A stretch of 64,000 nucleotides of DNA from Dehalococcoidia bacterium. GTDB lineage: Bacteria > Chloroflexota > Dehalococcoidia > Bin125. The notes beneath the pieces were generated by a model, which worked only from the letters and a program-made list of their open reading frames with translations, searched no databases and was not told the DNA's origin. Position numbers and translations under genes: made by a program. The stretch spans positions 2,880,001 through 2,944,000 of the forward strand of contig OY820591.1 of the NCBI GenBank assembly GCA_963555985.3, in the 5' to 3' direction. Shown in pieces: positions 1 to 64,000 of the stretch. The number at the start of each line of letters is the position of its first letter. Positions within the stretch are counted from its first letter, which is position 1.

Positions 1-479
1 ACGCAGTAGGGATCGTCGGCGTCGGCGAGGTAGTAGGAGACAGAGCCGGTGGTATGTCCGGGGGTGTGCAGGACCTCGAAGGCGGAGCCGCCGAGCAGGA
101 TCGTTTCGCCGCCCTGGAGGTGGATGTCGATGTCGAGGTCGGTTTCGAGCCAGGGGTGCAGCTCATCCGCCACTGTGTCGGAGGCGTGCATGTAGTAGGG
201 GACGTTTGGTCCGAGGCGCTCGCGCAGTTCGTGGTAGGACTTGATGTGGTCGGGGTGGGAGTGGGTGAAGAGGACCATCTTGGGGGTGGCGCCGGAGTCT
301 TCGAGACCGGCCATGACCAGTTCGTGCTGGGCGACGGCATCGATGATGGCGGCGTCGCCGGTGCCTTTGTCGACGAGCACGAAGGCGTTGTTCTCGAACG
401 GCCCCCAGGACATCTGCATCACCACCACTCGATGCAGGACGCGCAGCACCCGCGACTCGGCGCGAATTTCCAGACTCAT
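1..479 (-). CDS. MBL-fold metallo-hydrolase (partial, runs off window start)
   Basis: Manual translation from ATG at 479 (GGAGAGG RBS) gives MSLEIRAES...FTHSHPDHI...LHTPGHTTGSVSY, i.e. the HxHxDH and TPGH motifs. Not in the ORF track because it is truncated. Confidence 0.85.
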   Translation of the reverse strand, partial: MSLEIRAESRVLRVLHRVVVMQMSWGPFENNAFVLVDKGTGDAAIIDAVAQHELVMAGLEDSGATPKMVLFTHSHPDHIKSYHELRERLGPNVPYYMHASDTVADELHPWLETDLDIDIHLQGGETILLGGSAFEVLHTPGHTTGSVSYYLADADDPYC

Positions 480-579
480 GATCGCCTCTCCCGGTTTGAT
501 GCCGCCGCCGGATTCGGCGCGCGACGGCTTGGGGGGCAGTCTATGTCAGTGGGGGTCGTGTGCGGGGGGAGAAGGTTTA

Positions 580-1135
580 AGGCACGGTAGGGACTGGGCG
601 GTCGCGGTTCGCGGCCTGACGGGGGCTGTGAGAAAAAAAACGAGGGGGTCGCCGCTTGCGGTCGGGGGATTACTGCGGCTCTTCCTCTTCTTCGAGGCTG
701 TCGTCGTCGTCCGGCAGGGGCACGTCTTCGCCGCGCATGAAGGCGACGACTTCGTCGTAGATCTCGAACATCGGGTGGAGGTGGAAGTCCTTCTGCTGTT
801 CAGGAGTGAGGGGGGCTTCGGGCAGTCTGGGGGAGTGGTTGGGTTGGGGTTTGGGGCGTGGCTCGGGATGGGGTTCGAGGTCGAGGGCGTGGTGGATCTC
901 GCGGGTCTTGGCGTTGGAAGGGGAGAGTTCGCGGATGAGGAGGGCGAGCGCTTTGATGCGGACGTGTCCGGCTTCGTTGGAGTGGGCGATTTGGCCGACG
1001 CCGGTCATGCTGGACTGGTAGGTGTGGGGGAAGGGCATGGGGTTGTTCCTTTCTTGGGAACCTGTGTTTTGGATAGGTGAGTTTATATGTTCTGATATTC
1101 GGCTTGCAAGTTGGTTGGGTGTGTTGCGGTTGTCG
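580..1135 (-). repeat. Duplicated orphan cassette, copy 1 (copy 2 at ~50081-50630)
   Basis: Near-identical 90-nt tail AGGCACGGTAGGGACTGGGCGGTCGCGGTTCGCGGCC...GGGGGATTA, homologous ORF and homologous promoter/RBS in both copies. Confidence 0.9.
670..1038 (-). CDS. Hypothetical 122-aa protein (paralog of 50171-50527)
   Basis: AAGAAAGGAAC RBS. Frame is conserved in the second copy with an in-frame indel. Pro-rich middle and acidic C-terminus. Confidence 0.7.
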   Translation of the reverse strand: MPFPHTYQSSMTGVGQIAHSNEAGHVRIKALALLIRELSPSNAKTREIHHALDLEPHPEPRPKPQPNHSPRLPEAPLTPEQQKDFHLHPMFEIYDEVVAFMRGEDVPLPDDDDSLEEEEEPQ

Positions 1136-1154
1136 GAAGGTTGGGTGCTTGATG

Positions 1155-1497
1155 TGGCGTTTCACCCCCTCTGCCCCTCTGGGGCATCTCCCCCTTGAGG
1201 GGGAGAGGTTTCTTGGGGGAGGTGGGTTGGGGGTTGGGTGCTGGTCACGGCGAGATACCCGCGACGGAGCGCGGGTATGACGGAAGTAGGGTTGGGGTGC
1301 GGGGCGTTTGTGCTGGGTGTGGCGTTCTCACCCCCTCTGTCACTGCGTGACATCTCCCTCCCCGCCTGCGCGGGGACAGGCTCTCAAGGGGGAGATTTTT
1401 CTTGGGGGAGATTTTTTGGGAGAGGTGGGTTGGGTGCTGGTCACGGCGAGTGATCCCCGCCTGCGCGGGGACAGGCTCCGCGGCGGGGCGCGGGTAG
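1155..1497. repeat. Island of REP-like palindromic repeats
   Basis: CCCCCTCTG...CATCTCCCCC-TTGA-GGGGGAGA units, GATACCCGCG..CGCGGGTATGAC units and CCCCGCCTGCGCGGGGACAGG mini-hairpins, all recurring elsewhere in the window. Confidence 0.9.
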
Positions 1498-1507
1498 GCG
1501 GGGCGGG

Positions 1508-1999
1508 CTAGAGGCGGCCCTCGGCGTATTGGTGGAGGAGGGCTCGGAGGTGGTTGATTTCTCCGGCGTGGTAGACGTCGTGGATGGCGACGGCGTCGAG
1601 CAGATCTCGGGTTTGCCATTGCTCGCCCCAGTAGGTGGGGCGGAGCTTGCGCAACTCCTCGTCGTCTTTGAGTTCGAGCACGGCTTCGATGGCCTGGATG
1701 TGGGCTTCTTCCAGCCATTCGAGCAGCAGCTCGAACGAGGCTTCGGCGACGATGGGTTCTCGATCCCAGGTGGTCCAGAAGGTGTGGGAGCGGTCGCCGA
1801 AGCCGTGGTTGACGTGCATCACCTTGACCGCGCCGCAGTGGAAGATCAGGTCGCGCATGGTGCGTCCGCCGCCTGGCACGACTTTGTCGAGATCATCGCC
1901 GGTGACGGAGGAGAGATTGGCAAGCAGCGAGTGCTCGGGCTTGATCCGGAAGGATTGTTCCAGTTGCCAGGTGAGATGTTCGAGGACGGTGCGTCCCAC
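1508..1999 (-). CDS. DinB/YfiT superfamily protein
   Basis: RTMRDLIFHC and AIHDVYHAGEI metal-binding His pattern. GTG start at 1999 chosen to avoid overlap with the upstream gene. Confidence 0.8.
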   Translation of the reverse strand: MGRTVLEHLTWQLEQSFRIKPEHSLLANLSSVTGDDLDKVVPGGGRTMRDLIFHCGAVKVMHVNHGFGDRSHTFWTTWDREPIVAEASFELLLEWLEEAHIQAIEAVLELKDDEELRKLRPTYWGEQWQTRDLLDAVAIHDVYHAGEINHLRALLHQYAEGRL

Positions 2000-2040
2000 G
2001 GTTGGCGAAACTCCGATTCGCTTGTCGTCGCTGGTGGCGC

Positions 2041-3918
<1,878 letters not shown>

Positions 3919-4084
3919 GATGCGGAAGGTCGTCGCTTTCGGCTCGGCTGGCCACTGGCGTATTCACGCTATCAGAGCGCCGCTAGTGCGAGCGGGCGGC
4001 GGGATTTCCCGCGAAACACTGGTGATCGTGGGTTTGGGCTGTTCGGTCTTGTTCGGGTTTGTTCGGTGATGTTTGGCTCTCGCC

Positions 4085-4480
4085 GGGCGGCCGGGTCCGA
4101 GCCTCGCCGACCAGGCAGTCGGATGGATTCCGGCCCCCGCCTACGCGGGGGCAGGCTGCGGAGACGTTTGTGAAATCCTCGATCTGGGCGTTTCGTCATT
4201 CTTGCGAACGCGGGGATCCACGTCTCACTCGATACGCTGGATGGATTCCCGCCTACGGAGGCCTTTGCAAATTGGCATTCCCGCTGCTCTCGTCATTCCA
4301 GCGAAAGCTGGAATCTCGCCCGACCAGATAGACCGAACTCCGAACGAGATTCCAGGTCAAGCCTGGAATGACGGAAATGGGGATTTTGCAAAGGCCTCCC
4401 TATGCGGGAATGACGGAAACGGGAGTTTTGCACAAGCCTCCCTGCGCGGGAACGACGGAATTTGGGATTACGCGCACAGC
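4085..4480. repeat. REP island with nested MITEs
   Basis: GATTCC(C/A)G..C(G/T)GGAATGAC hairpins interleaved with GAG(G/A)C(C/G)TTTG(C/T)(A/G)AAA ends. Confidence 0.9.
4258..4398 (+). mobile_element. 141-bp MITE inserted in a REP hairpin
   Basis: TIRs GAGGCCTTTGCAAA/TTTGCAAAGGCCTC, flanked by CCTACG/CCTATG. Near-identical inverted copy at 18502-18641. Confidence 0.8.
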
Positions 4481-4577
4481 TGGCCATGGGCCAGCTGCGA
4501 TTGTTCCGCATCAACTGCTTCTTTCGCTGCGCACTGTCAATTTTGAATGTCTCGCCTATCTGGGTAGACTGCGTGCC

Positions 4578-5060
4578 GTGTCTTCGTCAGAGTTCTCCCA
4601 GCGAGATTTTCCGTCGGCTTTCCAGCCTCTTCCAGCAGTCAGCCCGGACGCGCCGCATTGGGGCGAGCGTTTTGCTCGGGAGATGCCGTCGATGGAGCCG
4701 CCGTACTACGGGGTGAATGTGGCGGATGTGCGCCGGGAGCACTACGACGCGATCTTCCAGAACATCGAACAGCAGGTGCAGGGTGCGGAGCTCCTGTTCG
4801 GCGGCCGGCTGCACTTCTTCTCGGCGACGGACTACGGCGAGCTTCGGCGCGTGATGTTCATCCTCTACTTCGAGACCTTCCCTGACACAGAGACCATCCT
4901 TGACACACTGGGCGGACTAGGGCTCGACCGGGCCGACGACGTGACCCAGTTTCCCGACATCTGGACAGGGTCCGAGCTCTGGACGGAGTTCACACGCCTG
5001 GCGGAGGGCTACACGTGGTGGGTCATGCCTGCGCTGCCAGTGAACGAGCCCCCGCAGTAG
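4578..5060 (+). CDS. Hypothetical protein
   Basis: Coding-like codon usage. GTG lies 7 nt after TAGACT, with TTGAAT 16 nt further upstream. The longer ORF-track start lies in repeats. Confidence 0.6.
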   Translation: MSSSEFSQRDFPSAFQPLPAVSPDAPHWGERFAREMPSMEPPYYGVNVADVRREHYDAIFQNIEQQVQGAELLFGGRLHFFSATDYGELRRVMFILYFETFPDTETILDTLGGLGLDRADDVTQFPDIWTGSELWTEFTRLAEGYTWWVMPALPVNEPPQ

Positions 5061-5200
5061 CCGACCCTTCTGGTTCTCTCCGTTGTTCTCGCTGCTCGGG
5101 TCTGCGGACGGGAGTGTGGGAATCCTGTATGATGTGAGTGCGCAGGGATGCGCCTGGCGTTATTTGGCGGGCGACCGCCCCGGACTGATCTGGCGGCCGT

Positions 5201-6232
5201 ATGGCCGCCATTTCGTATCTGCTGAATTGGGTCGCGGCGATGGCGACCATGGATCAAGGCAGCGGCGGCGAATGGTGGCGGACTGCGCTGGAGCGTGCGC
5301 TCGCGCCGGTGCAGCGGCTGCGGCGGGGAATTTTTCAGTCGCTCTCGACGCTGGAGCTTCTGCTGGGCGGGTTTGGCCTGGTTGCGGCGCTGGTCACGGC
5401 TGCGTTGTTGTCGCCGGTGCTGGGGTTGTTGCCGGGCGCGGCGGGGGAGTTCGTGCCGATTGGGGTGGCGATCTTGCTGTCGCCGATCGGGATCGGGGTG
5501 GCGCTGGGTCGGCGGGCTGAGGTGGAGCGCTTTGTCAACACCGTGCGCGGGCGCGTGGACGAGGTGACCTCAACGGTCGGCGTTGGACGCCGTCCGCCGC
5601 CGCAGGAGGCGATCCTCGACACCAGCGCGATCATCGACGGTCGGATCGGCGAAGTGGCGCTGACGGGTTTCATCCTGGCCGAACTGGTGGTGCCCCGCTT
5701 CGTGCTGGACGAGTTGCGCCGCGTCGCCGACAGCAGCGACCGGAACAAGCGTCAGCGCGGACGGGCGGGACTGGAGCTGCTGGCACGGTTGCAGGCGGAC
5801 GAGTCGGTGCCCACGGTGATCGAGGATCCGCCTGCGAACGAATCCGATGCCGAGGCTGACGATGTTGACGCTCGCCTGGTGCGGATGGCGCTGGATCGGG
5901 GCGCGGCACTGATCTCGACCGACTCGAATCTGATTCGGGTGGCGGCGCTGGAGGGCGTGCGCACGCTCAACCTCAACGCGCTCGCCAATGCAGTGAAGAC
6001 GAACGTGTTGCCGGGCGAACTCTTGCAGATCGAACTGCTTGAGCCCGGCAGGGATCCGGATCAGGCGGTGGGCTATCTGCCCGACGGGACGATGGTGGTC
6101 GTCGAAGAGGCCGCCGCGCTGGTGGGAGAGACGCGCAGCGTCGCGGTCAAACGTGTGATCCAGACCCAGGCGGGACGGCTGGTGTTCGCGCGTCTGGTGG
6201 ATGAGGCGATGGACATCGCGGAGGCGTCGTGA
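5201..6232 (+). CDS. Membrane PIN/TRAM domain protein (YacL-like)
   Basis: TM segments, ILDTSAIIDGRI PIN motif, GYLPDGTMVVVE TRAM motif, located before ispD. Confidence 0.9.
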   Translation: MAAISYLLNWVAAMATMDQGSGGEWWRTALERALAPVQRLRRGIFQSLSTLELLLGGFGLVAALVTAALLSPVLGLLPGAAGEFVPIGVAILLSPIGIGVALGRRAEVERFVNTVRGRVDEVTSTVGVGRRPPPQEAILDTSAIIDGRIGEVALTGFILAELVVPRFVLDELRRVADSSDRNKRQRGRAGLELLARLQADESVPTVIEDPPANESDAEADDVDARLVRMALDRGAALISTDSNLIRVAALEGVRTLNLNALANAVKTNVLPGELLQIELLEPGRDPDQAVGYLPDGTMVVVEEAAALVGETRSVAVKRVIQTQAGRLVFARLVDEAMDIAEAS

Positions 6233-7395
6233 GCGTCGGCGCGATTGTGCTCGCGGCCGGTTCGAGCCGGCGCATGGGCGGCGGCGACAAACTGCTCGCG
6301 CCATTACTGGGCCGACCGGTGCTCGGCTGGACGCTGCGCGCGTTCGAGCGCTGCGACGCGGTGGATCAGCTCGTGGTGGTCACGTCGGCTGCAAATCGCG
6401 CGGAGATCGCGGATCTGTGTACGGGGATACAGAAGCTGCGGGCGCTCGTGCTCGGCGGGCGGGAGCGTCAGGATTCGGTCGCCAACGGTCTGGCGGCGCT
6501 GGCAAACGTAGAAATCGTCGCGATCCATGATGGGGCGCGGCCGCTGATCACGAGTGAGGCGATTGCGCGGGGAGTTGATTTGGCGCGTGAGTGCGGCGCG
6601 GCGATTGCCGGCGGTCCGGTCGCGGACACGATCAAGCTGGTGGACGAGGAGGAACGGATCGCGTCTACGCCGGATCGGTCTCGGCTTCGCGCCGCTGCCA
6701 CGCCGCAGATCTTTCGGCGCGAATTGCTGTTGCAGGCGCACGCAGCGGCGCGCCGGGACGGCGTGCTCGCCACCGACGATGCTGCGCTGGTGGAACAGAT
6801 CGGGGTTCCGGTGATTGTCTATGACAGCGGCGCGCCCAATCCCAAGATCACGACGCCGGATGATCTGACGGTTGCGGCGGCGTTGCTATCAGCACGCGAG
6901 GGGGTTGCGGGCACGATCCGCAGCGGGATTGGGATTGATACGCACCGCTTTGAATCGGGGCGGCCGCTGATCCTGGGCGGAGTGCAGATCCCCGGCCACG
7001 ACGGTCTGGCGGGGCATTCCGATGCGGACGCGCTCACGCACGCGATCATCGACGCGCTGCTGGGCGCTGCCGGTCTGGGCGATATCGGGGCGCATTTTGC
7101 GCCGGGCGATCCGGCCTGGGCGGGAGCGGACTCGATCGTGATGTTGGAGTTGGTCGTCGCCAAGCTGGCCGAGATTGGCGCAACGCCAACGTCGGTCGAT
7201 GCGACCGTGATCGCGGAGCGCCCTCGGCTGCGTCCGTGGATCGCGGCGATGCGCGAGCGTCTGGCTGTCCCGCTTGGGTTGAGCGTTGAGGCGGTGAATG
7301 TCAAGGCGACGACAGCCGAGGGCATGGGCGCGTTGGGGCGGGCAGAAGGGGTCGCCGTGCACGCGATCGCCAACGTCACGTATTCGAGAATCTGA
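6229..7395 (+). CDS. ispDF: Bifunctional IspD/IspF
   Basis: LAAGSSRRMG, IHDGARP and TDDAALVE (IspD); GIDTHRF, HSDADALTHAIIDALLGA and NVKATT (IspF). Confidence 0.95.
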   Translation: MSVGAIVLAAGSSRRMGGGDKLLAPLLGRPVLGWTLRAFERCDAVDQLVVVTSAANRAEIADLCTGIQKLRALVLGGRERQDSVANGLAALANVEIVAIHDGARPLITSEAIARGVDLARECGAAIAGGPVADTIKLVDEEERIASTPDRSRLRAAATPQIFRRELLLQAHAAARRDGVLATDDAALVEQIGVPVIVYDSGAPNPKITTPDDLTVAAALLSAREGVAGTIRSGIGIDTHRFESGRPLILGGVQIPGHDGLAGHSDADALTHAIIDALLGAAGLGDIGAHFAPGDPAWAGADSIVMLELVVAKLAEIGATPTSVDATVIAERPRLRPWIAAMRERLAVPLGLSVEAVNVKATTAEGMGALGRAEGVAVHAIANVTYSRI

Positions 7396-7409
7396 GTAGG
7401 CTGCATGGT

Positions 7410-8114
7410 ATGGGCGCGCTACAGACGTTGACCGCATGGACAAAGACCTTCGTCGAAGAAGTGCGGGCCGATATCGCCTTCACGATGGATCGCGATCCGG
7501 CGGCGACTTCGGCGCTGGAGGTGTTGCTCGCGTATCCGGGGATTCACGCGCTGATGCTGCACCGCGTCTCCTCAACCCTGCTGCGAGCGGAGATTCCTGT
7601 GGCTCCGCGTTTGTTGTCGCACGTGGGTCGGTGTCTGACCGGAATCGAGATTCATCCCGGAGCGCAGATCTCCTCACCCTGCCTGATCGATCATGGGATG
7701 GGTGTCGTGATTGGGGAGACCGCGCGGCTTGGGCAGCGTTGTCACCTGCATCAAGGGGTCACGCTGGGCGGCACGTCGACGATGCGCAAACAGCGGCATC
7801 CGACGTTCGGCGACGACGTGTTGGTCGGTGCGGGCGCCTCGATCATCGGCGCGGTCTCCATCGGGAACGGGGCGAGGATTGGCGCGGGGGCAGTGGTGGT
7901 CTCGAACGTGCCGCCGCATTCCACGGTGGTCGGGGTGCCCGGTCACGTGGTGGCGTATTACGACCCGGGTGACGACACCGTGCTGCGTTTGCCCGACCCC
8001 GAGCATGACCGGATCGAGCACCTGGAGGCGGAATTCGCGGAGCTGCGGTCGGAGTTGCGGGGTCTGCAAGATCGGGCAGCCGAGCGTCATGGTGAGACGG
8101 CGGCGGGCGGCTGA
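7410..8114 (+). CDS. cysE: Serine O-acetyltransferase
   Basis: RDPAA, TGIEIHPGA, IDHGMGVVIGETA, hexapeptide repeats. Confidence 0.95.
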   Translation: MGALQTLTAWTKTFVEEVRADIAFTMDRDPAATSALEVLLAYPGIHALMLHRVSSTLLRAEIPVAPRLLSHVGRCLTGIEIHPGAQISSPCLIDHGMGVVIGETARLGQRCHLHQGVTLGGTSTMRKQRHPTFGDDVLVGAGASIIGAVSIGNGARIGAGAVVVSNVPPHSTVVGVPGHVVAYYDPGDDTVLRLPDPEHDRIEHLEAEFAELRSELRGLQDRAAERHGETAAGG

Positions 8115-8147
8115 GGGGGTCTGCGGTAGCTCTGCCGGAGTAGGGCG

Positions 8148-8201
8148 GACCCCCCTCTGTCACTTCGTGACATCTCCCCCCGCACTGCGGGGAGAGAGGG
8201 G
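8148..8201. repeat. REP-like double hairpin
   Basis: CCCCCTCTGTCACTTCGTGACATCTCCCCCCGCACTGCGGGGAGAG, the same unit as at 47319, 35785 (inverted) and 51060. Confidence 0.85.
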
Positions 8202-8317
8202 AATCCCAATCGGCGCTCATTGACCGAGCCGGGGCTATTCGCTTGCATTGGCTGCGTTCAATAGCGTGCGTATGAGCGCGCCGGAGGCGCCCAGAGTGCT
8301 TCGAGGAGGGATCGCAC

Positions 8318-9745
<1,428 letters not shown>

Positions 9746-9771
9746 TAGCGCTGGTTGCACAGAACCCGCTA

Positions 9772-10191
9772 CTCCGTCATTGCCGCGCTCCGCCGCAGCC
9801 TGCCCCTGGCCTGAACAGAGGGCAATCTCGCCGAGCGATCCCCGCCTTCGGAGGGCTTTGCAACAAACCATCCCGGTGCGTTGGGGCCTAGGGAGGGACG
9901 GATCGTGCGATCTGAGGTCGGCGGTACGACCAGATTGGGAGTGGCTTCATACTTGGTTGCTTCGAGATTCCCGCCTACGCGGGAATGACGGAAATGGGGA
10001 TTTTGCAAAGGCCTCCCTACGCGGGGATGACGGATGTGGTTGCGGATCTCGTGATGTGAGGTCGGCGGTACGACCAGATTGGGAGTGGCTTCATACTTGG
10101 TTGCTTCGAGATTCCCGCCTACGCGGGAATGACGGAAATGGGGATTTTGCAAACGTCTCCAAAGGCGGGGATGACGGATGTGGTTGCGGAT
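9772..10191. repeat. REP/MITE island with 144-bp tandem duplication
   Basis: 9913-10047 is repeated at 10057-10191. MITE-like ends at 9851 and 10015 are flanked by CCTTCG/CCTACG. Confidence 0.85.
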
Positions 10192-10203
10192 GTCGTTCGG
10201 GCC

Positions 10204-11439
10204 TTAGAACGGCGGGGCCCTGTGTGACTCGACTTCTGCGATTGCCGACTCGTCGTAGCCGAGTTCTTGCATCACCTCTGCCGTGTGCTGACCTAATTCT
10301 GCGAAGAGGTCTTTCGGCATTGCCGGAGTTTGGCTCATGCGCACCGGTAGGCCGACGACCTTGCGGCGGCCGATGTGGGGGATGTCTTTCTCGACGATGT
10401 AACCGTTGACCAGGGCTTGCTCGTCTTCAAGCACTTCCTCGTAGTTGAACACTCGCTGGGCCGTCATGCCGTCGGGGTGGATTTCGAAGAAGTCCTCCCA
10501 TTCGGCGGTCGTGCGCTGCCTCATCAGCGCTGCGATCTTTGGTCGCAGGTCACGGACCGTGATCATCGCTTCCTGGTCGCGGAACGGATCGCGTTTTTCG
10601 CGGGCGTTCCAGCGCGGATCGTCGGCGAGTTCGGGCGTACCGCCGAAGGCGCAGAACTCTCGCCAGGTCTCGTCGTCGCGGACGCCGAGGCAGAACGCGC
10701 CGCCGTCGGCGGTCTGATAGAGGCCCATCAGTGAGGGCACGGCGGCGTGGAAGGAGCCGTCGCGGGTGAGCAGGTGTCCGGTGACGGAGGTGTGGTTGAT
10801 CTCCCAAGCCTGCATCCAGAGCATCGCGCCGTAGGCGGAGGTCTGCACCTTCTGTCCGAGACCGTGCCGATGTCTGGCCTGGAGCGCAGTGAGAATGCCC
10901 AGCGCCAGCGCCATCGAGCCGCCGGTGTCGGCGATGATCGCGCCCGGCAGCAGCGGCGGATCCTCAGGCGTGCCGGTGACGCCGGAGATGCCGCTGCGCG
11001 ACTGCGCGTAGGGGTCGCTCATGCGGTTCTGGCGGGCGGGACCGAGCGGGCCAAAGCCGCTGGCGACGGCGTAGATCAAGCTCGGGTTGCGCTCCGACAG
11101 GCGCTCGTAGCCCATCCCCAGCCGTTCCAGCGCGGGTTCCCGGTAGTTGCTGAGGAAGATGTCGGCGGTGTCGATCAGGCGGTCGACCAGTTCGAGTCCG
11201 ATCTCGGTGTGGAGATCGACACAGACTGAGCGCTTCCCGTGCGACGCGCCGATGAACTGGGTTCCCACCGCCTCGGGTGGCGAGGTGTTGTTGACGCTGC
11301 GGAACCAGCGATTGGCGTCGCCGCCGGGCGGTTCGACTTTGATCACGTCGGCGCCCATGTCGGCCAAAAATCCGCCCGCCGCCGGGCCCTGCACGGCAAT
11401 CGAGAGTTCGACCACGCGAATGCCCTCGAGTGCTTCCAT
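10204..11439 (-). CDS. CaiB/BaiF family (class III) CoA-transferase
   Basis: LEGIRVVEL, LADMGADVIKVEPP, GKRSVCVDL, SGFGPLGP. Confidence 0.92.
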   Translation of the reverse strand: MEALEGIRVVELSIAVQGPAAGGFLADMGADVIKVEPPGGDANRWFRSVNNTSPPEAVGTQFIGASHGKRSVCVDLHTEIGLELVDRLIDTADIFLSNYREPALERLGMGYERLSERNPSLIYAVASGFGPLGPARQNRMSDPYAQSRSGISGVTGTPEDPPLLPGAIIADTGGSMALALGILTALQARHRHGLGQKVQTSAYGAMLWMQAWEINHTSVTGHLLTRDGSFHAAVPSLMGLYQTADGGAFCLGVRDDETWREFCAFGGTPELADDPRWNAREKRDPFRDQEAMITVRDLRPKIAALMRQRTTAEWEDFFEIHPDGMTAQRVFNYEEVLEDEQALVNGYIVEKDIPHIGRRKVVGLPVRMSQTPAMPKDLFAELGQHTAEVMQELGYDESAIAEVESHRAPPF

Positions 11440-11575
11440 CCGTCTCTTCCTCGGCGACCGAGCGCGTTCCGCTGGAGCGCATCGTAGATCAGCGCGCGTC
11501 TCGCTTGCGCTCGAACCAGGGCCCGTTCAGGTTGGCGCTTGCTGTTACACCGTCATGGCGACCGTCAGTCTGAAC

Positions 11576-12301
11576 CTAGTCGCGGTTGTGGATGGTCAGG
11601 CGGCGGCGGGCGACGAAGCTGGTTGTCACGAGGACTGCGATCAGGCTCACGACGGCGGCTGCCAGCCAGGGGTTGGTCTGTCCGTCGTCGGCGAGACCGC
11701 CGGTACCGGTGTTGGCGTAGCTGGCGGTGTCAGCGGCGCCAGCGGCGCAGGGAACGATCGAGATGCCTGGAGGGAGCGCGGCGCCGAAGCCTTGCAGGAG
11801 TCCCAGCGCTTCCTGGGCGGTGTAGCTGTCGCCGAGCAGTTCGACGTTGATGATTTCGTTGTTGTCGCCGACGTTGATCGTGATTTCGTAGGTGCGTCCA
11901 CCAGCGCTGACGGTGTCGGTGTGGCTGCCAGGAGGGAGGTTGAGGCAGACATCGTCGCTGGCGGCACCTGCCTGCATAGCGTCGCCGGCGGCGGCGCACT
12001 CGATCACCTCAACGCCTTCGGGCAGTTCGTAGTCGCCGCTGGCGAAGATGCCCATGCCGGCCGCCGCGCCGATCGGTTGTCCGCCCGGCTCGTAGAACTC
12101 GGTCACGACGCCGCCCTCGCCGATTTCGACGCGGAAGATGACGTTGCCCTCACGCTCCTGGGAGGGAACGACGAGGTCGTGCGTGCCTGGCGCCAGGTTG
12201 AGGCAGACCGCTGGTTGCGCGTGAGCGCTGGGCAGGGTGATGAAGGCGGCAATGCTGAGTGCGAGTGCGGCAGCGGCGGCTGCGAGGAAAGCGCGGTTCA
12301 C
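11576..12301 (-). CDS. Secreted two-repeat protein with C-terminal sortase-like sorting signal
   Basis: AAGGA RBS, signal peptide ending AHA, two VCLNLxPGxH repeats, ANTGTGG followed by a hydrophobic helix and RRR. Confidence 0.75.
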   Translation of the reverse strand: MNRAFLAAAAAALALSIAAFITLPSAHAQPAVCLNLAPGTHDLVVPSQEREGNVIFRVEIGEGGVVTEFYEPGGQPIGAAAGMGIFASGDYELPEGVEVIECAAAGDAMQAGAASDDVCLNLPPGSHTDTVSAGGRTYEITINVGDNNEIINVELLGDSYTAQEALGLLQGFGAALPPGISIVPCAAGAADTASYANTGTGGLADDGQTNPWLAAAVVSLIAVLVTTSFVARRRLTIHNRD

Positions 12302-12348
12302 GGTAGTCCTTTGCGGGGTGACCGGATCATGGAACGATTGCAACGCGC

Positions 12349-12376
12349 AGGATACGCGGCCGGTTGTTTGCGTCAA
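12349..12376 (-). promoter_or_regulatory. Sigma70-type promoter
   Basis: TTGACG-N16-TATCCT upstream of the GTG at 12301. Confidence 0.5.
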
Positions 12377-12434
12377 GTGCAAAAAACTGATCCGGCAGCA
12401 TTGAGCACAGGAATTCAGGCTAGGATGAGATCAG

Positions 12435-12510
12435 GCCCAGGTGGCGCAATTGGCAGCGCAGCCGATTTGTAATCGGCAGGTTGGGGGTTCGAATCCCCCC
12501 TTGGGCTCCA
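12435..12510 (+). tRNA. tRNA-Thr(TGT)
   Basis: Cloverleaf: GCCCAGG/CTTGGGC acceptor stem, GCCGA-TTTGTAA-TCGGC anticodon arm, GGTTCGAATCC, CCA end. Confidence 0.97.
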
Positions 12511-12642
12511 ATCAGACCCGAGCTGTCTGCGTGCTGGTGAACACAAGACGGGGGATGAGGCGCGGGCACAGGCGTCGGGGCGCAAGCGAAAGCGCGGCTG
12601 TGGATGTGCGTTTGGGGATGATCGGGCTAAGATGAACGTAAT

Positions 12643-12730
12643 GGCGGGATGGGTGAGTGGCTAATACCACCGGTCTGTAAAACCGGCGACCGAGAGGTCT
12701 ACGCAGGTTCGAATCCTGCTCCCGCCACCA
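12643..12730 (+). tRNA. tRNA-Tyr(GTA)
   Basis: GGCGGGA/TCCCGCC acceptor stem, CCGGT-CTGTAAA-ACCGG anticodon arm, long variable arm, CCA end. Confidence 0.97.
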
Positions 12731-12807
12731 GTTGGATCGAGCCGCCGCCCCGTGTGGGCGAAGCAGAGCAAGCGCAGCGGCCGCAGGCCGCCACACACAG
12801 TGAACAG

Positions 12808-12883
12808 GCCCGCATAGCTCAGTCGGTAGAGCGCGTTCTTGGTAAGAACGAGGTCTCCAGTTCAAGTCTGGATGCGGGCTCCA
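12808..12883 (+). tRNA. tRNA-Thr(GGT)
   Basis: GCCCGCA/TGCGGGC acceptor stem, GGT anticodon, TTCAA T-loop, CCA end. Confidence 0.97.
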
Positions 12884-12937
12884 CACGTTTCCGCCGCAAC
12901 GCCGCCGGAAGCAGTTGCCAGAGACGGAGGGTTACTC

Positions 12938-14140
<1,203 letters not shown>

Positions 14141-14249
14141 GCGCAGCCCGAAAAGTTCGTACGAGTGCCCGCGATCATTGCGATCTACGGAAATCGTGCG
14201 ATGATGGAGCTGCCGCGATCGAGCCAGCGGCGCGATTGAGAGGCCGGCG

Positions 14250-14411
14250 ATGGCCAAAGGCGACCGAATTTTCATCACCCTGCGCTGCCGCGAGTGTCAG
14301 TCGCACACGTACCACACGACCAAGAACCGCCGCAACGACGCGGATCGGCTTGAGTTGACCAAGTACTGCCCGCACTGCCGCCAGCGGCGGTCGTACCGCG
14401 AGACACGCTGA
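14250..14411 (+). CDS. rpmG: 50S ribosomal protein L33 (Zn-ribbon form)
   Basis: Manual translation [53 protein letters not shown]; lies between tuf and secE. Confidence 0.95.
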
Positions 14412-14419
14412 GGTGAGCT

Positions 14420-14866
14420 GTGGCGCGTAGCAGAGATTCTCGGCGACGGCGAAATCGGCGCGGCGCCTCCGGCCGCGCCGCCGCCCGTGCAGCAGCCGCG
14501 CCGTCGTCCGCGCCCCGCCCGACGCGCCAAGCCGCGAGCGCCGACGCTGCGGCGAGCTCCTCGCCGAACGCGAATGCCGCGGCGAGCGATGCGGCGGGCT
14601 TGCCCGCGCGCCCGCGCCGACAGATCCAGGCCCAGCGTCCGACCACCTCCGACGCGCCCCGAGTGCGCAGCCTCTTCTACCGCCTCACGCACCCCCGCGC
14701 GATCTTGGCCATCATCGACGAGTTGCGGCGCGTCGTCTGGCCTTCGCGCCAGGAAACTGGAAACCTCACCGTCGTGGTGTTGGTCGTCGCGATCGCGGTC
14801 GGAATCTTCCTCGGCGCGATCGACTTCGGGCTCAACCGCGTCGTAGAGAATGCGTTGTTGCCCTAA
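14420..14866 (+). CDS. secE: Preprotein translocase SecE, N-terminally extended
   Basis: ELRRVVWPSRQE followed by a TM helix; precedes nusG. Confidence 0.9.
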   Translation: MARSRDSRRRRNRRGASGRAAARAAAAPSSAPRPTRQAASADAAASSSPNANAAASDAAGLPARPRRQIQAQRPTTSDAPRVRSLFYRLTHPRAILAIIDELRRVVWPSRQETGNLTVVVLVVAIAVGIFLGAIDFGLNRVVENALLP

Positions 14867-15783
14867 TGACGACTACCGACGAACCCAGCCGCCCCGCGAC
14901 CGCTCGTGAAGCAGCGGCCGGACTCGGCTTCGGCAACCGCCCCCTGCGCAGCGCCGAGCGCGAACTCGAAGAAGTGCTCGCCCTCGCGCGCGAGCTCGGC
15001 ATTGAAGAACAAGACGACCAAGACGATCCCGACTACGACGCCACCGCCGCGCAAGCCGTGGCCGAACTCGGTCTCGATCAGCCCGTAGTGCAGGAAGAAA
15101 CGCCGGTTGCGGCCTTCCTCGCCGAAGACGATGAGTACGACGACTACGACGACGAAGACGAATTCCGGATCGAAAGCGTCCAGCAGCCCAACGCCGCCTG
15201 GTTCGCGGTCAACACCTATACCGGACACGAGAATCGGGTGCGCGACGCGCTTGACCTGCGTATTCGCAATATGGATGTCGAGCACCAATTCGTCGAGCTC
15301 GAGGGCGAGACCGGCAAGAACGGCGAGAAACGCTACGTGCTCGTGCCGACCCAGCAGGAAGTCGAGATCCGCGGCGGCAAGCGGCGCGAAGTCGAGCGCA
15401 AGCTGCTGCCCGGTTACGTGCTCGTCCAGATTCGGCTCAACTCCAGGACGGGCGATCTCGACGACAACAGCTGGCACGTGGTCAGCGGTACGCAGGGCGT
15501 CAACGGCTTCGTGGGCACGCGCGACGAACAGCGCGAGCACGCGCGACCGCTGCCGCCGGAAGAAGTCGCCGCGATCATCGGTCAGACCCGCGTCGAAGAG
15601 CCGCGCGTGCGGGTCGGCTTCGCCGTCAACGACCCGGTGCGGGTGACTGAGGGCCCGTTCCTCGATTTCGTCGCGCAAGTCGAGGAGATCAACATCGAGA
15701 AAGGCAAGGTCAAGGTGCTGATCTCGATGTTCGGCCGCGAAACCCCGCTCGAACTCGACTTCGATCAGGTGGAGAAACAGTAA
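14866..15783 (+). CDS. nusG: Transcription factor NusG with acidic N-terminal extension
   Basis: WFAVNTYTGHE, LPGYVLV, KOW GPFLDF, MFGRETPLELDFDQVEK. Confidence 0.95.
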   Translation: MTTTDEPSRPATAREAAAGLGFGNRPLRSAERELEEVLALARELGIEEQDDQDDPDYDATAAQAVAELGLDQPVVQEETPVAAFLAEDDEYDDYDDEDEFRIESVQQPNAAWFAVNTYTGHENRVRDALDLRIRNMDVEHQFVELEGETGKNGEKRYVLVPTQQEVEIRGGKRREVERKLLPGYVLVQIRLNSRTGDLDDNSWHVVSGTQGVNGFVGTRDEQREHARPLPPEEVAAIIGQTRVEEPRVRVGFAVNDPVRVTEGPFLDFVAQVEEINIEKGKVKVLISMFGRETPLELDFDQVEKQ

Positions 15784-15882
15784 GCGGCCCGCCTCTGCGG
15801 AGCGAACGGGCCGGCATAGACAACCCGGACAACGAATTCCGCGTTCCCGTCCATGACCGGAACGCATTGAGGAGACAGTGGC

Positions 15883-16308
15883 ATGGCGAAGCGGGTGCGC
15901 GCGGTGTTGACGCTGCAACTGATGGCGGGCAAGGCCAGTCCGGCCCCGCCGGTGGGCCCGGCCCTGGGTCAGCACGGCGTCGGCATCATGGAGTTCGTCA
16001 AGAGCTACAACGAACGCACGGCCAACAGCGCCGGCGAACTGATTCCGGCCCAGATCACGATCTTCGAAGATCGCTCGTTCAGCTTCGAGCTGCGCACGCC
16101 GCCGGCCTCGGACCTGATCCGGCGCGCGGCCGGGATCGAGAAAGGCGCTTCCGAGCCGCGCCGCGAGGTGGCCGGTTCGATCACCGAGGCGCAGATGCGC
16201 GAGATCGCCGAAAAGAAGATGCAGGATCTCAACGCCAACGACATCGAGGCGGCGATGAAGATGGTCGCCGGTACCGCCCGCAGCATGGGCGTGGAGGTGG
16301 AAGGCTAA
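15883..16308 (+). CDS. rplK: 50S ribosomal protein L11
   Basis: [21 protein letters not shown]. Confidence 0.98.
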
Positions 16309-16310
16309 TC

Positions 16311-17027
16311 ATGGTCAAACGAGGCAAGCGCTACCGCGCCGCCAGCGAGCAGTACGACCGCAGCGCGCACTATGCCCCGCCCGAGGCGGTCACGCTGGTG
16401 AAACAACTGGCCACGGCCAAGTTCGACGAGACCATCGAACTGCACATTCGCACCGGGCTTGATGTCCGCCACGCCGATCAACAGTTGCGCGGCACCGCTC
16501 GGCTGCCCCACGGATTGGGCAAGGAGGTTCGCGTCGCCGTCTTCGCCGAAGGCGATCCCGCCAACGCGGCCGAAGCGGCGGGCGCCGAAATCGTGGGCGC
16601 GGACGACCTGATCAAGCGCGTCCAGGACGACGGCTTCACCGATTTCGACGTGGCCATCGCCGATCGCCGGATGATGGGCAAAGTCGGTCGCTTGGGCCGC
16701 ATCCTGGGCCCGCGCGGTCTGATGCCCAACCCGCGCGCCGGAACGGTCGTAGACGGCGAAGACATCGCTCGCGCCGTCGGCGAGGCCAAGGCCGGCCGGG
16801 TCGAATTTCGCACTGACCGTGAGGCCTCCGTGCACGTGCCCTTGGGCAAAGCCAGCTTCTCCGCCGAGCACCTGCTCGACAATCTGGCCACGATGGTCAC
16901 CGAGATCGTCAAGGCGCGACCGTCGGGGGCGAAAGGCAGCTACATCCGCAGCCTCAACATCACCTCCACGATGGGGCCTGGCGTGAAGCTGGAGCAGCAG
17001 AGTACGCTCGCCCTACGCGCCGACTGA
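16311..17027 (+). CDS. rplA: 50S ribosomal protein L1
   Basis: KFDETIE, LPHGLGK, LGPRGLMPNP, STMGPG. Confidence 0.98.
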   Translation: MVKRGKRYRAASEQYDRSAHYAPPEAVTLVKQLATAKFDETIELHIRTGLDVRHADQQLRGTARLPHGLGKEVRVAVFAEGDPANAAEAAGAEIVGADDLIKRVQDDGFTDFDVAIADRRMMGKVGRLGRILGPRGLMPNPRAGTVVDGEDIARAVGEAKAGRVEFRTDREASVHVPLGKASFSAEHLLDNLATMVTEIVKARPSGAKGSYIRSLNITSTMGPGVKLEQQSTLALRAD

Positions 17028-17059
17028 GAAAGGCTCGCACCGAGCAGAGTTCAACCAGC

Positions 17060-17225
17060 AACACAGCCGCCCATGACCGCAGGCGGCGCCGGCTCCGGCA
17101 CGGTTGGAGCCGCGCCTTAATCTCCCGCGCAGGCTGGCGCTCCGTCCTCCGCCGCGCAGCTCCGCGACCGGAACCGCGCCGCGCGACGCAGCAGTCCAGT
17201 CCCGCGCCTACGAAGTCTGCCGGCA
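17060..17225 (+). promoter_or_regulatory. L10-leader-like autoregulatory RNA
   Basis: GACCGCAGG...TTAA..CCCGCGCAGG pattern with an internal hairpin, upstream of rplJ. Confidence 0.6.
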
Positions 17226-17250
17226 TCGGCGCAGAGGACGGACGATAGCG

Positions 17251-17811
17251 ATGGCAACGGAACGCAAGCGGGAACAGGTCGCGCTGCTGGAAGAGCGCCT
17301 GAACCGAGCCGAAGTCACGATCGGTCTCGATTATCGCGGCCTCAGCGTCGGCGACATGCAGCAGCTGCGCCGCGCTCTGCGCGCCGAGGCCCCGGAGACT
17401 GAACTGCGGGTAGTCAAGAACACGCTCTGGCGTCTGGCCGCCGAGAACGCCGGCGAGCCGGAGGCGGCGGGTCTGACGCAGGAGGCCACGGCGCTCCTGT
17501 TCGGCTTCGGCGAGCTGACCGAAGCGCCCAAAGCGTTGCAAAAGTATCTCCGCGACACCCGCAGCGAACTGCCGATCCACGGCGTCTACTTCGAGTCCGG
17601 CCTGGCCGCCGGCGGGGTCGTCGATGAGCTCGCCGCCATCCCCGGACGCGCCGAGCTGATGGCAAAGGTCGCCGGCGGACTGAACAACCCGATCGCCGGA
17701 CTCGCCGGCGCGCTCAGCGCCGTCTTCCGCGATGTCGCGGCAATCGTCGAAGCCCGCGCCGAGCAACTCGCCGAAGCCGAGGGCGAGCCGGCCGCAGCCG
17801 CAGCGGAATAA
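17251..17811 (+). CDS. rplJ: 50S ribosomal protein L10
   Basis: DYRGLSV, RVVKNTL; position between rplA and rplL. Confidence 0.95.
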   Translation: MATERKREQVALLEERLNRAEVTIGLDYRGLSVGDMQQLRRALRAEAPETELRVVKNTLWRLAAENAGEPEAAGLTQEATALLFGFGELTEAPKALQKYLRDTRSELPIHGVYFESGLAAGGVVDELAAIPGRAELMAKVAGGLNNPIAGLAGALSAVFRDVAAIVEARAEQLAEAEGEPAAAAAE

Positions 17812-17884
17812 CCCAAGCAAGTCACCGGCCCAAGCCCGAATCGCGGCCGGTTGCAACTGCAAACGCAGCGAGTAGGAGTCGGAC

Positions 17885-18265
17885 ATGTCGAAAGTAGACG
17901 AGGCGTTTGAGCTGATCAGCGCCATGACCATCCTGGAGGCGCGCGATCTCGTCAAGAAGATCGAAGAGGAGTTCGGCGTCTCCGCCGCCGCTCCGGTCGC
18001 CGTCGCAGCCGTCGCCGGCAACGGCGCCGCCGTCGTCGAAGAGGTCGAAGAACAGACCGAATTCGACGTTGTGCTGCAAGACTTCGGGGCCAAGAAGATC
18101 AACGTGATCAAAGCCGTCCGCGCCGTTACCGACCTCGGTCTCAAGGAGGCCAAAGAGTTCGTCGAAAGCGCCCCCCAAACGGTGCGAGAGGCGTTGCCCA
18201 AGGAAGAGGCCGAAAAGATCAAGGCCGATCTCGAAGAGGCTGGCGCCACCGTCGAGCTCAAGTAG
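17885..18265 (+). CDS. rplL: 50S ribosomal protein L7/L12
   Basis: [35 protein letters not shown]. Confidence 0.98.
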
Positions 18266-18342
18266 ATCGAGGGCTCGCAGGGGCCCGTTTGCACTGCCTA
18301 TCCCTCTCCGCCGCGCCTGCGCCTATCCCCTCAAGCCTTCCT

Positions 18343-18810
18343 TACTCTCCCCCTTGAGGGGGAGATGCCGCAGGCAGAGGGGGTGAGAACGCCACGCCCG
18401 GCAGTCCCCGCTCCCACTTCCGCCATATCCGCGTCGGGAAACCTCTGCGTACGTCAAAGACCGTCATACCCGCGCCTGCCCGGAGCCTGTCCCCGCGCAG
18501 GGAGGCCTTTGCAAACCCCCATTTCCGTCATTCCAGGCTTGACCTGGAATCTCGTTCGGAGTTCGGTCTATCTGGTCGGGCGAGATTCCAGCTTTCGCTG
18601 GAATGACGAGAGCAGCGGGAATGCCAATTTGCAAAGGTCTCCGCAGGCGGGGATCACTCGCCATGATCTGCACCGTTGTCGCTCACACGGCGAGATTGCC
18701 CCCTGTTCAGGCCAGGGGCAGGCTGCGACGGAGTGCGGTAATGACGGAGGTAGAGAGGATCGGAAAACTCTCCCCCCGCAAGGCGGGGGGACAGAGGGGG
18801 GTCCCACCCC
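18343..18810. repeat. REP island containing a MITE
   Basis: Same palindromic families as at 1155-1497, in the opposite orientation. Confidence 0.9.
18502..18641 (-). mobile_element. 140-bp MITE with perfect 6-bp TSD
   Basis: CGCAGG[GAGGCCTTTGCAAA...TTTGCAAAGGTCTC]CGCAGG. Removing it restores CCTGTCCCCGCGCAGGCGGGG. Confidence 0.85.
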
Positions 18811-18962
18811 TCCGACCTACCATCCGACCACCTCTGTCGTCCACGTCACATCCAACCACCCGCCCCGCCGCCGCCAACGCACAGATCACTTATGCTGAAT
18901 CGCACATCAGTATCAGTGACGCGCCCGTTCTTCCCTCCCCAACGAAGCGGAGCACCCCGAGC

Positions 18963-19001
18963 AACCTGAACAAACCCGAACAAACCTGAACGCCCTGAAC
19001 A
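18963..19001 (+). repeat. 10-bp tandem repeat AAACCYGAAC
   Basis: aacctgaac aaacccgaac aaacctgaac gccctgaac; related inverted array at ~4031-4077. Confidence 0.7.
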
Positions 19002-19198
19002 GCGTTTCTCCCAGCCAGCACAGGAGATCAGCAAATTCGCCCCGCTGAAAATTTTTCTCCCTGAACACCCCTCGCCGTTTTTCCCGGGGCCGCTCAGAAG
19101 ATTCATTGCTCGTCTCTTGGACTCTTCTCTCCTGCGCTGCGAGCGAGAGGAACAGGCAAGATGGCGCATTCGCGCTATCCTCGCTGCAAGGATGAGCC

Positions 19199-19822
19199 GT
19201 GATGGATCAGATCGAACAACTCCGAGACCTCCAGGATCTGCGCGGGAGCCAGCGGCCCGATCCCGACCGCGCCCGCCGCGCGATTATTCGCAGCATGGCG
19301 ATCTGGACGCCCGCCTTCGTCGTGCTCGCCGCGGGCGCCGTCTATCTGATGCTCGAAGCGCTGAGCGGCAACAGCGGCTCCTGGTTCGGATTCTCGCTGG
19401 CCGCGCTGATGGGCTTGCTCTCCGGGTTCTCCGCGCTCAGCGCCTGGCGCGATCTGTTCTCGCAACCGATTGAGACCACCGGCCAGATCGCGCGCAAGTG
19501 GCGCAAGTTCGATCTGCTCTTCTTTTTCCGCGCCCACTACGTGCTGCTCTCGCGCCGCGTCTTCCGCGTCAGCATCGATGTCTACAACGAGATGCCGGAG
19601 ACGGGCGGCTGGGTCTACTGCCTGCACTACCCCCACACCAACGCGCTGATCGCCTGGCGTCCGCTGGGGAGTGAAGAGATTCCCGGCGATGAGGACGACG
19701 AGGAAGCCGACGGCGAAGACGAGCGGGAGGACTGGGGCGCGCAGCTCGAACGCCGCGAACGCGCCGAGGCCAGCTCCGAGAGCGTCGATTTGCCCACCTT
19801 CGGCGGTCGTGATCGCGAATGA
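19199..19822 (+). CDS. Hypothetical membrane protein
   Basis: Two TM helices and an acidic tail; its stop overlaps the radC start (ATGA). Confidence 0.75.
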   Translation: MMDQIEQLRDLQDLRGSQRPDPDRARRAIIRSMAIWTPAFVVLAAGAVYLMLEALSGNSGSWFGFSLAALMGLLSGFSALSAWRDLFSQPIETTGQIARKWRKFDLLFFFRAHYVLLSRRVFRVSIDVYNEMPETGGWVYCLHYPHTNALIAWRPLGSEEIPGDEDDEEADGEDEREDWGAQLERRERAEASSESVDLPTFGGRDRE

Positions 19823-20565
19823 GCCGCGAGTTGGAGGCGACCGAGCAGGGCGCGCCTGCCAACGCGGGTCTGCGCATTCACGACTTGCCCGAAGAGCAGC
19901 GCCCGCGTGAGCGGCTGCTGCGCGAAGGCGCGACCGCGCTGGCGGACGCGGAACTGCTGGCGATCCTGCTCGGCAGCGGCTTTCCCGGCCGCAACGTGAT
20001 CGATGTCGCGCAATCGCTGTTGTCCGAGCATGGACTCGTGGGTCTGCTCCGCGCCGAGCCCGCGCAACTGATGCAAGAGAAGGGCCTGGGCAAGGCGAAA
20101 GTGGCGAGCCTGATCGCGGCCGTGCAGTTGGGCGCGCGCGCCTATGCCGAGGACGCCTGGCCGCGCGGCGAGCCGTTCAGCAGTCCGCGCCAGGTCTTCG
20201 ACCGCTACCGCCGGCGGATGGGCGACCTAACCCACGAGGAAGTGCGGGTGCTGGTGCTGGATCGGCAGCATCGCATCATTCGGGACCTCGTCAAGTACCA
20301 GGGCACGGCGCACGGAGCCTCGGTCCGGGTGGCGGAACTGCTGCGCGACGTGATCATCCACCAGGGCGCGGCGATGATCGTGATCCACAACCACCCCTCC
20401 GGCGATCCGAGTCCCTCGCAGGCCGACCGCGCGATGACCAGCTCGCTCGCGGTAGCGGCGGAGGTGATGGACATCGACCTGCTCGATCACGTCATCCTCG
20501 CCCGCGACGCCTGGCAGTCAATGGCCCAACTGGGCCTGCTCGAAGCCGATGCTGCCTCTGTGTAG
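19819..20565 (+). CDS. radC: RadC family JAB/MPN protein
   Basis: RPRERLL, ELLAILLGSG, HNHPSGDPSPSQAD, LLDHVI. Confidence 0.93.
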   Translation: MSRELEATEQGAPANAGLRIHDLPEEQRPRERLLREGATALADAELLAILLGSGFPGRNVIDVAQSLLSEHGLVGLLRAEPAQLMQEKGLGKAKVASLIAAVQLGARAYAEDAWPRGEPFSSPRQVFDRYRRRMGDLTHEEVRVLVLDRQHRIIRDLVKYQGTAHGASVRVAELLRDVIIHQGAAMIVIHNHPSGDPSPSQADRAMTSSLAVAAEVMDIDLLDHVILARDAWQSMAQLGLLEADAASV

Positions 20566-20595
20566 AGCGCGTTTGCTTCAACGCTCTCCCCCTCT

Positions 20596-20720
20596 CCGTC
20601 ATTGCCGCGCCTCGCCGCAGCCTGCCCCTGGCCTGAACAGGGGGCAATCTCGCCGTGTTGCGCACCGACCGTTCCGTACTGCTCGGGGCCAGATACCCGC
20701 GGGGAGCGCGGGTATGACGG
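20596..20720. repeat. Inverted pair of REP-like elements
   Basis: GTCATTGCCGCG...GCAATCTCGCCG and GATACCCGCG..CGCGGGTATGACGG. Confidence 0.85.
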
Positions 20721-20781
20721 AGACTGACTGTTGCGACGGTCTGGTCTTCACCCGGACTCTTGATACAGTGAAGCGGCGGCG

Positions 20782-21339
20782 TTGGATGGGTTTGCGTTGA
20801 ACTGGCTCGATTTCGTCATCATTGCCGTCTTGGCGGTGTCCACGATCTACGCCTGGCGCACGGGTTTCCTGCGCGGGGCGGTGGGTCTGCTGGCGGTGGC
20901 GCTCGGCGTGGTGCTGGCCGGGCTGTACCACAAGCGAGTGATTCTCGACCTCGCGATTGCGACCGAGCCCAGTCCGGAGATGCTGGCGGCGAGTTTCGGA
21001 GTCATCCTCGCCGTGGTCGTACTGGCCGGTTGGGTTGCCGGCAATTTCCTCAAGGGAACTGCGGAATTGCTGATGCTGGGCTGGGCCGATCGCTCTGCGG
21101 GCGCGCTGTTCGGCCTCTTCTTCGCCGTCTTGCTGGTGCAGGCGGCGATGGCGATTGTCGTGGTCGCGCCGATCGAATCGGCGCACGAGACCGTAGCCGA
21201 CTCGCTGATTGGGCGGGTGATGCTCGACAACGTGCCGGTGGTGCGGGCGCTGCTGCCGGCGGATTTCGACCTGGGCATTCAGCGCTTCGTGGCGGAGGTC
21301 GAGGAGACGCGGGCTTCGCTGGACGGATTGGCGCAGTAG
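20782..21339 (+). CDS. cvpA: CvpA family membrane protein
   Basis: NWLDFVII...RTGFLR...ADRSAGALFG pattern. Confidence 0.85.
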   Translation: MDGFALNWLDFVIIAVLAVSTIYAWRTGFLRGAVGLLAVALGVVLAGLYHKRVILDLAIATEPSPEMLAASFGVILAVVVLAGWVAGNFLKGTAELLMLGWADRSAGALFGLFFAVLLVQAAMAIVVVAPIESAHETVADSLIGRVMLDNVPVVRALLPADFDLGIQRFVAEVEETRASLDGLAQ

Positions 21340-21410
21340 CGGGCGCAGCCGCGATCGGCGAGCCGGCGCAGTGATAGAATTCTGCCTGTTGGGTGCAACG
21401 GGTCAACGCG

Positions 21411-21962
21411 ATGTCGCTGCTGAACCAGTCGGTCTTGGTGCTGAATCAGAACTACGAGCCGCTGCACGTCTGCAACGTGCGCCGCGCCGTCGTGCTGGTC
21501 GCGCGGGGCAAGGCCGAGGTGATCGACCAGCTCGATCGCGCCGCCGCGCTCCTGCGCACGGTCAGCGCCGAGTTCAGCGTTCCCTCCGTGATCCGGATGG
21601 TCTATTACATTCGCCGCCCGCGACCGGTGATGCGCCTCTCCCGCCGCGAAGTCTTCGCCCGCGACCGCTTCACTTGCCAATACTGCGGTCGTCGTTCGAG
21701 CGCCAAAGACCTCACGCTCGATCACGTGCTGCCGCGCTACCGCGGCGGCAGTCACACCTGGGAGAACCTGGTCGCGGCCTGTCGAGCCTGCAATCACCGC
21801 AAGGCCGGCCGCACCCCGCGCGAAGCGCGAATGACGCTGCGCAACAAACCGGTACGCCCGCCGGTGACGCCCGTGCATCTCTTCGGCCAATACCTGGAGC
21901 GGCGCCCCAACTGGGCCCAGTTCATCCCCGGCGCCGAGCGCGAGTTGGCTGCGCTGCGCTAG
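21411..21962 (+). CDS. HNH endonuclease (McrA/HNH_5 type)
   Basis: VLVLNQNYEPL, RDRFTCQYCG, TLDHVLP, WENLVAACRACNHRK. Confidence 0.92.
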   Translation: MSLLNQSVLVLNQNYEPLHVCNVRRAVVLVARGKAEVIDQLDRAAALLRTVSAEFSVPSVIRMVYYIRRPRPVMRLSRREVFARDRFTCQYCGRRSSAKDLTLDHVLPRYRGGSHTWENLVAACRACNHRKAGRTPREARMTLRNKPVRPPVTPVHLFGQYLERRPNWAQFIPGAERELAALR

Positions 21963-22055
21963 AGTCTGCTCGAATCCGACCAGCCTTGCATTCGCGAATG
22001 CTGAACTGGGCCGATGGACGTTCACCCAATCCACTCTTGAGCGATTGCTACCTCT

Positions 22056-22778
22056 ATGTCTGAAGGACCGAGCAGCCGAGTTCTGTTTCTGGACGACTCA
22101 GGCAAGCCCTCACTCCATGATTCCTCTAAGGCTGTCGTAATCGGCGGCTTCTCCATTCCCTCCACAAATGTACTTGCACTCAGTCGTTGGATTGCCGGTG
22201 CGAAGTCTCGCTTCTACCCGAAGCGAGGCGACCCTGGCAGGTGGGAAATCAAGGCCAAGCGCACGATTGCGCCCAACCCATGGAGGCGCTCAAAGAACCG
22301 CCGATTCCTCGCTGAGGTACGACGCATCCTCAGCCAGCTTGACTGCACTGTCTACACCGTCAGCATCGACAAGAGTCGGATGTACCACCCGATGTCGCTC
22401 GAGACGACCATGCCTCTGCAACTGCAACGAGCCGTCGAACACTTTGCGGTTGAATGTGGCATCCAAGCAGAGATGGGCCTGATCGTTTCGGACTGGTCTA
22501 ACCACCGCCATGATGCCCATGCGAGTCTATCTGTGGCGAGCTTCGTGATTACGCGACGGCTGCCGCTGCACCCTACGGTCTACTACGCGAACTCGCTCAG
22601 TTCCCATGCCATCCAACTCGCAGACCTCATCGCAGGCATCAGGCGCCGAGCGATCGAGGGGGACGGCAACCTCCGATCACTTGACGCTGATCTAGCGCGC
22701 ATCCGCACACTTTCTGTCAATGCCACGTACAGGACACACACCGGTCGGGCATACAGCAACCAGATCTCGGTGTTCTGA
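22056..22778 (+). CDS. DUF3800-like RNase H-fold protein
   Basis: N-terminal LFLDDSG, VVIGG and C-terminal IQLADLIAG motifs typical of DUF3800. Visibly lower GC and atypical codon use. Confidence 0.8.
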   Translation: MSEGPSSRVLFLDDSGKPSLHDSSKAVVIGGFSIPSTNVLALSRWIAGAKSRFYPKRGDPGRWEIKAKRTIAPNPWRRSKNRRFLAEVRRILSQLDCTVYTVSIDKSRMYHPMSLETTMPLQLQRAVEHFAVECGIQAEMGLIVSDWSNHRHDAHASLSVASFVITRRLPLHPTVYYANSLSSHAIQLADLIAGIRRRAIEGDGNLRSLDADLARIRTLSVNATYRTHTGRAYSNQISVF

Positions 22779-22827
22779 AATGGCCGCGCGCCACTTTGGT
22801 TGCGGGGCTGCTAACATACAATTGTCA

Positions 22828-22913
22828 GACGGTCCGGCTAGTAGGCATCTGCCGAATGCAGCCGACATACCGCTGGCGACGGGACCCCGGAACGCACGGG
22901 GTCCCTTTCTTTT
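22828..22913 (+). ncRNA. Putative small structured RNA downstream of DUF3800 gene
   Basis: TACAAT at 22817, nested stems CGGT/ACCG, CGGCT/AGCCG and GGC/GCC, then a terminator hairpin. Confidence 0.45.
22881..22913 (+). terminator. Intrinsic terminator
   Basis: GGGACCCCG-gaacgca-CGGGGTCCC followed by TTTCTTTT. Confidence 0.85.
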
Positions 22914-22955
22914 CTCGACGAATTGTCGGAGCTTCCCTGCATTCAGTGCGCACAT

Positions 22956-23780
22956 CTACCCAGGCTGACACGACCGGCAGAACGACGTAATCCGGCGGTT
23001 GGGTGAGACTTCCGAGATCGTTGCGCCGCACTTTGGGCAGGGTTCGCCGCCTTTGCGGTGGACTCTGAGGAACTCTCGCGGTTTGCGGTCGATGCGTTCG
23101 CCGATTTGGGTTGCCGCTTCCGACGATGCCCACTCCAACGTCTCCTGGATCGCGTGATAGAGCCGGCTGCGGCGATCGCTGTCCAGTGTGCTGATCTTGG
23201 TGAAGGGGTGGATGCGGGCGGTGAAGAGGATCTCGTCCGCGTAGGCGTTGCCGACGCCGGCGATGAACTTGGCGTTGACGAGCGCGTTCTTGACTTGGCC
23301 TCGATAGCGCTTGAGCCGTTTGAGGAAGACCTCCTCGGTCAGTTCGGGATCGAGCGCGTCGGGTCCCTGTTCGCAGAGCACAGGGACGGTGTCGAGCGCA
23401 TCCTCGTCGATGAGGTAGACCTTGCCGAGGAAGCGTTCGTCGATGTAACGAATGGCGAGCGCGTCGGTTTCGCCGTCAGCGGGGCAAAAGCCGAGCGTGA
23501 AGCAGGTGCGGGCGTGGGCCTTGGCGTCGGCCGTCCACTGGAAACGTCCGGTGAGCATCGGATTGACGGCCATGACCGAGCCGCGGTCGAAGTGGAAGAG
23601 CAGGAACTTGCCGCTGCGCTCGACTATCTCCAGCTCCGCGCCGAGCAGACCGGCCTCGAAGTCCTCGCGGGGCAGCCGGACGACGATCGGGCGGGGGACA
23701 TCGACGTTGGCGACGCGGCGTCCACCTAGACGTTCACGCAGGACTGCCGCGACGTGTTGCAGTTCGGGGATTTCGGGCAT
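22956..23780 (-). CDS. Fpg/Nei family DNA glycosylase
   Basis: N-terminal PEIPE, AGVGNAYADEILF H2TH motif, C-terminal CPKC...FCRSCQ zinc finger. Confidence 0.92.
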   Translation of the reverse strand: MPEIPELQHVAAVLRERLGGRRVANVDVPRPIVVRLPREDFEAGLLGAELEIVERSGKFLLFHFDRGSVMAVNPMLTGRFQWTADAKAHARTCFTLGFCPADGETDALAIRYIDERFLGKVYLIDEDALDTVPVLCEQGPDALDPELTEEVFLKRLKRYRGQVKNALVNAKFIAGVGNAYADEILFTARIHPFTKISTLDSDRRSRLYHAIQETLEWASSEAATQIGERIDRKPREFLRVHRKGGEPCPKCGATISEVSPNRRITSFCRSCQPG

Positions 23781-23839
23781 CTTGGCTGCACGTTGACGGA
23801 TGCAGCGGCATCGCTGCCAGCGGAGAATGTAAAGCGCGG

Positions 23840-24706
23840 CTACGCCTGCGGCGCGCGTGGGTAACTGCCCACCACACGCAGACGTTCAACCTCACCGCCG
23901 AGCTGTTCGATCACCGTTGCCATACCCGGATCGGCGCGGTGACCGTCGCAGTCGATAATGAAGAGGTATGCGCCCAGCTGTTCGCGGGCGGGGCGCGACT
24001 CGATCCGAGTCAGGTTGATGCCGGCGTCGGCGAAGCGCTGGAGCGCCTGGAGCAAAGCGCCGGGGCGGTTGGCGGTGGTGAAGATGATCGTGGTCTTGTC
24101 GTCGCCGGTTGGCGCGTGATCGCGGTGGGCGAGGACGACAAAGCGGGTGGCGTTGCGGTGATCGTCCTCGATCCCGGTCTCGGCGATCTGCGCGCCGTGG
24201 ATCTCGGCTGCGCGGCGCGGGGCGATCGCGGCGACGCCCCAGCCTTTGGCGCGTTCGGGCTGGTAGGCGAGGATGCGCTCAACTGCCTCGGAGGTGGAGA
24301 GCGTGGCTTGCGTATCGGCTTTGGGGAAGCGGCGCTGGATGTAGCGCTGGCATTGGCCAAGCGCCTGCGGGTGGGAAAGGATCAGCTCGATCTTCGAGAG
24401 GTCGGTATCGGGCGGGATGATCAGGCAGTGCTCGATCGGGATCACGAGTTCGTTGCGGATGGAGAGGTTGAGATGATGAATGATCAGGTCGTGGGTTTCG
24501 CCGACCGCGCCAGCGAGGGAGTTCTCGAAGGGCACGACGGCGGCGTCTACCGCGCCATTGGCGACGGCCTCGGCGCTGGCGGTGATGCTGGCTTGCGGGA
24601 GCAGTTCCGCGTCGGGCGCGAAGAGCACCGCCGCCTGCTCGGTAAAGGTGCCGCGCGGTCCGAGATAGGAGACGCGCTGAGGCTGCTCGCTGGCGGGCGT
24701 GGTCAT
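23840..24706 (-). CDS. pheA: Prephenate dehydratase
   Basis: YLGPRGTFT, VPFENS, SHPQALGQC, NATRF, NLTRIESRP. Confidence 0.95.
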   Translation of the reverse strand: MTTPASEQPQRVSYLGPRGTFTEQAAVLFAPDAELLPQASITASAEAVANGAVDAAVVPFENSLAGAVGETHDLIIHHLNLSIRNELVIPIEHCLIIPPDTDLSKIELILSHPQALGQCQRYIQRRFPKADTQATLSTSEAVERILAYQPERAKGWGVAAIAPRRAAEIHGAQIAETGIEDDHRNATRFVVLAHRDHAPTGDDKTTIIFTTANRPGALLQALQRFADAGINLTRIESRPAREQLGAYLFIIDCDGHRADPGMATVIEQLGGEVERLRVVGSYPRAPQA

Positions 24707-24709
24707 GGC

Positions 24710-25372
24710 TCAGGCCGTTCCGGTGAGGATGCGTTGGAGGAGCGGTTGATGCTCGGGCTGGGTCACGGCCAAGACGACTGCGTCGGCCTGGATCAGTGAA
24801 TCGGGACCGGGCACTTCCGGCTCTCCGCCCGGGTGCAGGATCAGAGTAAGCACGGTGTGCGGCGGCAGCCGCAGTTCGCGCACCGTCTGTCCCACGGCGG
24901 GCGCGCCGGGAGGAATGACGACTTCGAGCAGTGCGAACGCGCTCGAGCGCAGCTCGGTCAGACGAACCAGGCCGGTACCGACCTCCTGCTCGATCGAGGC
25001 GACGATGGCGCTGGTCGCGGAGATCGCGGCGTTGATGCCGACGGCTTGGAAGATCGGCTCGTTGCGCGGGTCGTTGATCCGCGCGATCACGCGATCCACG
25101 CCGAAGCGGGTTTGTGCCATCTGGCAGACGGCGAGGTTGGCCTGATCGCGGCCGGTGCAGGCGACGACAATATCCGCGCGGCCCATGCCGGCGGCGCGCT
25201 GGACGTGCACCTCGGTGCCGTCGCCGAGCACGGCGACTTCGCCGAGTTCGTCGTTGATCGCCCAGGTGACGGTGGGTTCGCGTTCGACGATGCAGACTTC
25301 GTGCCCGCCGGAGATCAGGTCGCGGGCGGCGCCCCAGCCGACTTTGCCGCCGCCGACGATGACGATGTACAT
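24710..25372 (-). CDS. TrkA family RCK N+C protein
   Basis: IVGGGKVG Rossmann motif, GDGT, TrkA-C domain. Confidence 0.9.
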   Translation of the reverse strand: MYIVIVGGGKVGWGAARDLISGGHEVCIVEREPTVTWAINDELGEVAVLGDGTEVHVQRAAGMGRADIVVACTGRDQANLAVCQMAQTRFGVDRVIARINDPRNEPIFQAVGINAAISATSAIVASIEQEVGTGLVRLTELRSSAFALLEVVIPPGAPAVGQTVRELRLPPHTVLTLILHPGGEPEVPGPDSLIQADAVVLAVTQPEHQPLLQRILTGTA

Positions 25373-25389
25373 GTCGGAGATTCCCTCGC

Positions 25390-25809
25390 TCAGAGTTGGG
25401 CGGGCGGCTCCGGCTCGAAGGCGGCTTCGCGCACGAGGCGATCGAGCACGGTGGTGGGGTTGACGACGCGAATGCCGAGTTCGCGGTAGATTTCGGCCCG
25501 TTCCGGATCGTAGATGCGGGCGACGACGCGGGGCGCGTGGTGGATATGTTTGGCGACCTGGGCCGCCATCGCGTTGCGGTTGTCGCCGTTGGCGAGCGCG
25601 AGGAAGATATCGGCGCCCGGCACGCCGGCGAGCTGCTGGACGGCGATGTCTTCGCCGGCGCCGACGATCGTGCGCCCGCTGAAGCTGTCGTCGAGCCAGT
25701 TGAAGGCGGCCGCCTCAACGTCGATCACGGTCACGTGATGGCCTTCGCCGTCGAGCTCGCGCGCGAGCGTGGAACCGAGCCGTCCGCAGCCCATGATTAC
25801 GACGCGCAT
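25390..25809 (-). CDS. TrkA-N (RCK) domain protein
   Basis: IMGCGRLG, GDNRN, ARIYDP. Confidence 0.9.
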   Translation of the reverse strand: MRVVIMGCGRLGSTLARELDGEGHHVTVIDVEAAAFNWLDDSFSGRTIVGAGEDIAVQQLAGVPGADIFLALANGDNRNAMAAQVAKHIHHAPRVVARIYDPERAEIYRELGIRVVNPTTVLDRLVREAAFEPEPPAQL

Positions 25810-25836
25810 GATTCGCTCGCTACCGCTTCTGTCGAT

Positions 25837-26349
25837 TTAGCGGGGGGTTGAACGGCCGTTGGCCGAATCGGAGTCGCTGAGGTGCTCGCGCACCACGATC
25901 ACTTCGCAGGGAGCGTGACTGAGCACGTAGTCGGCGGTCGAACCGAGGTCGATGGCGGTGTTGTTGTGGCGGGCGAGCGCAGTCTGCGCGCCCGCGCGGC
26001 CAACCGCGATATCGGCGTGGCCGACGCCGAGCACGACCAGGTCAACCGCTTCGGCGACAGCGGCGTCGACGATCGCGGGTCCGGCGTTGCGGGCCTGCAA
26101 GAGGATCGACTTGGCGTTGACCTTGGCCTGTTTGGCGGCGGCTTCGGCTTCGGCGAGGCAGGCTTCGGCGCGCGCTTCAACTTGGGGCAGGATGTCGTCG
26201 AGCGGGTATTCGCGCCCAACTTCGACCACGTAAATCGGGCAGACCTGCGACTTGCGCCGGTCAACGCGGGCGAGATGCAGCGCGACTTCGAGTCCGCGCC
26301 GGGCGGGTTCGGAGCGGTCGAAGGGGACGAGCACACGAATGCCGGCCAT
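25837..26349 (-). CDS. Universal stress protein
   Basis: VLVPFD, VDLVVLG, LGSTADYVLSHAPCEVIVVR. Confidence 0.9.
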   Translation of the reverse strand: MAGIRVLVPFDRSEPARRGLEVALHLARVDRRKSQVCPIYVVEVGREYPLDDILPQVEARAEACLAEAEAAAKQAKVNAKSILLQARNAGPAIVDAAVAEAVDLVVLGVGHADIAVGRAGAQTALARHNNTAIDLGSTADYVLSHAPCEVIVVREHLSDSDSANGRSTPR

Positions 26350-26621
26350 CGGACGCCTTTCGGTCCTACGCCGCTGTTCAGCGCGAGGCGCGCAACCCTA
26401 CAGCAGGATATCGGCGCGGCGCGGGCAGTCGCTGAACGCGGGGTGAAGCGGAGGAGAGCCAGTGCGCCCCGTTCATGGCCTGCTCAGTCCGGCTGGCGGC
26501 ACGAATTTGGAGATGTGCAGATGTTGCGCGCGTCGTCCGAGTTGATTCGGCAGCGATCAGGCGTACAGTCGAAAATGACTAGAATGTGCGAGTGCCGCAC
26601 GCGCATGGGAGGGAGCATCAG

Positions 26622-26909
26622 GTGACAACCCAGGTATTGGGCAGTTTCCGGCTCGTCCGCGAAGGCGAGCCGAGCCCGGCGCGGGAGTGCTGGGAACAAG
26701 CGCAAGTCAACACTGCCTATTTCCATGAGCACGCCGACGAGCTGTGGGAGGAGCATGACGGCAAGATGCTGCTCATCTACGACGGTGGAACAGTCGAAGC
26801 CTTTGCCAGCCCGCAGGAACTGTACGACCGGATCGCAGAGCTTCCGGGTGAACTCAGACAAAGCGCCAAGTACTTCCAGCAGCGTCAGGAGGGAGTGTGG
26901 ATTCTTTAG
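26622..26909 (+). CDS. Small DUF5678-like protein
   Basis: GGAGGGAG RBS with GTG start. NTAYFHEHADELWEEHDGKMLLIYDG...PQELY resembles the DUF5678 pattern (family call by recall). Confidence 0.65.
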   Translation: MTTQVLGSFRLVREGEPSPARECWEQAQVNTAYFHEHADELWEEHDGKMLLIYDGGTVEAFASPQELYDRIAELPGELRQSAKYFQQRQEGVWIL

Positions 26910-27397
26910 AGCTTCAGCTCCACGGGTACTTCGACGAAGGAGGCGTCTCACAACGGGGCGCCTCTATCGCGCCACGGCCATTCCTTGCAATTGGCGTGGG
27001 CGAGCCGCCCGAGATGGCAACCGTAGACTTCTTGATAGACACCGGAGCAGATCTGACGACCATCTGCCCAGCCGACGCAGTCCGTATCTGGGGAGCGCGG
27101 TACCTGGCGATTGACTTCGAGCAGGACGACACGAGTGAGCCGGTCAGAGGCATTGGCGGGAGTCAGTTGTTGATCATCAGAAGAAAGACCAGACTCACCC
27201 TGTTTCCCTCGACTGAACGAGTTCGAGAGCTGCATCTGGAGCGCGAACTCTCGATTCTGCCCCCGAATAGCCCGTCTTGGATCAATCAGTCACTGCTTGG
27301 TCGTGATCTGCTGAGCCTGTTCGAGTTCGTGATGTCGCAGAAGCGGAACGTGATCGAATTGACTCTGAGTGTCGATGATGCGGAGGCAGTGAGTTGA
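26897..27397 (+). CDS. Retropepsin-like (clan AA) aspartic protease
   Basis: FLIDTGAD catalytic motif, GIGG flap, SLLGRDLL; AGGAGG RBS inside the upstream gene. Confidence 0.85.
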   Translation: MDSLELQLHGYFDEGGVSQRGASIAPRPFLAIGVGEPPEMATVDFLIDTGADLTTICPADAVRIWGARYLAIDFEQDDTSEPVRGIGGSQLLIIRRKTRLTLFPSTERVRELHLERELSILPPNSPSWINQSLLGRDLLSLFEFVMSQKRNVIELTLSVDDAEAVS

Positions 27398-27470
27398 CGT
27401 GAGCCTGATCCTCCGGCTGAGCCGGAAGTGACGGGCAGGGTGTGCGAGCGGGAAGCTGGCAGCGTGGAAG

Positions 27471-28046
27471 CTAGTAGACGTACTTCGGCTGTTCGCGGAT
27501 CACGTGGGAGCCGTCTTCGTCGAGTTGTTCGAGCCAGGCGTGGAGACGGCCGTTGTTGATTTCGATGAATCCGAGCGTGCCCAGGCGGGTGTCGAGGTTG
27601 CGGGGATACATGGGGCTGCCCGGGTTGACCAGCAACACTCCTCGGATCGTCTCAATCGAAGCGACATGCGTGTCGCCGTGGACGACGACGTGCTGGGGCC
27701 CGCCGAAGTAGTGCGCCATCATCGATTCGACGGTGCGGTAGGGCGGCCATTCGGGCAGCGCCATGTCGTGGGTGAGACCGAACTTGAAGCCCTCGAACTC
27801 GAGGTTCCAGGCTTCGCGCAAGCGCGGATCCTCGGGCTGGACCGGACGCCCGCCGGAACCGTCGTCGCCGTTGCCGCGGGCGACATAGATCGGCGCGACG
27901 GTTTCGAGTTGGTCGATCAGCGAGATGTCGTGGATGTCGCCGCCGTGCAGCAGGACATCCACGCCGCGAATGCGGTCCCAGAGTTGGGGCCAGAGCTCTT
28001 CGCCGGCTTCGGGTACGTGGGTGTCGGAGATCAGGCCAATCAGCAT
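27471..28046 (-). CDS. Metallophosphoesterase (YfcE/MJ0936-like)
   Basis: ISDTH, HGGD, RGNGD, HGDTH, NPGS. Confidence 0.9.
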   Translation of the reverse strand: MLIGLISDTHVPEAGEELWPQLWDRIRGVDVLLHGGDIHDISLIDQLETVAPIYVARGNGDDGSGGRPVQPEDPRLREAWNLEFEGFKFGLTHDMALPEWPPYRTVESMMAHYFGGPQHVVVHGDTHVASIETIRGVLLVNPGSPMYPRNLDTRLGTLGFIEINNGRLHAWLEQLDEDGSHVIREQPKYVY

Positions 28047-28101
28047 GTCGAATAGCCTAGCCTAGAGCGCCGAAGCGGGATGGACGCTTGGCTTGGATTG
28101 A

Positions 28102-29163
28102 GTGGATATGGGCAGGATCGACTGGCGAGCGGGCGAGCGGGTGCTGAACCGCCCCTTGGTGCAGTGGTCGCTGATGATCCTGCTGATCGTGCTGGCGATG
28201 CTCGGAGCGTACCTCTGCCGGGTCGACCGCAGTCTCTCGCTGGATGCGGGGACGGGCGCGCTGCCGGCGTCCAATCTGCGCATTGCGATGATCACGCACG
28301 GCGGGATCGGCGACCCGTTCTGGGATCAGGTGGCGGCGGGCGCATTCGCCGCGCAGCGCGAGTTCGGTGTGGAACTGCGCTACGACGGCGACGGCAACAT
28401 CAATGAACAGGTGCGCCTGGTCGACAACGCGGTCGCGTTGGGATATGACGTGCTCGTCGTCTCGTTGGCCGACCCCGATGCGCTGGAGGATTCAATCCGC
28501 GCAGCGGTGGCGGCCGGGATCACGGTGATGACGATCAACTCCGGCGAAGAGCGCGGGCGCGAGTTCGGCTCCGTCACTCATTTCGGCCAGCCGGACGGGG
28601 TGGCGGGTCTGGGCGCGGGCGAGCGCATGGTCGCGGCCGGCGTCACCCACATGCTTTGCGTGATTCACGAGGCCGGGAACGTAGGGCTTGACGCTCGCTG
28701 CGAGAATTCGCGGCTGGCGGTCGAATTGGCAGGCGGACAGGTGGATCGCTTGTTCGTGACGGGCACCGCCGACGTGGTGGCGACGACGAACGAAATCCAG
28801 GCCTACTTGCAGGGCAATCCAACGATCGACGGCGTACTCACGCTCAACGCCGGAATCGCCGAGCTCGCGCTGCGCGCAATTGAGGGTTCGGGCGTCGATG
28901 CCATCCTGGGCACGTTCGATGTCTCGATCACGGTGCTTGAGGCGATTGAGGACGGTCAAATTCTGTTCGCGGTCGACCAACAGGCGTACCTCCAGGGCTT
29001 CCTGCCGATCGCCTTCGCGTACATGATGAGTCTGGCGGAAGACGAGGAGACGACCGGCATTCTCTCCGGCATGGCGAGTTGGGCGGCCTCGGGACGCTTG
29101 TTGACCGGTCCGGGATTCGTCGATCAATCCAACGCTCGCCGCTTCCCGCAGTTAGGCAACTAA
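28102..29163 (+). CDS. Sugar ABC transporter substrate-binding protein
   Basis: ITHG..GDPFW, VIHEAGNVGLDARC, FAVDQQAYLQG, TGPGFV. Confidence 0.9.
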   Translation: MDMGRIDWRAGERVLNRPLVQWSLMILLIVLAMLGAYLCRVDRSLSLDAGTGALPASNLRIAMITHGGIGDPFWDQVAAGAFAAQREFGVELRYDGDGNINEQVRLVDNAVALGYDVLVVSLADPDALEDSIRAAVAAGITVMTINSGEERGREFGSVTHFGQPDGVAGLGAGERMVAAGVTHMLCVIHEAGNVGLDARCENSRLAVELAGGQVDRLFVTGTADVVATTNEIQAYLQGNPTIDGVLTLNAGIAELALRAIEGSGVDAILGTFDVSITVLEAIEDGQILFAVDQQAYLQGFLPIAFAYMMSLAEDEETTGILSGMASWAASGRLLTGPGFVDQSNARRFPQLGN

Positions 29164-29166
29164 ACG

Positions 29167-30159
29167 ATGCGCGTGCCTTGGCTCCTGGCGGTGTTGTCGG
29201 CGCTCGCAGCCCTGGCTGTCGTCTCGGCGGGCTGCCGGGAAGCGACGCGCGATCGGCTCCGCTTGGATGAGCTGGACCCGATGTCTGTGGCCTTCATCGT
29301 GCATGGAGCGCCGGACGACCCCTTCTGGGCCGAGGTGCGCGCAGGCGCGACCGATGCGGCCGCCGCCTTCGACATCAATCTCGCCTGGCGCTCGTCGCCC
29401 GACGGGGAGGAACGCGAGCGCCTGATCGACGAGGCGCTGCAACAGGGTTTCGACACGATCGTGGTGACGCTGGCCGATCCCGATGCGGTGTCCGAGGTGG
29501 TTGTGGAAGCAATCCTGATCGGGACGACGGTCTATGTGATCAACGCGGGCGCGGAACACGTGCAGGCTCTGGGCGCGGCCTCCTACTTTGGCCAGGTCGA
29601 GACGGTCGCCGGGCTGGCGGTCGGCGATCGCCTGAAGGAGGCGGGCGCGAGCAAACTGCTCTGCGTGGTGCATGAGCAGGTCAACATTGCGCTGGACGCT
29701 CGCTGTGAGCGCGCCGGATTTCGAGTCGGCGCGTTTACGCCCCTCCAGATCGATCCGAACAACCCGGATCCGGGGACGTTGATCAGCTGGGCGTTGCAGA
29801 ATGATCCGGAGATCGACGCCGTGCTCTCGATGAGTACGGCGCTCTATGAGCCGGTGCTCAATGCGGTGGAGGGCGAGCGCGGCGAGGGCCGCGAGATCGT
29901 GTACGCCGTGTTTGAACTGAACGACCACGTGCTGGACGGGATCGAGCGCGGCCAAGTGCTCTTTGCCGTGGATCAACAGGCGTATCTCCAGGGCTATCTG
30001 CCGGTCGCCTATTCGCGCCTCAGCCAATACGCCGACTTCTCGCAGGGCGATGAACTGGCTGATGCGCTGTTGCAATGGATCGCCGGAGGCGGGATTTTTC
30101 TGGGTCCGGCCTTCGTGGACGTGAACAACGCCGAGCGTGTGCGCGATTCGAGGCGCTAG
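29167..30159 (+). CDS. Second sugar ABC substrate-binding lipoprotein
   Basis: Lipobox SAGC and the same motifs as the upstream paralog. Confidence 0.9.
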   Translation: MRVPWLLAVLSALAALAVVSAGCREATRDRLRLDELDPMSVAFIVHGAPDDPFWAEVRAGATDAAAAFDINLAWRSSPDGEERERLIDEALQQGFDTIVVTLADPDAVSEVVVEAILIGTTVYVINAGAEHVQALGAASYFGQVETVAGLAVGDRLKEAGASKLLCVVHEQVNIALDARCERAGFRVGAFTPLQIDPNNPDPGTLISWALQNDPEIDAVLSMSTALYEPVLNAVEGERGEGREIVYAVFELNDHVLDGIERGQVLFAVDQQAYLQGYLPVAYSRLSQYADFSQGDELADALLQWIAGGGIFLGPAFVDVNNAERVRDSRR

Positions 30160-30267
30160 CGCTCTGCGCTGTGATTCGACTGCGCCGGCCCCGTCAGGTC
30201 TCGCTGGCGGCTAGCCTGCGCTGCGAGGCACTTGCAACCGAGCCAGCCGCAGAGGTGAATGGGAATC

Positions 30268-31308
30268 ATGGCCAGCACTCAGATTCCGGCTTGGGAGCGG
30301 CAGCGCGAGCGCGTCCTGGCGATCGTGCTCCGACCCGAACTCGGCTCAGTCGTCGCCGCCGGGCTGCTCTTCATCTTCTTCAGCATCGCCTCCTCCGGCG
30401 CGATGTTGGAAATTCCCACGCTCGCGCGCGTCTTCGACGCCGCCTGGCCCTACGGGATCATCGCCGTGGCCGTCGGTCTCCTGATGATCGGAGGCGAGTT
30501 CGATCTCTCCACCGGCGTGATGGTCGGCACGGCCGGCGCGCTGCTGGGGATTATGGCGACCGAATGGGGCATGAACCTCTGGTTGGCGGCCTTCCTCTCG
30601 CTGCTCGTCTGTCTCGCCTTGGGACTCTGGAACGGCATCCTGGTGGTGCGCACGGGATTGCCCTCGTTCGTGATCACCCTGGGTACGTTCTTCGGCCTGC
30701 GCGGAGCGAATGTCGCGCTCAGCAAACACTTCACCGGCGATGCGCTGATTGAGAACATCGACATCGCGGACGGCTACGACTCGCTGCACGCGATCGTGGC
30801 GACGGTCTTCGGCACGGCTCCGGAGGACTTCCGCGTCTCGCTGCTCTGGTGGGGCGGCTTCACCCTGATTGCGGCCTGGATTCTCTGGCGCACCAAGATC
30901 GGCAACTGGATTTTCGCCACCGGCGGCGACAAAGAGGCTGCCCGCGCGGTGGGCGTACCCGTCAACGGGACCAAGATCGGCCTCTTCATGCTCACCGCCG
31001 GCGCCGCCTGGTTCGTGGGCGTCAGCAACGCCGTGCGCTACACGAGCGTGCAGGCAGGACAGGGCGTGGGCGCCGAATTCTTCTACATCATCGCCGCCGT
31101 CGTCGGCGGCTGCTACATGACCGGCGGCTACGGCTCCGCGATTGGCCCCGCGATTGGCGCGATGATCTGGGCGATCGCCTTCATCGGCATCCCCCACGCC
31201 GGTTGGAATTCCGACTGGCGCTGGGCGTTCTACGGCGTCCTGCTGCTGATCGCCACGCTGATCAACTACATCGTCGGTCAGCGCGTGCGTACGGAGCGCG
31301 CGGCCTGA
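30268..31308 (+). CDS. Sugar ABC transporter permease
   Basis: GGEFDLS, LPSFVITLG, ATGGDKEAARAVGV, IAAVVGG. Confidence 0.92.
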   Translation: MASTQIPAWERQRERVLAIVLRPELGSVVAAGLLFIFFSIASSGAMLEIPTLARVFDAAWPYGIIAVAVGLLMIGGEFDLSTGVMVGTAGALLGIMATEWGMNLWLAAFLSLLVCLALGLWNGILVVRTGLPSFVITLGTFFGLRGANVALSKHFTGDALIENIDIADGYDSLHAIVATVFGTAPEDFRVSLLWWGGFTLIAAWILWRTKIGNWIFATGGDKEAARAVGVPVNGTKIGLFMLTAGAAWFVGVSNAVRYTSVQAGQGVGAEFFYIIAAVVGGCYMTGGYGSAIGPAIGAMIWAIAFIGIPHAGWNSDWRWAFYGVLLLIATLINYIVGQRVRTERAA

Positions 31309-31353
31309 GCCCGATCGGCGCAGAGCGCGTTCCGACTTGAGGAGAATGCAACG

Positions 31354-32172
31354 ATGACGACCGAAGCGATCGCTCCCGCTCCGCCCGAGACCGACGAACC
31401 GCCGCCGGTGCTCAGCGTACGCAACCTCGGCAAGCGCTTCGGCCCGATCGATGCGCTGATCGATGTCAATGTCTCCCTCCACGCCGGCGATGTGACCTGC
31501 GTAGTCGGCGACAACGGCGCGGGCAAATCCGTGTTCATCAAGCTGCTCTGTGGTCTGCTGTCGCCGACCTCGGGAGAGCTGCTGCTTGACGGCGCGCCGA
31601 TCCGAATCGACTCGCCCCGCGATGCGCGCGCGCTGGGAATCGTGGCCGTCTATCAGGATCTGGCGCTGGCGCCGCTGATGTCGGTCTGGCGCAACTTCTT
31701 CCTCGGCGCAGAGCCGGTCAAAGGCTGGGGACCCTTCCAACGCTTCGATGTCAGCTACGCCAAGCGGACCGTGACAACGGAGTTGGAGCGGCTCGGCGTT
31801 GAGCTGGGCGATCCCGACCGCGCCGCGCGCACGCTCTCCGGCGGACAGCGGCAGGGACTCGCGATCGCGCGGGCGCTCTACTACGGAGCGCGGGTGCTGA
31901 TCCTGGACGAGCCGACCTCCGCCTTGGGCGTGCGGCAGTCGGGAGCCGTGCTGCGCTTGATCCGCCGCGTCGCCCAGCGCGGCGCTGCGGTCGTGCTGGT
32001 CACACCTAAGCCCGAGCACGCCTTCTTGGTCGGCGACCGCTACCTGATCTTCCAGCGCGGCCGCCTGATCGAAGACCGTCGCAAAGGCACGTTAACCCTG
32101 CAAGAACTCGCCCACGGCATGGCCGGCGGCGGCGAGATCGACGAACTGGAGCATGTGATCGCCACCACCTAG
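31354..32172 (+). CDS. Sugar ABC transporter ATP-binding protein
   Basis: GDNGAGKS, LSGGQRQ, LILDEPT. Confidence 0.9.
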   Translation: MTTEAIAPAPPETDEPPPVLSVRNLGKRFGPIDALIDVNVSLHAGDVTCVVGDNGAGKSVFIKLLCGLLSPTSGELLLDGAPIRIDSPRDARALGIVAVYQDLALAPLMSVWRNFFLGAEPVKGWGPFQRFDVSYAKRTVTTELERLGVELGDPDRAARTLSGGQRQGLAIARALYYGARVLILDEPTSALGVRQSGAVLRLIRRVAQRGAAVVLVTPKPEHAFLVGDRYLIFQRGRLIEDRRKGTLTLQELAHGMAGGGEIDELEHVIATT

Positions 32173-32253
32173 CGCTGCCCGCTCGGTTGGCAGGCGGTAA
32201 ACTATTGGACACGGATGCGACTGCCGGCGCAGCCGGCGGCGAGAGGAGCCCCG

Positions 32254-33141
32254 ATGGTCGTTGAGACCGCGACGCAGACAGTGAAGTCAGGCCTGGCCCA
32301 GATGCTCAAGGGCGGCGTGATCATGGACGTGGTCACGCCCGAACACGCGCGGATCGCTCAGGAGGCCGGAGCCTGTTCGGTGATGGCGCTGGAGCGCGTT
32401 CCCGCCGACATTCGCAAGACCGGCGGCGTCGCCCGCATGAGCGACCCTTCCTTGATTCGCGGCATCATCGACGCCGTTTCGATTCCGGTCATGGCCAAAG
32501 TGCGAATCGGACACTTCGTCGAAGCCTCGATCCTCGAAGCGCTGGGTGTCGATTACATCGACGAGTCCGAAGTGCTCACGCCCGCCGACGAGCACTTCCA
32601 CATCAACAAGCACGAGTTCGCCGTGCCCTTCGTCTGCGGTTGCCGCGATCTGGGCGAAGCCCTGCGCCGGATCGCCGAGGGCGCGGCCATGATCCGCACT
32701 AAGGGCGAAGCCGGCACCGGCAACATCGTCGAAGCGGTGCGCCATATGCGCGCCGTCCAGGGCGAAATCCGCCGCTTGCAGGGCATGGGCGACGAAGAGC
32801 TCGTCTCCTACGCCCGCGACATCGGCGCGCCCGTCGAGCTCGTGCGCCAGACCCGCGAAGCGGGACGCCTGCCCGTGGTCAACTTCGCCGCCGGCGGCGT
32901 CGCCACGCCCGCCGACGCCGCCCTGATGATGCGCCTGGGCGCAGACGGCGTCTTCGTGGGCAGCGGCATCTTCAAGTCCCAGGAGCCGGCGCGCATGGCC
33001 GAAGCAATCGTCCGCGCCGTCACTCACTACGAAGACGACGACGTGCTGGCCGAAGTCTCAACCAACCTGCCCCAGGCGATGCCCGGACTCGAACTCGCGG
33101 AAATCCCCGAACCCGAGCTGCTCGCCAAGCGCGGCTGGTAA
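32254..33141 (+). CDS. pdxS: PLP synthase subunit PdxS
   Basis: [32 protein letters not shown]. Confidence 0.98.
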
Positions 33142-33166
33142 CGGCAGAGGAGACCACGCAACCACC

Positions 33167-33811
33167 TTGACCCGCTCGAGCCAGCCCGACAATCCCACAG
33201 TGGTGGGAGTACTCGCCCTCCAGGGCGACTTCGCCGAGCACGCGGCCAGTCTGCGCCGGATCGGCGCGACTCCGCTTGAAGTCCGCACCCGCGCACAACT
33301 CGAACAGGTCGACGGCCTGATCATCCCCGGCGGCGAGAGCACGACCATCTCGCGCTTGATGATCCAGTACGACCTGCGCGAGCCGATCATCTGTCTGGGA
33401 CGAGACGGCTTCCCGATCTGGGGCACCTGCGCCGGCGCGATCCTGCTGGCCACCGAAATCGAGACGCTCGATCGCCCCGCCCTGCATCTGCTCCCGATGA
33501 CGATCGAGCGCAACGCTTACGGCCGCCAGATCGACTCGTTCGAAGCAGATCTGCCCAGCGCCGCTCTCGGCGGCCCGCCTCTGCACGCAATCTTCATTCG
33601 CGCCCCCCGCATCCGCGCGGTAGACCCGGACGTGGATGTGCTCCTCAGCCTCGAAGATGAGCCGGTCGCCGTACAGTACGGATCCCTGATGGCGAGCACC
33701 TTCCACCCCGAACTGACCAACGACGGCCGCCTGCACGCGCGCTTCGCCGCACTCTGCGCGGAACAGCGCGATCGACGATGGAATCGAGAGCAATGGCTGA
33801 ACCGCTGTTGA
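33167..33811 (+). CDS. pdxT: PLP synthase glutaminase PdxT
   Basis: GVLALQGDF, PGGESTT, GTCAG, FHPEL. Confidence 0.97.
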   Translation: MTRSSQPDNPTVVGVLALQGDFAEHAASLRRIGATPLEVRTRAQLEQVDGLIIPGGESTTISRLMIQYDLREPIICLGRDGFPIWGTCAGAILLATEIETLDRPALHLLPMTIERNAYGRQIDSFEADLPSAALGGPPLHAIFIRAPRIRAVDPDVDVLLSLEDEPVAVQYGSLMASTFHPELTNDGRLHARFAALCAEQRDRRWNREQWLNRC

Positions 33812-35445
33812 CCACCCTCCCCCAGGCGCAGCAGGCGGACGACCTCACCGCCCTGCTCGCCACCCTGCCCGCCGACATCTGCGCCGCAATCGACGCGCAC
33901 GGCGACCGCAACGGCCTGCTCGAAGTCGTGCTCGACCTCGGACGCGCGCCCCAGGCCCGCTTCCTCGACGGTGAGTTCGACCTCAGCGAGCGCGAAGTCA
34001 CCGCCGCCGACCTTCAGGCCGTGGTCGCTCAACTCGGCGAATTCGGAGCCGACAACCGCGCCGGCATCCCCCGCACCCTGCATCGGATCGCCTGCATCCG
34101 CAACCGCCAGCAGCTGATCGTGGGACTCACCATGCGCGTCGGACGCGCCGTCTCCGGCTCGGTCGCCGTGATCCAGGATTACGTCGACGCGGGCGCTTCG
34201 ATCCTGCTGCTCGGACGCCCGGGCGTGGGCAAGACCACGCTCTTGCGCGAGGTCGCCCGCGTGCTCGCCGAGCAGGGCAAGCGTGTGATCATCGTCGATA
34301 CCTCCAACGAGATCGGCGGCGACGGCGACATTCCCCACGCCGGCATCGGCCGCGCCCGCCGAATGCAGGTCCAGCGCCCCGAATTGCAGCACGCCGTGAT
34401 GGTCGAAGCGGTCGAAAATCACATGCCCGAAGTGATCGTGATCGATGAGATCGGGACCGAACTCGAAGCCCAGGCCGCCCGCACCATCGCCGAGCGCGGC
34501 GTCCAACTGGTCGCCACCGCGCACGGCAACACGCTCGCCAACCTGATGCTCAACCCGACCCTCGTCGATCTGATCGGCGGCATCCAGACCGTCACCCTCT
34601 CCGACGAAGAGGCGCGGCGGCGCGGTACGCGCAAATCGGTGCTGGAGCGCAAAGCGCCGCCGACCTTTGAGGCGCTGGTCGAGATTCAGTCGTTCAACCG
34701 CGTCGCGCTGCACTCCCACCTCGACGCAACCGTGGACGCCTTGCTGCGCGGCGAAACGGTGGAGGCGGAGATCCGCGAACTCGACGACGAGGGCGGCGTG
34801 CATATCCGCGCGGGCACCTCGGTCGCAGGCGGCGTGGAGAGCGCATCCAACGAGTTCTTCGCCCGCGCCTTCGCCGACAACCACGCCGGCGGCGGCAACG
34901 GCGCTCCCGCATACGCCTCATCCGCGACTCCCCTGCGCCGCCGCTCCGGCCGCGCCCAGCGCCCTCCCCTGGGCGCGGCGGCGCAACCGCACCAGAAGCT
35001 CTATCCGATCGGCGTCTCCCTCTCACGCCTGCGCGAAGCGGTGCGCGAAAGCGGCGCCAACGTCTCGATCGCCGAGCGGGTCGAAGAGGCCGACGTAGTA
35101 ATGACCCTGCGCTCGGCCTTCCGCCGCCGCCCGCCCGAACTGCGCCTGGCCGAATCGCGCCGCCTGCCCGTCGTCGTGCTCAAGCACAACACGGTCTTGC
35201 AGATGGAGCAAAGCCTGCGCGCGCTCTCACGCGGCGCCTCCCCCGACGACGCCGTCTCCGCCGCTCTCTCCGAAGCCGAAGACGCCATCTCCGCGATCCA
35301 CTCCGGCCAGCAGTCCTCCGTCGATCTCACCCCTCAAAACCCCTACATCCGCAAGCTCCAACACCAACTCGCCAGCGATCAAGCCCTCACCTCCACCAGC
35401 AAAGGCCGAGAACCAAACCGCCGCGTCCGCATCCACGCCAACTAA
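33793..35445 (+). CDS. SpoIIIAA/Ycf45-like AAA ATPase with C-terminal R3H domain
   Basis: GRPGVGKTT, DTSNEIGGDG, ENHMPEVIVIDEIG, IRKLQH...GREPNRRV. Confidence 0.9.
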   Translation: MAEPLLTTLPQAQQADDLTALLATLPADICAAIDAHGDRNGLLEVVLDLGRAPQARFLDGEFDLSEREVTAADLQAVVAQLGEFGADNRAGIPRTLHRIACIRNRQQLIVGLTMRVGRAVSGSVAVIQDYVDAGASILLLGRPGVGKTTLLREVARVLAEQGKRVIIVDTSNEIGGDGDIPHAGIGRARRMQVQRPELQHAVMVEAVENHMPEVIVIDEIGTELEAQAARTIAERGVQLVATAHGNTLANLMLNPTLVDLIGGIQTVTLSDEEARRRGTRKSVLERKAPPTFEALVEIQSFNRVALHSHLDATVDALLRGETVEAEIRELDDEGGVHIRAGTSVAGGVESASNEFFARAFADNHAGGGNGAPAYASSATPLRRRSGRAQRPPLGAAAQPHQKLYPIGVSLSRLREAVRESGANVSIAERVEEADVVMTLRSAFRRRPPELRLAESRRLPVVVLKHNTVLQMEQSLRALSRGASPDDAVSAALSEAEDAISAIHSGQQSSVDLTPQNPYIRKLQHQLASDQALTSTSKGREPNRRVRIHAN

Positions 35446-35499
35446 CCCCGTCGACCTCCACTCCCCCCCCACCCGCCTCCAGCTTCGTAGGCCGGATCG

Positions 35500-35840
35500 C
35501 TCTCCCCCCTTGAGGAGAGTTGCGCGTAAATCACATTCCCGTTGCTCTCGTCATTCCAGCGAACGCTGGAATCTCGCTCCGACCAGATAGTCCACAATTC
35601 CGGACGAGATTCCAGGTCAAGCCTGGAATGACGGAATCCGGGATTACGCGCAGGTCTCCTTGAGGGGGAGATGCCCCAACGGGGCAGAGGGGGTGAAAAC
35701 GCTCCAATCCTCTCTCCCTTCGCAGAGACCGCCGCAAAAGTCCCCTCCCCCCGCACCACGGGGGATGTCACAAAGCCAAGTTCCCCTCTCCCCCCCTTGC
35801 GGGGGGAGATGTCACGTAGTGACAGAGGGGGGGTCCTCTG
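35500..35840. repeat. REP island
   Basis: TCTCCCCC..GGGGGAGATG(C/T)C...CAGAGGGGG units. Confidence 0.88.
35515..35658 (+). mobile_element. 144-bp MITE (diverged TIRs) with 6-bp TSD
   Basis: CTTGAG[GAGAGTTGCGCGTAA...TTACGCGCAGGTCTC]CTTGAG; interior homologous to 4258-4398. Confidence 0.8.
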
Positions 35841-36050
35841 CCCTTGAGCAGCTGAGATCGCGCGGTAACGGAGAGCCCCCCAAAACCCAACTGTGACCCC
35901 CGCAACACTCCGTCCCGCCACAGAACGCCCGTCCGTATATGATCAACCGCACCAAACTCCCCGTCCGCCGCCAACGGAACCCGCCATGACCGCCAACACA
36001 CATCTGGACTACCCAAGACAAACCGCGATTCACACTCACGTTTCCGAGAC

Positions 36051-36100
36051 AAATCGAGACAGATCTGGACGAATCTGGACAAATCTGGACAAATCCGGAC
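36051..36100 (+). repeat. 10-bp tandem repeat (RRATCTGGAC x5)
   Basis: aaatcgagac agatctggac gaatctggac aaatctggac aaatccggac. Confidence 0.8.
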
Positions 36101-36185
36101 TACCCCCGAGTGAATTCCCCCCATTTCACCGCTTATTCCGCTTCTGCGCCCCAAATTTCTTTACTGAACCTTCCAGGCAGGCGGG

Positions 36186-36845
36186 ATGTCTCCCATGACG
36201 CACTCCCCGCCCAACTCCGGCAGTACCTGCTTCATCACCATCGAAGGCGGCGAGGGCGCCGGCAAGACCACGCTGGCCCAGGCGCTGGCGGAGCGGCTGC
36301 GCGCGCAGGGCCGCTCCGTGCGCCTGACCCGCGAACCCGGCGGCTCTGCGCTCGGCCAGGCGCTGCGCACGCTGGTGCTCGACCCCCAACTGCAACTCAC
36401 CGATTGGAGCGAGACCTGCCTCTTCCTCGCCGATCGCGGCGCAAATGTCGAGGGTGTCATTCGTCCCGCTCTGGCGGCCGGTGAGATCGTGTTCTGCGAC
36501 CGCTATCTCGATTCGACTCTGGCCTACCAGGGCTACGGACGCGGCCTGGATCTCGGTCTGCTCCGTCGCCTCAACGAAGCGGTGACCGGCGGACTCTTAC
36601 CCGAGCTCACCCTGCTGCTCGATCTCCCGCCCGAACTGGGCTTGGCCCGCACCCGCGCCCGATCCGATCCGGGCGACCGCATCGGCGACGCCGCGTTCGC
36701 CTTCCACCAGCGCGTCAATGCCGGCTTTCGCGCGCTGGCGGAGGCGGAACCGTCGCGCATCCGAGTGATCGACGCGACTCAATCAGCTCAAGATGTGCTC
36801 CGCGATGCATGGCTTCTGGTAGAGCGATGCACGGCGCGCGCCTAA
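36186..36845 (+). CDS. tmk: Thymidylate kinase
   Basis: FITIEGGEGAGKTT, TREPGG, CDRYLDSTLAYQG. Confidence 0.96.
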   Translation: MSPMTHSPPNSGSTCFITIEGGEGAGKTTLAQALAERLRAQGRSVRLTREPGGSALGQALRTLVLDPQLQLTDWSETCLFLADRGANVEGVIRPALAAGEIVFCDRYLDSTLAYQGYGRGLDLGLLRRLNEAVTGGLLPELTLLLDLPPELGLARTRARSDPGDRIGDAAFAFHQRVNAGFRALAEAEPSRIRVIDATQSAQDVLRDAWLLVERCTARA

Positions 36846-36857
36846 ACTGAAATTGCG

Positions 36858-37762
36858 ATGACAACACCTCCCGAAGCGACCCCCGGCGAGCGCGTGACCG
36901 TGCGCGTGCCCGCCTCTACCGCCAATCTGGGCACGGGTTTCGACGCCGCCGGCGTCGCGCTCCAGCGCTACGCCACGATCACCGTCTCGATCGACAGCGG
37001 CGACGAGGGCGATCGCTCGCCCATGAGCCGCCACGTGCGCAAGGCCGTGCGCGCCGTCTACCGCCATTTGGGCGGCGATCGGCCCGATCAGGACCAGATC
37101 GAAGTCGTGGTCGACACGAATATCCCGCTCGGCCGCGGCCTCGGCGCGAGCGCCGCCTCGCGCGGGGCCGGAATAGTCGCCGCCAACGCGCTGCTGGGCA
37201 GCCCGCTTGACGATCAGGAGCTACTCGAACTGGGCGCATCCCTGGAGGGCCACGCCGACAACATCGCGCCCGCCCTCTTTGGCGGCTGTCAGATCGTGGC
37301 GATGGACGGATCGCGCGTGACGAGAGTCGCCCTGCCGGTCGCGGACGGTCTGCGTTTCGTCGGTTTTACGCCCAGTTTCAACATGTCCACCAAGAAGGGC
37401 CGCGCATTGCTGCCCGAAAGCCTGTCGCGCGCCGACGCCGTCCACAACAGCTGCCGCTCGGCGCTCTTGACCGCCGCGCTCGCCACCGGTTCCTGGGACG
37501 CCTTGGCGGAGGCCGTGGACGACCGCTTGCATCAGCGTCCGCGCAGCGCGCTCTTCCCCACGATGTTCGAGTTCTTCGACGCCGCCGTCGCCGGCGGCGC
37601 CTGGGCCGCCTATCTCTCCGGCGGCGGCTCCACCCTGATGGCCTTGGCCGGCGAAGAAGCCGCGCCGAGCGTGCTCACCGCCTTCGAGCAAGCAGCTGCC
37701 GCCCGCAGCATCGGCGGGCAGGGCTTCATCACCGCAATGGACACCAGCGGGGCGACCATTCT

Positions 37763-37766
<4 letters not shown>
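36858..37766 (+). CDS. thrB: Homoserine kinase
   Basis: VPASTANLG.GFD, PLGRGLGASA, EGHADN, SGGGST. Confidence 0.95.
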
Positions 37767-38986
<1,220 letters not shown>

Positions 38987-39098
38987 CAGAACCTCTCCAC
39001 TGACGAATTTCACCTCGGATTGAAGCAGGCCGCAGCGGCAACAGCGACAGTAGGCGAGGGCGTCGCGCCCCCTCCCTACCATGCGCTGAGGGCTGCCC

Positions 39099-42000
39099 AT
39101 GTTCGCGCACCTGCACACCCACACCGAGTACTCCGAACTCGACGGTCTCTCCAAGATCGCCGCCCTGACCGCCCGCGCCAAGCGCTTGGGCCAGGACTCG
39201 CTCGCGATCACCGATCACGGCAATCTCTACGGGGCGATTGAGTTCTACCGCGCGGCCAGGTCCGAGGGTCTGCGTCCGGTCTTGGGCATGGAGGCTTACG
39301 TCGCGCCCGGCGACCGGCGCGACCGCGAGGCCGGACGCGAGGCCGCAACCAACGCCTACCACCTGGTGCTGCTGGCCGAGAACAACACTGGCTGGCGCAA
39401 CCTGATTCAGCTCTCAACGCGCGCCCATCTGGAGGGCTTCTACTACCGCCCGCGCGTCGACCGCGAACTGCTGGCCGAGTACAGCGAGGGCGTGATCGTG
39501 CTCTCCGGCTGTCCCTCAAGCGAACTCCAGCGGGCGCTGCAAGACGACGATCTGGAACAGGCGCACCGGATCGCGGCCTGGTACCGCGAGACCTTCGGCG
39601 ACCGCTACTACCTCGAGATCCAGCGTCACGACAAGCTGCCCCAGTTCGAGCCGGCCCTGAAGCACACCGTGCAGATGTCGCACGATCTCGGCGTTCCGCT
39701 GGTGGCGACTCAGGACGCGCACTACTGCGAGCCCGGCGACCACGACGCGCACGATCTCCTGCTCTGCATCGGCACCAACGCGCAACGCGCGGACGAGAAG
39801 CGCTTCCGCTTCGACGGCGAGGACTTCTACCTCACCGACGAGGACTACATGACGCGCCAGTTCGCCGATCTGCCCGAAGCGGTGAGCAACACCCAACTCG
39901 TCGCCGAACGCTGCCAGGTCGAGCTCGATTTCGACCGTCTACGCCTGCCCCAGCCCGACATCCCCGAGGGCATGACCGCATTGGAGCATCTCACCGATCT
40001 CGCCTGGCGCGGGCTGGAGCAGCGCTACCGCGCCCCCACGCCCGTACATGAAGACCGCTTGCGCTACGAGCTGCATGTGATCGAGCAGACTGGCTTCGCC
40101 GAGTACTTCTTGATCGTGATGGACTTCTCCCACTTCGCCCGCGAGCGGGAGATCGCGAAAGCAGTGCGCGGCAGCGCCGCCGCGAGCCTGGTGCTCTACT
40201 GCCTCGGCATCACCGATATCGACCCGATCGAGCACTCGCTCGTCTTCGAGCGCTTTCTCAATCTCGAGCGCCGCGAGATGCCCGATATCGACATGGACTT
40301 CGCCGACAACCGGCGCGACGAAGTGATCCGCTATGTCGCCGAGAAGTACGGACGTGACCGCGTAGCCCAGATCATCACCTTCGGCACCTTGGGCGCGAAG
40401 GCGGCGATCCGCGATTCGGCGCGCGCGCTGGGGATTCCCTTGAGCGAGACCAACCGCGTGGCGCAGATGGTGCCGAACCAACTGAATATCTCGGTGGCGG
40501 ACGCGATCGCGCAGTCGTCCGAGCTGCGAGGCGCGCGGGATGCGGATCCGCTGATCGCGGAGTTGCTGTCCTACGCGCAGCGGCTGAACGGGGTAGTGCG
40601 CAACACGAGCACACACGCGGCGGGCGTGGTGATCTCACAGGAACCGCTGGCCGAGAACGTGCCTCTGCGCCGCCCCGTGAGCGAAAGCGAGGGCGACGGC
40701 TGGATTCCGATGACCCAGTGGGGCATGGACGAGGTCGCGGCCGTCGGTCTCCTGAAGATGGACTTTCTCGGTCTAACCAATCTCACGATTCTCGAGGAAG
40801 CAGTCGAGCTCGTGCGCGAACATGAGGGGATCGAGATCGATTATCTCGCGCTGGCCGACGGCGATCCTGCGACCTGCGAGATGCTCGCACGAGGCGATAC
40901 GTTCGGCGTCTTTCAGCTTGAATCGGGTGGAATGCGGCGCGTGGTGGTTGATCTCCAACCGACCTCGATCCGCGACCTCGCCGCGCTGCTCGCGCTCTAC
41001 CGTCCCGGCCCGATGGAGCACATCCCGCGCTTCATCGAAAGCCGCCACGGACGCGCCCGCGTGACCTATCCCCACCGTGATCTGGGCGAGATTCTCGACG
41101 ACACCTATGGGGTCATCGTTTACCAGGACCAGGTGCTGCACATCGCCCGCAAGTTCGCCGGCTACACGCTGGGTCAGGCCGATGTGATGCGCAAGGCGAT
41201 GGGCAAGAAGATCGCCTCGGTGATGCAGGCCGAACGCGGCAACTTCGTCAATGGCGCGGTCGCACAGGGCTATTCCCAGCGCGACGCGGATACGATCTTC
41301 GAGTTGATCGAGCCGTTCGCCGGTTACGCCTTCAATAAGGCGCACGCGGTCTCCTACGCCGCGATCGCCTATCAGACCGCTTGGTTCAAGGCGAATCACT
41401 CGGCTCCCTACATGGCGGCTGTACTGCGCGCCGCTTCGGGCAACAGCGACCGCGTGCGAGCAGCCGCGGCTGAGTGCGGACGGCTCGATATTCCCCTGCT
41501 GCCGCCCGACATCAACCGCTCGCAAAAGACCTTTGCGCTCGAGCGCATGGCCGACGGTCGCAGCGCGATCCGGTTTGGTCTGGGCACGATCAAGAACGTT
41601 GGCATGGGTGCGGTGGAGCCGCTGATCGAAGAGCGAGAGGCGAACGGGCCGTTGCAGGGATTTGCCGACCTCTGCGACCGGATCGACGCCAAATCGCTCA
41701 ACCGGCGCGCGCTCGAATCGTTGGCCAAGGCGGGCGCGTTCGACAGCATCGCGCCGCGCGGGCCGATGGTCGCGGCAGCCGAAGACATTCTGAAGCGAGC
41801 GCGCCGGGCGCAGGAACTGCGCGACAGCGGGCAGATGTCGATGTTCGACATCTTCGGGCAGGAAGTAGACACGCCCACGCCGGAAGTGGCGCTCTCCGAG
41901 GAGATCGACGCGACGCCGCAGGAGCAGCTGCACTGGGAGCGGGAGCTACTGGGGACATACGTCTCGCAGCATCCCCTGCAAGCCGCCGAACGCGCCTTAC

Positions 42001-42743
42001 AGGGACGTCTCGATGCGCAACTCGTCGAGCTGACCGAGGACATGGCGGGACGCACGGTGACGGTGGCGGGATTGGTCAACAGCGTGCGGATGCTGACGAC
42101 CCGCAAGGGCGACACATTCTGCGCCGTGACGCTCGAAGATTTGTCCGGCTCGGCTGAATTGACGGTCTGGCCCGAGCAATACCGCGCGACCAAAGAGATT
42201 TGGGAACAGAACAAGATCGTGGTGGCGACGGTCTCGATCCGAAGCCGGAATGATCGCCTGACGATCGCCGTCGATCGGGCGGACGCTTGGAACGAGGATG
42301 CCGGTCCGGCGGCGATCGAAGCGCCGCCCGAATTGCCGGCGCTGCCTGCTCCGCCGGCGGCGTTGCCCGCCCCCGCGCCGATTCCGCCGCCCCCACCTCC
42401 GCCAGCAGCGTCAGCGCCGCCGCCGTCGGCGGCGAGCGGCGGCACGACTGGGCCGGCGCTCTGGATCACGATTCAAGAGTCGGACGATGCGGAGACCGAC
42501 CGCGGGCTGATGGAGCGGCTGGAGCACTTGTTGCGCGGAGTGCCGGGCGAGCACGCCGTCTTCCTCCGCATTCAGACGAGCGGCGGCGAAGAGGTCGTTC
42601 TGGCCTGTTCCGATGCCTGGCGCGTCAATGCCTCGTTCGCCACGGTCAGTGTGGTCAATGCGCTGCTGAGCGATCGGGGCAGCGCTGAGCTCGGCTCAGC
42701 TGTGCTGACAGCTCCCAGCGCGGGGGCGGCGGCCGGCGGCTGA
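39099..42743 (+). CDS. dnaE: DNA polymerase III alpha subunit
   Basis: HLHTHTEYS PHP domain, PDIDMDF, KMDFLGL, YAFNKAH, OB fold; Pro-rich linker near the C-terminus. Confidence 0.98.
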   Translation: MFAHLHTHTEYSELDGLSKIAALTARAKRLGQDSLAITDHGNLYGAIEFYRAARSEGLRPVLGMEAYVAPGDRRDREAGREAATNAYHLVLLAENNTGWRNLIQLSTRAHLEGFYYRPRVDRELLAEYSEGVIVLSGCPSSELQRALQDDDLEQAHRIAAWYRETFGDRYYLEIQRHDKLPQFEPALKHTVQMSHDLGVPLVATQDAHYCEPGDHDAHDLLLCIGTNAQRADEKRFRFDGEDFYLTDEDYMTRQFADLPEAVSNTQLVAERCQVELDFDRLRLPQPDIPEGMTALEHLTDLAWRGLEQRYRAPTPVHEDRLRYELHVIEQTGFAEYFLIVMDFSHFAREREIAKAVRGSAAASLVLYCLGITDIDPIEHSLVFERFLNLERREMPDIDMDFADNRRDEVIRYVAEKYGRDRVAQIITFGTLGAKAAIRDSARALGIPLSETNRVAQMVPNQLNISVADAIAQSSELRGARDADPLIAELLSYAQRLNGVVRNTSTHAAGVVISQEPLAENVPLRRPVSESEGDGWIPMTQWGMDEVAAVGLLKMDFLGLTNLTILEEAVELVREHEGIEIDYLALADGDPATCEMLARGDTFGVFQLESGGMRRVVVDLQPTSIRDLAALLALYRPGPMEHIPRFIESRHGRARVTYPHRDLGEILDDTYGVIVYQDQVLHIARKFAGYTLGQADVMRKAMGKKIASVMQAERGNFVNGAVAQGYSQRDADTIFELIEPFAGYAFNKAHAVSYAAIAYQTAWFKANHSAPYMAAVLRAASGNSDRVRAAAAECGRLDIPLLPPDINRSQKTFALERMADGRSAIRFGLGTIKNVGMGAVEPLIEEREANGPLQGFADLCDRIDAKSLNRRALESLAKAGAFDSIAPRGPMVAAAEDILKRARRAQELRDSGQMSMFDIFGQEVDTPTPEVALSEEIDATPQEQLHWERELLGTYVSQHPLQAAERALQGRLDAQLVELTEDMAGRTVTVAGLVNSVRMLTTRKGDTFCAVTLEDLSGSAELTVWPEQYRATKEIWEQNKIVVATVSIRSRNDRLTIAVDRADAWNEDAGPAAIEAPPELPALPAPPAALPAPAPIPPPPPPPAASAPPPSAASGGTTGPALWITIQESDDAETDRGLMERLEHLLRGVPGEHAVFLRIQTSGGEEVVLACSDAWRVNASFATVSVVNALLSDRGSAELGSAVLTAPSAGAAAGG

Positions 42744-42788
42744 GGCGTGATCGAATTCGCGTCCGCCTTATGGCGAGTAGGTGCCTGA

Positions 42789-42832
42789 TTGCATGTTCGG
42801 CATGGTGGTTCTATATTCAATTCATGCCGAAC
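42789..42832 (+). promoter_or_regulatory. Promoter overlapped by 10-bp inverted repeat
   Basis: TTGCAT-N17-TATATT; inverted repeat GTTCGGCATG(42795)/CATGCCGAAC(42823). Confidence 0.6.
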
Positions 42833-43049
42833 GCAAGTCCGTCTCTCGCATTGCCTCGCCGCCGGCTCAGCTGCCGCTCTGCGGTATCTCCGAGTCGCGT
42901 TCGCCGATATGGTGACGACATAGCAAGCAGTTATCGGCGTCATGCACCGCTCCTCCTGTGGGTTGCAGGGAGCGCGTGCATGAGCGATAGCCAAGACGGC
43001 GGCGGTCGCGCATCTTGTGGATCGCTGTCCGCTCAGCGAGGTGATGGCG

Positions 43050-43613
43050 ATGAAAGTCGTGTTCTTCGAAGAGGTCGAGGGCACTGCGCATGTCGGCGAG
43101 ATCAAGGATGTCAAGAACGGCTTTGCGCGCAACTACCTGTTGCCGCGCGGATTGGCCGGGCCGACGACCAAGAACAATCTCGCCCGCGCCGAGCGCTTGG
43201 CCAAGGCCGACGCGATCCGGCAGCAGCGGCTCGACGGCGTTGCCGGCCCGGTGGCGGCGGCGATTACCGGAGCGGAGCTCACCTTCCAGGCTCGCGTGGG
43301 CGAGCAGGGGCGGCTGTTCGGTTCGATTACGGCGCGGGACATCGCCCAGCGGCTCACCGAGCACGCACAGGAGGGCGCGCCCGGCGCCGAGATCGACCAC
43401 CGACAGGTGCAGTTGCCGCAGTCGCTGCGCACGCTGGGCACAGAGGATGTGCGTATCCGCCTGACGCGCAACATCTTCGCCGAAGTGCGCGTCGTGGTCG
43501 AAGCCGATCCCGACAGCTTCGACCTGAGTTTCGAGGAGATCGCCGCTGAAGCTGACGCCGAAGAGGCCGAGGCGGAAGCGGAGGCTGTCGAAGCGGGAGC
43601 GGCGCAGGAGTAA
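43050..43613 (+). CDS. rplI: 50S ribosomal protein L9
   Basis: MKVVF...VKNGFARNYLLP, GRLFGSIT. Confidence 0.96.
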   Translation: MKVVFFEEVEGTAHVGEIKDVKNGFARNYLLPRGLAGPTTKNNLARAERLAKADAIRQQRLDGVAGPVAAAITGAELTFQARVGEQGRLFGSITARDIAQRLTEHAQEGAPGAEIDHRQVQLPQSLRTLGTEDVRIRLTRNIFAEVRVVVEADPDSFDLSFEEIAAEADAEEAEAEAEAVEAGAAQE

Positions 43614-43652
43614 CGCAGGGGCAGCCCGCTGCCCCCGCGAAAGGGGGCAGTC

Positions 43653-45143
43653 GTGGTGACCATTGATCCCGTCCAGAACGGGAGCTTCTCCGGTCCGAAC
43701 GGATTCTCAGGCGGCGGCCAACGCAGCGTTCCCCAGGATCACGCGGCCGAGCAGTCGGTGTTGGGAGCGATTCTGGCTGAGCCGGGCGTGCTCGAGCGCG
43801 TCGGCGCACTGCTGCAACCAACCGACTTCTTCGATCCGCGTCATCGTCAGATGTACCAGGCCGCGCTCGAGCTCTGGGATCGCGGCGAGATCGTCGATCC
43901 GATCACGATGGCGGCCGAGTTGGCTCGGACCGATCGCCTCGATGATGTCGGGGGCTCGCCCTACATCACTCATCTCGTGACCGAATTGCCGGCGACCGTG
44001 GGCGCGGAGTACTACGCCAAACTCGTGCAGCGAGCGGCGACCTACCGCGACATGATTCGCGCCGGCGGCGAGATCAGCGAGCTCGGCTATCGCGCCGACG
44101 CCAATATCGACGCTTCGCTCACGGAGGCGTTGGAGAAGCTCTATTCCGTGCGCGGCGTCGAACAGCGCCGCGACTTTCGCCTGCTGCAAGATCTGCTCGA
44201 AGATGTGCTGACCGGCGGCGAAGAGCTTAACGGCGCCGTCAGTGAACCGGTGCGCAGCGGCTTCGGCGATCTCGATCGGCTGCTCAATCAGGGGATGCAC
44301 TCGTCCGACCTGGTGGTGCTGGCGGCGCGGCCGTCGGTGGGGAAATCGGCGCTCGCGCTGACGATCGCCCGCAATGCAGCCTTGGGACAAAACGTGCCCG
44401 TCGCGATCTACAGCCTGGAAATGTCCGCCGAGCAGGTGGCGGCAAGGTTGGTCTCGGCGGAGTCAGGGGTTGAGAACGCTCGCCTGCGGATTGGTCAGCA
44501 CACCGACGAGCAAGAGGCGCGGATCAGCCGCGCGATCGGCCAGCTGAGCCGGGCGAACATCTACATCGACGACACCGCCGGCCAGACGCTAGCCGAGATT
44601 CGCGCGAAGTCGCGAAATCTGCATTCGCGGCTACTCGAGCAAAGCGGTCGCTACGCGGACGAAGGAGCACCGCGGCGGGGCCTCGGCCTGATCATCGTCG
44701 ACCACATCCAGCTCGTACATGCCTGGAGCCGGATGCCGGTGGACACCAACCGGGTCGCCGAGATCAGCATGATCTCGCGCACGCTCAAGGAGCTCGCGCG
44801 CGAACTGCAAGTGCCGGTGCTGGCGATCTCGCAGCTCTCACGCGCAGTCGAGCGCCGTCATCCGCCGATCCCGCAGCTCTCCGACCTGCGTGAGAGCGGT
44901 TCGATCGAGCAGGATGCGGACGTGGTCGTGTTCATCTACCGCGAAGACATGTACGACCGCGACGAGTATCAGGACGATCTGGTCGCCGACGCGAGCCGCG
45001 GCGGTCGCAACGAGATCGCGCAACTGCTGGTGGCGAAGCATCGTCACGGCGCGGTGGGCCGGGTGGATGTGCGGTTCGTGCCTCAAATCGCGCGGTTTGA
45101 AGACTTCTATCAGCAGCCCGAACCGGGCGTCGACGAACTGTGA
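43653..45143 (+). CDS. dnaB: Replicative DNA helicase
   Basis: AEQSVLG, AARPSVGKS, SLEMS, SQLSR, DLRESGSIEQDAD. Confidence 0.97.
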   Translation: MVTIDPVQNGSFSGPNGFSGGGQRSVPQDHAAEQSVLGAILAEPGVLERVGALLQPTDFFDPRHRQMYQAALELWDRGEIVDPITMAAELARTDRLDDVGGSPYITHLVTELPATVGAEYYAKLVQRAATYRDMIRAGGEISELGYRADANIDASLTEALEKLYSVRGVEQRRDFRLLQDLLEDVLTGGEELNGAVSEPVRSGFGDLDRLLNQGMHSSDLVVLAARPSVGKSALALTIARNAALGQNVPVAIYSLEMSAEQVAARLVSAESGVENARLRIGQHTDEQEARISRAIGQLSRANIYIDDTAGQTLAEIRAKSRNLHSRLLEQSGRYADEGAPRRGLGLIIVDHIQLVHAWSRMPVDTNRVAEISMISRTLKELARELQVPVLAISQLSRAVERRHPPIPQLSDLRESGSIEQDADVVVFIYREDMYDRDEYQDDLVADASRGGRNEIAQLLVAKHRHGAVGRVDVRFVPQIARFEDFYQQPEPGVDEL

Positions 45144-45901
45144 GCGGAACTGTGAGCCGGGAACTAAATCACGGGCACGGTTCGGCGGCAGACCGCTTTG
45201 AAGGGTTTGCGCCGGGCGAGCGGGTGACGCCGATTCCGCAGTCGTTCTGGCTTGAGCTGTTGCCTCGCATGAACGATCCGGCCGAACTTGCGGTGACGCT
45301 CTACGCGCTCGACGGGCTCTCGCGGGTGCGCCGGTTTCCCCGCCGCCTAGCGTTGGCCGAACTGCGCAACGCGCGCCCTCTGATCGAGGCACTCGACTCG
45401 CTCTGTCCCGAGCGCGAGTTGGAGCAGGCCTTCAACGACGGCCTGAGCGCCGCGGTTGAGCGGGGCTCGCTGCTCTGTGAGCGCATTCAGTCCAACGCCC
45501 ACAGCCCGCAGGTGGGCTGGAGCGACTGGATCGCTCTGAACGACGTAGATGGTCGGCGGGCGATGGCGTTCGCGCCGTCGCTGCCGGCGGCTGCCGCGTC
45601 TCTGCAGCCGGCGCAGCCGCGCGGAGGCGGGATCGTGCAGCTTTGGCAGGACGCCTTCGGCACCGGCTTGACGCCGCTGCTGCGCGACGAGTTGCTGGAG
45701 GCGGAAGCTCGTTATCCCTACGACTGGCTGCGCGACGCCTTCACCGAAGCGGCGGCGCAGCATGTGCGTTCCTGGCGCTATGTGCAGCGCATTCTCGAAC
45801 GCTGGCAAGAGGAGGGCCGCGATGAAACGACTCGGACCGCTGGTGGAGGATCTGGGTCCCGAATGGACGAATCGCGCTACCGACACCTCATCCGAGAGTG
45901 A
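45140..45901 (+). CDS. DnaD domain protein
   Basis: C-terminal WLRDAFTEA...SWRYVQRILERW DnaD/DnaB_C motif. Confidence 0.85.
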   Translation: MSGTVSRELNHGHGSAADRFEGFAPGERVTPIPQSFWLELLPRMNDPAELAVTLYALDGLSRVRRFPRRLALAELRNARPLIEALDSLCPERELEQAFNDGLSAAVERGSLLCERIQSNAHSPQVGWSDWIALNDVDGRRAMAFAPSLPAAAASLQPAQPRGGGIVQLWQDAFGTGLTPLLRDELLEAEARYPYDWLRDAFTEAAAQHVRSWRYVQRILERWQEEGRDETTRTAGGGSGSRMDESRYRHLIRE

Positions 45902-47309
45902 CGCCGAGAGCGATTCGGCAGGCGAGCGGCGTCAACCCGCCTGGACTCCCGACGGTCTGCCCGCCTGCGAGCTCTGCGGCGGCGCGGGCTTCGTGCGCCT
46001 CTCGCGGCCGCTTGGACATCCCGACTTCGGTCGGGCTGAGCCGTGCCACTGCATCCGCGAAGCGGAGGGGGCGAGACTGTCCGAGCGTCTGCAACGGCTC
46101 AGTAATCTCGGTCCGTTGGAGGGCCTGCGTCTGCCGCCCGAAATGTTGCTGCGCAACCCGATTGTCGAGGCCTGCGCCTTTGCCGACGCGCCGGACACCG
46201 ATCAGGACGGCGACGAACTCGTTTCAGGTGAAACAGGTTCGCCGGTCTGGATGGCGATCCTGGGCGAGCCCGGCTCGGGGCGGACGCGGCTCGCCGCCGA
46301 ACTGGCGAACCGCCGGATCGCCGAGCAGCGGCCGGCACTCTACTTCGTCGCCGCCGACCTGCTTGACCGTCTGCGTGCGGCGATGGGGTCGGCAAGCGGT
46401 CACGAGCTCTCGTATGCGTTGCTCTTCGAGCATGTGCGCGATGCGCCGTTCCTGATCCTCGATGACCTCGATTGCGTTAGTCCGACGGATTGGGCGCGGG
46501 AGAAGCTGTTTCAGCTGCTCAATCACCGCCGCAACCGTCGTCTGCGCACGGTGCTGATTGCGGCGGAGACGACCGGGCAGCCGGTGATGCAGGCGTTGGG
46601 CTTGCAAGCGTTCTTTCGCGGCGGGCGCGATCTGCTGCGGATTGAGCTGGCGGCCACGGGGATCGATGACGGCGCTTATACCGAGTTCGGTGGGATTAGC
46701 CGCGAAGTGCTCGATCGGTTCACGTTCGACGGATTCCGCAGCGAGGGCGCGGCTGCGCCGGGCGAGGAGAGCAACCTCTCGCTGATCAAGAGTGTGGTGA
46801 TGGAGTGGGCCGCCTCGCCGCGTGGCTGGCTCACGCTCTGCGGCAACGCCGGGACGGGCAAGACGCATCTAGCGGCTGCGGCTGCGAATGTGCGGCTGAT
46901 GGCGGGCGATCGGGTCTGTTTCGCAGTCGTGCCTGATCTGCTCGATGCGCTGCGGGCGTCCTACCGCGAGGATGCGGACGCGGCCTTCGACGCGGTATTC
47001 GCTTCGCTCAAGCAGGCCGATCTGCTGGTGTTGGACGATCTAGGCGCGCAGGCGGCGACCGAATGGGCGCGGGAGAAGCTCTACCAGCTCTGCGCGACTC
47101 GCCATCTGCGCGGCGCACCGACGCTGGTGACGACCAATCTGATGCCGGACGACCTTGACCCGCGCTTGGCTTCGCGTCTGCTCGATCATCAAATTTCGAC
47201 GGTGTATCGGGTCAAAGCGCCGGATTATCGGACGGGTGGGGTGGCGGAAGCGGTTCAGAGCGGGGCGTCCGGCGGGCGTCGGCGGTCTGCCCGCCGGGGG
47301 CGTCGCTGA
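45822..47309 (+). CDS. DnaC/IstB-like helicase loader with Zn finger and two AAA+ modules
   Basis: CELC...PCHC; module 1 GEPGSGRT/LILDDL; module 2 GNAGTGKTHLA/LVLDDLG/TTNL. Confidence 0.88.
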   Translation: MKRLGPLVEDLGPEWTNRATDTSSESDAESDSAGERRQPAWTPDGLPACELCGGAGFVRLSRPLGHPDFGRAEPCHCIREAEGARLSERLQRLSNLGPLEGLRLPPEMLLRNPIVEACAFADAPDTDQDGDELVSGETGSPVWMAILGEPGSGRTRLAAELANRRIAEQRPALYFVAADLLDRLRAAMGSASGHELSYALLFEHVRDAPFLILDDLDCVSPTDWAREKLFQLLNHRRNRRLRTVLIAAETTGQPVMQALGLQAFFRGGRDLLRIELAATGIDDGAYTEFGGISREVLDRFTFDGFRSEGAAAPGEESNLSLIKSVVMEWAASPRGWLTLCGNAGTGKTHLAAAAANVRLMAGDRVCFAVVPDLLDALRASYREDADAAFDAVFASLKQADLLVLDDLGAQAATEWAREKLYQLCATRHLRGAPTLVTTNLMPDDLDPRLASRLLDHQISTVYRVKAPDYRTGGVAEAVQSGASGGRRRSARRGRR

Positions 47310-47316
47310 GGGGCCG

Positions 47317-47367
47317 GACCCCCCTCTGTCACTTCGTGACATCTCCCCCCGCAATGCGGGGGGAGAG
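47317..47367. repeat. REP double hairpin between convergent genes
   Basis: Same unit as 8148-8201. Confidence 0.85.
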
Positions 47368-47375
47368 ATGAGTGG

Positions 47376-48080
47376 TCATCCCGACGGCGGCTCGATCTCC
47401 GCAGCTGGGGTGAGGGAGCCTTCGATCCATTCTTCGCCGTCGGCCCAGACTTCTTTTTTCCAGATGGGGACGATGGCTTTGAGGCGGTCGATGCCGTAGT
47501 GACAGGCGTCGATGCCCTCGGCTCGGTGGGCGGAGGAAACGGCGACGGCGACGCTGGCTTCTCCGATTTGGAGGCGGCCGATGCGGTGGTGCATGGCGAT
47601 TTCGAGCACGTCCCAGCGGTCGCGGATTTCGTCGGCAATCTGGCGCATGACGCGGACGGCCATAGCGGGGTAGGCGTCGTATTCGAGGTAATCGACCTCG
47701 CGGCCGAGGTTGTTGTCGCGGACGACGCCGAGGAAGAGGGAGACGGCGCCCGCTTCCGGTCTGAGGACGAGATTGTGGAGGGCGGTAGGGTCGAGCACGT
47801 CGCGAGTGATTTGGAAGTAGGGCTCGTCGGCGCTGCCGCCGCTGACGGGGGGGATTAAGGCGACTTCGTCGTTGGCGCAGACGGGGTGGTCGGCGTGAAC
47901 GTATTCGGCGTTGACGGCGAACATGATCGAGTCTCGCATTCCATCGAGTTGGGGGAAGCGGGCGATGACGGCGTCGGCGACGGCGGCGGCGGTGAGCGGG
48001 TCGGGCAGGCCGTCGAGTTCGAGCCGGCGTGCGCCGCAGGTTTCGGCGAGCGAGGCGAAGAGTTGTACGGTGAGCCGCAT
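47376..48080 (-). CDS. MoaD-MoaE fusion (molybdopterin synthase)
   Basis: MRLTVQLFASL...AVNAEY...IPPVSGG, then F.GVVR, LEYDAY, HRIG, PIWKKE. Confidence 0.92.
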   Translation of the reverse strand: MRLTVQLFASLAETCGARRLELDGLPDPLTAAAVADAVIARFPQLDGMRDSIMFAVNAEYVHADHPVCANDEVALIPPVSGGSADEPYFQITRDVLDPTALHNLVLRPEAGAVSLFLGVVRDNNLGREVDYLEYDAYPAMAVRVMRQIADEIRDRWDVLEIAMHHRIGRLQIGEASVAVAVSSAHRAEGIDACHYGIDRLKAIVPIWKKEVWADGEEWIEGSLTPAAEIEPPSG

Positions 48081-48087
48081 GTCCTCA

Positions 48088-48789
48088 GTGTATCCGTCGA
48101 TCTTGCGAGCAGCAGGGCAGGCGCTGGATTGGGCGCTGCCGCCGCGCTGCGCCTGTTGCGGAGCGGCGGGCGGGCTGTTGTGCGGCGCTTGCAGCGATGA
48201 TTTGCCGCGCGCCGAGGGGCCGCGCTGCCGCCGCTGTTGGCTGCCCTCGACGACGGAGATTTGCTCACGTTGTTCGCCGCGTCCGGTGTTGCTGCGGGAG
48301 GTGCGATCGGCGTTCGTGTATGAGGGGCCGGCGCGGGCGATGGTGATTGGTCTGAAGCACGGGGGAGTGAGGGCGCTGGCGGAGACGCTGCTTGAGGTTG
48401 CGGGCGAGGTGACGCCGGCGGGGGATATTGACATGCTCTGTCCGATTCCGATGCCGTTTTTGCGGCGTCGGCAACGCGGGGGCAACCAGGCGGAATATCT
48501 GGCGCGGGCGGTCGCCAAGCGAACTGGACTAGCGCTCGAGCCAACGCTGCTGAGGCGTCGGGGTTGGCGAGCGCCGCGACAGGCGCAGGCGAAGTCGTAC
48601 TCGGAGCGGCGGGCGCTGGTTCGGGGCGCGTTTCGCGCTGATCCTGAACTCGTGGAGGGTCGGACGGTTCTGCTGATTGACGATGTGACGACTTCGCTGG
48701 CGACGTTGGAGGAGGCGGCGCGGACGCTGCGATTAGCGGGAGCGCGCGAGGTGGACGCCTGGACGGCGGCGCGGACGGAACTGCCATGA
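48088..48789 (+). CDS. ComF family phosphoribosyltransferase-like protein
   Basis: Double zinc ribbon, RGGNQAE, LLIDDVTTS; start uncertain. Confidence 0.85.
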   Translation: MYPSILRAAGQALDWALPPRCACCGAAGGLLCGACSDDLPRAEGPRCRRCWLPSTTEICSRCSPRPVLLREVRSAFVYEGPARAMVIGLKHGGVRALAETLLEVAGEVTPAGDIDMLCPIPMPFLRRRQRGGNQAEYLARAVAKRTGLALEPTLLRRRGWRAPRQAQAKSYSERRALVRGAFRADPELVEGRTVLLIDDVTTSLATLEEAARTLRLAGAREVDAWTAARTELP

Positions 48790-50081
48790 GCCGTCCAGCG
48801 CCGCGTGAGTCGCAGTTCTGGCTTTGCTATCGACCCTGGGGGGAGGGAGAGGCTGCGCCGGCGCAAGTGCGGATGGTGGATCAGGCGCGGGCGGCGACTG
48901 TGCGCGATACCGCTGTCCGGGCGCGGCAGGCGGGGTTTGAGCGGGTGCGCCTGTTTACGACGGTTCCCGCTCAGTTCGCGGATCTGACGGATGTCGAACG
49001 CGAGCAGACGCTTCCGAGTGAGACGGTCGGCGAGGTCGTTGCGAGGGCTGCTGCGGAGCTGCGTGAGGCCGTATCGGTCTGTTACGCGGGTTCGGGGATG
49101 CCGGCGATGCCGGTAGCGGAATGGGAAGCGGTGCGCTGGTGGTGGCGGGGGGGCTGGTCGGTGGCGAACAATGTGTATGCGTGCGATTGGGTGGCGGCTT
49201 GGGACGGGCGCGACTTTGTTGCGGTGGGAGAGGAAGACTCGGACAACACGTTTGCGCGTTTGTTGAACAGGCAGATGGGGCAGCAGGCGGAATCGGAACG
49301 GGCGCAGGCGGACGAAGCGGATCGGGTGCGCGGGGTGGAGCGGACGATTTGGTCGCGGCTTGATCTCGATACGCCGGCGGATCTGGCGATGCTGTCGCTG
49401 GGGCTTGAGACGGGGACGGTCAGCGTTGGCCCTGGTTTGAGCCGGCCGGAGATTGTTGGTCCGGGCTGGCGTCGTCCCGAGGGTCTGCGGCCCGAGTTGC
49501 GGCGTCCGGTGCGGCGTCCGTTGGAGATTGGCGCGGAGTTGGGGCAGGTGTTGAGCGACTGGCGCGAGCCGTTGCAGGTAGCGGCGGAACGGTTGCAGGC
49601 GGTGCTGGAGACGATCACGGATCGGCGTCGGCAACTGTCGGTGATCGGTCGGACCAGCGGGGAACAGATCCGGATTCTGGATCGCGACAGCGCTTGCCGG
49701 ATTGGGGCGCTGAAGGAGTGGGGTCTGGGTTCGCGGGAGAGCGGACGGGGCGAGCCGCGCGCGTTGATTGGACTGTTGTTGGAGTCGCTGGGGGCGGAAC
49801 GGGTGGTGGCCGAGTTGACGCGGGCGGGGGCGGCGGCGGTTTGGGATACGCGGCCGGTGATTCGGCGTGAGTGGCGGGTTTCGCGGGCGGATCGGTTTGC
49901 GGCCGATCTGGGTTGGTCGGGGCGGATTCGGGACTCGCGGGTGCGGGAGTTGGCTGAGGCGGTTGAGGCGGTTGAGGATGCGCGGGTTGCGTTGGGCGGG
50001 CACTGTTTGGTGAATGCGGGTTTGGAGTTGGGGTTGCAGACGGCATGGGAGCGGTGGGAGCAGGGTGGCGCTGGAGATTGA
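48786..50081 (+). CDS. Hypothetical protein, possible NDP-transferase (CofC/DUF2064-like) fold
   Basis: Overlaps the comF stop; RLDLDTPADL motif. Confidence 0.55.
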   Translation: MSRPAPRESQFWLCYRPWGEGEAAPAQVRMVDQARAATVRDTAVRARQAGFERVRLFTTVPAQFADLTDVEREQTLPSETVGEVVARAAAELREAVSVCYAGSGMPAMPVAEWEAVRWWWRGGWSVANNVYACDWVAAWDGRDFVAVGEEDSDNTFARLLNRQMGQQAESERAQADEADRVRGVERTIWSRLDLDTPADLAMLSLGLETGTVSVGPGLSRPEIVGPGWRRPEGLRPELRRPVRRPLEIGAELGQVLSDWREPLQVAAERLQAVLETITDRRRQLSVIGRTSGEQIRILDRDSACRIGALKEWGLGSRESGRGEPRALIGLLLESLGAERVVAELTRAGAAAVWDTRPVIRREWRVSRADRFAADLGWSGRIRDSRVRELAEAVEAVEDARVALGGHCLVNAGLELGLQTAWERWEQGGAGD

Positions 50082-50630
50082 GGCACGGTAGGGACTGGGC
50101 GGTCGCGGTTCGCGGCCTCGCGGGGGCTGTGAGAAAAAAACGAGGAGGGTCGCCGCTTGCGGTCGGGGGATTACTGCGGCTCTTCCTCTTCCTCGAGGCT
50201 GTCGTCGTCGTCCGGCAGGGGCACGTCTTCGCCGCGCATGAGGGCGACGGCGATGGCGTGCGGGTGCAGGTGGAGCTCCTTCTTCTGCTCAGGGGTGAGC
50301 GGAGCTTCGGGCAAGCGGGGGGAGTGGTTGGGTCGGGGTTTGGGGTTTGGCTCGGGATGGGGTGGGATGTCGAGGGCGTGGTGGATCTCTCGAGTCTTGG
50401 AGTTGGACGGGGAGAGTTCGCGGATGAGGAGGGCGAGCGCTTTGATGCGGACGTGGCCGGCTTCGTTGGAGTGGGCGAGTTGGCCGACGCCGGTCATGGA
50501 GGATTGGTAGGTGTAGTCGAAGGGCATGGCGGGGTGTTCCTTTCTTGGGGAATGCAGGACTCTTGAGCTTATCTGGATGGATGTTCGGGTTACAAGTTGG
50601 TTGGGCGTGTTGTGGTTGTCGGTTTGGGGG
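50081..50630 (-). repeat. Duplicated orphan cassette, copy 2
   Basis: Homologous to 580-1135. Confidence 0.9.
50171..50527 (-). CDS. Hypothetical 118-aa protein (paralog of 670-1038)
   Basis: YQSSMTGVGQLAHSNEAGHVRIKALALLIRELSPSN shared with copy 1; same RBS. Confidence 0.7.
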   Translation of the reverse strand: MPFDYTYQSSMTGVGQLAHSNEAGHVRIKALALLIRELSPSNSKTREIHHALDIPPHPEPNPKPRPNHSPRLPEAPLTPEQKKELHLHPHAIAVALMRGEDVPLPDDDDSLEEEEEPQ

Positions 50631-50631
50631 T

Positions 50632-51110
50632 TGGGTGCTGGTCACGGCGAGATACCCGCGACGGAGCGCGGGTATGACGGAAGTGGGCGCGGGGACAGGC
50701 TCTCAAGGGGGAGAGGTTTCTTGGGGGAGATTGGGGAAGTGGGTTTGGGGGTTTGGTAGTGCTCACGGCGAGATACCCGCGGCGGAGCGCGGGTATGACG
50801 GAAGTGGGGGCGGGGAGGGAGGTGCGGGGCGTCTATGCTGGGTGTGGCGTTTCGCCCCCTCTGCCCCTCTGGGGCATCTCCCTCCCCGCCTGCGCGGGGA
50901 CAGGCTCTCAAGGGGGAGAGGTTTCTTGGGGGAGATTGGGGAAGTGGGTTTGGGGGTTTGGTAGTGCTCACAGCGAGATACCCGCGGCGGGGCGCGGGTA
51001 TGACGGAAGTGGGGGCGGGGAGGGAGGTGTGGGGCGTATGTGCTGGATGTGGCGTTTCACCCCCTCTGTCACTTCGTGACATCTCCCCCCTGAGGGGGAG
51101 ATTTTTGGGA
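50632..51110. repeat. REP island with internal duplications
   Basis: Three GATACCCGCG..CGCGGGTATGACGG units. The segment GCGGGGACAGGCTCTCAAG...GGGAGGGAGGTG occurs twice. Confidence 0.9.
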
Positions 51111-51286
51111 GAGGATGGAGGAGTGGGGGTTTGGGAGTTTGTTGCGGGGGTTGCGTTGGTTTTGGGTGGGGTGGGCGTAGACTGGGGGTTGCCTTCTGTT
51201 CGCGCGCTGCTTGGGCGGCAGCGGCTTCGTTGCCTGGTTTTGCGGCTGGGTTGGGCGAAGTCTCCGGGTGCGAAGGGTTCGTTCGT

Positions 51287-52549
51287 ATGTCTTTGACGCT
51301 GGCCGGCGGTGCGCTGGCCGAGGCTGATTCCGCGATTGCCGGGTGGATTGAGCGTGAGGCCGTGCGTCAGCGCGACGGTTTGGAGCTGATCGCGTCGGAG
51401 AATTATCCGTCGGAGCCGGTGCTGGCGGCGATGGGTTCGATTCTGACGAACAAGTACGCGGAGGGGTATCCGGGCAAGCGCTACTACGGCGGGTGCGAGT
51501 TTGTGGACGAGGTGGAGACGCTGGCGATTGATCGGGCGAAGGCGTTGTTCGGGGCCGATCACGCGAATGTGCAGTCGCATTCGGGTTCGCAGGCGAACCT
51601 TGCGGCGTATTACGCGCTGCTGGAGCCGGGCGACACGGCGATGGGGTTGGAGTTGAATCACGGAGGGCACCTCTCGCATGGCCTGACGGTGAACATTTCG
51701 GGGCGGTGGTTTGAGTTTGTCGCGTATGGGGTGGATGCGGAGACGGAGCGGATCGACTACGACCAGATGGCGGCGGTGGCGCGTGAGCATCGGCCGAAGG
51801 TGATCGTGGTGGGGGCGACGGCGTATCCGCGCTTCTACGATTTCGCGCTGGCGGCCGAGATTGCGGAGTCGGTCGAGGCGACCTTGATGGTGGATATGGC
51901 GCATTTCGCGGGCTTGGTGGCGGGCGGGGTACATCCGTCGCCGGTGCCTCATGCGGCGGTGGTGACGACGACGACGCACAAGACGCTGCGCGGACCGCGC
52001 TCGGCGTTGATTTTGACGAAGCGGAGGATGCGGCGGCGGATTGATCGGGCGGTGTTTCCGGGCACGTCGGGCGGGCCGCACATGCACACGATTGCGGCGA
52101 AGGCGGTGGCTCTGCGGGAGGCGGCGACGCCGGAGTTTGCGGAGTATGCGGCGCAGATCGTGGCCAACGCCAAGGCGCTGGCGGAAGGGTTGCAGGCGGA
52201 AGGGTTCCGGCTGGTCTCGGGCGGGACGGATAATCACTTGATGCTGGTGGATGTGGGGGTGAAGGGTTTGACGGGGATCGCAGCGGAGCAGGCGTTGGAT
52301 CAGGCCGGGATCACGGTGAACAAGAACACGATTCCGTATGACAGTCAGAGTCCGACGGTGACCAGCGGGGTGCGGATCGGGACGCCGGCGCTGACGACGC
52401 GGGGGATGCGCGAGGGTGAGATGCGAGAGGTGGCGCGGCTGATCGGTCGGGCGTTGGAGCGGATCGACGATGCAGCCGCGCAGGAGCGGGTGCGGTCGGA
52501 AGTACGCGAGTTGGCGTCGGGTTTCCCGATTCCGGGGATTGCGACGTAG
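51287..52549 (+). CDS. glyA: Serine hydroxymethyltransferase
   Basis: [36 protein letters not shown]. Confidence 0.98.
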
Positions 52550-52595
52550 AGCGAGAGAGATTCGCCGGCGACGGCGGGAGTATGAGGAGCGAGCG

Positions 52596-52889
52596 ATGGC
52601 CCAGGCATACGAGATGATGGTGGTGCTGCACCCGGAAGTGAGCGGTGAGGGCGTGGAGGCGCGGATGGCGCAGTTGCGCGGTTTGCTCACCGAACACGGG
52701 AACAATGTGAGCGACGTGATCGATTGGGGCCGGCGGCGTCTGGCGTATCCGATTCGGCAGTCGTTTGAGGGTCACTACCTGATCGCGCACTATGAGGCGG
52801 GCGCGGCGGCGCGGCGGTCGGAGTTGGAGCAGGCGCTGTTGATCGACGAGCAGGTGCTGCGGCATCTGATTGTGCGTCGAGATCGGTAG
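52596..52889 (+). CDS. rpsF: 30S ribosomal protein S6
   Basis: YEMMVVL.P, WGRRRLAYPI, VLRHLIV. Confidence 0.95.
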   Translation: MAQAYEMMVVLHPEVSGEGVEARMAQLRGLLTEHGNNVSDVIDWGRRRLAYPIRQSFEGHYLIAHYEAGAAARRSELEQALLIDEQVLRHLIVRRDR

Positions 52890-52927
52890 GCTTGGCCGTA
52901 AGAGGGGATCGCGCACGAGCCACTGTC

Positions 52928-53068
52928 CGGTCATTCCCAGAAAGCAAGGACGCAAATGGCGCAGCCGGTCGGTATGGATTCCCGCCTTCGCGGGAATGAC
53001 GCAAATGGGGATTTTGCACAGGCCTCCCTGCGCGGGAATGACGGAGATGGGAGTTTGGCAACGGTCTC
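52928..53068. repeat. REP units and MITE right ends inside rpsF-ssb operon
   Basis: GATTCCCGCCTTCGCGGGAATGAC; TTTTGCACAGGCCTC-CCTGCG; TTTGGCAACGGTCTC. Confidence 0.85.
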
Positions 53069-53095
53069 CGAGGGCGTTTGGAAGGACGGCGGGCA

Positions 53096-53527
53096 ATGGC
53101 GAGCCTGAACAAAGTCATGATCATCGGCAATCTTGGGGGCGATCCTGAGATGCGCTTCACAGCGAGCGGTCAGGCTGTGGCGAATTTCAATGTGGCCTGC
53201 AATCGCCGCTATACGACTCGTGACGGCGACCAGCGCGATGAAACCGAGTGGGTGCGGGTCGTCTGCTGGGCGCGACTGGCAGAGATTGCCGGCCAGTACT
53301 TGAGCAAGGGCCGCCAAGTCTATGTTGAGGGGCGATTGCAGACACGCCAGTGGGAAGATCGGGACGGGAACACCCGCTATACGACTGAAGTGGTCGCGCG
53401 TGAGATGCAGATGCTGGGCAGTCGCGGCGGCGGGGGCGGGGACTTTGGGGGCGACGATTTCGGGGGCGGACAACAATACGGCGGTGGCGGCGGCTATCAG
53501 GACGCCGGCGATTTGCCGTTTGAGTAG
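53096..53527 (+). CDS. ssb: Single-stranded DNA-binding protein
   Basis: [26 protein letters not shown]-terminal DLPF. Confidence 0.97.
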
Positions 53528-53580
53528 AGACAGCCAGCAGCGAGCAAGAGGCCGCGCGAAGCGGCCGGGAGAGTGATGCG

Positions 53581-54138
53581 ATGACGACTCCAGAAGAAGT
53601 GACTGAGGCCCCTGCCGCGCCTGTGGAGGAGGCGCCAACCGCGCCTGCTCCAGAACCGGCTGCGCCGGAACCGACGCCGGTGACGCCGTTGCGGGTGACG
53701 CCGGCGCCGACCAGCGGTGAGCGGGTGCCGCAGATGATCGAGCGGACGCGGCGGCGGGGGCGTCGCCGCCGGGCGCCGGTGTTTACGCCGCAGGAAGTGA
53801 AGAGCATCGACTACAAGGATGTGGACAAGCTGAAGAAGCTGCTCTCGGATCGTGGTCGGATCGAGCCGCGCCGGAAGACGGGTCTGACGGCGAAGGATCA
53901 GCGCAAGCTGGCGCGGGAGATCAAGCGTGCGCGTCATGTGGCGCTGCTGCCGTACACGGCGGAGCACATGCGCCAGACTTCGCGGTTCCGGATGGTGTCG
54001 CGGATGGCTCAGCGGGCGCTGCGGCGGGATTATGAGCCGGTCGCGCCTGCGCCAGAGCCGGTCGCGCCGGAGGCTGATCCTGCGCCGGTGGCGGGCGAGG
54101 CGGCGCCTGTGTCCGCTGCGCCGGAAGCGGCGGAATAA
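53581..54138 (+). CDS. rpsR: 30S ribosomal protein S18 with long extensions
   Basis: IDYKDV...[11 protein letters not shown]...[17 protein letters not shown] core; follows rpsF-ssb. Confidence 0.92.
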
Positions 54139-55440
54139 ATGGGTGAGGCGACGGGCTCGTCATTGGGGGTCGGCCTGCTTGGGCTGGGCGTGGTCGGGCG
54201 GGCGGTGTATGACGCGCTGGAGCGGAGCGCGGCGGCGTATCGAGCGCGGGCCGGGCGTGGTTTGGAGGTTCGCGCGGCGGCGGTGCGCGATGTCGCTCGG
54301 CGGGGCGATCTTGCGGCTGCGGGATTGTCGCTCTCGGACGATCCGATTGCCGTCGTGAGGCGGGATGATGTTGATCTGGTGGTGGAATTGATGGGCGGGG
54401 AGTCGCCGGCGGCGGAGTGTATTGAGGCGGCGCTGTCGGCGGGGAAGTCGGTGGTGACCGCCAATAAGGAAGTGATGGCGAAACACGGGCCGGCGCTGTT
54501 GGCGCTGGCCGAGCAGCAGGGGGCTGCGCTGCGCTATGAGGCGAGCGTGGGCGGGGGGATTCCGATCATCGGGGTGCTTCAGAGCGAGTTGCAGGCGAAT
54601 CAGATTGAGTCGGTGCGGGCGATTATCAACGGGACGACGAACTACATGATCACGGAGATGTCGAGCGGGGGCATTTCCTACGAGGATGCGCTTGCCGAGG
54701 CGCAGCGGCTGGGGTATGCGGAGGCGGATCCGACAAATGACGTGGACGGGATCGATGCGGCGTACAAGCTGGCGATTCTGGCTTCGCTGGCGTTTCGGGT
54801 TCGGGTGGCTCCTGAGGATGTGCACTGCGAGGGGATTCGGGCGTTGACGGGGCGGGACTTTGAGCACGCGCAGGCGCTTGGCTATGTGATTCGGATGCTG
54901 GCGACGGCTCGGCGGACGGCGCGGGGGCTTGATTTGCGCGTGCATCCGACGCTGATTCCGGAGGAGGATGCGATGGCGCGAGTGGACGGGGTGCTGAACG
55001 CGGTGGCGGTGACGGGCGATCTGTTGGGTTCGGTGGTGCTGGAAGGTCCCGGGGCGGGTGCCGGGGCGACGGCGAGCGCGGTGGTGGCGGACATTCTGGA
55101 GGCGGCGCGGTCAGGCGGTCAGGCGGCTGAATCGGCGCCGTTGGAGGCCGCGCCTCGTTTGGCTCCGCTGGAGGAGCTCTGTCTGCGGACGTATCTGCGG
55201 CTGGAAGTGCCGGATCGGGCGGGGGTGTTGGCGGAGCTTGGGCGTGCGTTTGCGGCGGAAGGGGTGAGTATTGCGTCGGTGCTGCAAACGCCGCATCCGG
55301 AGCGTGAGCAGTCGGCGGATCTGATCATCACGACCCATGCGAGCGAAGACGGGGCGATGGATCGGGTGTTGGCGGCGCTTGAGCAGTCGGAATCGGTGTT
55401 GGAGATCGGTGTGCGTCTGCGGATCGAGGATGCGGCATGA
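54139..55440 (+). CDS. hom: Homoserine dehydrogenase
   Basis: GLGVVG, VTANK, EASVGGGIP, NGTTNY, GYAEADP, C-terminal ACT domain. Confidence 0.96.
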   Translation: MGEATGSSLGVGLLGLGVVGRAVYDALERSAAAYRARAGRGLEVRAAAVRDVARRGDLAAAGLSLSDDPIAVVRRDDVDLVVELMGGESPAAECIEAALSAGKSVVTANKEVMAKHGPALLALAEQQGAALRYEASVGGGIPIIGVLQSELQANQIESVRAIINGTTNYMITEMSSGGISYEDALAEAQRLGYAEADPTNDVDGIDAAYKLAILASLAFRVRVAPEDVHCEGIRALTGRDFEHAQALGYVIRMLATARRTARGLDLRVHPTLIPEEDAMARVDGVLNAVAVTGDLLGSVVLEGPGAGAGATASAVVADILEAARSGGQAAESAPLEAAPRLAPLEELCLRTYLRLEVPDRAGVLAELGRAFAAEGVSIASVLQTPHPEREQSADLIITTHASEDGAMDRVLAALEQSESVLEIGVRLRIEDAA

Positions 55441-56447
55441 GTTCGTTCCGCAATTCGGAGACCGCCGACGCGCGCTTGATGCGGCTTGAGGAGCAGTTGG
55501 CCGGGCTGCGTGATCGGATCGGCGAGCTGGTACAGCACGAGATTCGCGACGAACGCGAGATTGCGGCGCTGGATGAGCGTATCCGCGAGATTGAAGGGAA
55601 CGCGGTCAGGCTGTCGTCTCAGGTGAACTCGCTCTCGCGGGTGATGGAGGAGATTCAGACGCTGCGCGAGCGTTTGGGGCGGTTCCAGAACGCGCTTGGG
55701 GAGGGTCAGGAGCAGGTCGATGTCGGGATTCGGCGGCTGCGCCAGGAGATGGAGGCGGAGCGGGATCAACTGGGCGACGCGGATCGGCGGCTGCAATCGC
55801 TTGAGGGCGGAACCAGCGAGTTGCGGGATCGCTTGGCGACTTTTGACGATGCGCAGCGGCGCACCAATACCGAGTCGGCTGAGCTTGCGCATCGTTTGAG
55901 TCAGATCGAAAGCACGCTGGAGGCGCTAGGCGCGCGGATTTCGGCGAACGCGGACGGTATCCGTCGGGCGTTCGCGGAGAATCGGACGCTTGAATCGCGG
56001 ATCGAGGGTTTGGAGCGGCAGTCGCGGGAGTTGACCGAGCGGCTTGAGCTCTCGAATCAGAGTGTGCGGCGGGTGACGGAGAGTTCGGAGCGCTGGGATG
56101 ATCTGGCGACGAATGTGGAGGCGATGCGCTCGCGGGTTGACGACGCTCTGCGTGTGCTGGACGAGGCGAAGAGTGTGGCGGCGAGCGTTCGGCGAGGGTA
56201 TGAGGCGTTGGAGGAACGGATCGGCAATATCGAGCGTTCGGCGGAACAGCTCAGGGCGCGGGACTCGCGGCGGGAGCGTGCGGTGGCGGAGCTCGATGAC
56301 AAGATTTCGAGTCTGACCGAACTGGCGGCTGAGGATCAGGATCGTTTCATCAACTTGCAGGAGCAGATCCGGCGGCGGCAGATTGACGATCTGGAGCAGG
56401 AGATTCGGACGCTGAAGGCGTACATGCGGGTGCGCTCCGATGCCTGA
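55437..56447 (+). CDS. Long coiled-coil hypothetical protein
   Basis: Heptad-rich E/R/L sequence lacking Pro; overlaps both hom and thrC. Confidence 0.8.
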
Positions 56448-57540
56448 ACTGATTACCGCCGCCGATCCGCCCATGAGCCGGGGCGTGTTGGAGCGTTACG
56501 CGGAGTGGTTGCCGCTGACGCCGGCTACGCCGCGGATCACGCTGGGGGAGGGAGATACGCCGCTGGTGCGGGCGAAGAGTCTGGAAGCGCGTACGGGGGC
56601 GGCTGAGGCGTGGCTCAAGCTTGAGCTGTGCAATCCGACGGGATCGTTCAAGGATCGGGGGATGGTGGTAGCGGTGGCGAAGGCGCTGGAGGAGGGGGCG
56701 ACGGCGGTGCTCTGCGCTTCGACCGGGAATACGAGCGCTTCGGCGGCGGCTTATGCGGCTCGCTGCGGGTTGCAGGCGTTCGTGCTGGTGCCAGGCGGCA
56801 AGATCGCGCAGGGCAAACTGGCGCAGGCGGTGGCGTATGGAGCTCGGGTGCTTGCGATCGACGGCAATTTCGACGATGCGCTGCGGCTTGCGCAGGCGCT
56901 GACCGAGCGGCTGCCGATTGCGCTGGTCAATTCGGTGAACCCGTACCGGATCGCGGGTCAGAAGACGGCGGCGATGGAGATCGCCGACGCGCTCGGCGAT
57001 GCTCCCGATTTGCATTGCATTCCAGTGGGCAACGCCGGCAACATCACCGCGTATTGGGCCGGGTACAGCGACTATTTCCATGCGGAACGAGTAGAGCGGC
57101 GGCCGCGAATGCTTGGCGTGCAGGCTTCGGGGGCGGCTCCGCTGGTGACGGGGATGCCGGTTGCTGAACCGGAGACGATTGCGACGGCGATCCGGATCGG
57201 TAATCCAGCTTCCTGGGCTGGGGCTGTGGCTGCGCGCGACGAGTCGGATGGGGCGATCATTGCGGTGGACGACGAGGAGATTCTTGACGCCTATCGGCTG
57301 CTTGCGGCGGAAGAGGGTGTCTTCTGCGAGCCTGCGTCGGCGGCGTCGGTCGCTGGCTTGCTGGCCCAAGCCAGCGCCAATCACAGCGAATCGCTGGATG
57401 GCAAGCGGGTGGTTTGCACGATCACGGGACACGGACTCAAGGATCCGGAGCGAGCCGTGAGCGCGTTTGAGGCGGACCTGATTGAGTTGGACGCCGGCTA
57501 CGCCGAAGTCGCACGAGCGGTTGAGGAGCGGCTCCGATGA
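56440..57540 (+). CDS. thrC: Threonine synthase
   Basis: [39 protein letters not shown]. Confidence 0.96.
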
Positions 57541-58112
57541 GCGACCTGATCGACCTGACCCGAGCCGAAGCGGCGGTGCGTGAGCTCTTGCTCGCGTTGG
57601 GCGAAGATCCCGAGCGCGAGGGCTTGCGCGAGACACCGCGGCGAGTGGCCGCCGCCTTCGCCGAGACCTTGGGCGGACGCGAGGTCGATCTCCCGAATCT
57701 GTTGCAGGTCGGCTTCGACGAAGGCCACGACGAGATGGTGATCCTGCGCGATATTCCCTTCTTCTCCACCTGTGAACACCACCTGATGCCGTTTCACGGG
57801 ATCGCGCACGTAGCCTATGTACCGCGGGGCCGCGTGGTTGGTCTGTCCAAATTAGCGCGGCTGGTCGACGCGGTGGCGCGGCGACCGCAGCTCCAGGAAC
57901 GGCTGACGGCGCAGATCGCAGACATCATGATGTCAACGCTGGAGCCTGACGGCGCGGCAGTGGCAGTGGAAGCGGAACACCTCTGTATGCAGATGCGAGG
58001 GATCAGGAAGCCCGGTTCGCGGATGTTGACTTCAGCGATGCGGGGGACGTTCCGCACGCAGGAGGCGACGCGGGCGGAGTTTCTCTCGCTGGTGGGGACG
58101 CAACGGCTGTGA
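57537..58112 (+). CDS. folE: GTP cyclohydrolase I
   Basis: [35 protein letters not shown]. Confidence 0.97.
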
Positions 58113-59131
58113 CGTTGACGGTCGTGCAAGGCGGCTACGCAGAGTTGCGCGAGCGCTGGTCGCGGCTGGCGCGGAGCCAGCGCGCGTCCGGTGCGCCGTT
58201 CACCGCGCCTGAATTCGGGGAGGTCTGGTGGAGCGTCTTCGGTCCCACTCACTGCGGTGAGCTCGAATTGTTGGGTCTGGAAGACGGCAGGGGCGAGTTG
58301 GCGGGGATGATTCCGCTGTTGCGATGCAGCGAGGATGCGCCGGAGGGGGCTGTGTTCGGATTTGCGGGCGATCACGAAATCTCCGACTATCTCGGGCTCT
58401 CCGCAGCCGACGGGCGTGAGCGCGAGGTAGTGGCTGCGCTATTCGAGCATTTTGATCAGCGCGGCGCCGTCAGCGCCGACCTACGCGGTCTCGCGCCGGG
58501 TTCGCCCTGGCCCGAGCTGATCGCAGCCGAGGGTGCGGCTCGCGGTTGGACGGTCGAGTTGAGCGACGAAGCTGTTTGTCCGGTCGTCGATATCAGCGGT
58601 GGTTGGGAGGCCTACCTGGGGCGGTTGCGTTCGCGCGACCGGCGTGAGGTGCGGCGCAAGCTACGCGGACTGCGGCAGTTGCGGGGCGCGGTTTCCTTCG
58701 CAGCATTTGACGAACCCGCCGAGATCACGGAGCGATTGCCGCTGTTCATGGCGATGATGGCCGAGTCTCGGGGGGACAAGGCGGCGTTCCTGACTGAGCA
58801 GATGCAGGCGTTCTTCGGCGATCTGACCGAATCGCTGGCGGCGGCCGGCTGGGCCCGGATGTACCTGATGTCGATCTCGGGCGACCCTGCGGCGATGGTG
58901 TTGTGTTTTGTCGTCGGCGACGAGCTGTTGTTGTACAACAGCGGATATGATCCACGCTTCCGCGAGCTGTCGGCGGGGCTGGCGTCGAAGGTGCTCTGCA
59001 TCCGCGATGCGGTCGAACGCGGACTGACGCGCGTCAATTTCCTGCGCGGCGACGAGCCGTACAAGTTTGAGTTGGGCGGTGAGCCGGCGATCGTGCGCCG
59101 GGCCCAACTGCGCCGGAGGGAGGCATCGTGA
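58109..59131 (+). CDS. GNAT-fold protein (CelD/BcsL, Acetyltransf_6-like)
   Basis: [13 protein letters not shown]...[21 protein letters not shown]. Confidence 0.85.
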
Positions 59132-60420
59132 AGCGTCGCCTGGCGGTGATTTCGACGCATAGCTCTCCGCTCGCCCGGGTCGGCACGACCAAAGCCGGCG
59201 GGATGAACGTGTACATCGACGAACTTTCACGCGAGCTCACGAGGCTGGGCTGGGACGTGGACATCTACACGCGCTGGGATCGGCCCGACTTGCCCGAGGT
59301 GATCGAAATTCAACCGGGCATGACGGTGTTTCACGTGAAACAGGGACCGCCCGAGCCGCTCTCGCCGATGGCGACGGCGGACTACATCGAGGAATTCACC
59401 GTCGGCGCTCGTGATCTCGCTGAATGCCACGAGCGGCGATACGACCTGGTGCATTCGCACTATTGGATCTCGGGTCTGAGCGGAGCTGCGCTCGCGCAAG
59501 GCTGGAACGCGCCGCACGCGACGATGTTCCACACTCTGGGCGCGATGAAGAATCACTACGGTCAGACGGAGCCCGAGCCGGCGGTGCGGATCGAGGGCGA
59601 GCGGCGGGTAGCAGCCTGCGCCGATGCGATTATCTGCGCGACCACGCATGAAGAGCGGTTTTTGATCGAGCATTACGGGGCGGACCCGACCCGTTTGCGT
59701 GTGGTTCCCTGTGGGATTGATCTGGGCCTCTTTGGGCCGGGGAACCGTTCCTCTGCGGAGGCAGTTCTGCGCGAGCAAGCGCCGGAATTGGGCGTTGATG
59801 ACGGCCCGGGCATTCTCTTCGTGGGTCGATTGGAACCGCTCAAGGGCGCCGACCTGCTTGTGCGGGCGCTGCCTTTGATCGACCACGAGCTCAAGCCGTC
59901 GCTCTGGATCGTCGGCGGGGACGAACGCGATCGGGGTGAGCGCGAACGGCTGCGGAGTCTGGCGCGAGCGCAGGGGGTGGATTCGCAGGTGCGATTCCTG
60001 AATGCCGCGCCGCGCTCGCTGCTGCCCGATCTCTATCGAGCAGCAGCCGTCTGTGCGATGCCGTCGTACTACGAGAGCTTTGGTCTGGTAGCGGTGGAGG
60101 CGATGGCAGTGGGTACGCCGGTGGTAGCGACGCGGGTGGGCGGACTTGCGAGTACGGTCAGCGACGGTCGGACGGGGCTACTGGTGGATGCGCGCCGGCC
60201 GGAGTCGTTTGCGGCTGCGCTCGAAGGCTTGCTGGCGGATCCCGATCTGCGCGAGCGGATGGGGACGACGGCGGCGGTGGCGATGAATCGTTTCGCCTGG
60301 CCGCGGGTGGCGGAGGGTATTCTCCGCACCTACGACGAATTGCTGCGGGCTGGAAGCTCGCGGCGGTCGCCGTGCGCAGAGGCGGAGGATGCGCTGCTTG
60401 CGGGCGCGGTTGGCCGCTGA
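59128..60420 (+). CDS. MshA-like GT4 glycosyltransferase
   Basis: HSSPL...AGGMNVY, HSHYWISG, HTLG..K, VGRLEPLKG, ESFGLVAVEA. Confidence 0.88.
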   Translation: MKRRLAVISTHSSPLARVGTTKAGGMNVYIDELSRELTRLGWDVDIYTRWDRPDLPEVIEIQPGMTVFHVKQGPPEPLSPMATADYIEEFTVGARDLAECHERRYDLVHSHYWISGLSGAALAQGWNAPHATMFHTLGAMKNHYGQTEPEPAVRIEGERRVAACADAIICATTHEERFLIEHYGADPTRLRVVPCGIDLGLFGPGNRSSAEAVLREQAPELGVDDGPGILFVGRLEPLKGADLLVRALPLIDHELKPSLWIVGGDERDRGERERLRSLARAQGVDSQVRFLNAAPRSLLPDLYRAAAVCAMPSYYESFGLVAVEAMAVGTPVVATRVGGLASTVSDGRTGLLVDARRPESFAAALEGLLADPDLRERMGTTAAVAMNRFAWPRVAEGILRTYDELLRAGSSRRSPCAEAEDALLAGAVGR

Positions 60421-60458
60421 CGGCCGGCGGCGTTCGATTCAGGGTGAGAGGACGAGCG

Positions 60459-61247
60459 ATGGCCGAATCCGAGGCGGCGGAGGCTCGTCGGGCGCTGGTG
60501 GTGATGGCTCATCCCGACGACATCGAGTTCACCTGCGGCGGTACGGTCGCTCAGCTTGCCGATGACGGTTGGGAGGTCACGTTCTGCCTAGTCACGAGCG
60601 GGGATAAGGGCACCAAGGATCCAGCGTTGGGTCCTGCCGATCTTGGGGCGGTGCGGGAGGCCGAGCAGGAAGCGGCGGCGGCTGAACTGGGTGTGCAGCG
60701 CTGTATTTTTCTGCGCGTGCCGGACGGAGCGGTTGAGGACAGTCCCGAATTTCGGAGCACGCTCGTGCGGGTGCTGCGTGAGGTGCGGCCTGAGATTCTG
60801 ATCACGTGGGACGGATATCGGGGTTTCAATCACCGCGATCATCGGACGGTGGGGATCGCCTCGCTCGATGCCGCCTTCCCGCTGGCGCGGAACGCCAACA
60901 GCTATGCCGAACACGTTGCGCAGGGGCTAGAGCCGCATCGGGTGAATACGGTCTTGCTGGCGGGGAGCCGTGAGCCGAACTTCTACGTTGACGTGCGAGA
61001 TCAGCTCGAGCGCCGGATCGATGCGCTGCTGCATCATGCGTCGCAGGTACAGGCGGCGAATCGTGAGGAAATGGCGAAACGGATGCGTCAGCGTCAGCAG
61101 CAGGCGGCGCGGGAGGGGCGTGTACCGTGGGCGGAGGGGTTCCGACGGATGCTGTTCGGGGAGGCCCGAGCTCCGCGTCGGTCGGTAGCGCTGGTAGAGG
61201 AGCGCAAGGCTGCTGAAAAGGCGGCGGCCGCGGCAGAGGAGGGCTGA
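60459..61247 (+). CDS. PIG-L family deacetylase (MshB/BshB-like)
   Basis: AHPDDIE, TSGDKG, R..EQ, HRDH. Confidence 0.88.
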   Translation: MAESEAAEARRALVVMAHPDDIEFTCGGTVAQLADDGWEVTFCLVTSGDKGTKDPALGPADLGAVREAEQEAAAAELGVQRCIFLRVPDGAVEDSPEFRSTLVRVLREVRPEILITWDGYRGFNHRDHRTVGIASLDAAFPLARNANSYAEHVAQGLEPHRVNTVLLAGSREPNFYVDVRDQLERRIDALLHHASQVQAANREEMAKRMRQRQQQAAREGRVPWAEGFRRMLFGEARAPRRSVALVEERKAAEKAAAAAEEG

Positions 61248-61248
61248 G

Positions 61249-62175
61249 GTGGAGGACGGGGCGCTGTTCCTGCTCTGGGCGAGCTTTGCGGCGGCGATCT
61301 GCGCGGCGGTGGTGTACATCCTCTATGCGGCGCAGCCTCGGCTGACGCGGGCGTTTGCGTTCAATCGCGCGGCTGCCACCGATCCGGCGACCGTTTCGGG
61401 CGTTGCGCTCAGTGTGTCTCCGCTGCGATCGCCGACGCTGGGCGGGATGGCGACGCTGAGCGTTTGGACAGCGGCGACATTGGGGATCGTTGGCTTGGTC
61501 TTGCGGAGTGTCGCTCTGCAACACGCGCCGTACAGCAATCTGTTCGAGTTCTCGATGGCGTTCGGGATCGCGATTGTGCTGCTCTACGCGATCTTTGAGA
61601 TGCGGTTTGGGACGCGGTTGGCGGGGACGTTCGTGCTGCCGGTCGCTTGCGGCTTGTACGGGAGCGCGCTGGCGTTTCCCAGCGAGGGACAGGATGTGTT
61701 GGTGCCGGCGTTGCAGAGTCCGACGCTGCTGACGATTCATGTGGCGCTGATGATTCTCTCCTATGCGGTGCTGGCGGTCGCGTTTGGGGCGTCGGTGATG
61801 CATTTGGCTCAGGGTTGGCCCGATCGAGTGGCGAAGGCGGGTGGGCGGTTCGAGTTTCTGCCCTCGGCGGAGCGGTGCGACCAACTGACTTACCGCGCCG
61901 TCCTGATTGGGTTTCCGCTGCTGGCTGGGGGGGTTGCGCTGGGGGCGTTCTGGGCGAATGACGCCTGGGGGCGGTATTGGGGTTGGGATCCGAAGGAGAC
62001 GGCGGCGCTGGTGACGTGGCTGATTTTCGCTGTGTACATCCATGGTCGAGGGCTGCGGCAATTGCGGGGGGCGCGCAAGGCGTGGATCGTGGTGGCGGGC
62101 TTTGCGGCGGTGCTGTTTACCTATTTGGGTGTGAATCTCTGGATCAGCGGCTTGCACTCCTACGCAGGGGTCTGA
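61249..62175 (+). CDS. Cytochrome c biogenesis protein CcsA/CcsB (system II)
   Basis: PALQS..L.IHV, WANDAWGRYWGWDPKE, GLHSYA. Confidence 0.93.
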   Translation: MEDGALFLLWASFAAAICAAVVYILYAAQPRLTRAFAFNRAAATDPATVSGVALSVSPLRSPTLGGMATLSVWTAATLGIVGLVLRSVALQHAPYSNLFEFSMAFGIAIVLLYAIFEMRFGTRLAGTFVLPVACGLYGSALAFPSEGQDVLVPALQSPTLLTIHVALMILSYAVLAVAFGASVMHLAQGWPDRVAKAGGRFEFLPSAERCDQLTYRAVLIGFPLLAGGVALGAFWANDAWGRYWGWDPKETAALVTWLIFAVYIHGRGLRQLRGARKAWIVVAGFAAVLFTYLGVNLWISGLHSYAGV

Positions 62176-62465
62176 ACGGGCTGATCTGATAGGTGGGCGA
62201 CAGAGCGCCTGCATGGATTCTCCGTCCGAAGATCGCCCGTTTGACTTGCCAATGCGTGAGCGGGTGGGATACGATAGCTCCCTGTACGCGCTGGATTCGG
62301 TGAGCGTTGACCGCCGCCGTTTCGGGACGCGAGGGGTCGAAGCCGACGGCAGGCTGATGACCACCGGCAGACTCGCGCAGGCGACTTGTTTGCCTGTTGC
62401 GGACGGTCGGCGAGGATCAGCCAACGGCTTTGACCCCGTTGTTGTGGCAGTAAGGGAGCCGCATC

Positions 62466-62903
62466 ATGCCGACGATCAACCAGCTCGCCCGCAAGGGCCG
62501 CAAGAAGTCGCGCAAGAAGGCGAAGGCTCCGGCGCTGCGTTTCCGCTACAACGCGCTGACCAATCGCACGACCCAGGACACCGGCTCTCCGCAGAAGCGG
62601 GGCGTCTGCACGGCGGTGCGAACCGTCACCCCGAAGAAGCCGAACTCGGCGCTGCGCAAGGTTTGCCGCGTGCGGCTGACCAACGGGATCGAAGTGACGG
62701 CCTACATCCCCGGTGAGGGGCACACGTTGCAGGAGCACTCGATCGTGCTCGTGCGGGGCGGTCGGGTGCGCGACTTGCCCGGTGTGCGTTATCAGGTCGT
62801 ACGCGGCGCGCTGGATGCGCTCGGCGTAGCGGAGCGCCGTCGCGGACGTTCCAAGTACGGCACCCGCAAGACAGCTGGACTGCAAACTGCGGCCACCCAC
62901 TAA
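62466..62903 (+). CDS. rpsL: 30S ribosomal protein S12
   Basis: [29 protein letters not shown]. Confidence 0.99.
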
Positions 62904-62963
62904 CGGGTGGCCGTCCTACTGTTCCGCGCCTGATCGGTTCGGAACGAGAGACGGATACAAAGC

Positions 62964-63434
62964 GTGCCTCGCCGACGCCGCCCCGACCGCCATGTGATCC
63001 GGCCGGACGCCCGCTACGGGTCGACGTCCGTGCAGATGGTGATCAACCGCCTGATGCAGAACGGCAAGAAGGGCGTCGCGGAGAAGATCATGTACGGCGC
63101 GATGGACGTGATCGAAGAGCGAGTCCGCCAGGATCCGCTTGATGTGTTCAACGTGGCGCTGGAGAACATCACGCCTGAGATGGAAGTGCGCCCGCGCCGC
63201 GTGGGTGGCGCGACCTATCAGGTGCCCGTGGAGATTCGGCACGATCGGCGGGTGTCGCTTGGCATTCGCTGGCTCGTTCGTTCCACCCAGGCTCGGAGCG
63301 GACGACCGGCCTACCTGTCTTTGGCCGATGAGCTGCTGGACGCCTACAACAACACCGGAGCCGCCGTGCGGCGCAAAGAAGAAACGCACCGCATGGCCGA
63401 GGCCAACCGCGCGTTTGCACACTATCGCTGGTAG
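62964..63434 (+). CDS. rpsG: 30S ribosomal protein S7
   Basis: [24 protein letters not shown]. Confidence 0.99.
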
Positions 63435-63534
63435 GCCGCCGCCCGAAAACGACGCACGATCCCCACACCGACGCCCGCGCACCGCTCACTGCGCTGTCGC
63501 GCGCTGCGTAGCGAGTCGCACACAGGAATCCCTT

Positions 63535-64000
63535 ATGCCCGCCGACCCGCCCATCTCGTCACTTCGCAATATCGGCGTGATCGCGCATATCGACGCGGGC
63601 AAGACGACCGTGACCGAGCGCATCCTCTATTTCACCGGTCGCACCTACAAGATCGGCGAGGTGCATGACGGCACCGCGGTGATGGACTTCATGGATCAGG
63701 AGCGCGAGCGCGGGATCACGATCATGGCCGCCGCCACCTCCTGCGACTGGAACGAGCACCGGATCAACATCATCGACACGCCCGGCCACGTTGATTTCAC
63801 AGTTGAGGTGGAGCGCTCGCTGCGCGTGCTGGACGGGGGCGTGGTCGTCTTTGATGCGGTGGCTGGAGTTGAGCCGCAGTCGGAGACGGTCTGGCGTCAG
63901 GCCGATCGCTATGAGGTGCCGCGGATCTGCTTCGTCAACAAGATGGATCGGATCGGGGCAGACTACTGGCGGACGATGGAGATGATTCGGGATCGACTCG
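63535..64000 (+). CDS. fusA: Elongation factor G (partial)
   Basis: [37 protein letters not shown]. Confidence 0.97.

Follow-up and report, generated by a model that had tools for sequence, protein, structure and literature searches.

In vertebrate mitochondria, strand asymmetry follows a gradient with the time spent single-stranded, and mammalian skew N-domains show jumps at replication origins. REP, BIME and REPIN repeats are short intergenic imperfect palindromes with conserved flanks, which occur in many copies, clustered and patchily; a coupling to skew is, to our knowledge, not among their described features. In replication GC/TA skew the leading strand is G/T-rich, and the SkewDB abstract gives a typical skew effect of about 2.5%. 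According to PMC3971601 (2014, citing Ton-Hoang 2010), mobile-element orientation tracks the sign of local skew, the accepted reason being dependence on the single-stranded strand, and the ssDNA logic of IS200/IS605-type elements is tied to the lagging-strand template.

A search of the literature returned no description of a skew mosaic such as the one found here in a Dehalococcoidia bacterium. The stretch analysed, referred to as the window, comprises 64,000 nucleotides; G000 denotes the genome of the window and C1 the contig of G000. Genome-wide gene calls came from a purpose-made, skew-agnostic caller and are not a curated annotation. As in replication skew, the bias is strand-bound, visible at both 4-fold degenerate and intergenic sites, and joins G with T in G000. 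It differs in having no switch at dnaA and no two arms but approximately 190 signed domains or runs of about 10-20 kb in G000, and in its 4-fold amplitude of up to ±0.8, compared with the typical effect given by SkewDB. In G000 and three sampled relatives (two other genera of the family), the synonymous and intergenic sites of one strand per domain are pushed to G regardless of gene direction, and in G000 the G-rich strand is pushed toward T as well. Replichores, inversions, assembly errors and codon selection do not account for these domains. Our best reading is a family-wide, locus-bound asymmetry in which the hairpin repeats ride along in a set orientation and may amplify the bias locally. 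The window contains the following domains, given with their 4-fold GC skew on the + strand:

1..12400, G/T-rich + strand domain, +0.26 to +0.74, both gene orientations alike; - strand genes include radical-SAM (2041-3918, Pfam-confirmed) and DinB-like (1508-1999)
12900..19830, C/A-rich + strand domain, tuf-secE-nusG-rplK-rplA-rplJ-rplL, -0.30 to -0.55 with the exceptions of tuf (+0.10) and rplK (0.00)
22950..28050, G-rich + strand domain without an island, +0.38 to +0.49; - strand genes including fpg
30250..39000, C-rich + strand domain, -0.13 to -0.46; + strand genes including the R3H ATPase (33778-35445)
39100..45150, near-neutral stretch including dnaE, -0.05 to +0.03
45780..62175, strongest G/T-rich domain, +0.14 to +0.76

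Inside the window the 4-fold G/C skew of the + strand ran from about +0.75 down to -0.55. The initial annotation had described the + strand as G/T-rich around 0.5-1.5 kb and 48-56 kb, and the all-site profile agrees with this (positions 1-2000: GC skew +0.27, AT skew -0.23; 48-56 kb: GC skew +0.25 to +0.39). Its C/A-rich stretches at 17-19 and 33-36 kb were likewise recovered. At 33-37 kb the all-site GC skew was -0.13 to -0.19 and the AT skew +0.08 to +0.13; at 17-19 kb the AT skew was +0.17 and the all-site GC skew merely -0.06, the GC part being seen in the 4-fold skew of the genes there (-0.31 to -0.55). Codon counts also confirmed the opposite synonymous choices noted earlier for four + strand genes whose identities are Pfam-confirmed. 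These were glyA (GCG 53/GCC 10, GTG 27/GTC 4, CGG 18/CGC 7, TAT 7/TAC 6) and hom (GCG 63/GCC 7) on the one side, and the R3H ATPase (GCC 44/GCG 20, GTC 28/GTG 17, CGC 47/CGG 4, GAA 22/GAG 19) and rplL (GCC 16/GCG 3, GTC 11/GTG 3) on the other. In the domain 45780..62175, + strand skew was common to + genes (comF-like, glyA, rpsF, rpsR, hom, thrC-like) and - genes (moaD/E fusion, orphan ORF), with ssb as outlier (-0.13). A transcription-associated asymmetry, with its sign set by the coding strand of each gene, was rejected on the genome-wide comparisons given below and on Pfam-confirmed counter-examples in the window: moaD/E (-) shares its skew with glyA and hom (+), and glyA and rplL differ on the same strand.

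Computed genome-wide over 2647 genes, 4-fold skew formed a mosaic of signs with a per-gene sd of 0.388, where sampling alone would give 0.088. It is tied to the DNA strand and not to gene direction, and it reshapes kilobases of core genes, as had been proposed. Neighbours of opposite orientation share it (791 adjacent pairs; r=+0.54 for + strand skew, r=-0.64 for coding-strand skew), intergenic skew tracks 4-fold skew (r=0.75, 556 windows), and amino-acid usage shifts too, with V, W and L raised and K, N and H lowered in genes with a G-rich coding strand. A cause at the level of genes, namely translational selection or transcription-coupled mutation setting G- versus C-ending codons, is favoured by a mean coding-strand skew on the C-rich side (-0.126) and by the coincidence of the largest jumps with convergent or divergent gene pairs. 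However, the orientation term (-0.11) takes up about 8% of the variance versus 56% for the strand field, minority-orientation genes still track that field (r=0.68, n=70) as does intergenic DNA, and a single gene, glyA, takes opposite skews across relatives (-0.82 to +0.68 among orthologues of 12 genomes). As the main cause it is already contradicted and we regard it as extremely improbable. The skew distribution was broad, unimodal and not two-state, autocorrelation was lost by 30 genes, and GC and AT skew at 4-fold sites were negatively correlated in 5-kb windows of G000 (r=-0.59, keto-type). Between haplotypes, 4-fold divergence was 0.055 in strongly skewed stretches versus 0.062, that is, not raised.

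Replichore skew was rejected for G000, where 50-kb bins flip all along C1 without a two-arm pattern, and a search for a replichore signal in three single-contig relatives found none. With dnaA as a marker, no switch was seen at this gene, which lies inside a run of -0.35 to -0.54 in G007 and inside one of +0.34 to +0.69 in G005; both chromosome halves of G005 average about +0.08 (hand sum of the table). It might be argued that an ordinary replication skew was scrambled by many inversions, which inverted repeat islands could mediate, or that the assembly, which is of metagenome type with 7.5% contamination, is chimeric or concatenated. Both had been named in the initial annotation as outcomes that would refute its proposal, and neither holds. 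Colinearity with G014 extends across the window and the DNA around it for more than 100 kb, and several sign flips lie inside one colinear block. Short-read contigs of runs X1 and X2 match unique parts of the window with 0 differences, and the contamination is explained by strain haplotigs, which share the skewed 4-fold composition. The unimodal distribution and the single-contig relatives speak against it as well, so that this explanation is already contradicted and very improbable.

The following repeat islands and associated ORFs were found in the window:

581-669, 4134-4476, 8137-8205, 9769-10183 and 20587-20725, all + strand, smaller repeat islands
670..1038, - strand, orphan ORF of 122 aa, one of a 28-copy family embedded in islands
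1039..1496, + strand, repeat island of R2 double-hairpin and R1 REP-like hairpin units (DNA fold z-scores -2.9 and -3.9)
18345..19073, - strand, repeat island within the C-rich domain, an inverted copy of the island at 4244-4386 (143 nt, 97%)
35501..36120, - strand, repeat island within the C-rich domain, local skew -0.30
47311..47375, + strand, single R2 double hairpin 3' of moaD/E (fold z -5.5)
50082..51134, + strand, largest island of the window, with a 205-bp tandem duplication, flanking an orphan ORF
50171-50527, - strand, second window copy of the orphan ORF
52971-53076, + strand, repeat island between rpsF and ssb

Genome-wide we counted 465 islands, 94% of consistent polarity, and 424 R1 cores versus 26 for the reversed control. 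The elements consist of conserved flanks around a stable hairpin and are present in hundreds of copies, 95% intergenic (share of hits), clustered and patchy among relatives, and in these respects they resemble REP/BIME/REPIN. Unlike those, they appear mostly to form head-to-tail tandem arrays in one orientation instead of inverted doublets, although some inverted pairs occur within islands (I25), and no RAYT was found: the Y1/RAYT transposase domain PF01797 had 0 matches in six genomes (G000, G007, G048, G046, G005 and G014, including the three REP-richest), while controls matched in 6 of 14 named genomes. The islands are constrained, since they diverge less than 4-fold sites (1.9% versus 5.4%) and 21 of 24 are kept between haplotypes.

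Polarity of the bias follows island orientation, as had been claimed from the window. Island polarity equals the sign of flanking 4-fold skew in 12 of 12 window islands and agrees with local skew in 82% of the 465 islands genome-wide (r=0.71); for the R2 motif agreement reaches 91% of 101 hits (r=0.86). When skew was regressed on island position and orientation, an additive island-centred kernel explained 44% of the variance in G000, with controls of at most 9% (at most 0.088 in 100 orientation shuffles and 0.048 in 100 circular shifts). The further claim that the bias intensifies toward islands also stands, the kernel peaking at the island and island density rising from 0.33-0.45 per 4 kb at |skew| <0.2 to 1.06 per 4 kb at >0.5.

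The initial annotation went on to suggest that islands seed the bias. They would be cis-acting sites of a strand-asymmetric process (nicking, then one-strand resynthesis or displacement 3' along the G-rich strand) that creates the flanking skew, with the cassette ORF as a factor. The strength of the kernel and the constraint on islands argue for this, and so does its polarity: the kernel is about 5 times heavier downstream (1.47 vs 0.29), and skew extends further 3' of islands along the G-rich strand (downstream minus upstream +0.082±0.015, 331 islands), a polarity absent at control gaps (-0.017±0.010, 854 gaps). Around isolated groups of islands (n=24) the skew shows a bump of about 0.25 that keeps one sign. 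Islands in G000 coincide with local bumps relative to the 8-30 kb background (0.231±0.013, n=463), and such bumps are lineage-specific, being nearly absent in G014 orthologues (0.059±0.028 vs 0.298±0.043, n=57). Finally, the three sampled genomes fall in the same order by REP-core load and by skew sd (G007, 876 cores, sd 0.50; G000, 424, sd 0.39; G014, 51, skew mostly near 0). The lineage-specific bumps and the polar profile fit a causal island effect at least as well as passenger islands.

Against islands as the source stand the relatives, in which domains measure 100-250 kb. G005, with 44 repeat bases in 400 kb, is just as skewed (sd 0.50, domains up to ±0.8), and G007 has 40-kb stretches at +0.6 to +0.8 without any REP core. 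In G014 the local sign is matched by 6 of 10 R2 elements and by 8 of 15 homologues of G000 islands; an R2 at the position and orientation matching 47311..47375 is a discordant case there. Within G000, 56% of skew variance is not tied to islands, as in the island-less 23-28 kb domain, and 4-fold divergence is not raised in skewed DNA. As a root cause we consider the islands unlikely. Islands probably follow the bias, because G005 is skewed without repeats, because the orientation of G007 REP clusters correlates with the skew of orthologues in G014, which is largely without these REPs (r=0.45), and because skew by itself predicts how islands are oriented (accuracy 0.826), with no gain from gene orientation.

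The orphan ORF cassette had been placed in one system with the REPs and the islands. It is a physical member of the islands, as each of the 27 copies on C1 runs antiparallel to the surrounding islands and 24 of the 27 lie on the locally C-rich strand. Its role as a driver is not supported: with a median pS of 0.22 between copies it looks too young, on a rough estimate, to have built a skew of about 0.4, and a search of 40 other genomes of the bacterial family found the ORF near-absent, with weak hits in 4. The ORF, with a pN/pS of 0.51, had no Pfam or NCBIfam match, and the polarised spectrum of cassette singletons (81 substitutions) showed no significant asymmetry.

Skews of G000 and G014 orthologues are nearly uncorrelated despite colinearity (r=0.18, n=279), as are those of G007 and G000 (r=0.00, n=254), compared with r=0.50 between G007 and G014 (n=227); the pattern of domains persists in part within a genus but not from one genus to another. 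Identity at 4-fold sites is 0.53-0.60 versus 0.42-0.50 expected from composition. Judging from this divergence of orthologue skews, the bias is taken to be active and lineage-specific. The phenomenon appears limited to one family: in a sister-family genome, 8 of 8 10-kb windows were within ±0.035 all-site skew (small sample). The relation of GC to AT skew is keto-type in G000 and inconsistent in G005, which argues against simple deamination.

We therefore favour, with a probability of roughly 0.45, a strand-bound substitution bias acting in domains, with the repeats as oriented passengers that share an ssDNA dependence with it. The islands (R1, R2 and the 28-copy orphan-ORF cassette) would have been inserted or retained so that a given strand of them lies on whichever strand is locally G-rich, with an enrichment where skew is strong and a position near the 5' edge of such DNA. 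The most likely reason is that one strand is single-stranded for more of the time and that bias and repeat spread both depend on this. The likeliest source of such exposure would be locally unidirectional DNA synthesis, through restart at dispersed points or displacement of a strand, and not forks that start at oriC; strand-displacement replication is not known from these bacterial chromosomes. Each island may contribute a local increment of about 0.15-0.25. PMC3971601 offers a parallel in IS200/IS605-like elements, whose orientation also correlates with local skew sign, but the elements here are short, non-autonomous hairpin repeats with an orphan ORF, and their coupling is polar and to 10-kb domains rather than replichores. 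As no Y1/RAYT transposase was found in the six genomes, a route by ssDNA transposition is an analogy and not a demonstration.

A self-reinforcing polar process without fixed sites might also produce such domains, by symmetry breaking and drift. Examples would be R-loops formed by Rho-escaping G-rich transcripts, which leave the G-rich strand exposed, or a Chi-like polar recombination in which heteroduplex repair is biased, with terminator-like hairpin islands selected in the G-rich-strand orientation. The domains of G005, unrelated to origin, genes or repeats, would suit it, as would the unimodal distribution, the partial conservation of patterns within a genus, a C-rich coding strand in 65% of genes, and the 9 of 9 terminator-like hairpins at 44-56 kb on the G-rich strand. 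Yet their count does not exceed shuffles (9 vs 7.3±3.1), and skew reaches downstream of islands and not upstream, the wrong side for terminators. We regard this process as quite unlikely.

A bolder reading would be that chromosome copying or repair in this bacterial family begins at many dispersed, polar start sites, dozens to hundreds of them, marked or provided by REP-like islands in G000, one strand per domain remaining longer single-stranded or being re-synthesised more often, with mitochondrion-like gradients and steered repeat orientation as the result. This reading we regard as speculative and unlikely. Skew gradients in G005 and G007 are linear over a domain, and 4-fold amplitude is comparable to that of vertebrate mtDNA; here, in contrast, a bacterial chromosome is divided into numerous domains, some of either sign, and AT skew does not relate to GC skew in a constant way. 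The sawtooth shape expected from fixed start sites is weakly supported. Jumps above 0.6 in G000 are up in 30 cases and down in 18, the increments have a skewness of about 0.2 in G000, and in the sawtooth-looking G007 most confidence intervals include 0; this likeness to mammalian N-domains, in which up-jumps are sharper than declines, is statistically weak, and isolated islands give one-signed bumps instead of sign flips.

Skew is a standard tool for locating bacterial origins, rearrangements and mis-assemblies, and all three uses would go wrong in this family. Since the bias inverts synonymous choice between adjacent core genes and shifts amino acids, it will also distort codon-usage, expression and phylogenetic inferences. 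If its source is dispersed polar ssDNA exposure or re-synthesis, these genomes would represent a sequence-level map of that process and, if true, a means of testing directly what decides the orientation of REP-like repeats. Restriction to one family, given the small sister-family sample, suggests gain or loss of a specific function, which comparative genomics might identify.

In the window, the all-site skew profile matched the initial annotation, which had described a + strand rich in G and T in some places and in C and A in others, with an exception in detail at 17-19 kb. All-site GC skew was +0.27 at 0-2 kb, reached its maximum of +0.39 at 49-51 kb, and was -0.13 to -0.19 at 33-37 kb, where AT skew had the reverse sign; at 17-19 kb it was merely -0.06, with an AT skew of +0.17. 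The G/C skew at four-fold degenerate sites (four-fold skew, given for the + strand unless stated) was distributed as follows:

0-12.4 kb, four-fold skew +0.26 to +0.74
12.9-19.8 kb, four-fold skew -0.30 to -0.55
23-28 kb, four-fold skew about +0.4, with every gene on the - strand
30-39 kb, four-fold skew -0.13 to -0.46
39-45 kb, four-fold skew about 0
45.8-62.2 kb, four-fold skew +0.14 to +0.76

The core genes in the window (Pfam-confirmed set) are tRNA-Thr/Tyr/Thr followed by tuf-secE-nusG-rplKAJL, then fpg, dnaE, an R3H ATPase gene, a moaD/E fusion, glyA, rpsF-ssb-rpsR, hom and a thrC-like gene. Opposite use of synonymous codons by same-strand genes had been proposed and was borne out by codon counts in four genes, all on the + strand: glyA (GCG 53, GCC 10) and hom (GCG 63, GCC 7) on the one side, and the R3H ATPase gene (GCC 44, GCG 20; CGC 47, CGG 4) and rplL (GCC 16, GCG 3) on the other. 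A single-gene outlier was ssb (53078-53527, + strand), with a four-fold skew of -0.13 next to values of +0.67 to +0.75 in its operon neighbours rpsF, rpsR and hom, which is possibly due to a recent replacement or a separate codon constraint.

Genes were called in-house across the genome, with no curated annotation, by a caller blind to G versus C at third positions. This caller was adopted since one based on codon usage misread skewed DNA, calling an 875-aa antisense ORF over a comF-like gene and its neighbour. An Rfam scan at gathering score matched tRNAs only. Several further features of the gene content were observed. NusG (14866-15783, + strand) is long at 305 aa: about 110 extra N-terminal residues precede its NusG domain, which starts at residue 111. 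The tuf gene (12938-14140, + strand) is the single copy in this genome, with none following fusA (63535 onward); the same-family relative G014 carries a copy behind fusA as well as a second in the tRNA-tuf-secE cluster (local 189010 and 292740; L093-L112), both with the lone tuf described here as best match. GC content falls to 0.61-0.63 at 21000-24000 and 26586-27397, where two small + strand ORFs have a four-fold GC of 0.68-0.73 and weak coding scores; these stretches may be foreign or non-coding DNA. Skew makes its strongest upward transition in the window directly after a 509-aa protein (45780-47309, + strand) whose C-terminal half contains a DnaC/IstB/DnaA-like AAA+ domain. The top NCBIfam match of this protein was PRK08116, below the cut-off of that model, with weaker AAA matches more N-terminal, and weak Bac_DnaA matches at the glyA locus of three relatives (G014, G007 and G005) suggest that it is conserved there. 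The encoded proteome is acidic and lysine-poor (D+E 13.3%, K 1.7%, (D+E)/(K+R)=1.42), as could be found in a salt-adapted organism.

Genome-wide, the bias belonged to the DNA strand and not to the gene. Four-fold skew across 2647 genes had a standard deviation of 0.388 vs a sampling standard deviation of 0.088, and was correlated at 0.78 between same-orientation neighbours (1855 pairs). For opposite-orientation neighbours (791 pairs) the correlation was +0.54 in + strand terms and -0.64 in coding-strand terms. The Pfam-confirmed moaD/E fusion on the - strand, for example, had a coding-strand skew of -0.76 while the adjoining + strand genes had +0.68 to +0.74. Over 556 windows of 5 kb, intergenic skew tracked the four-fold field (r=0.75, slope 0.33), and GC and AT skew were opposed (r=-0.59). 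Skew stepped by +0.18 at 396 convergent and by -0.19 at 395 divergent gene pairs, giving an orientation coefficient of -0.11; gene orientation added about 8% of skew variance and the smooth strand field 56%. The strand bias extends to protein composition: genes with a G-rich coding strand encode more V, W and L and less K, N, H and Q.

This mosaic does not reflect replication arms, inversions or an assembly artefact. The assembly (3.33 Mb, 65% GC) comprises one 3.15-Mb contig (C1), on which the window occupies 2880001-2944000 and which looks circular because both of its ends are adjacent in G014, and ten small contigs (C2-C11), each a strain haplotig of part of C1 (95-99% identity). About 170 kb of haplotigs aligned to C1 with 3607 SNPs and a four-fold divergence of about 5.4%; they probably explain the 7.5% 'contamination' figure of this genome. 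In 50-kb bins the sign of the skew switched all along C1, autocorrelation vanished by 30 genes, and 99 positive and 89 negative signed runs were counted. Inversions and a chimeric assembly, named in the initial annotation as possible explanations, were examined, and the skew domains survived comparison with G014 and with short-read contigs. The window, together with the DNA around it, aligns colinearly with G014 in two segments (local 125-238 kb corresponding to 3.014 to 2.901 Mb, and local 286-377 kb to 2.900 to 2.809 Mb), and several sign changes fell within a single colinear block. Contigs from two short-read runs of one study (X1 and X2) showed 0 differences over the unique parts of the window between 40 and 60 kb; those of a third run (X3) were shorter pieces with at most 1 difference, and short-read contigs ended at repeats alone. 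Despite colinearity, coding-strand skew was correlated at merely 0.18 between 279 orthologue pairs of the two genomes. Four-fold identity between genera was 0.53 vs 0.42 expected from composition; four-fold sites have thus largely turned over, and the skew is therefore actively maintained per lineage and is not a fossil.

Self-comparison of intergenic DNA identified 465 repeat islands totalling 87 kb. These clusters of hairpin repeats contain REP-like R1 units (GAGAT, a stem of 8-9 bp, then ATGACGG), R2 double hairpins with DNA fold z-scores as low as -5.5, and a cassette with an orphan ORF. In signed alignments, 94% of the alignment weight was consistent with a single polarity of the islands. 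As had been proposed from the window, skew polarity followed island orientation (r=0.71, sign match in 82% of the 465 islands and in 12/12 in the window), and R2 alone gave r=0.86 with a sign match in 91% of 101 matches. Skew alone predicted island orientation with an accuracy of 0.826 vs 0.643 for genes alone, and flanking gene orientation added nothing. An additive island-centred kernel accounted for 44% of skew variance in 1-kb bins, with control maxima of 0.088 in 100 orientation shuffles and 0.048 in 100 circular shifts. It peaked at the island at about 0.16, in agreement with the reported strengthening of the bias toward the islands, and spanned, along the G-rich strand, about 5 kb on the 5' side and 6-18 kb on the 3' side. 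Isolated island groups (n=24) showed a one-signed bump of about 0.25 with no sign flip. Downstream minus upstream skew was +0.082±0.015 at 331 islands vs -0.017±0.010 at 854 non-island gaps oriented by local sign, and the polar profile thus belongs to the islands.

Island density was 2-3 times higher where |skew| exceeded 0.5, and islands sat on bumps of 0.231±0.013 (n=463) above the 8-30 kb background. The islands are under constraint: their SNP density was 1.9% vs 5.4% at four-fold sites, and 21/24 were kept between haplotypes. Perfectly phased tandem duplications at 9909-10196 (144 bp x2, 95% identity) and 50687-51068 (205 bp x1.9, 96%) indicate that islands grow via local tandem duplication. 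A promoter scan returned 0 promoter-like sites, terminator-like sites at 44-56 kb were not above the count in shuffled sequence, and Rfam gave one sub-threshold island match (whalefall-1, 21 bits vs a cut-off of 37).

The orphan ORF (122 aa) occurs in 28 copies, 27 of them on C1, where 27/27 are antiparallel to the surrounding islands and 24/27 lie on the locally C-rich strand. It had no Pfam or NCBIfam match. A collection of 5.8 billion proteins yielded 13 matches, 10 from its own contig, one close match from a 25.5-kb contig and two weak ENA matches; weak matches were found in only 4 of 40 other family genomes. Its pN/pS was 0.51 and the median pS 0.22; the ORF thus probably encodes a genuine protein under weak constraint, and the C-terminal tail is acidic. 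The 81 singleton substitutions in 16 cassette copies were mostly G>A (31) and G>T (13), and their polarised spectrum showed no significant complementary asymmetry in what is an underpowered test. By our own rough estimate, which gene conversion could weaken, the copies look too young to have built the surrounding skew.

The initial annotation had proposed that the islands, perhaps as one system with the cassette, seed a strand-asymmetric process that reshapes flanking core genes. Relatives, assessed from sampled stretches of their genomes, argue against islands as the root cause. In G005 (same family), R1 and R2 counts were at background, with 44 repeat bases in 400 kb, and yet skew had a standard deviation of 0.50. 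Sixty 20-kb pieces from all around its chromosome revealed mosaic domains of ±0.5 to 0.77 over 100-250 kb each, with no flip at dnaA and an average of about +0.08 in each chromosome half (summed by hand); strong mosaic asymmetry therefore exists without islands. G007 (same family) had 1 R2 match, 876 R1 cores, a skew standard deviation of 0.50 and 10-kb values spanning -0.73 to +0.82, with no sign flip at dnaA and with REP-free 40-kb stretches at +0.6 to +0.8. Its REP orientation was coupled to skew, with r=0.52 across 164 cores and r=0.79 across 20 full R1 units, and G014 orthologue skew also correlated with the orientation of the G007 REP clusters (r=0.45), so that the broad field predates, or is independent of, the repeats. 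In G014 itself, which has 108 R2 matches and only 51 R1 cores, one 400-kb stretch was divided into strand-bound domains of about 100 kb, and skew elsewhere was mostly about 0; R2 matched the local sign in 6/10 cases, and the moaD/E-adjacent R2 shared with the window, one of the ten, mismatched.

A strong causal role of the islands is further counted against by the apparent youth of the cassette copies and by four-fold haplotype divergence, which was not raised in strongly skewed DNA (0.055 vs 0.062). A local island effect is still favoured by the bumps and by the constraint on islands. The bumps were nearly gone in G014 orthologues (0.059±0.028 vs 0.298±0.043, n=57); in G007 they reached 0.153±0.042 (n=49), and 0.03±0.05 in a test without power on orthologue-bearing genes only. 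No RAYT-type transposase was found in 6 genomes. R2 was present in 16/41 family genomes and high R1-core counts were confined to genera g1, g7 and g8; within one genus, R2 counts were 108, 1 and 0, and R1 cores ranged from 18 to 1696 in g8. Such a patchy distribution typifies mobile repeats that proliferate and then disappear.

The bias is thus strand-bound, domain-wise and lineage-labile, and the repeats show a polar coupling to it in orientation, density and position. Among glyA orthologues, located by tblastn, four-fold skew ranged from -0.82 to +0.68 over 12 family genomes. A related-locus search with glyA gave matches from distant phyla alone, none above 64% identity. We found no description of mosaic, origin-independent skew in bacteria in the open-access literature, where supplements might contain skew plots. 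The sister-family genome G024 stayed within ±0.035 all-site skew in eight 10-kb windows, a small sample from which the mosaic may be specific to the family. Four-fold sites in the genome described here are held near 86% GC, and G versus C is therefore the chief free variable, a possible reason for the large amplitude of the skew. C-to-G and G-to-C changes made up 25-32% of four-fold SNPs in the genome-wide haplotig comparison, where unpolarised per-site turnover was alike for C/T (0.033) and A/G (0.029). As mutation is AT-biased, judging by the raw cassette singletons, and composition stands at about 86% GC, a strong GC-favouring force must act. Simple cytosine deamination is argued against by the inconsistent AT-skew relation in G005, and a sawtooth test for fixed start sites was marginal and gave weak evidence for them. 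IS200/IS605-type elements have been tied to the local sign of skew in PMC3971601 and PMC6006769, and this logic is borrowed here. Bias and repeats would both report the strand that is more often single-stranded or re-synthesised, and our preferred guess is that the asymmetry arises from dispersed DNA synthesis that is locally unidirectional.
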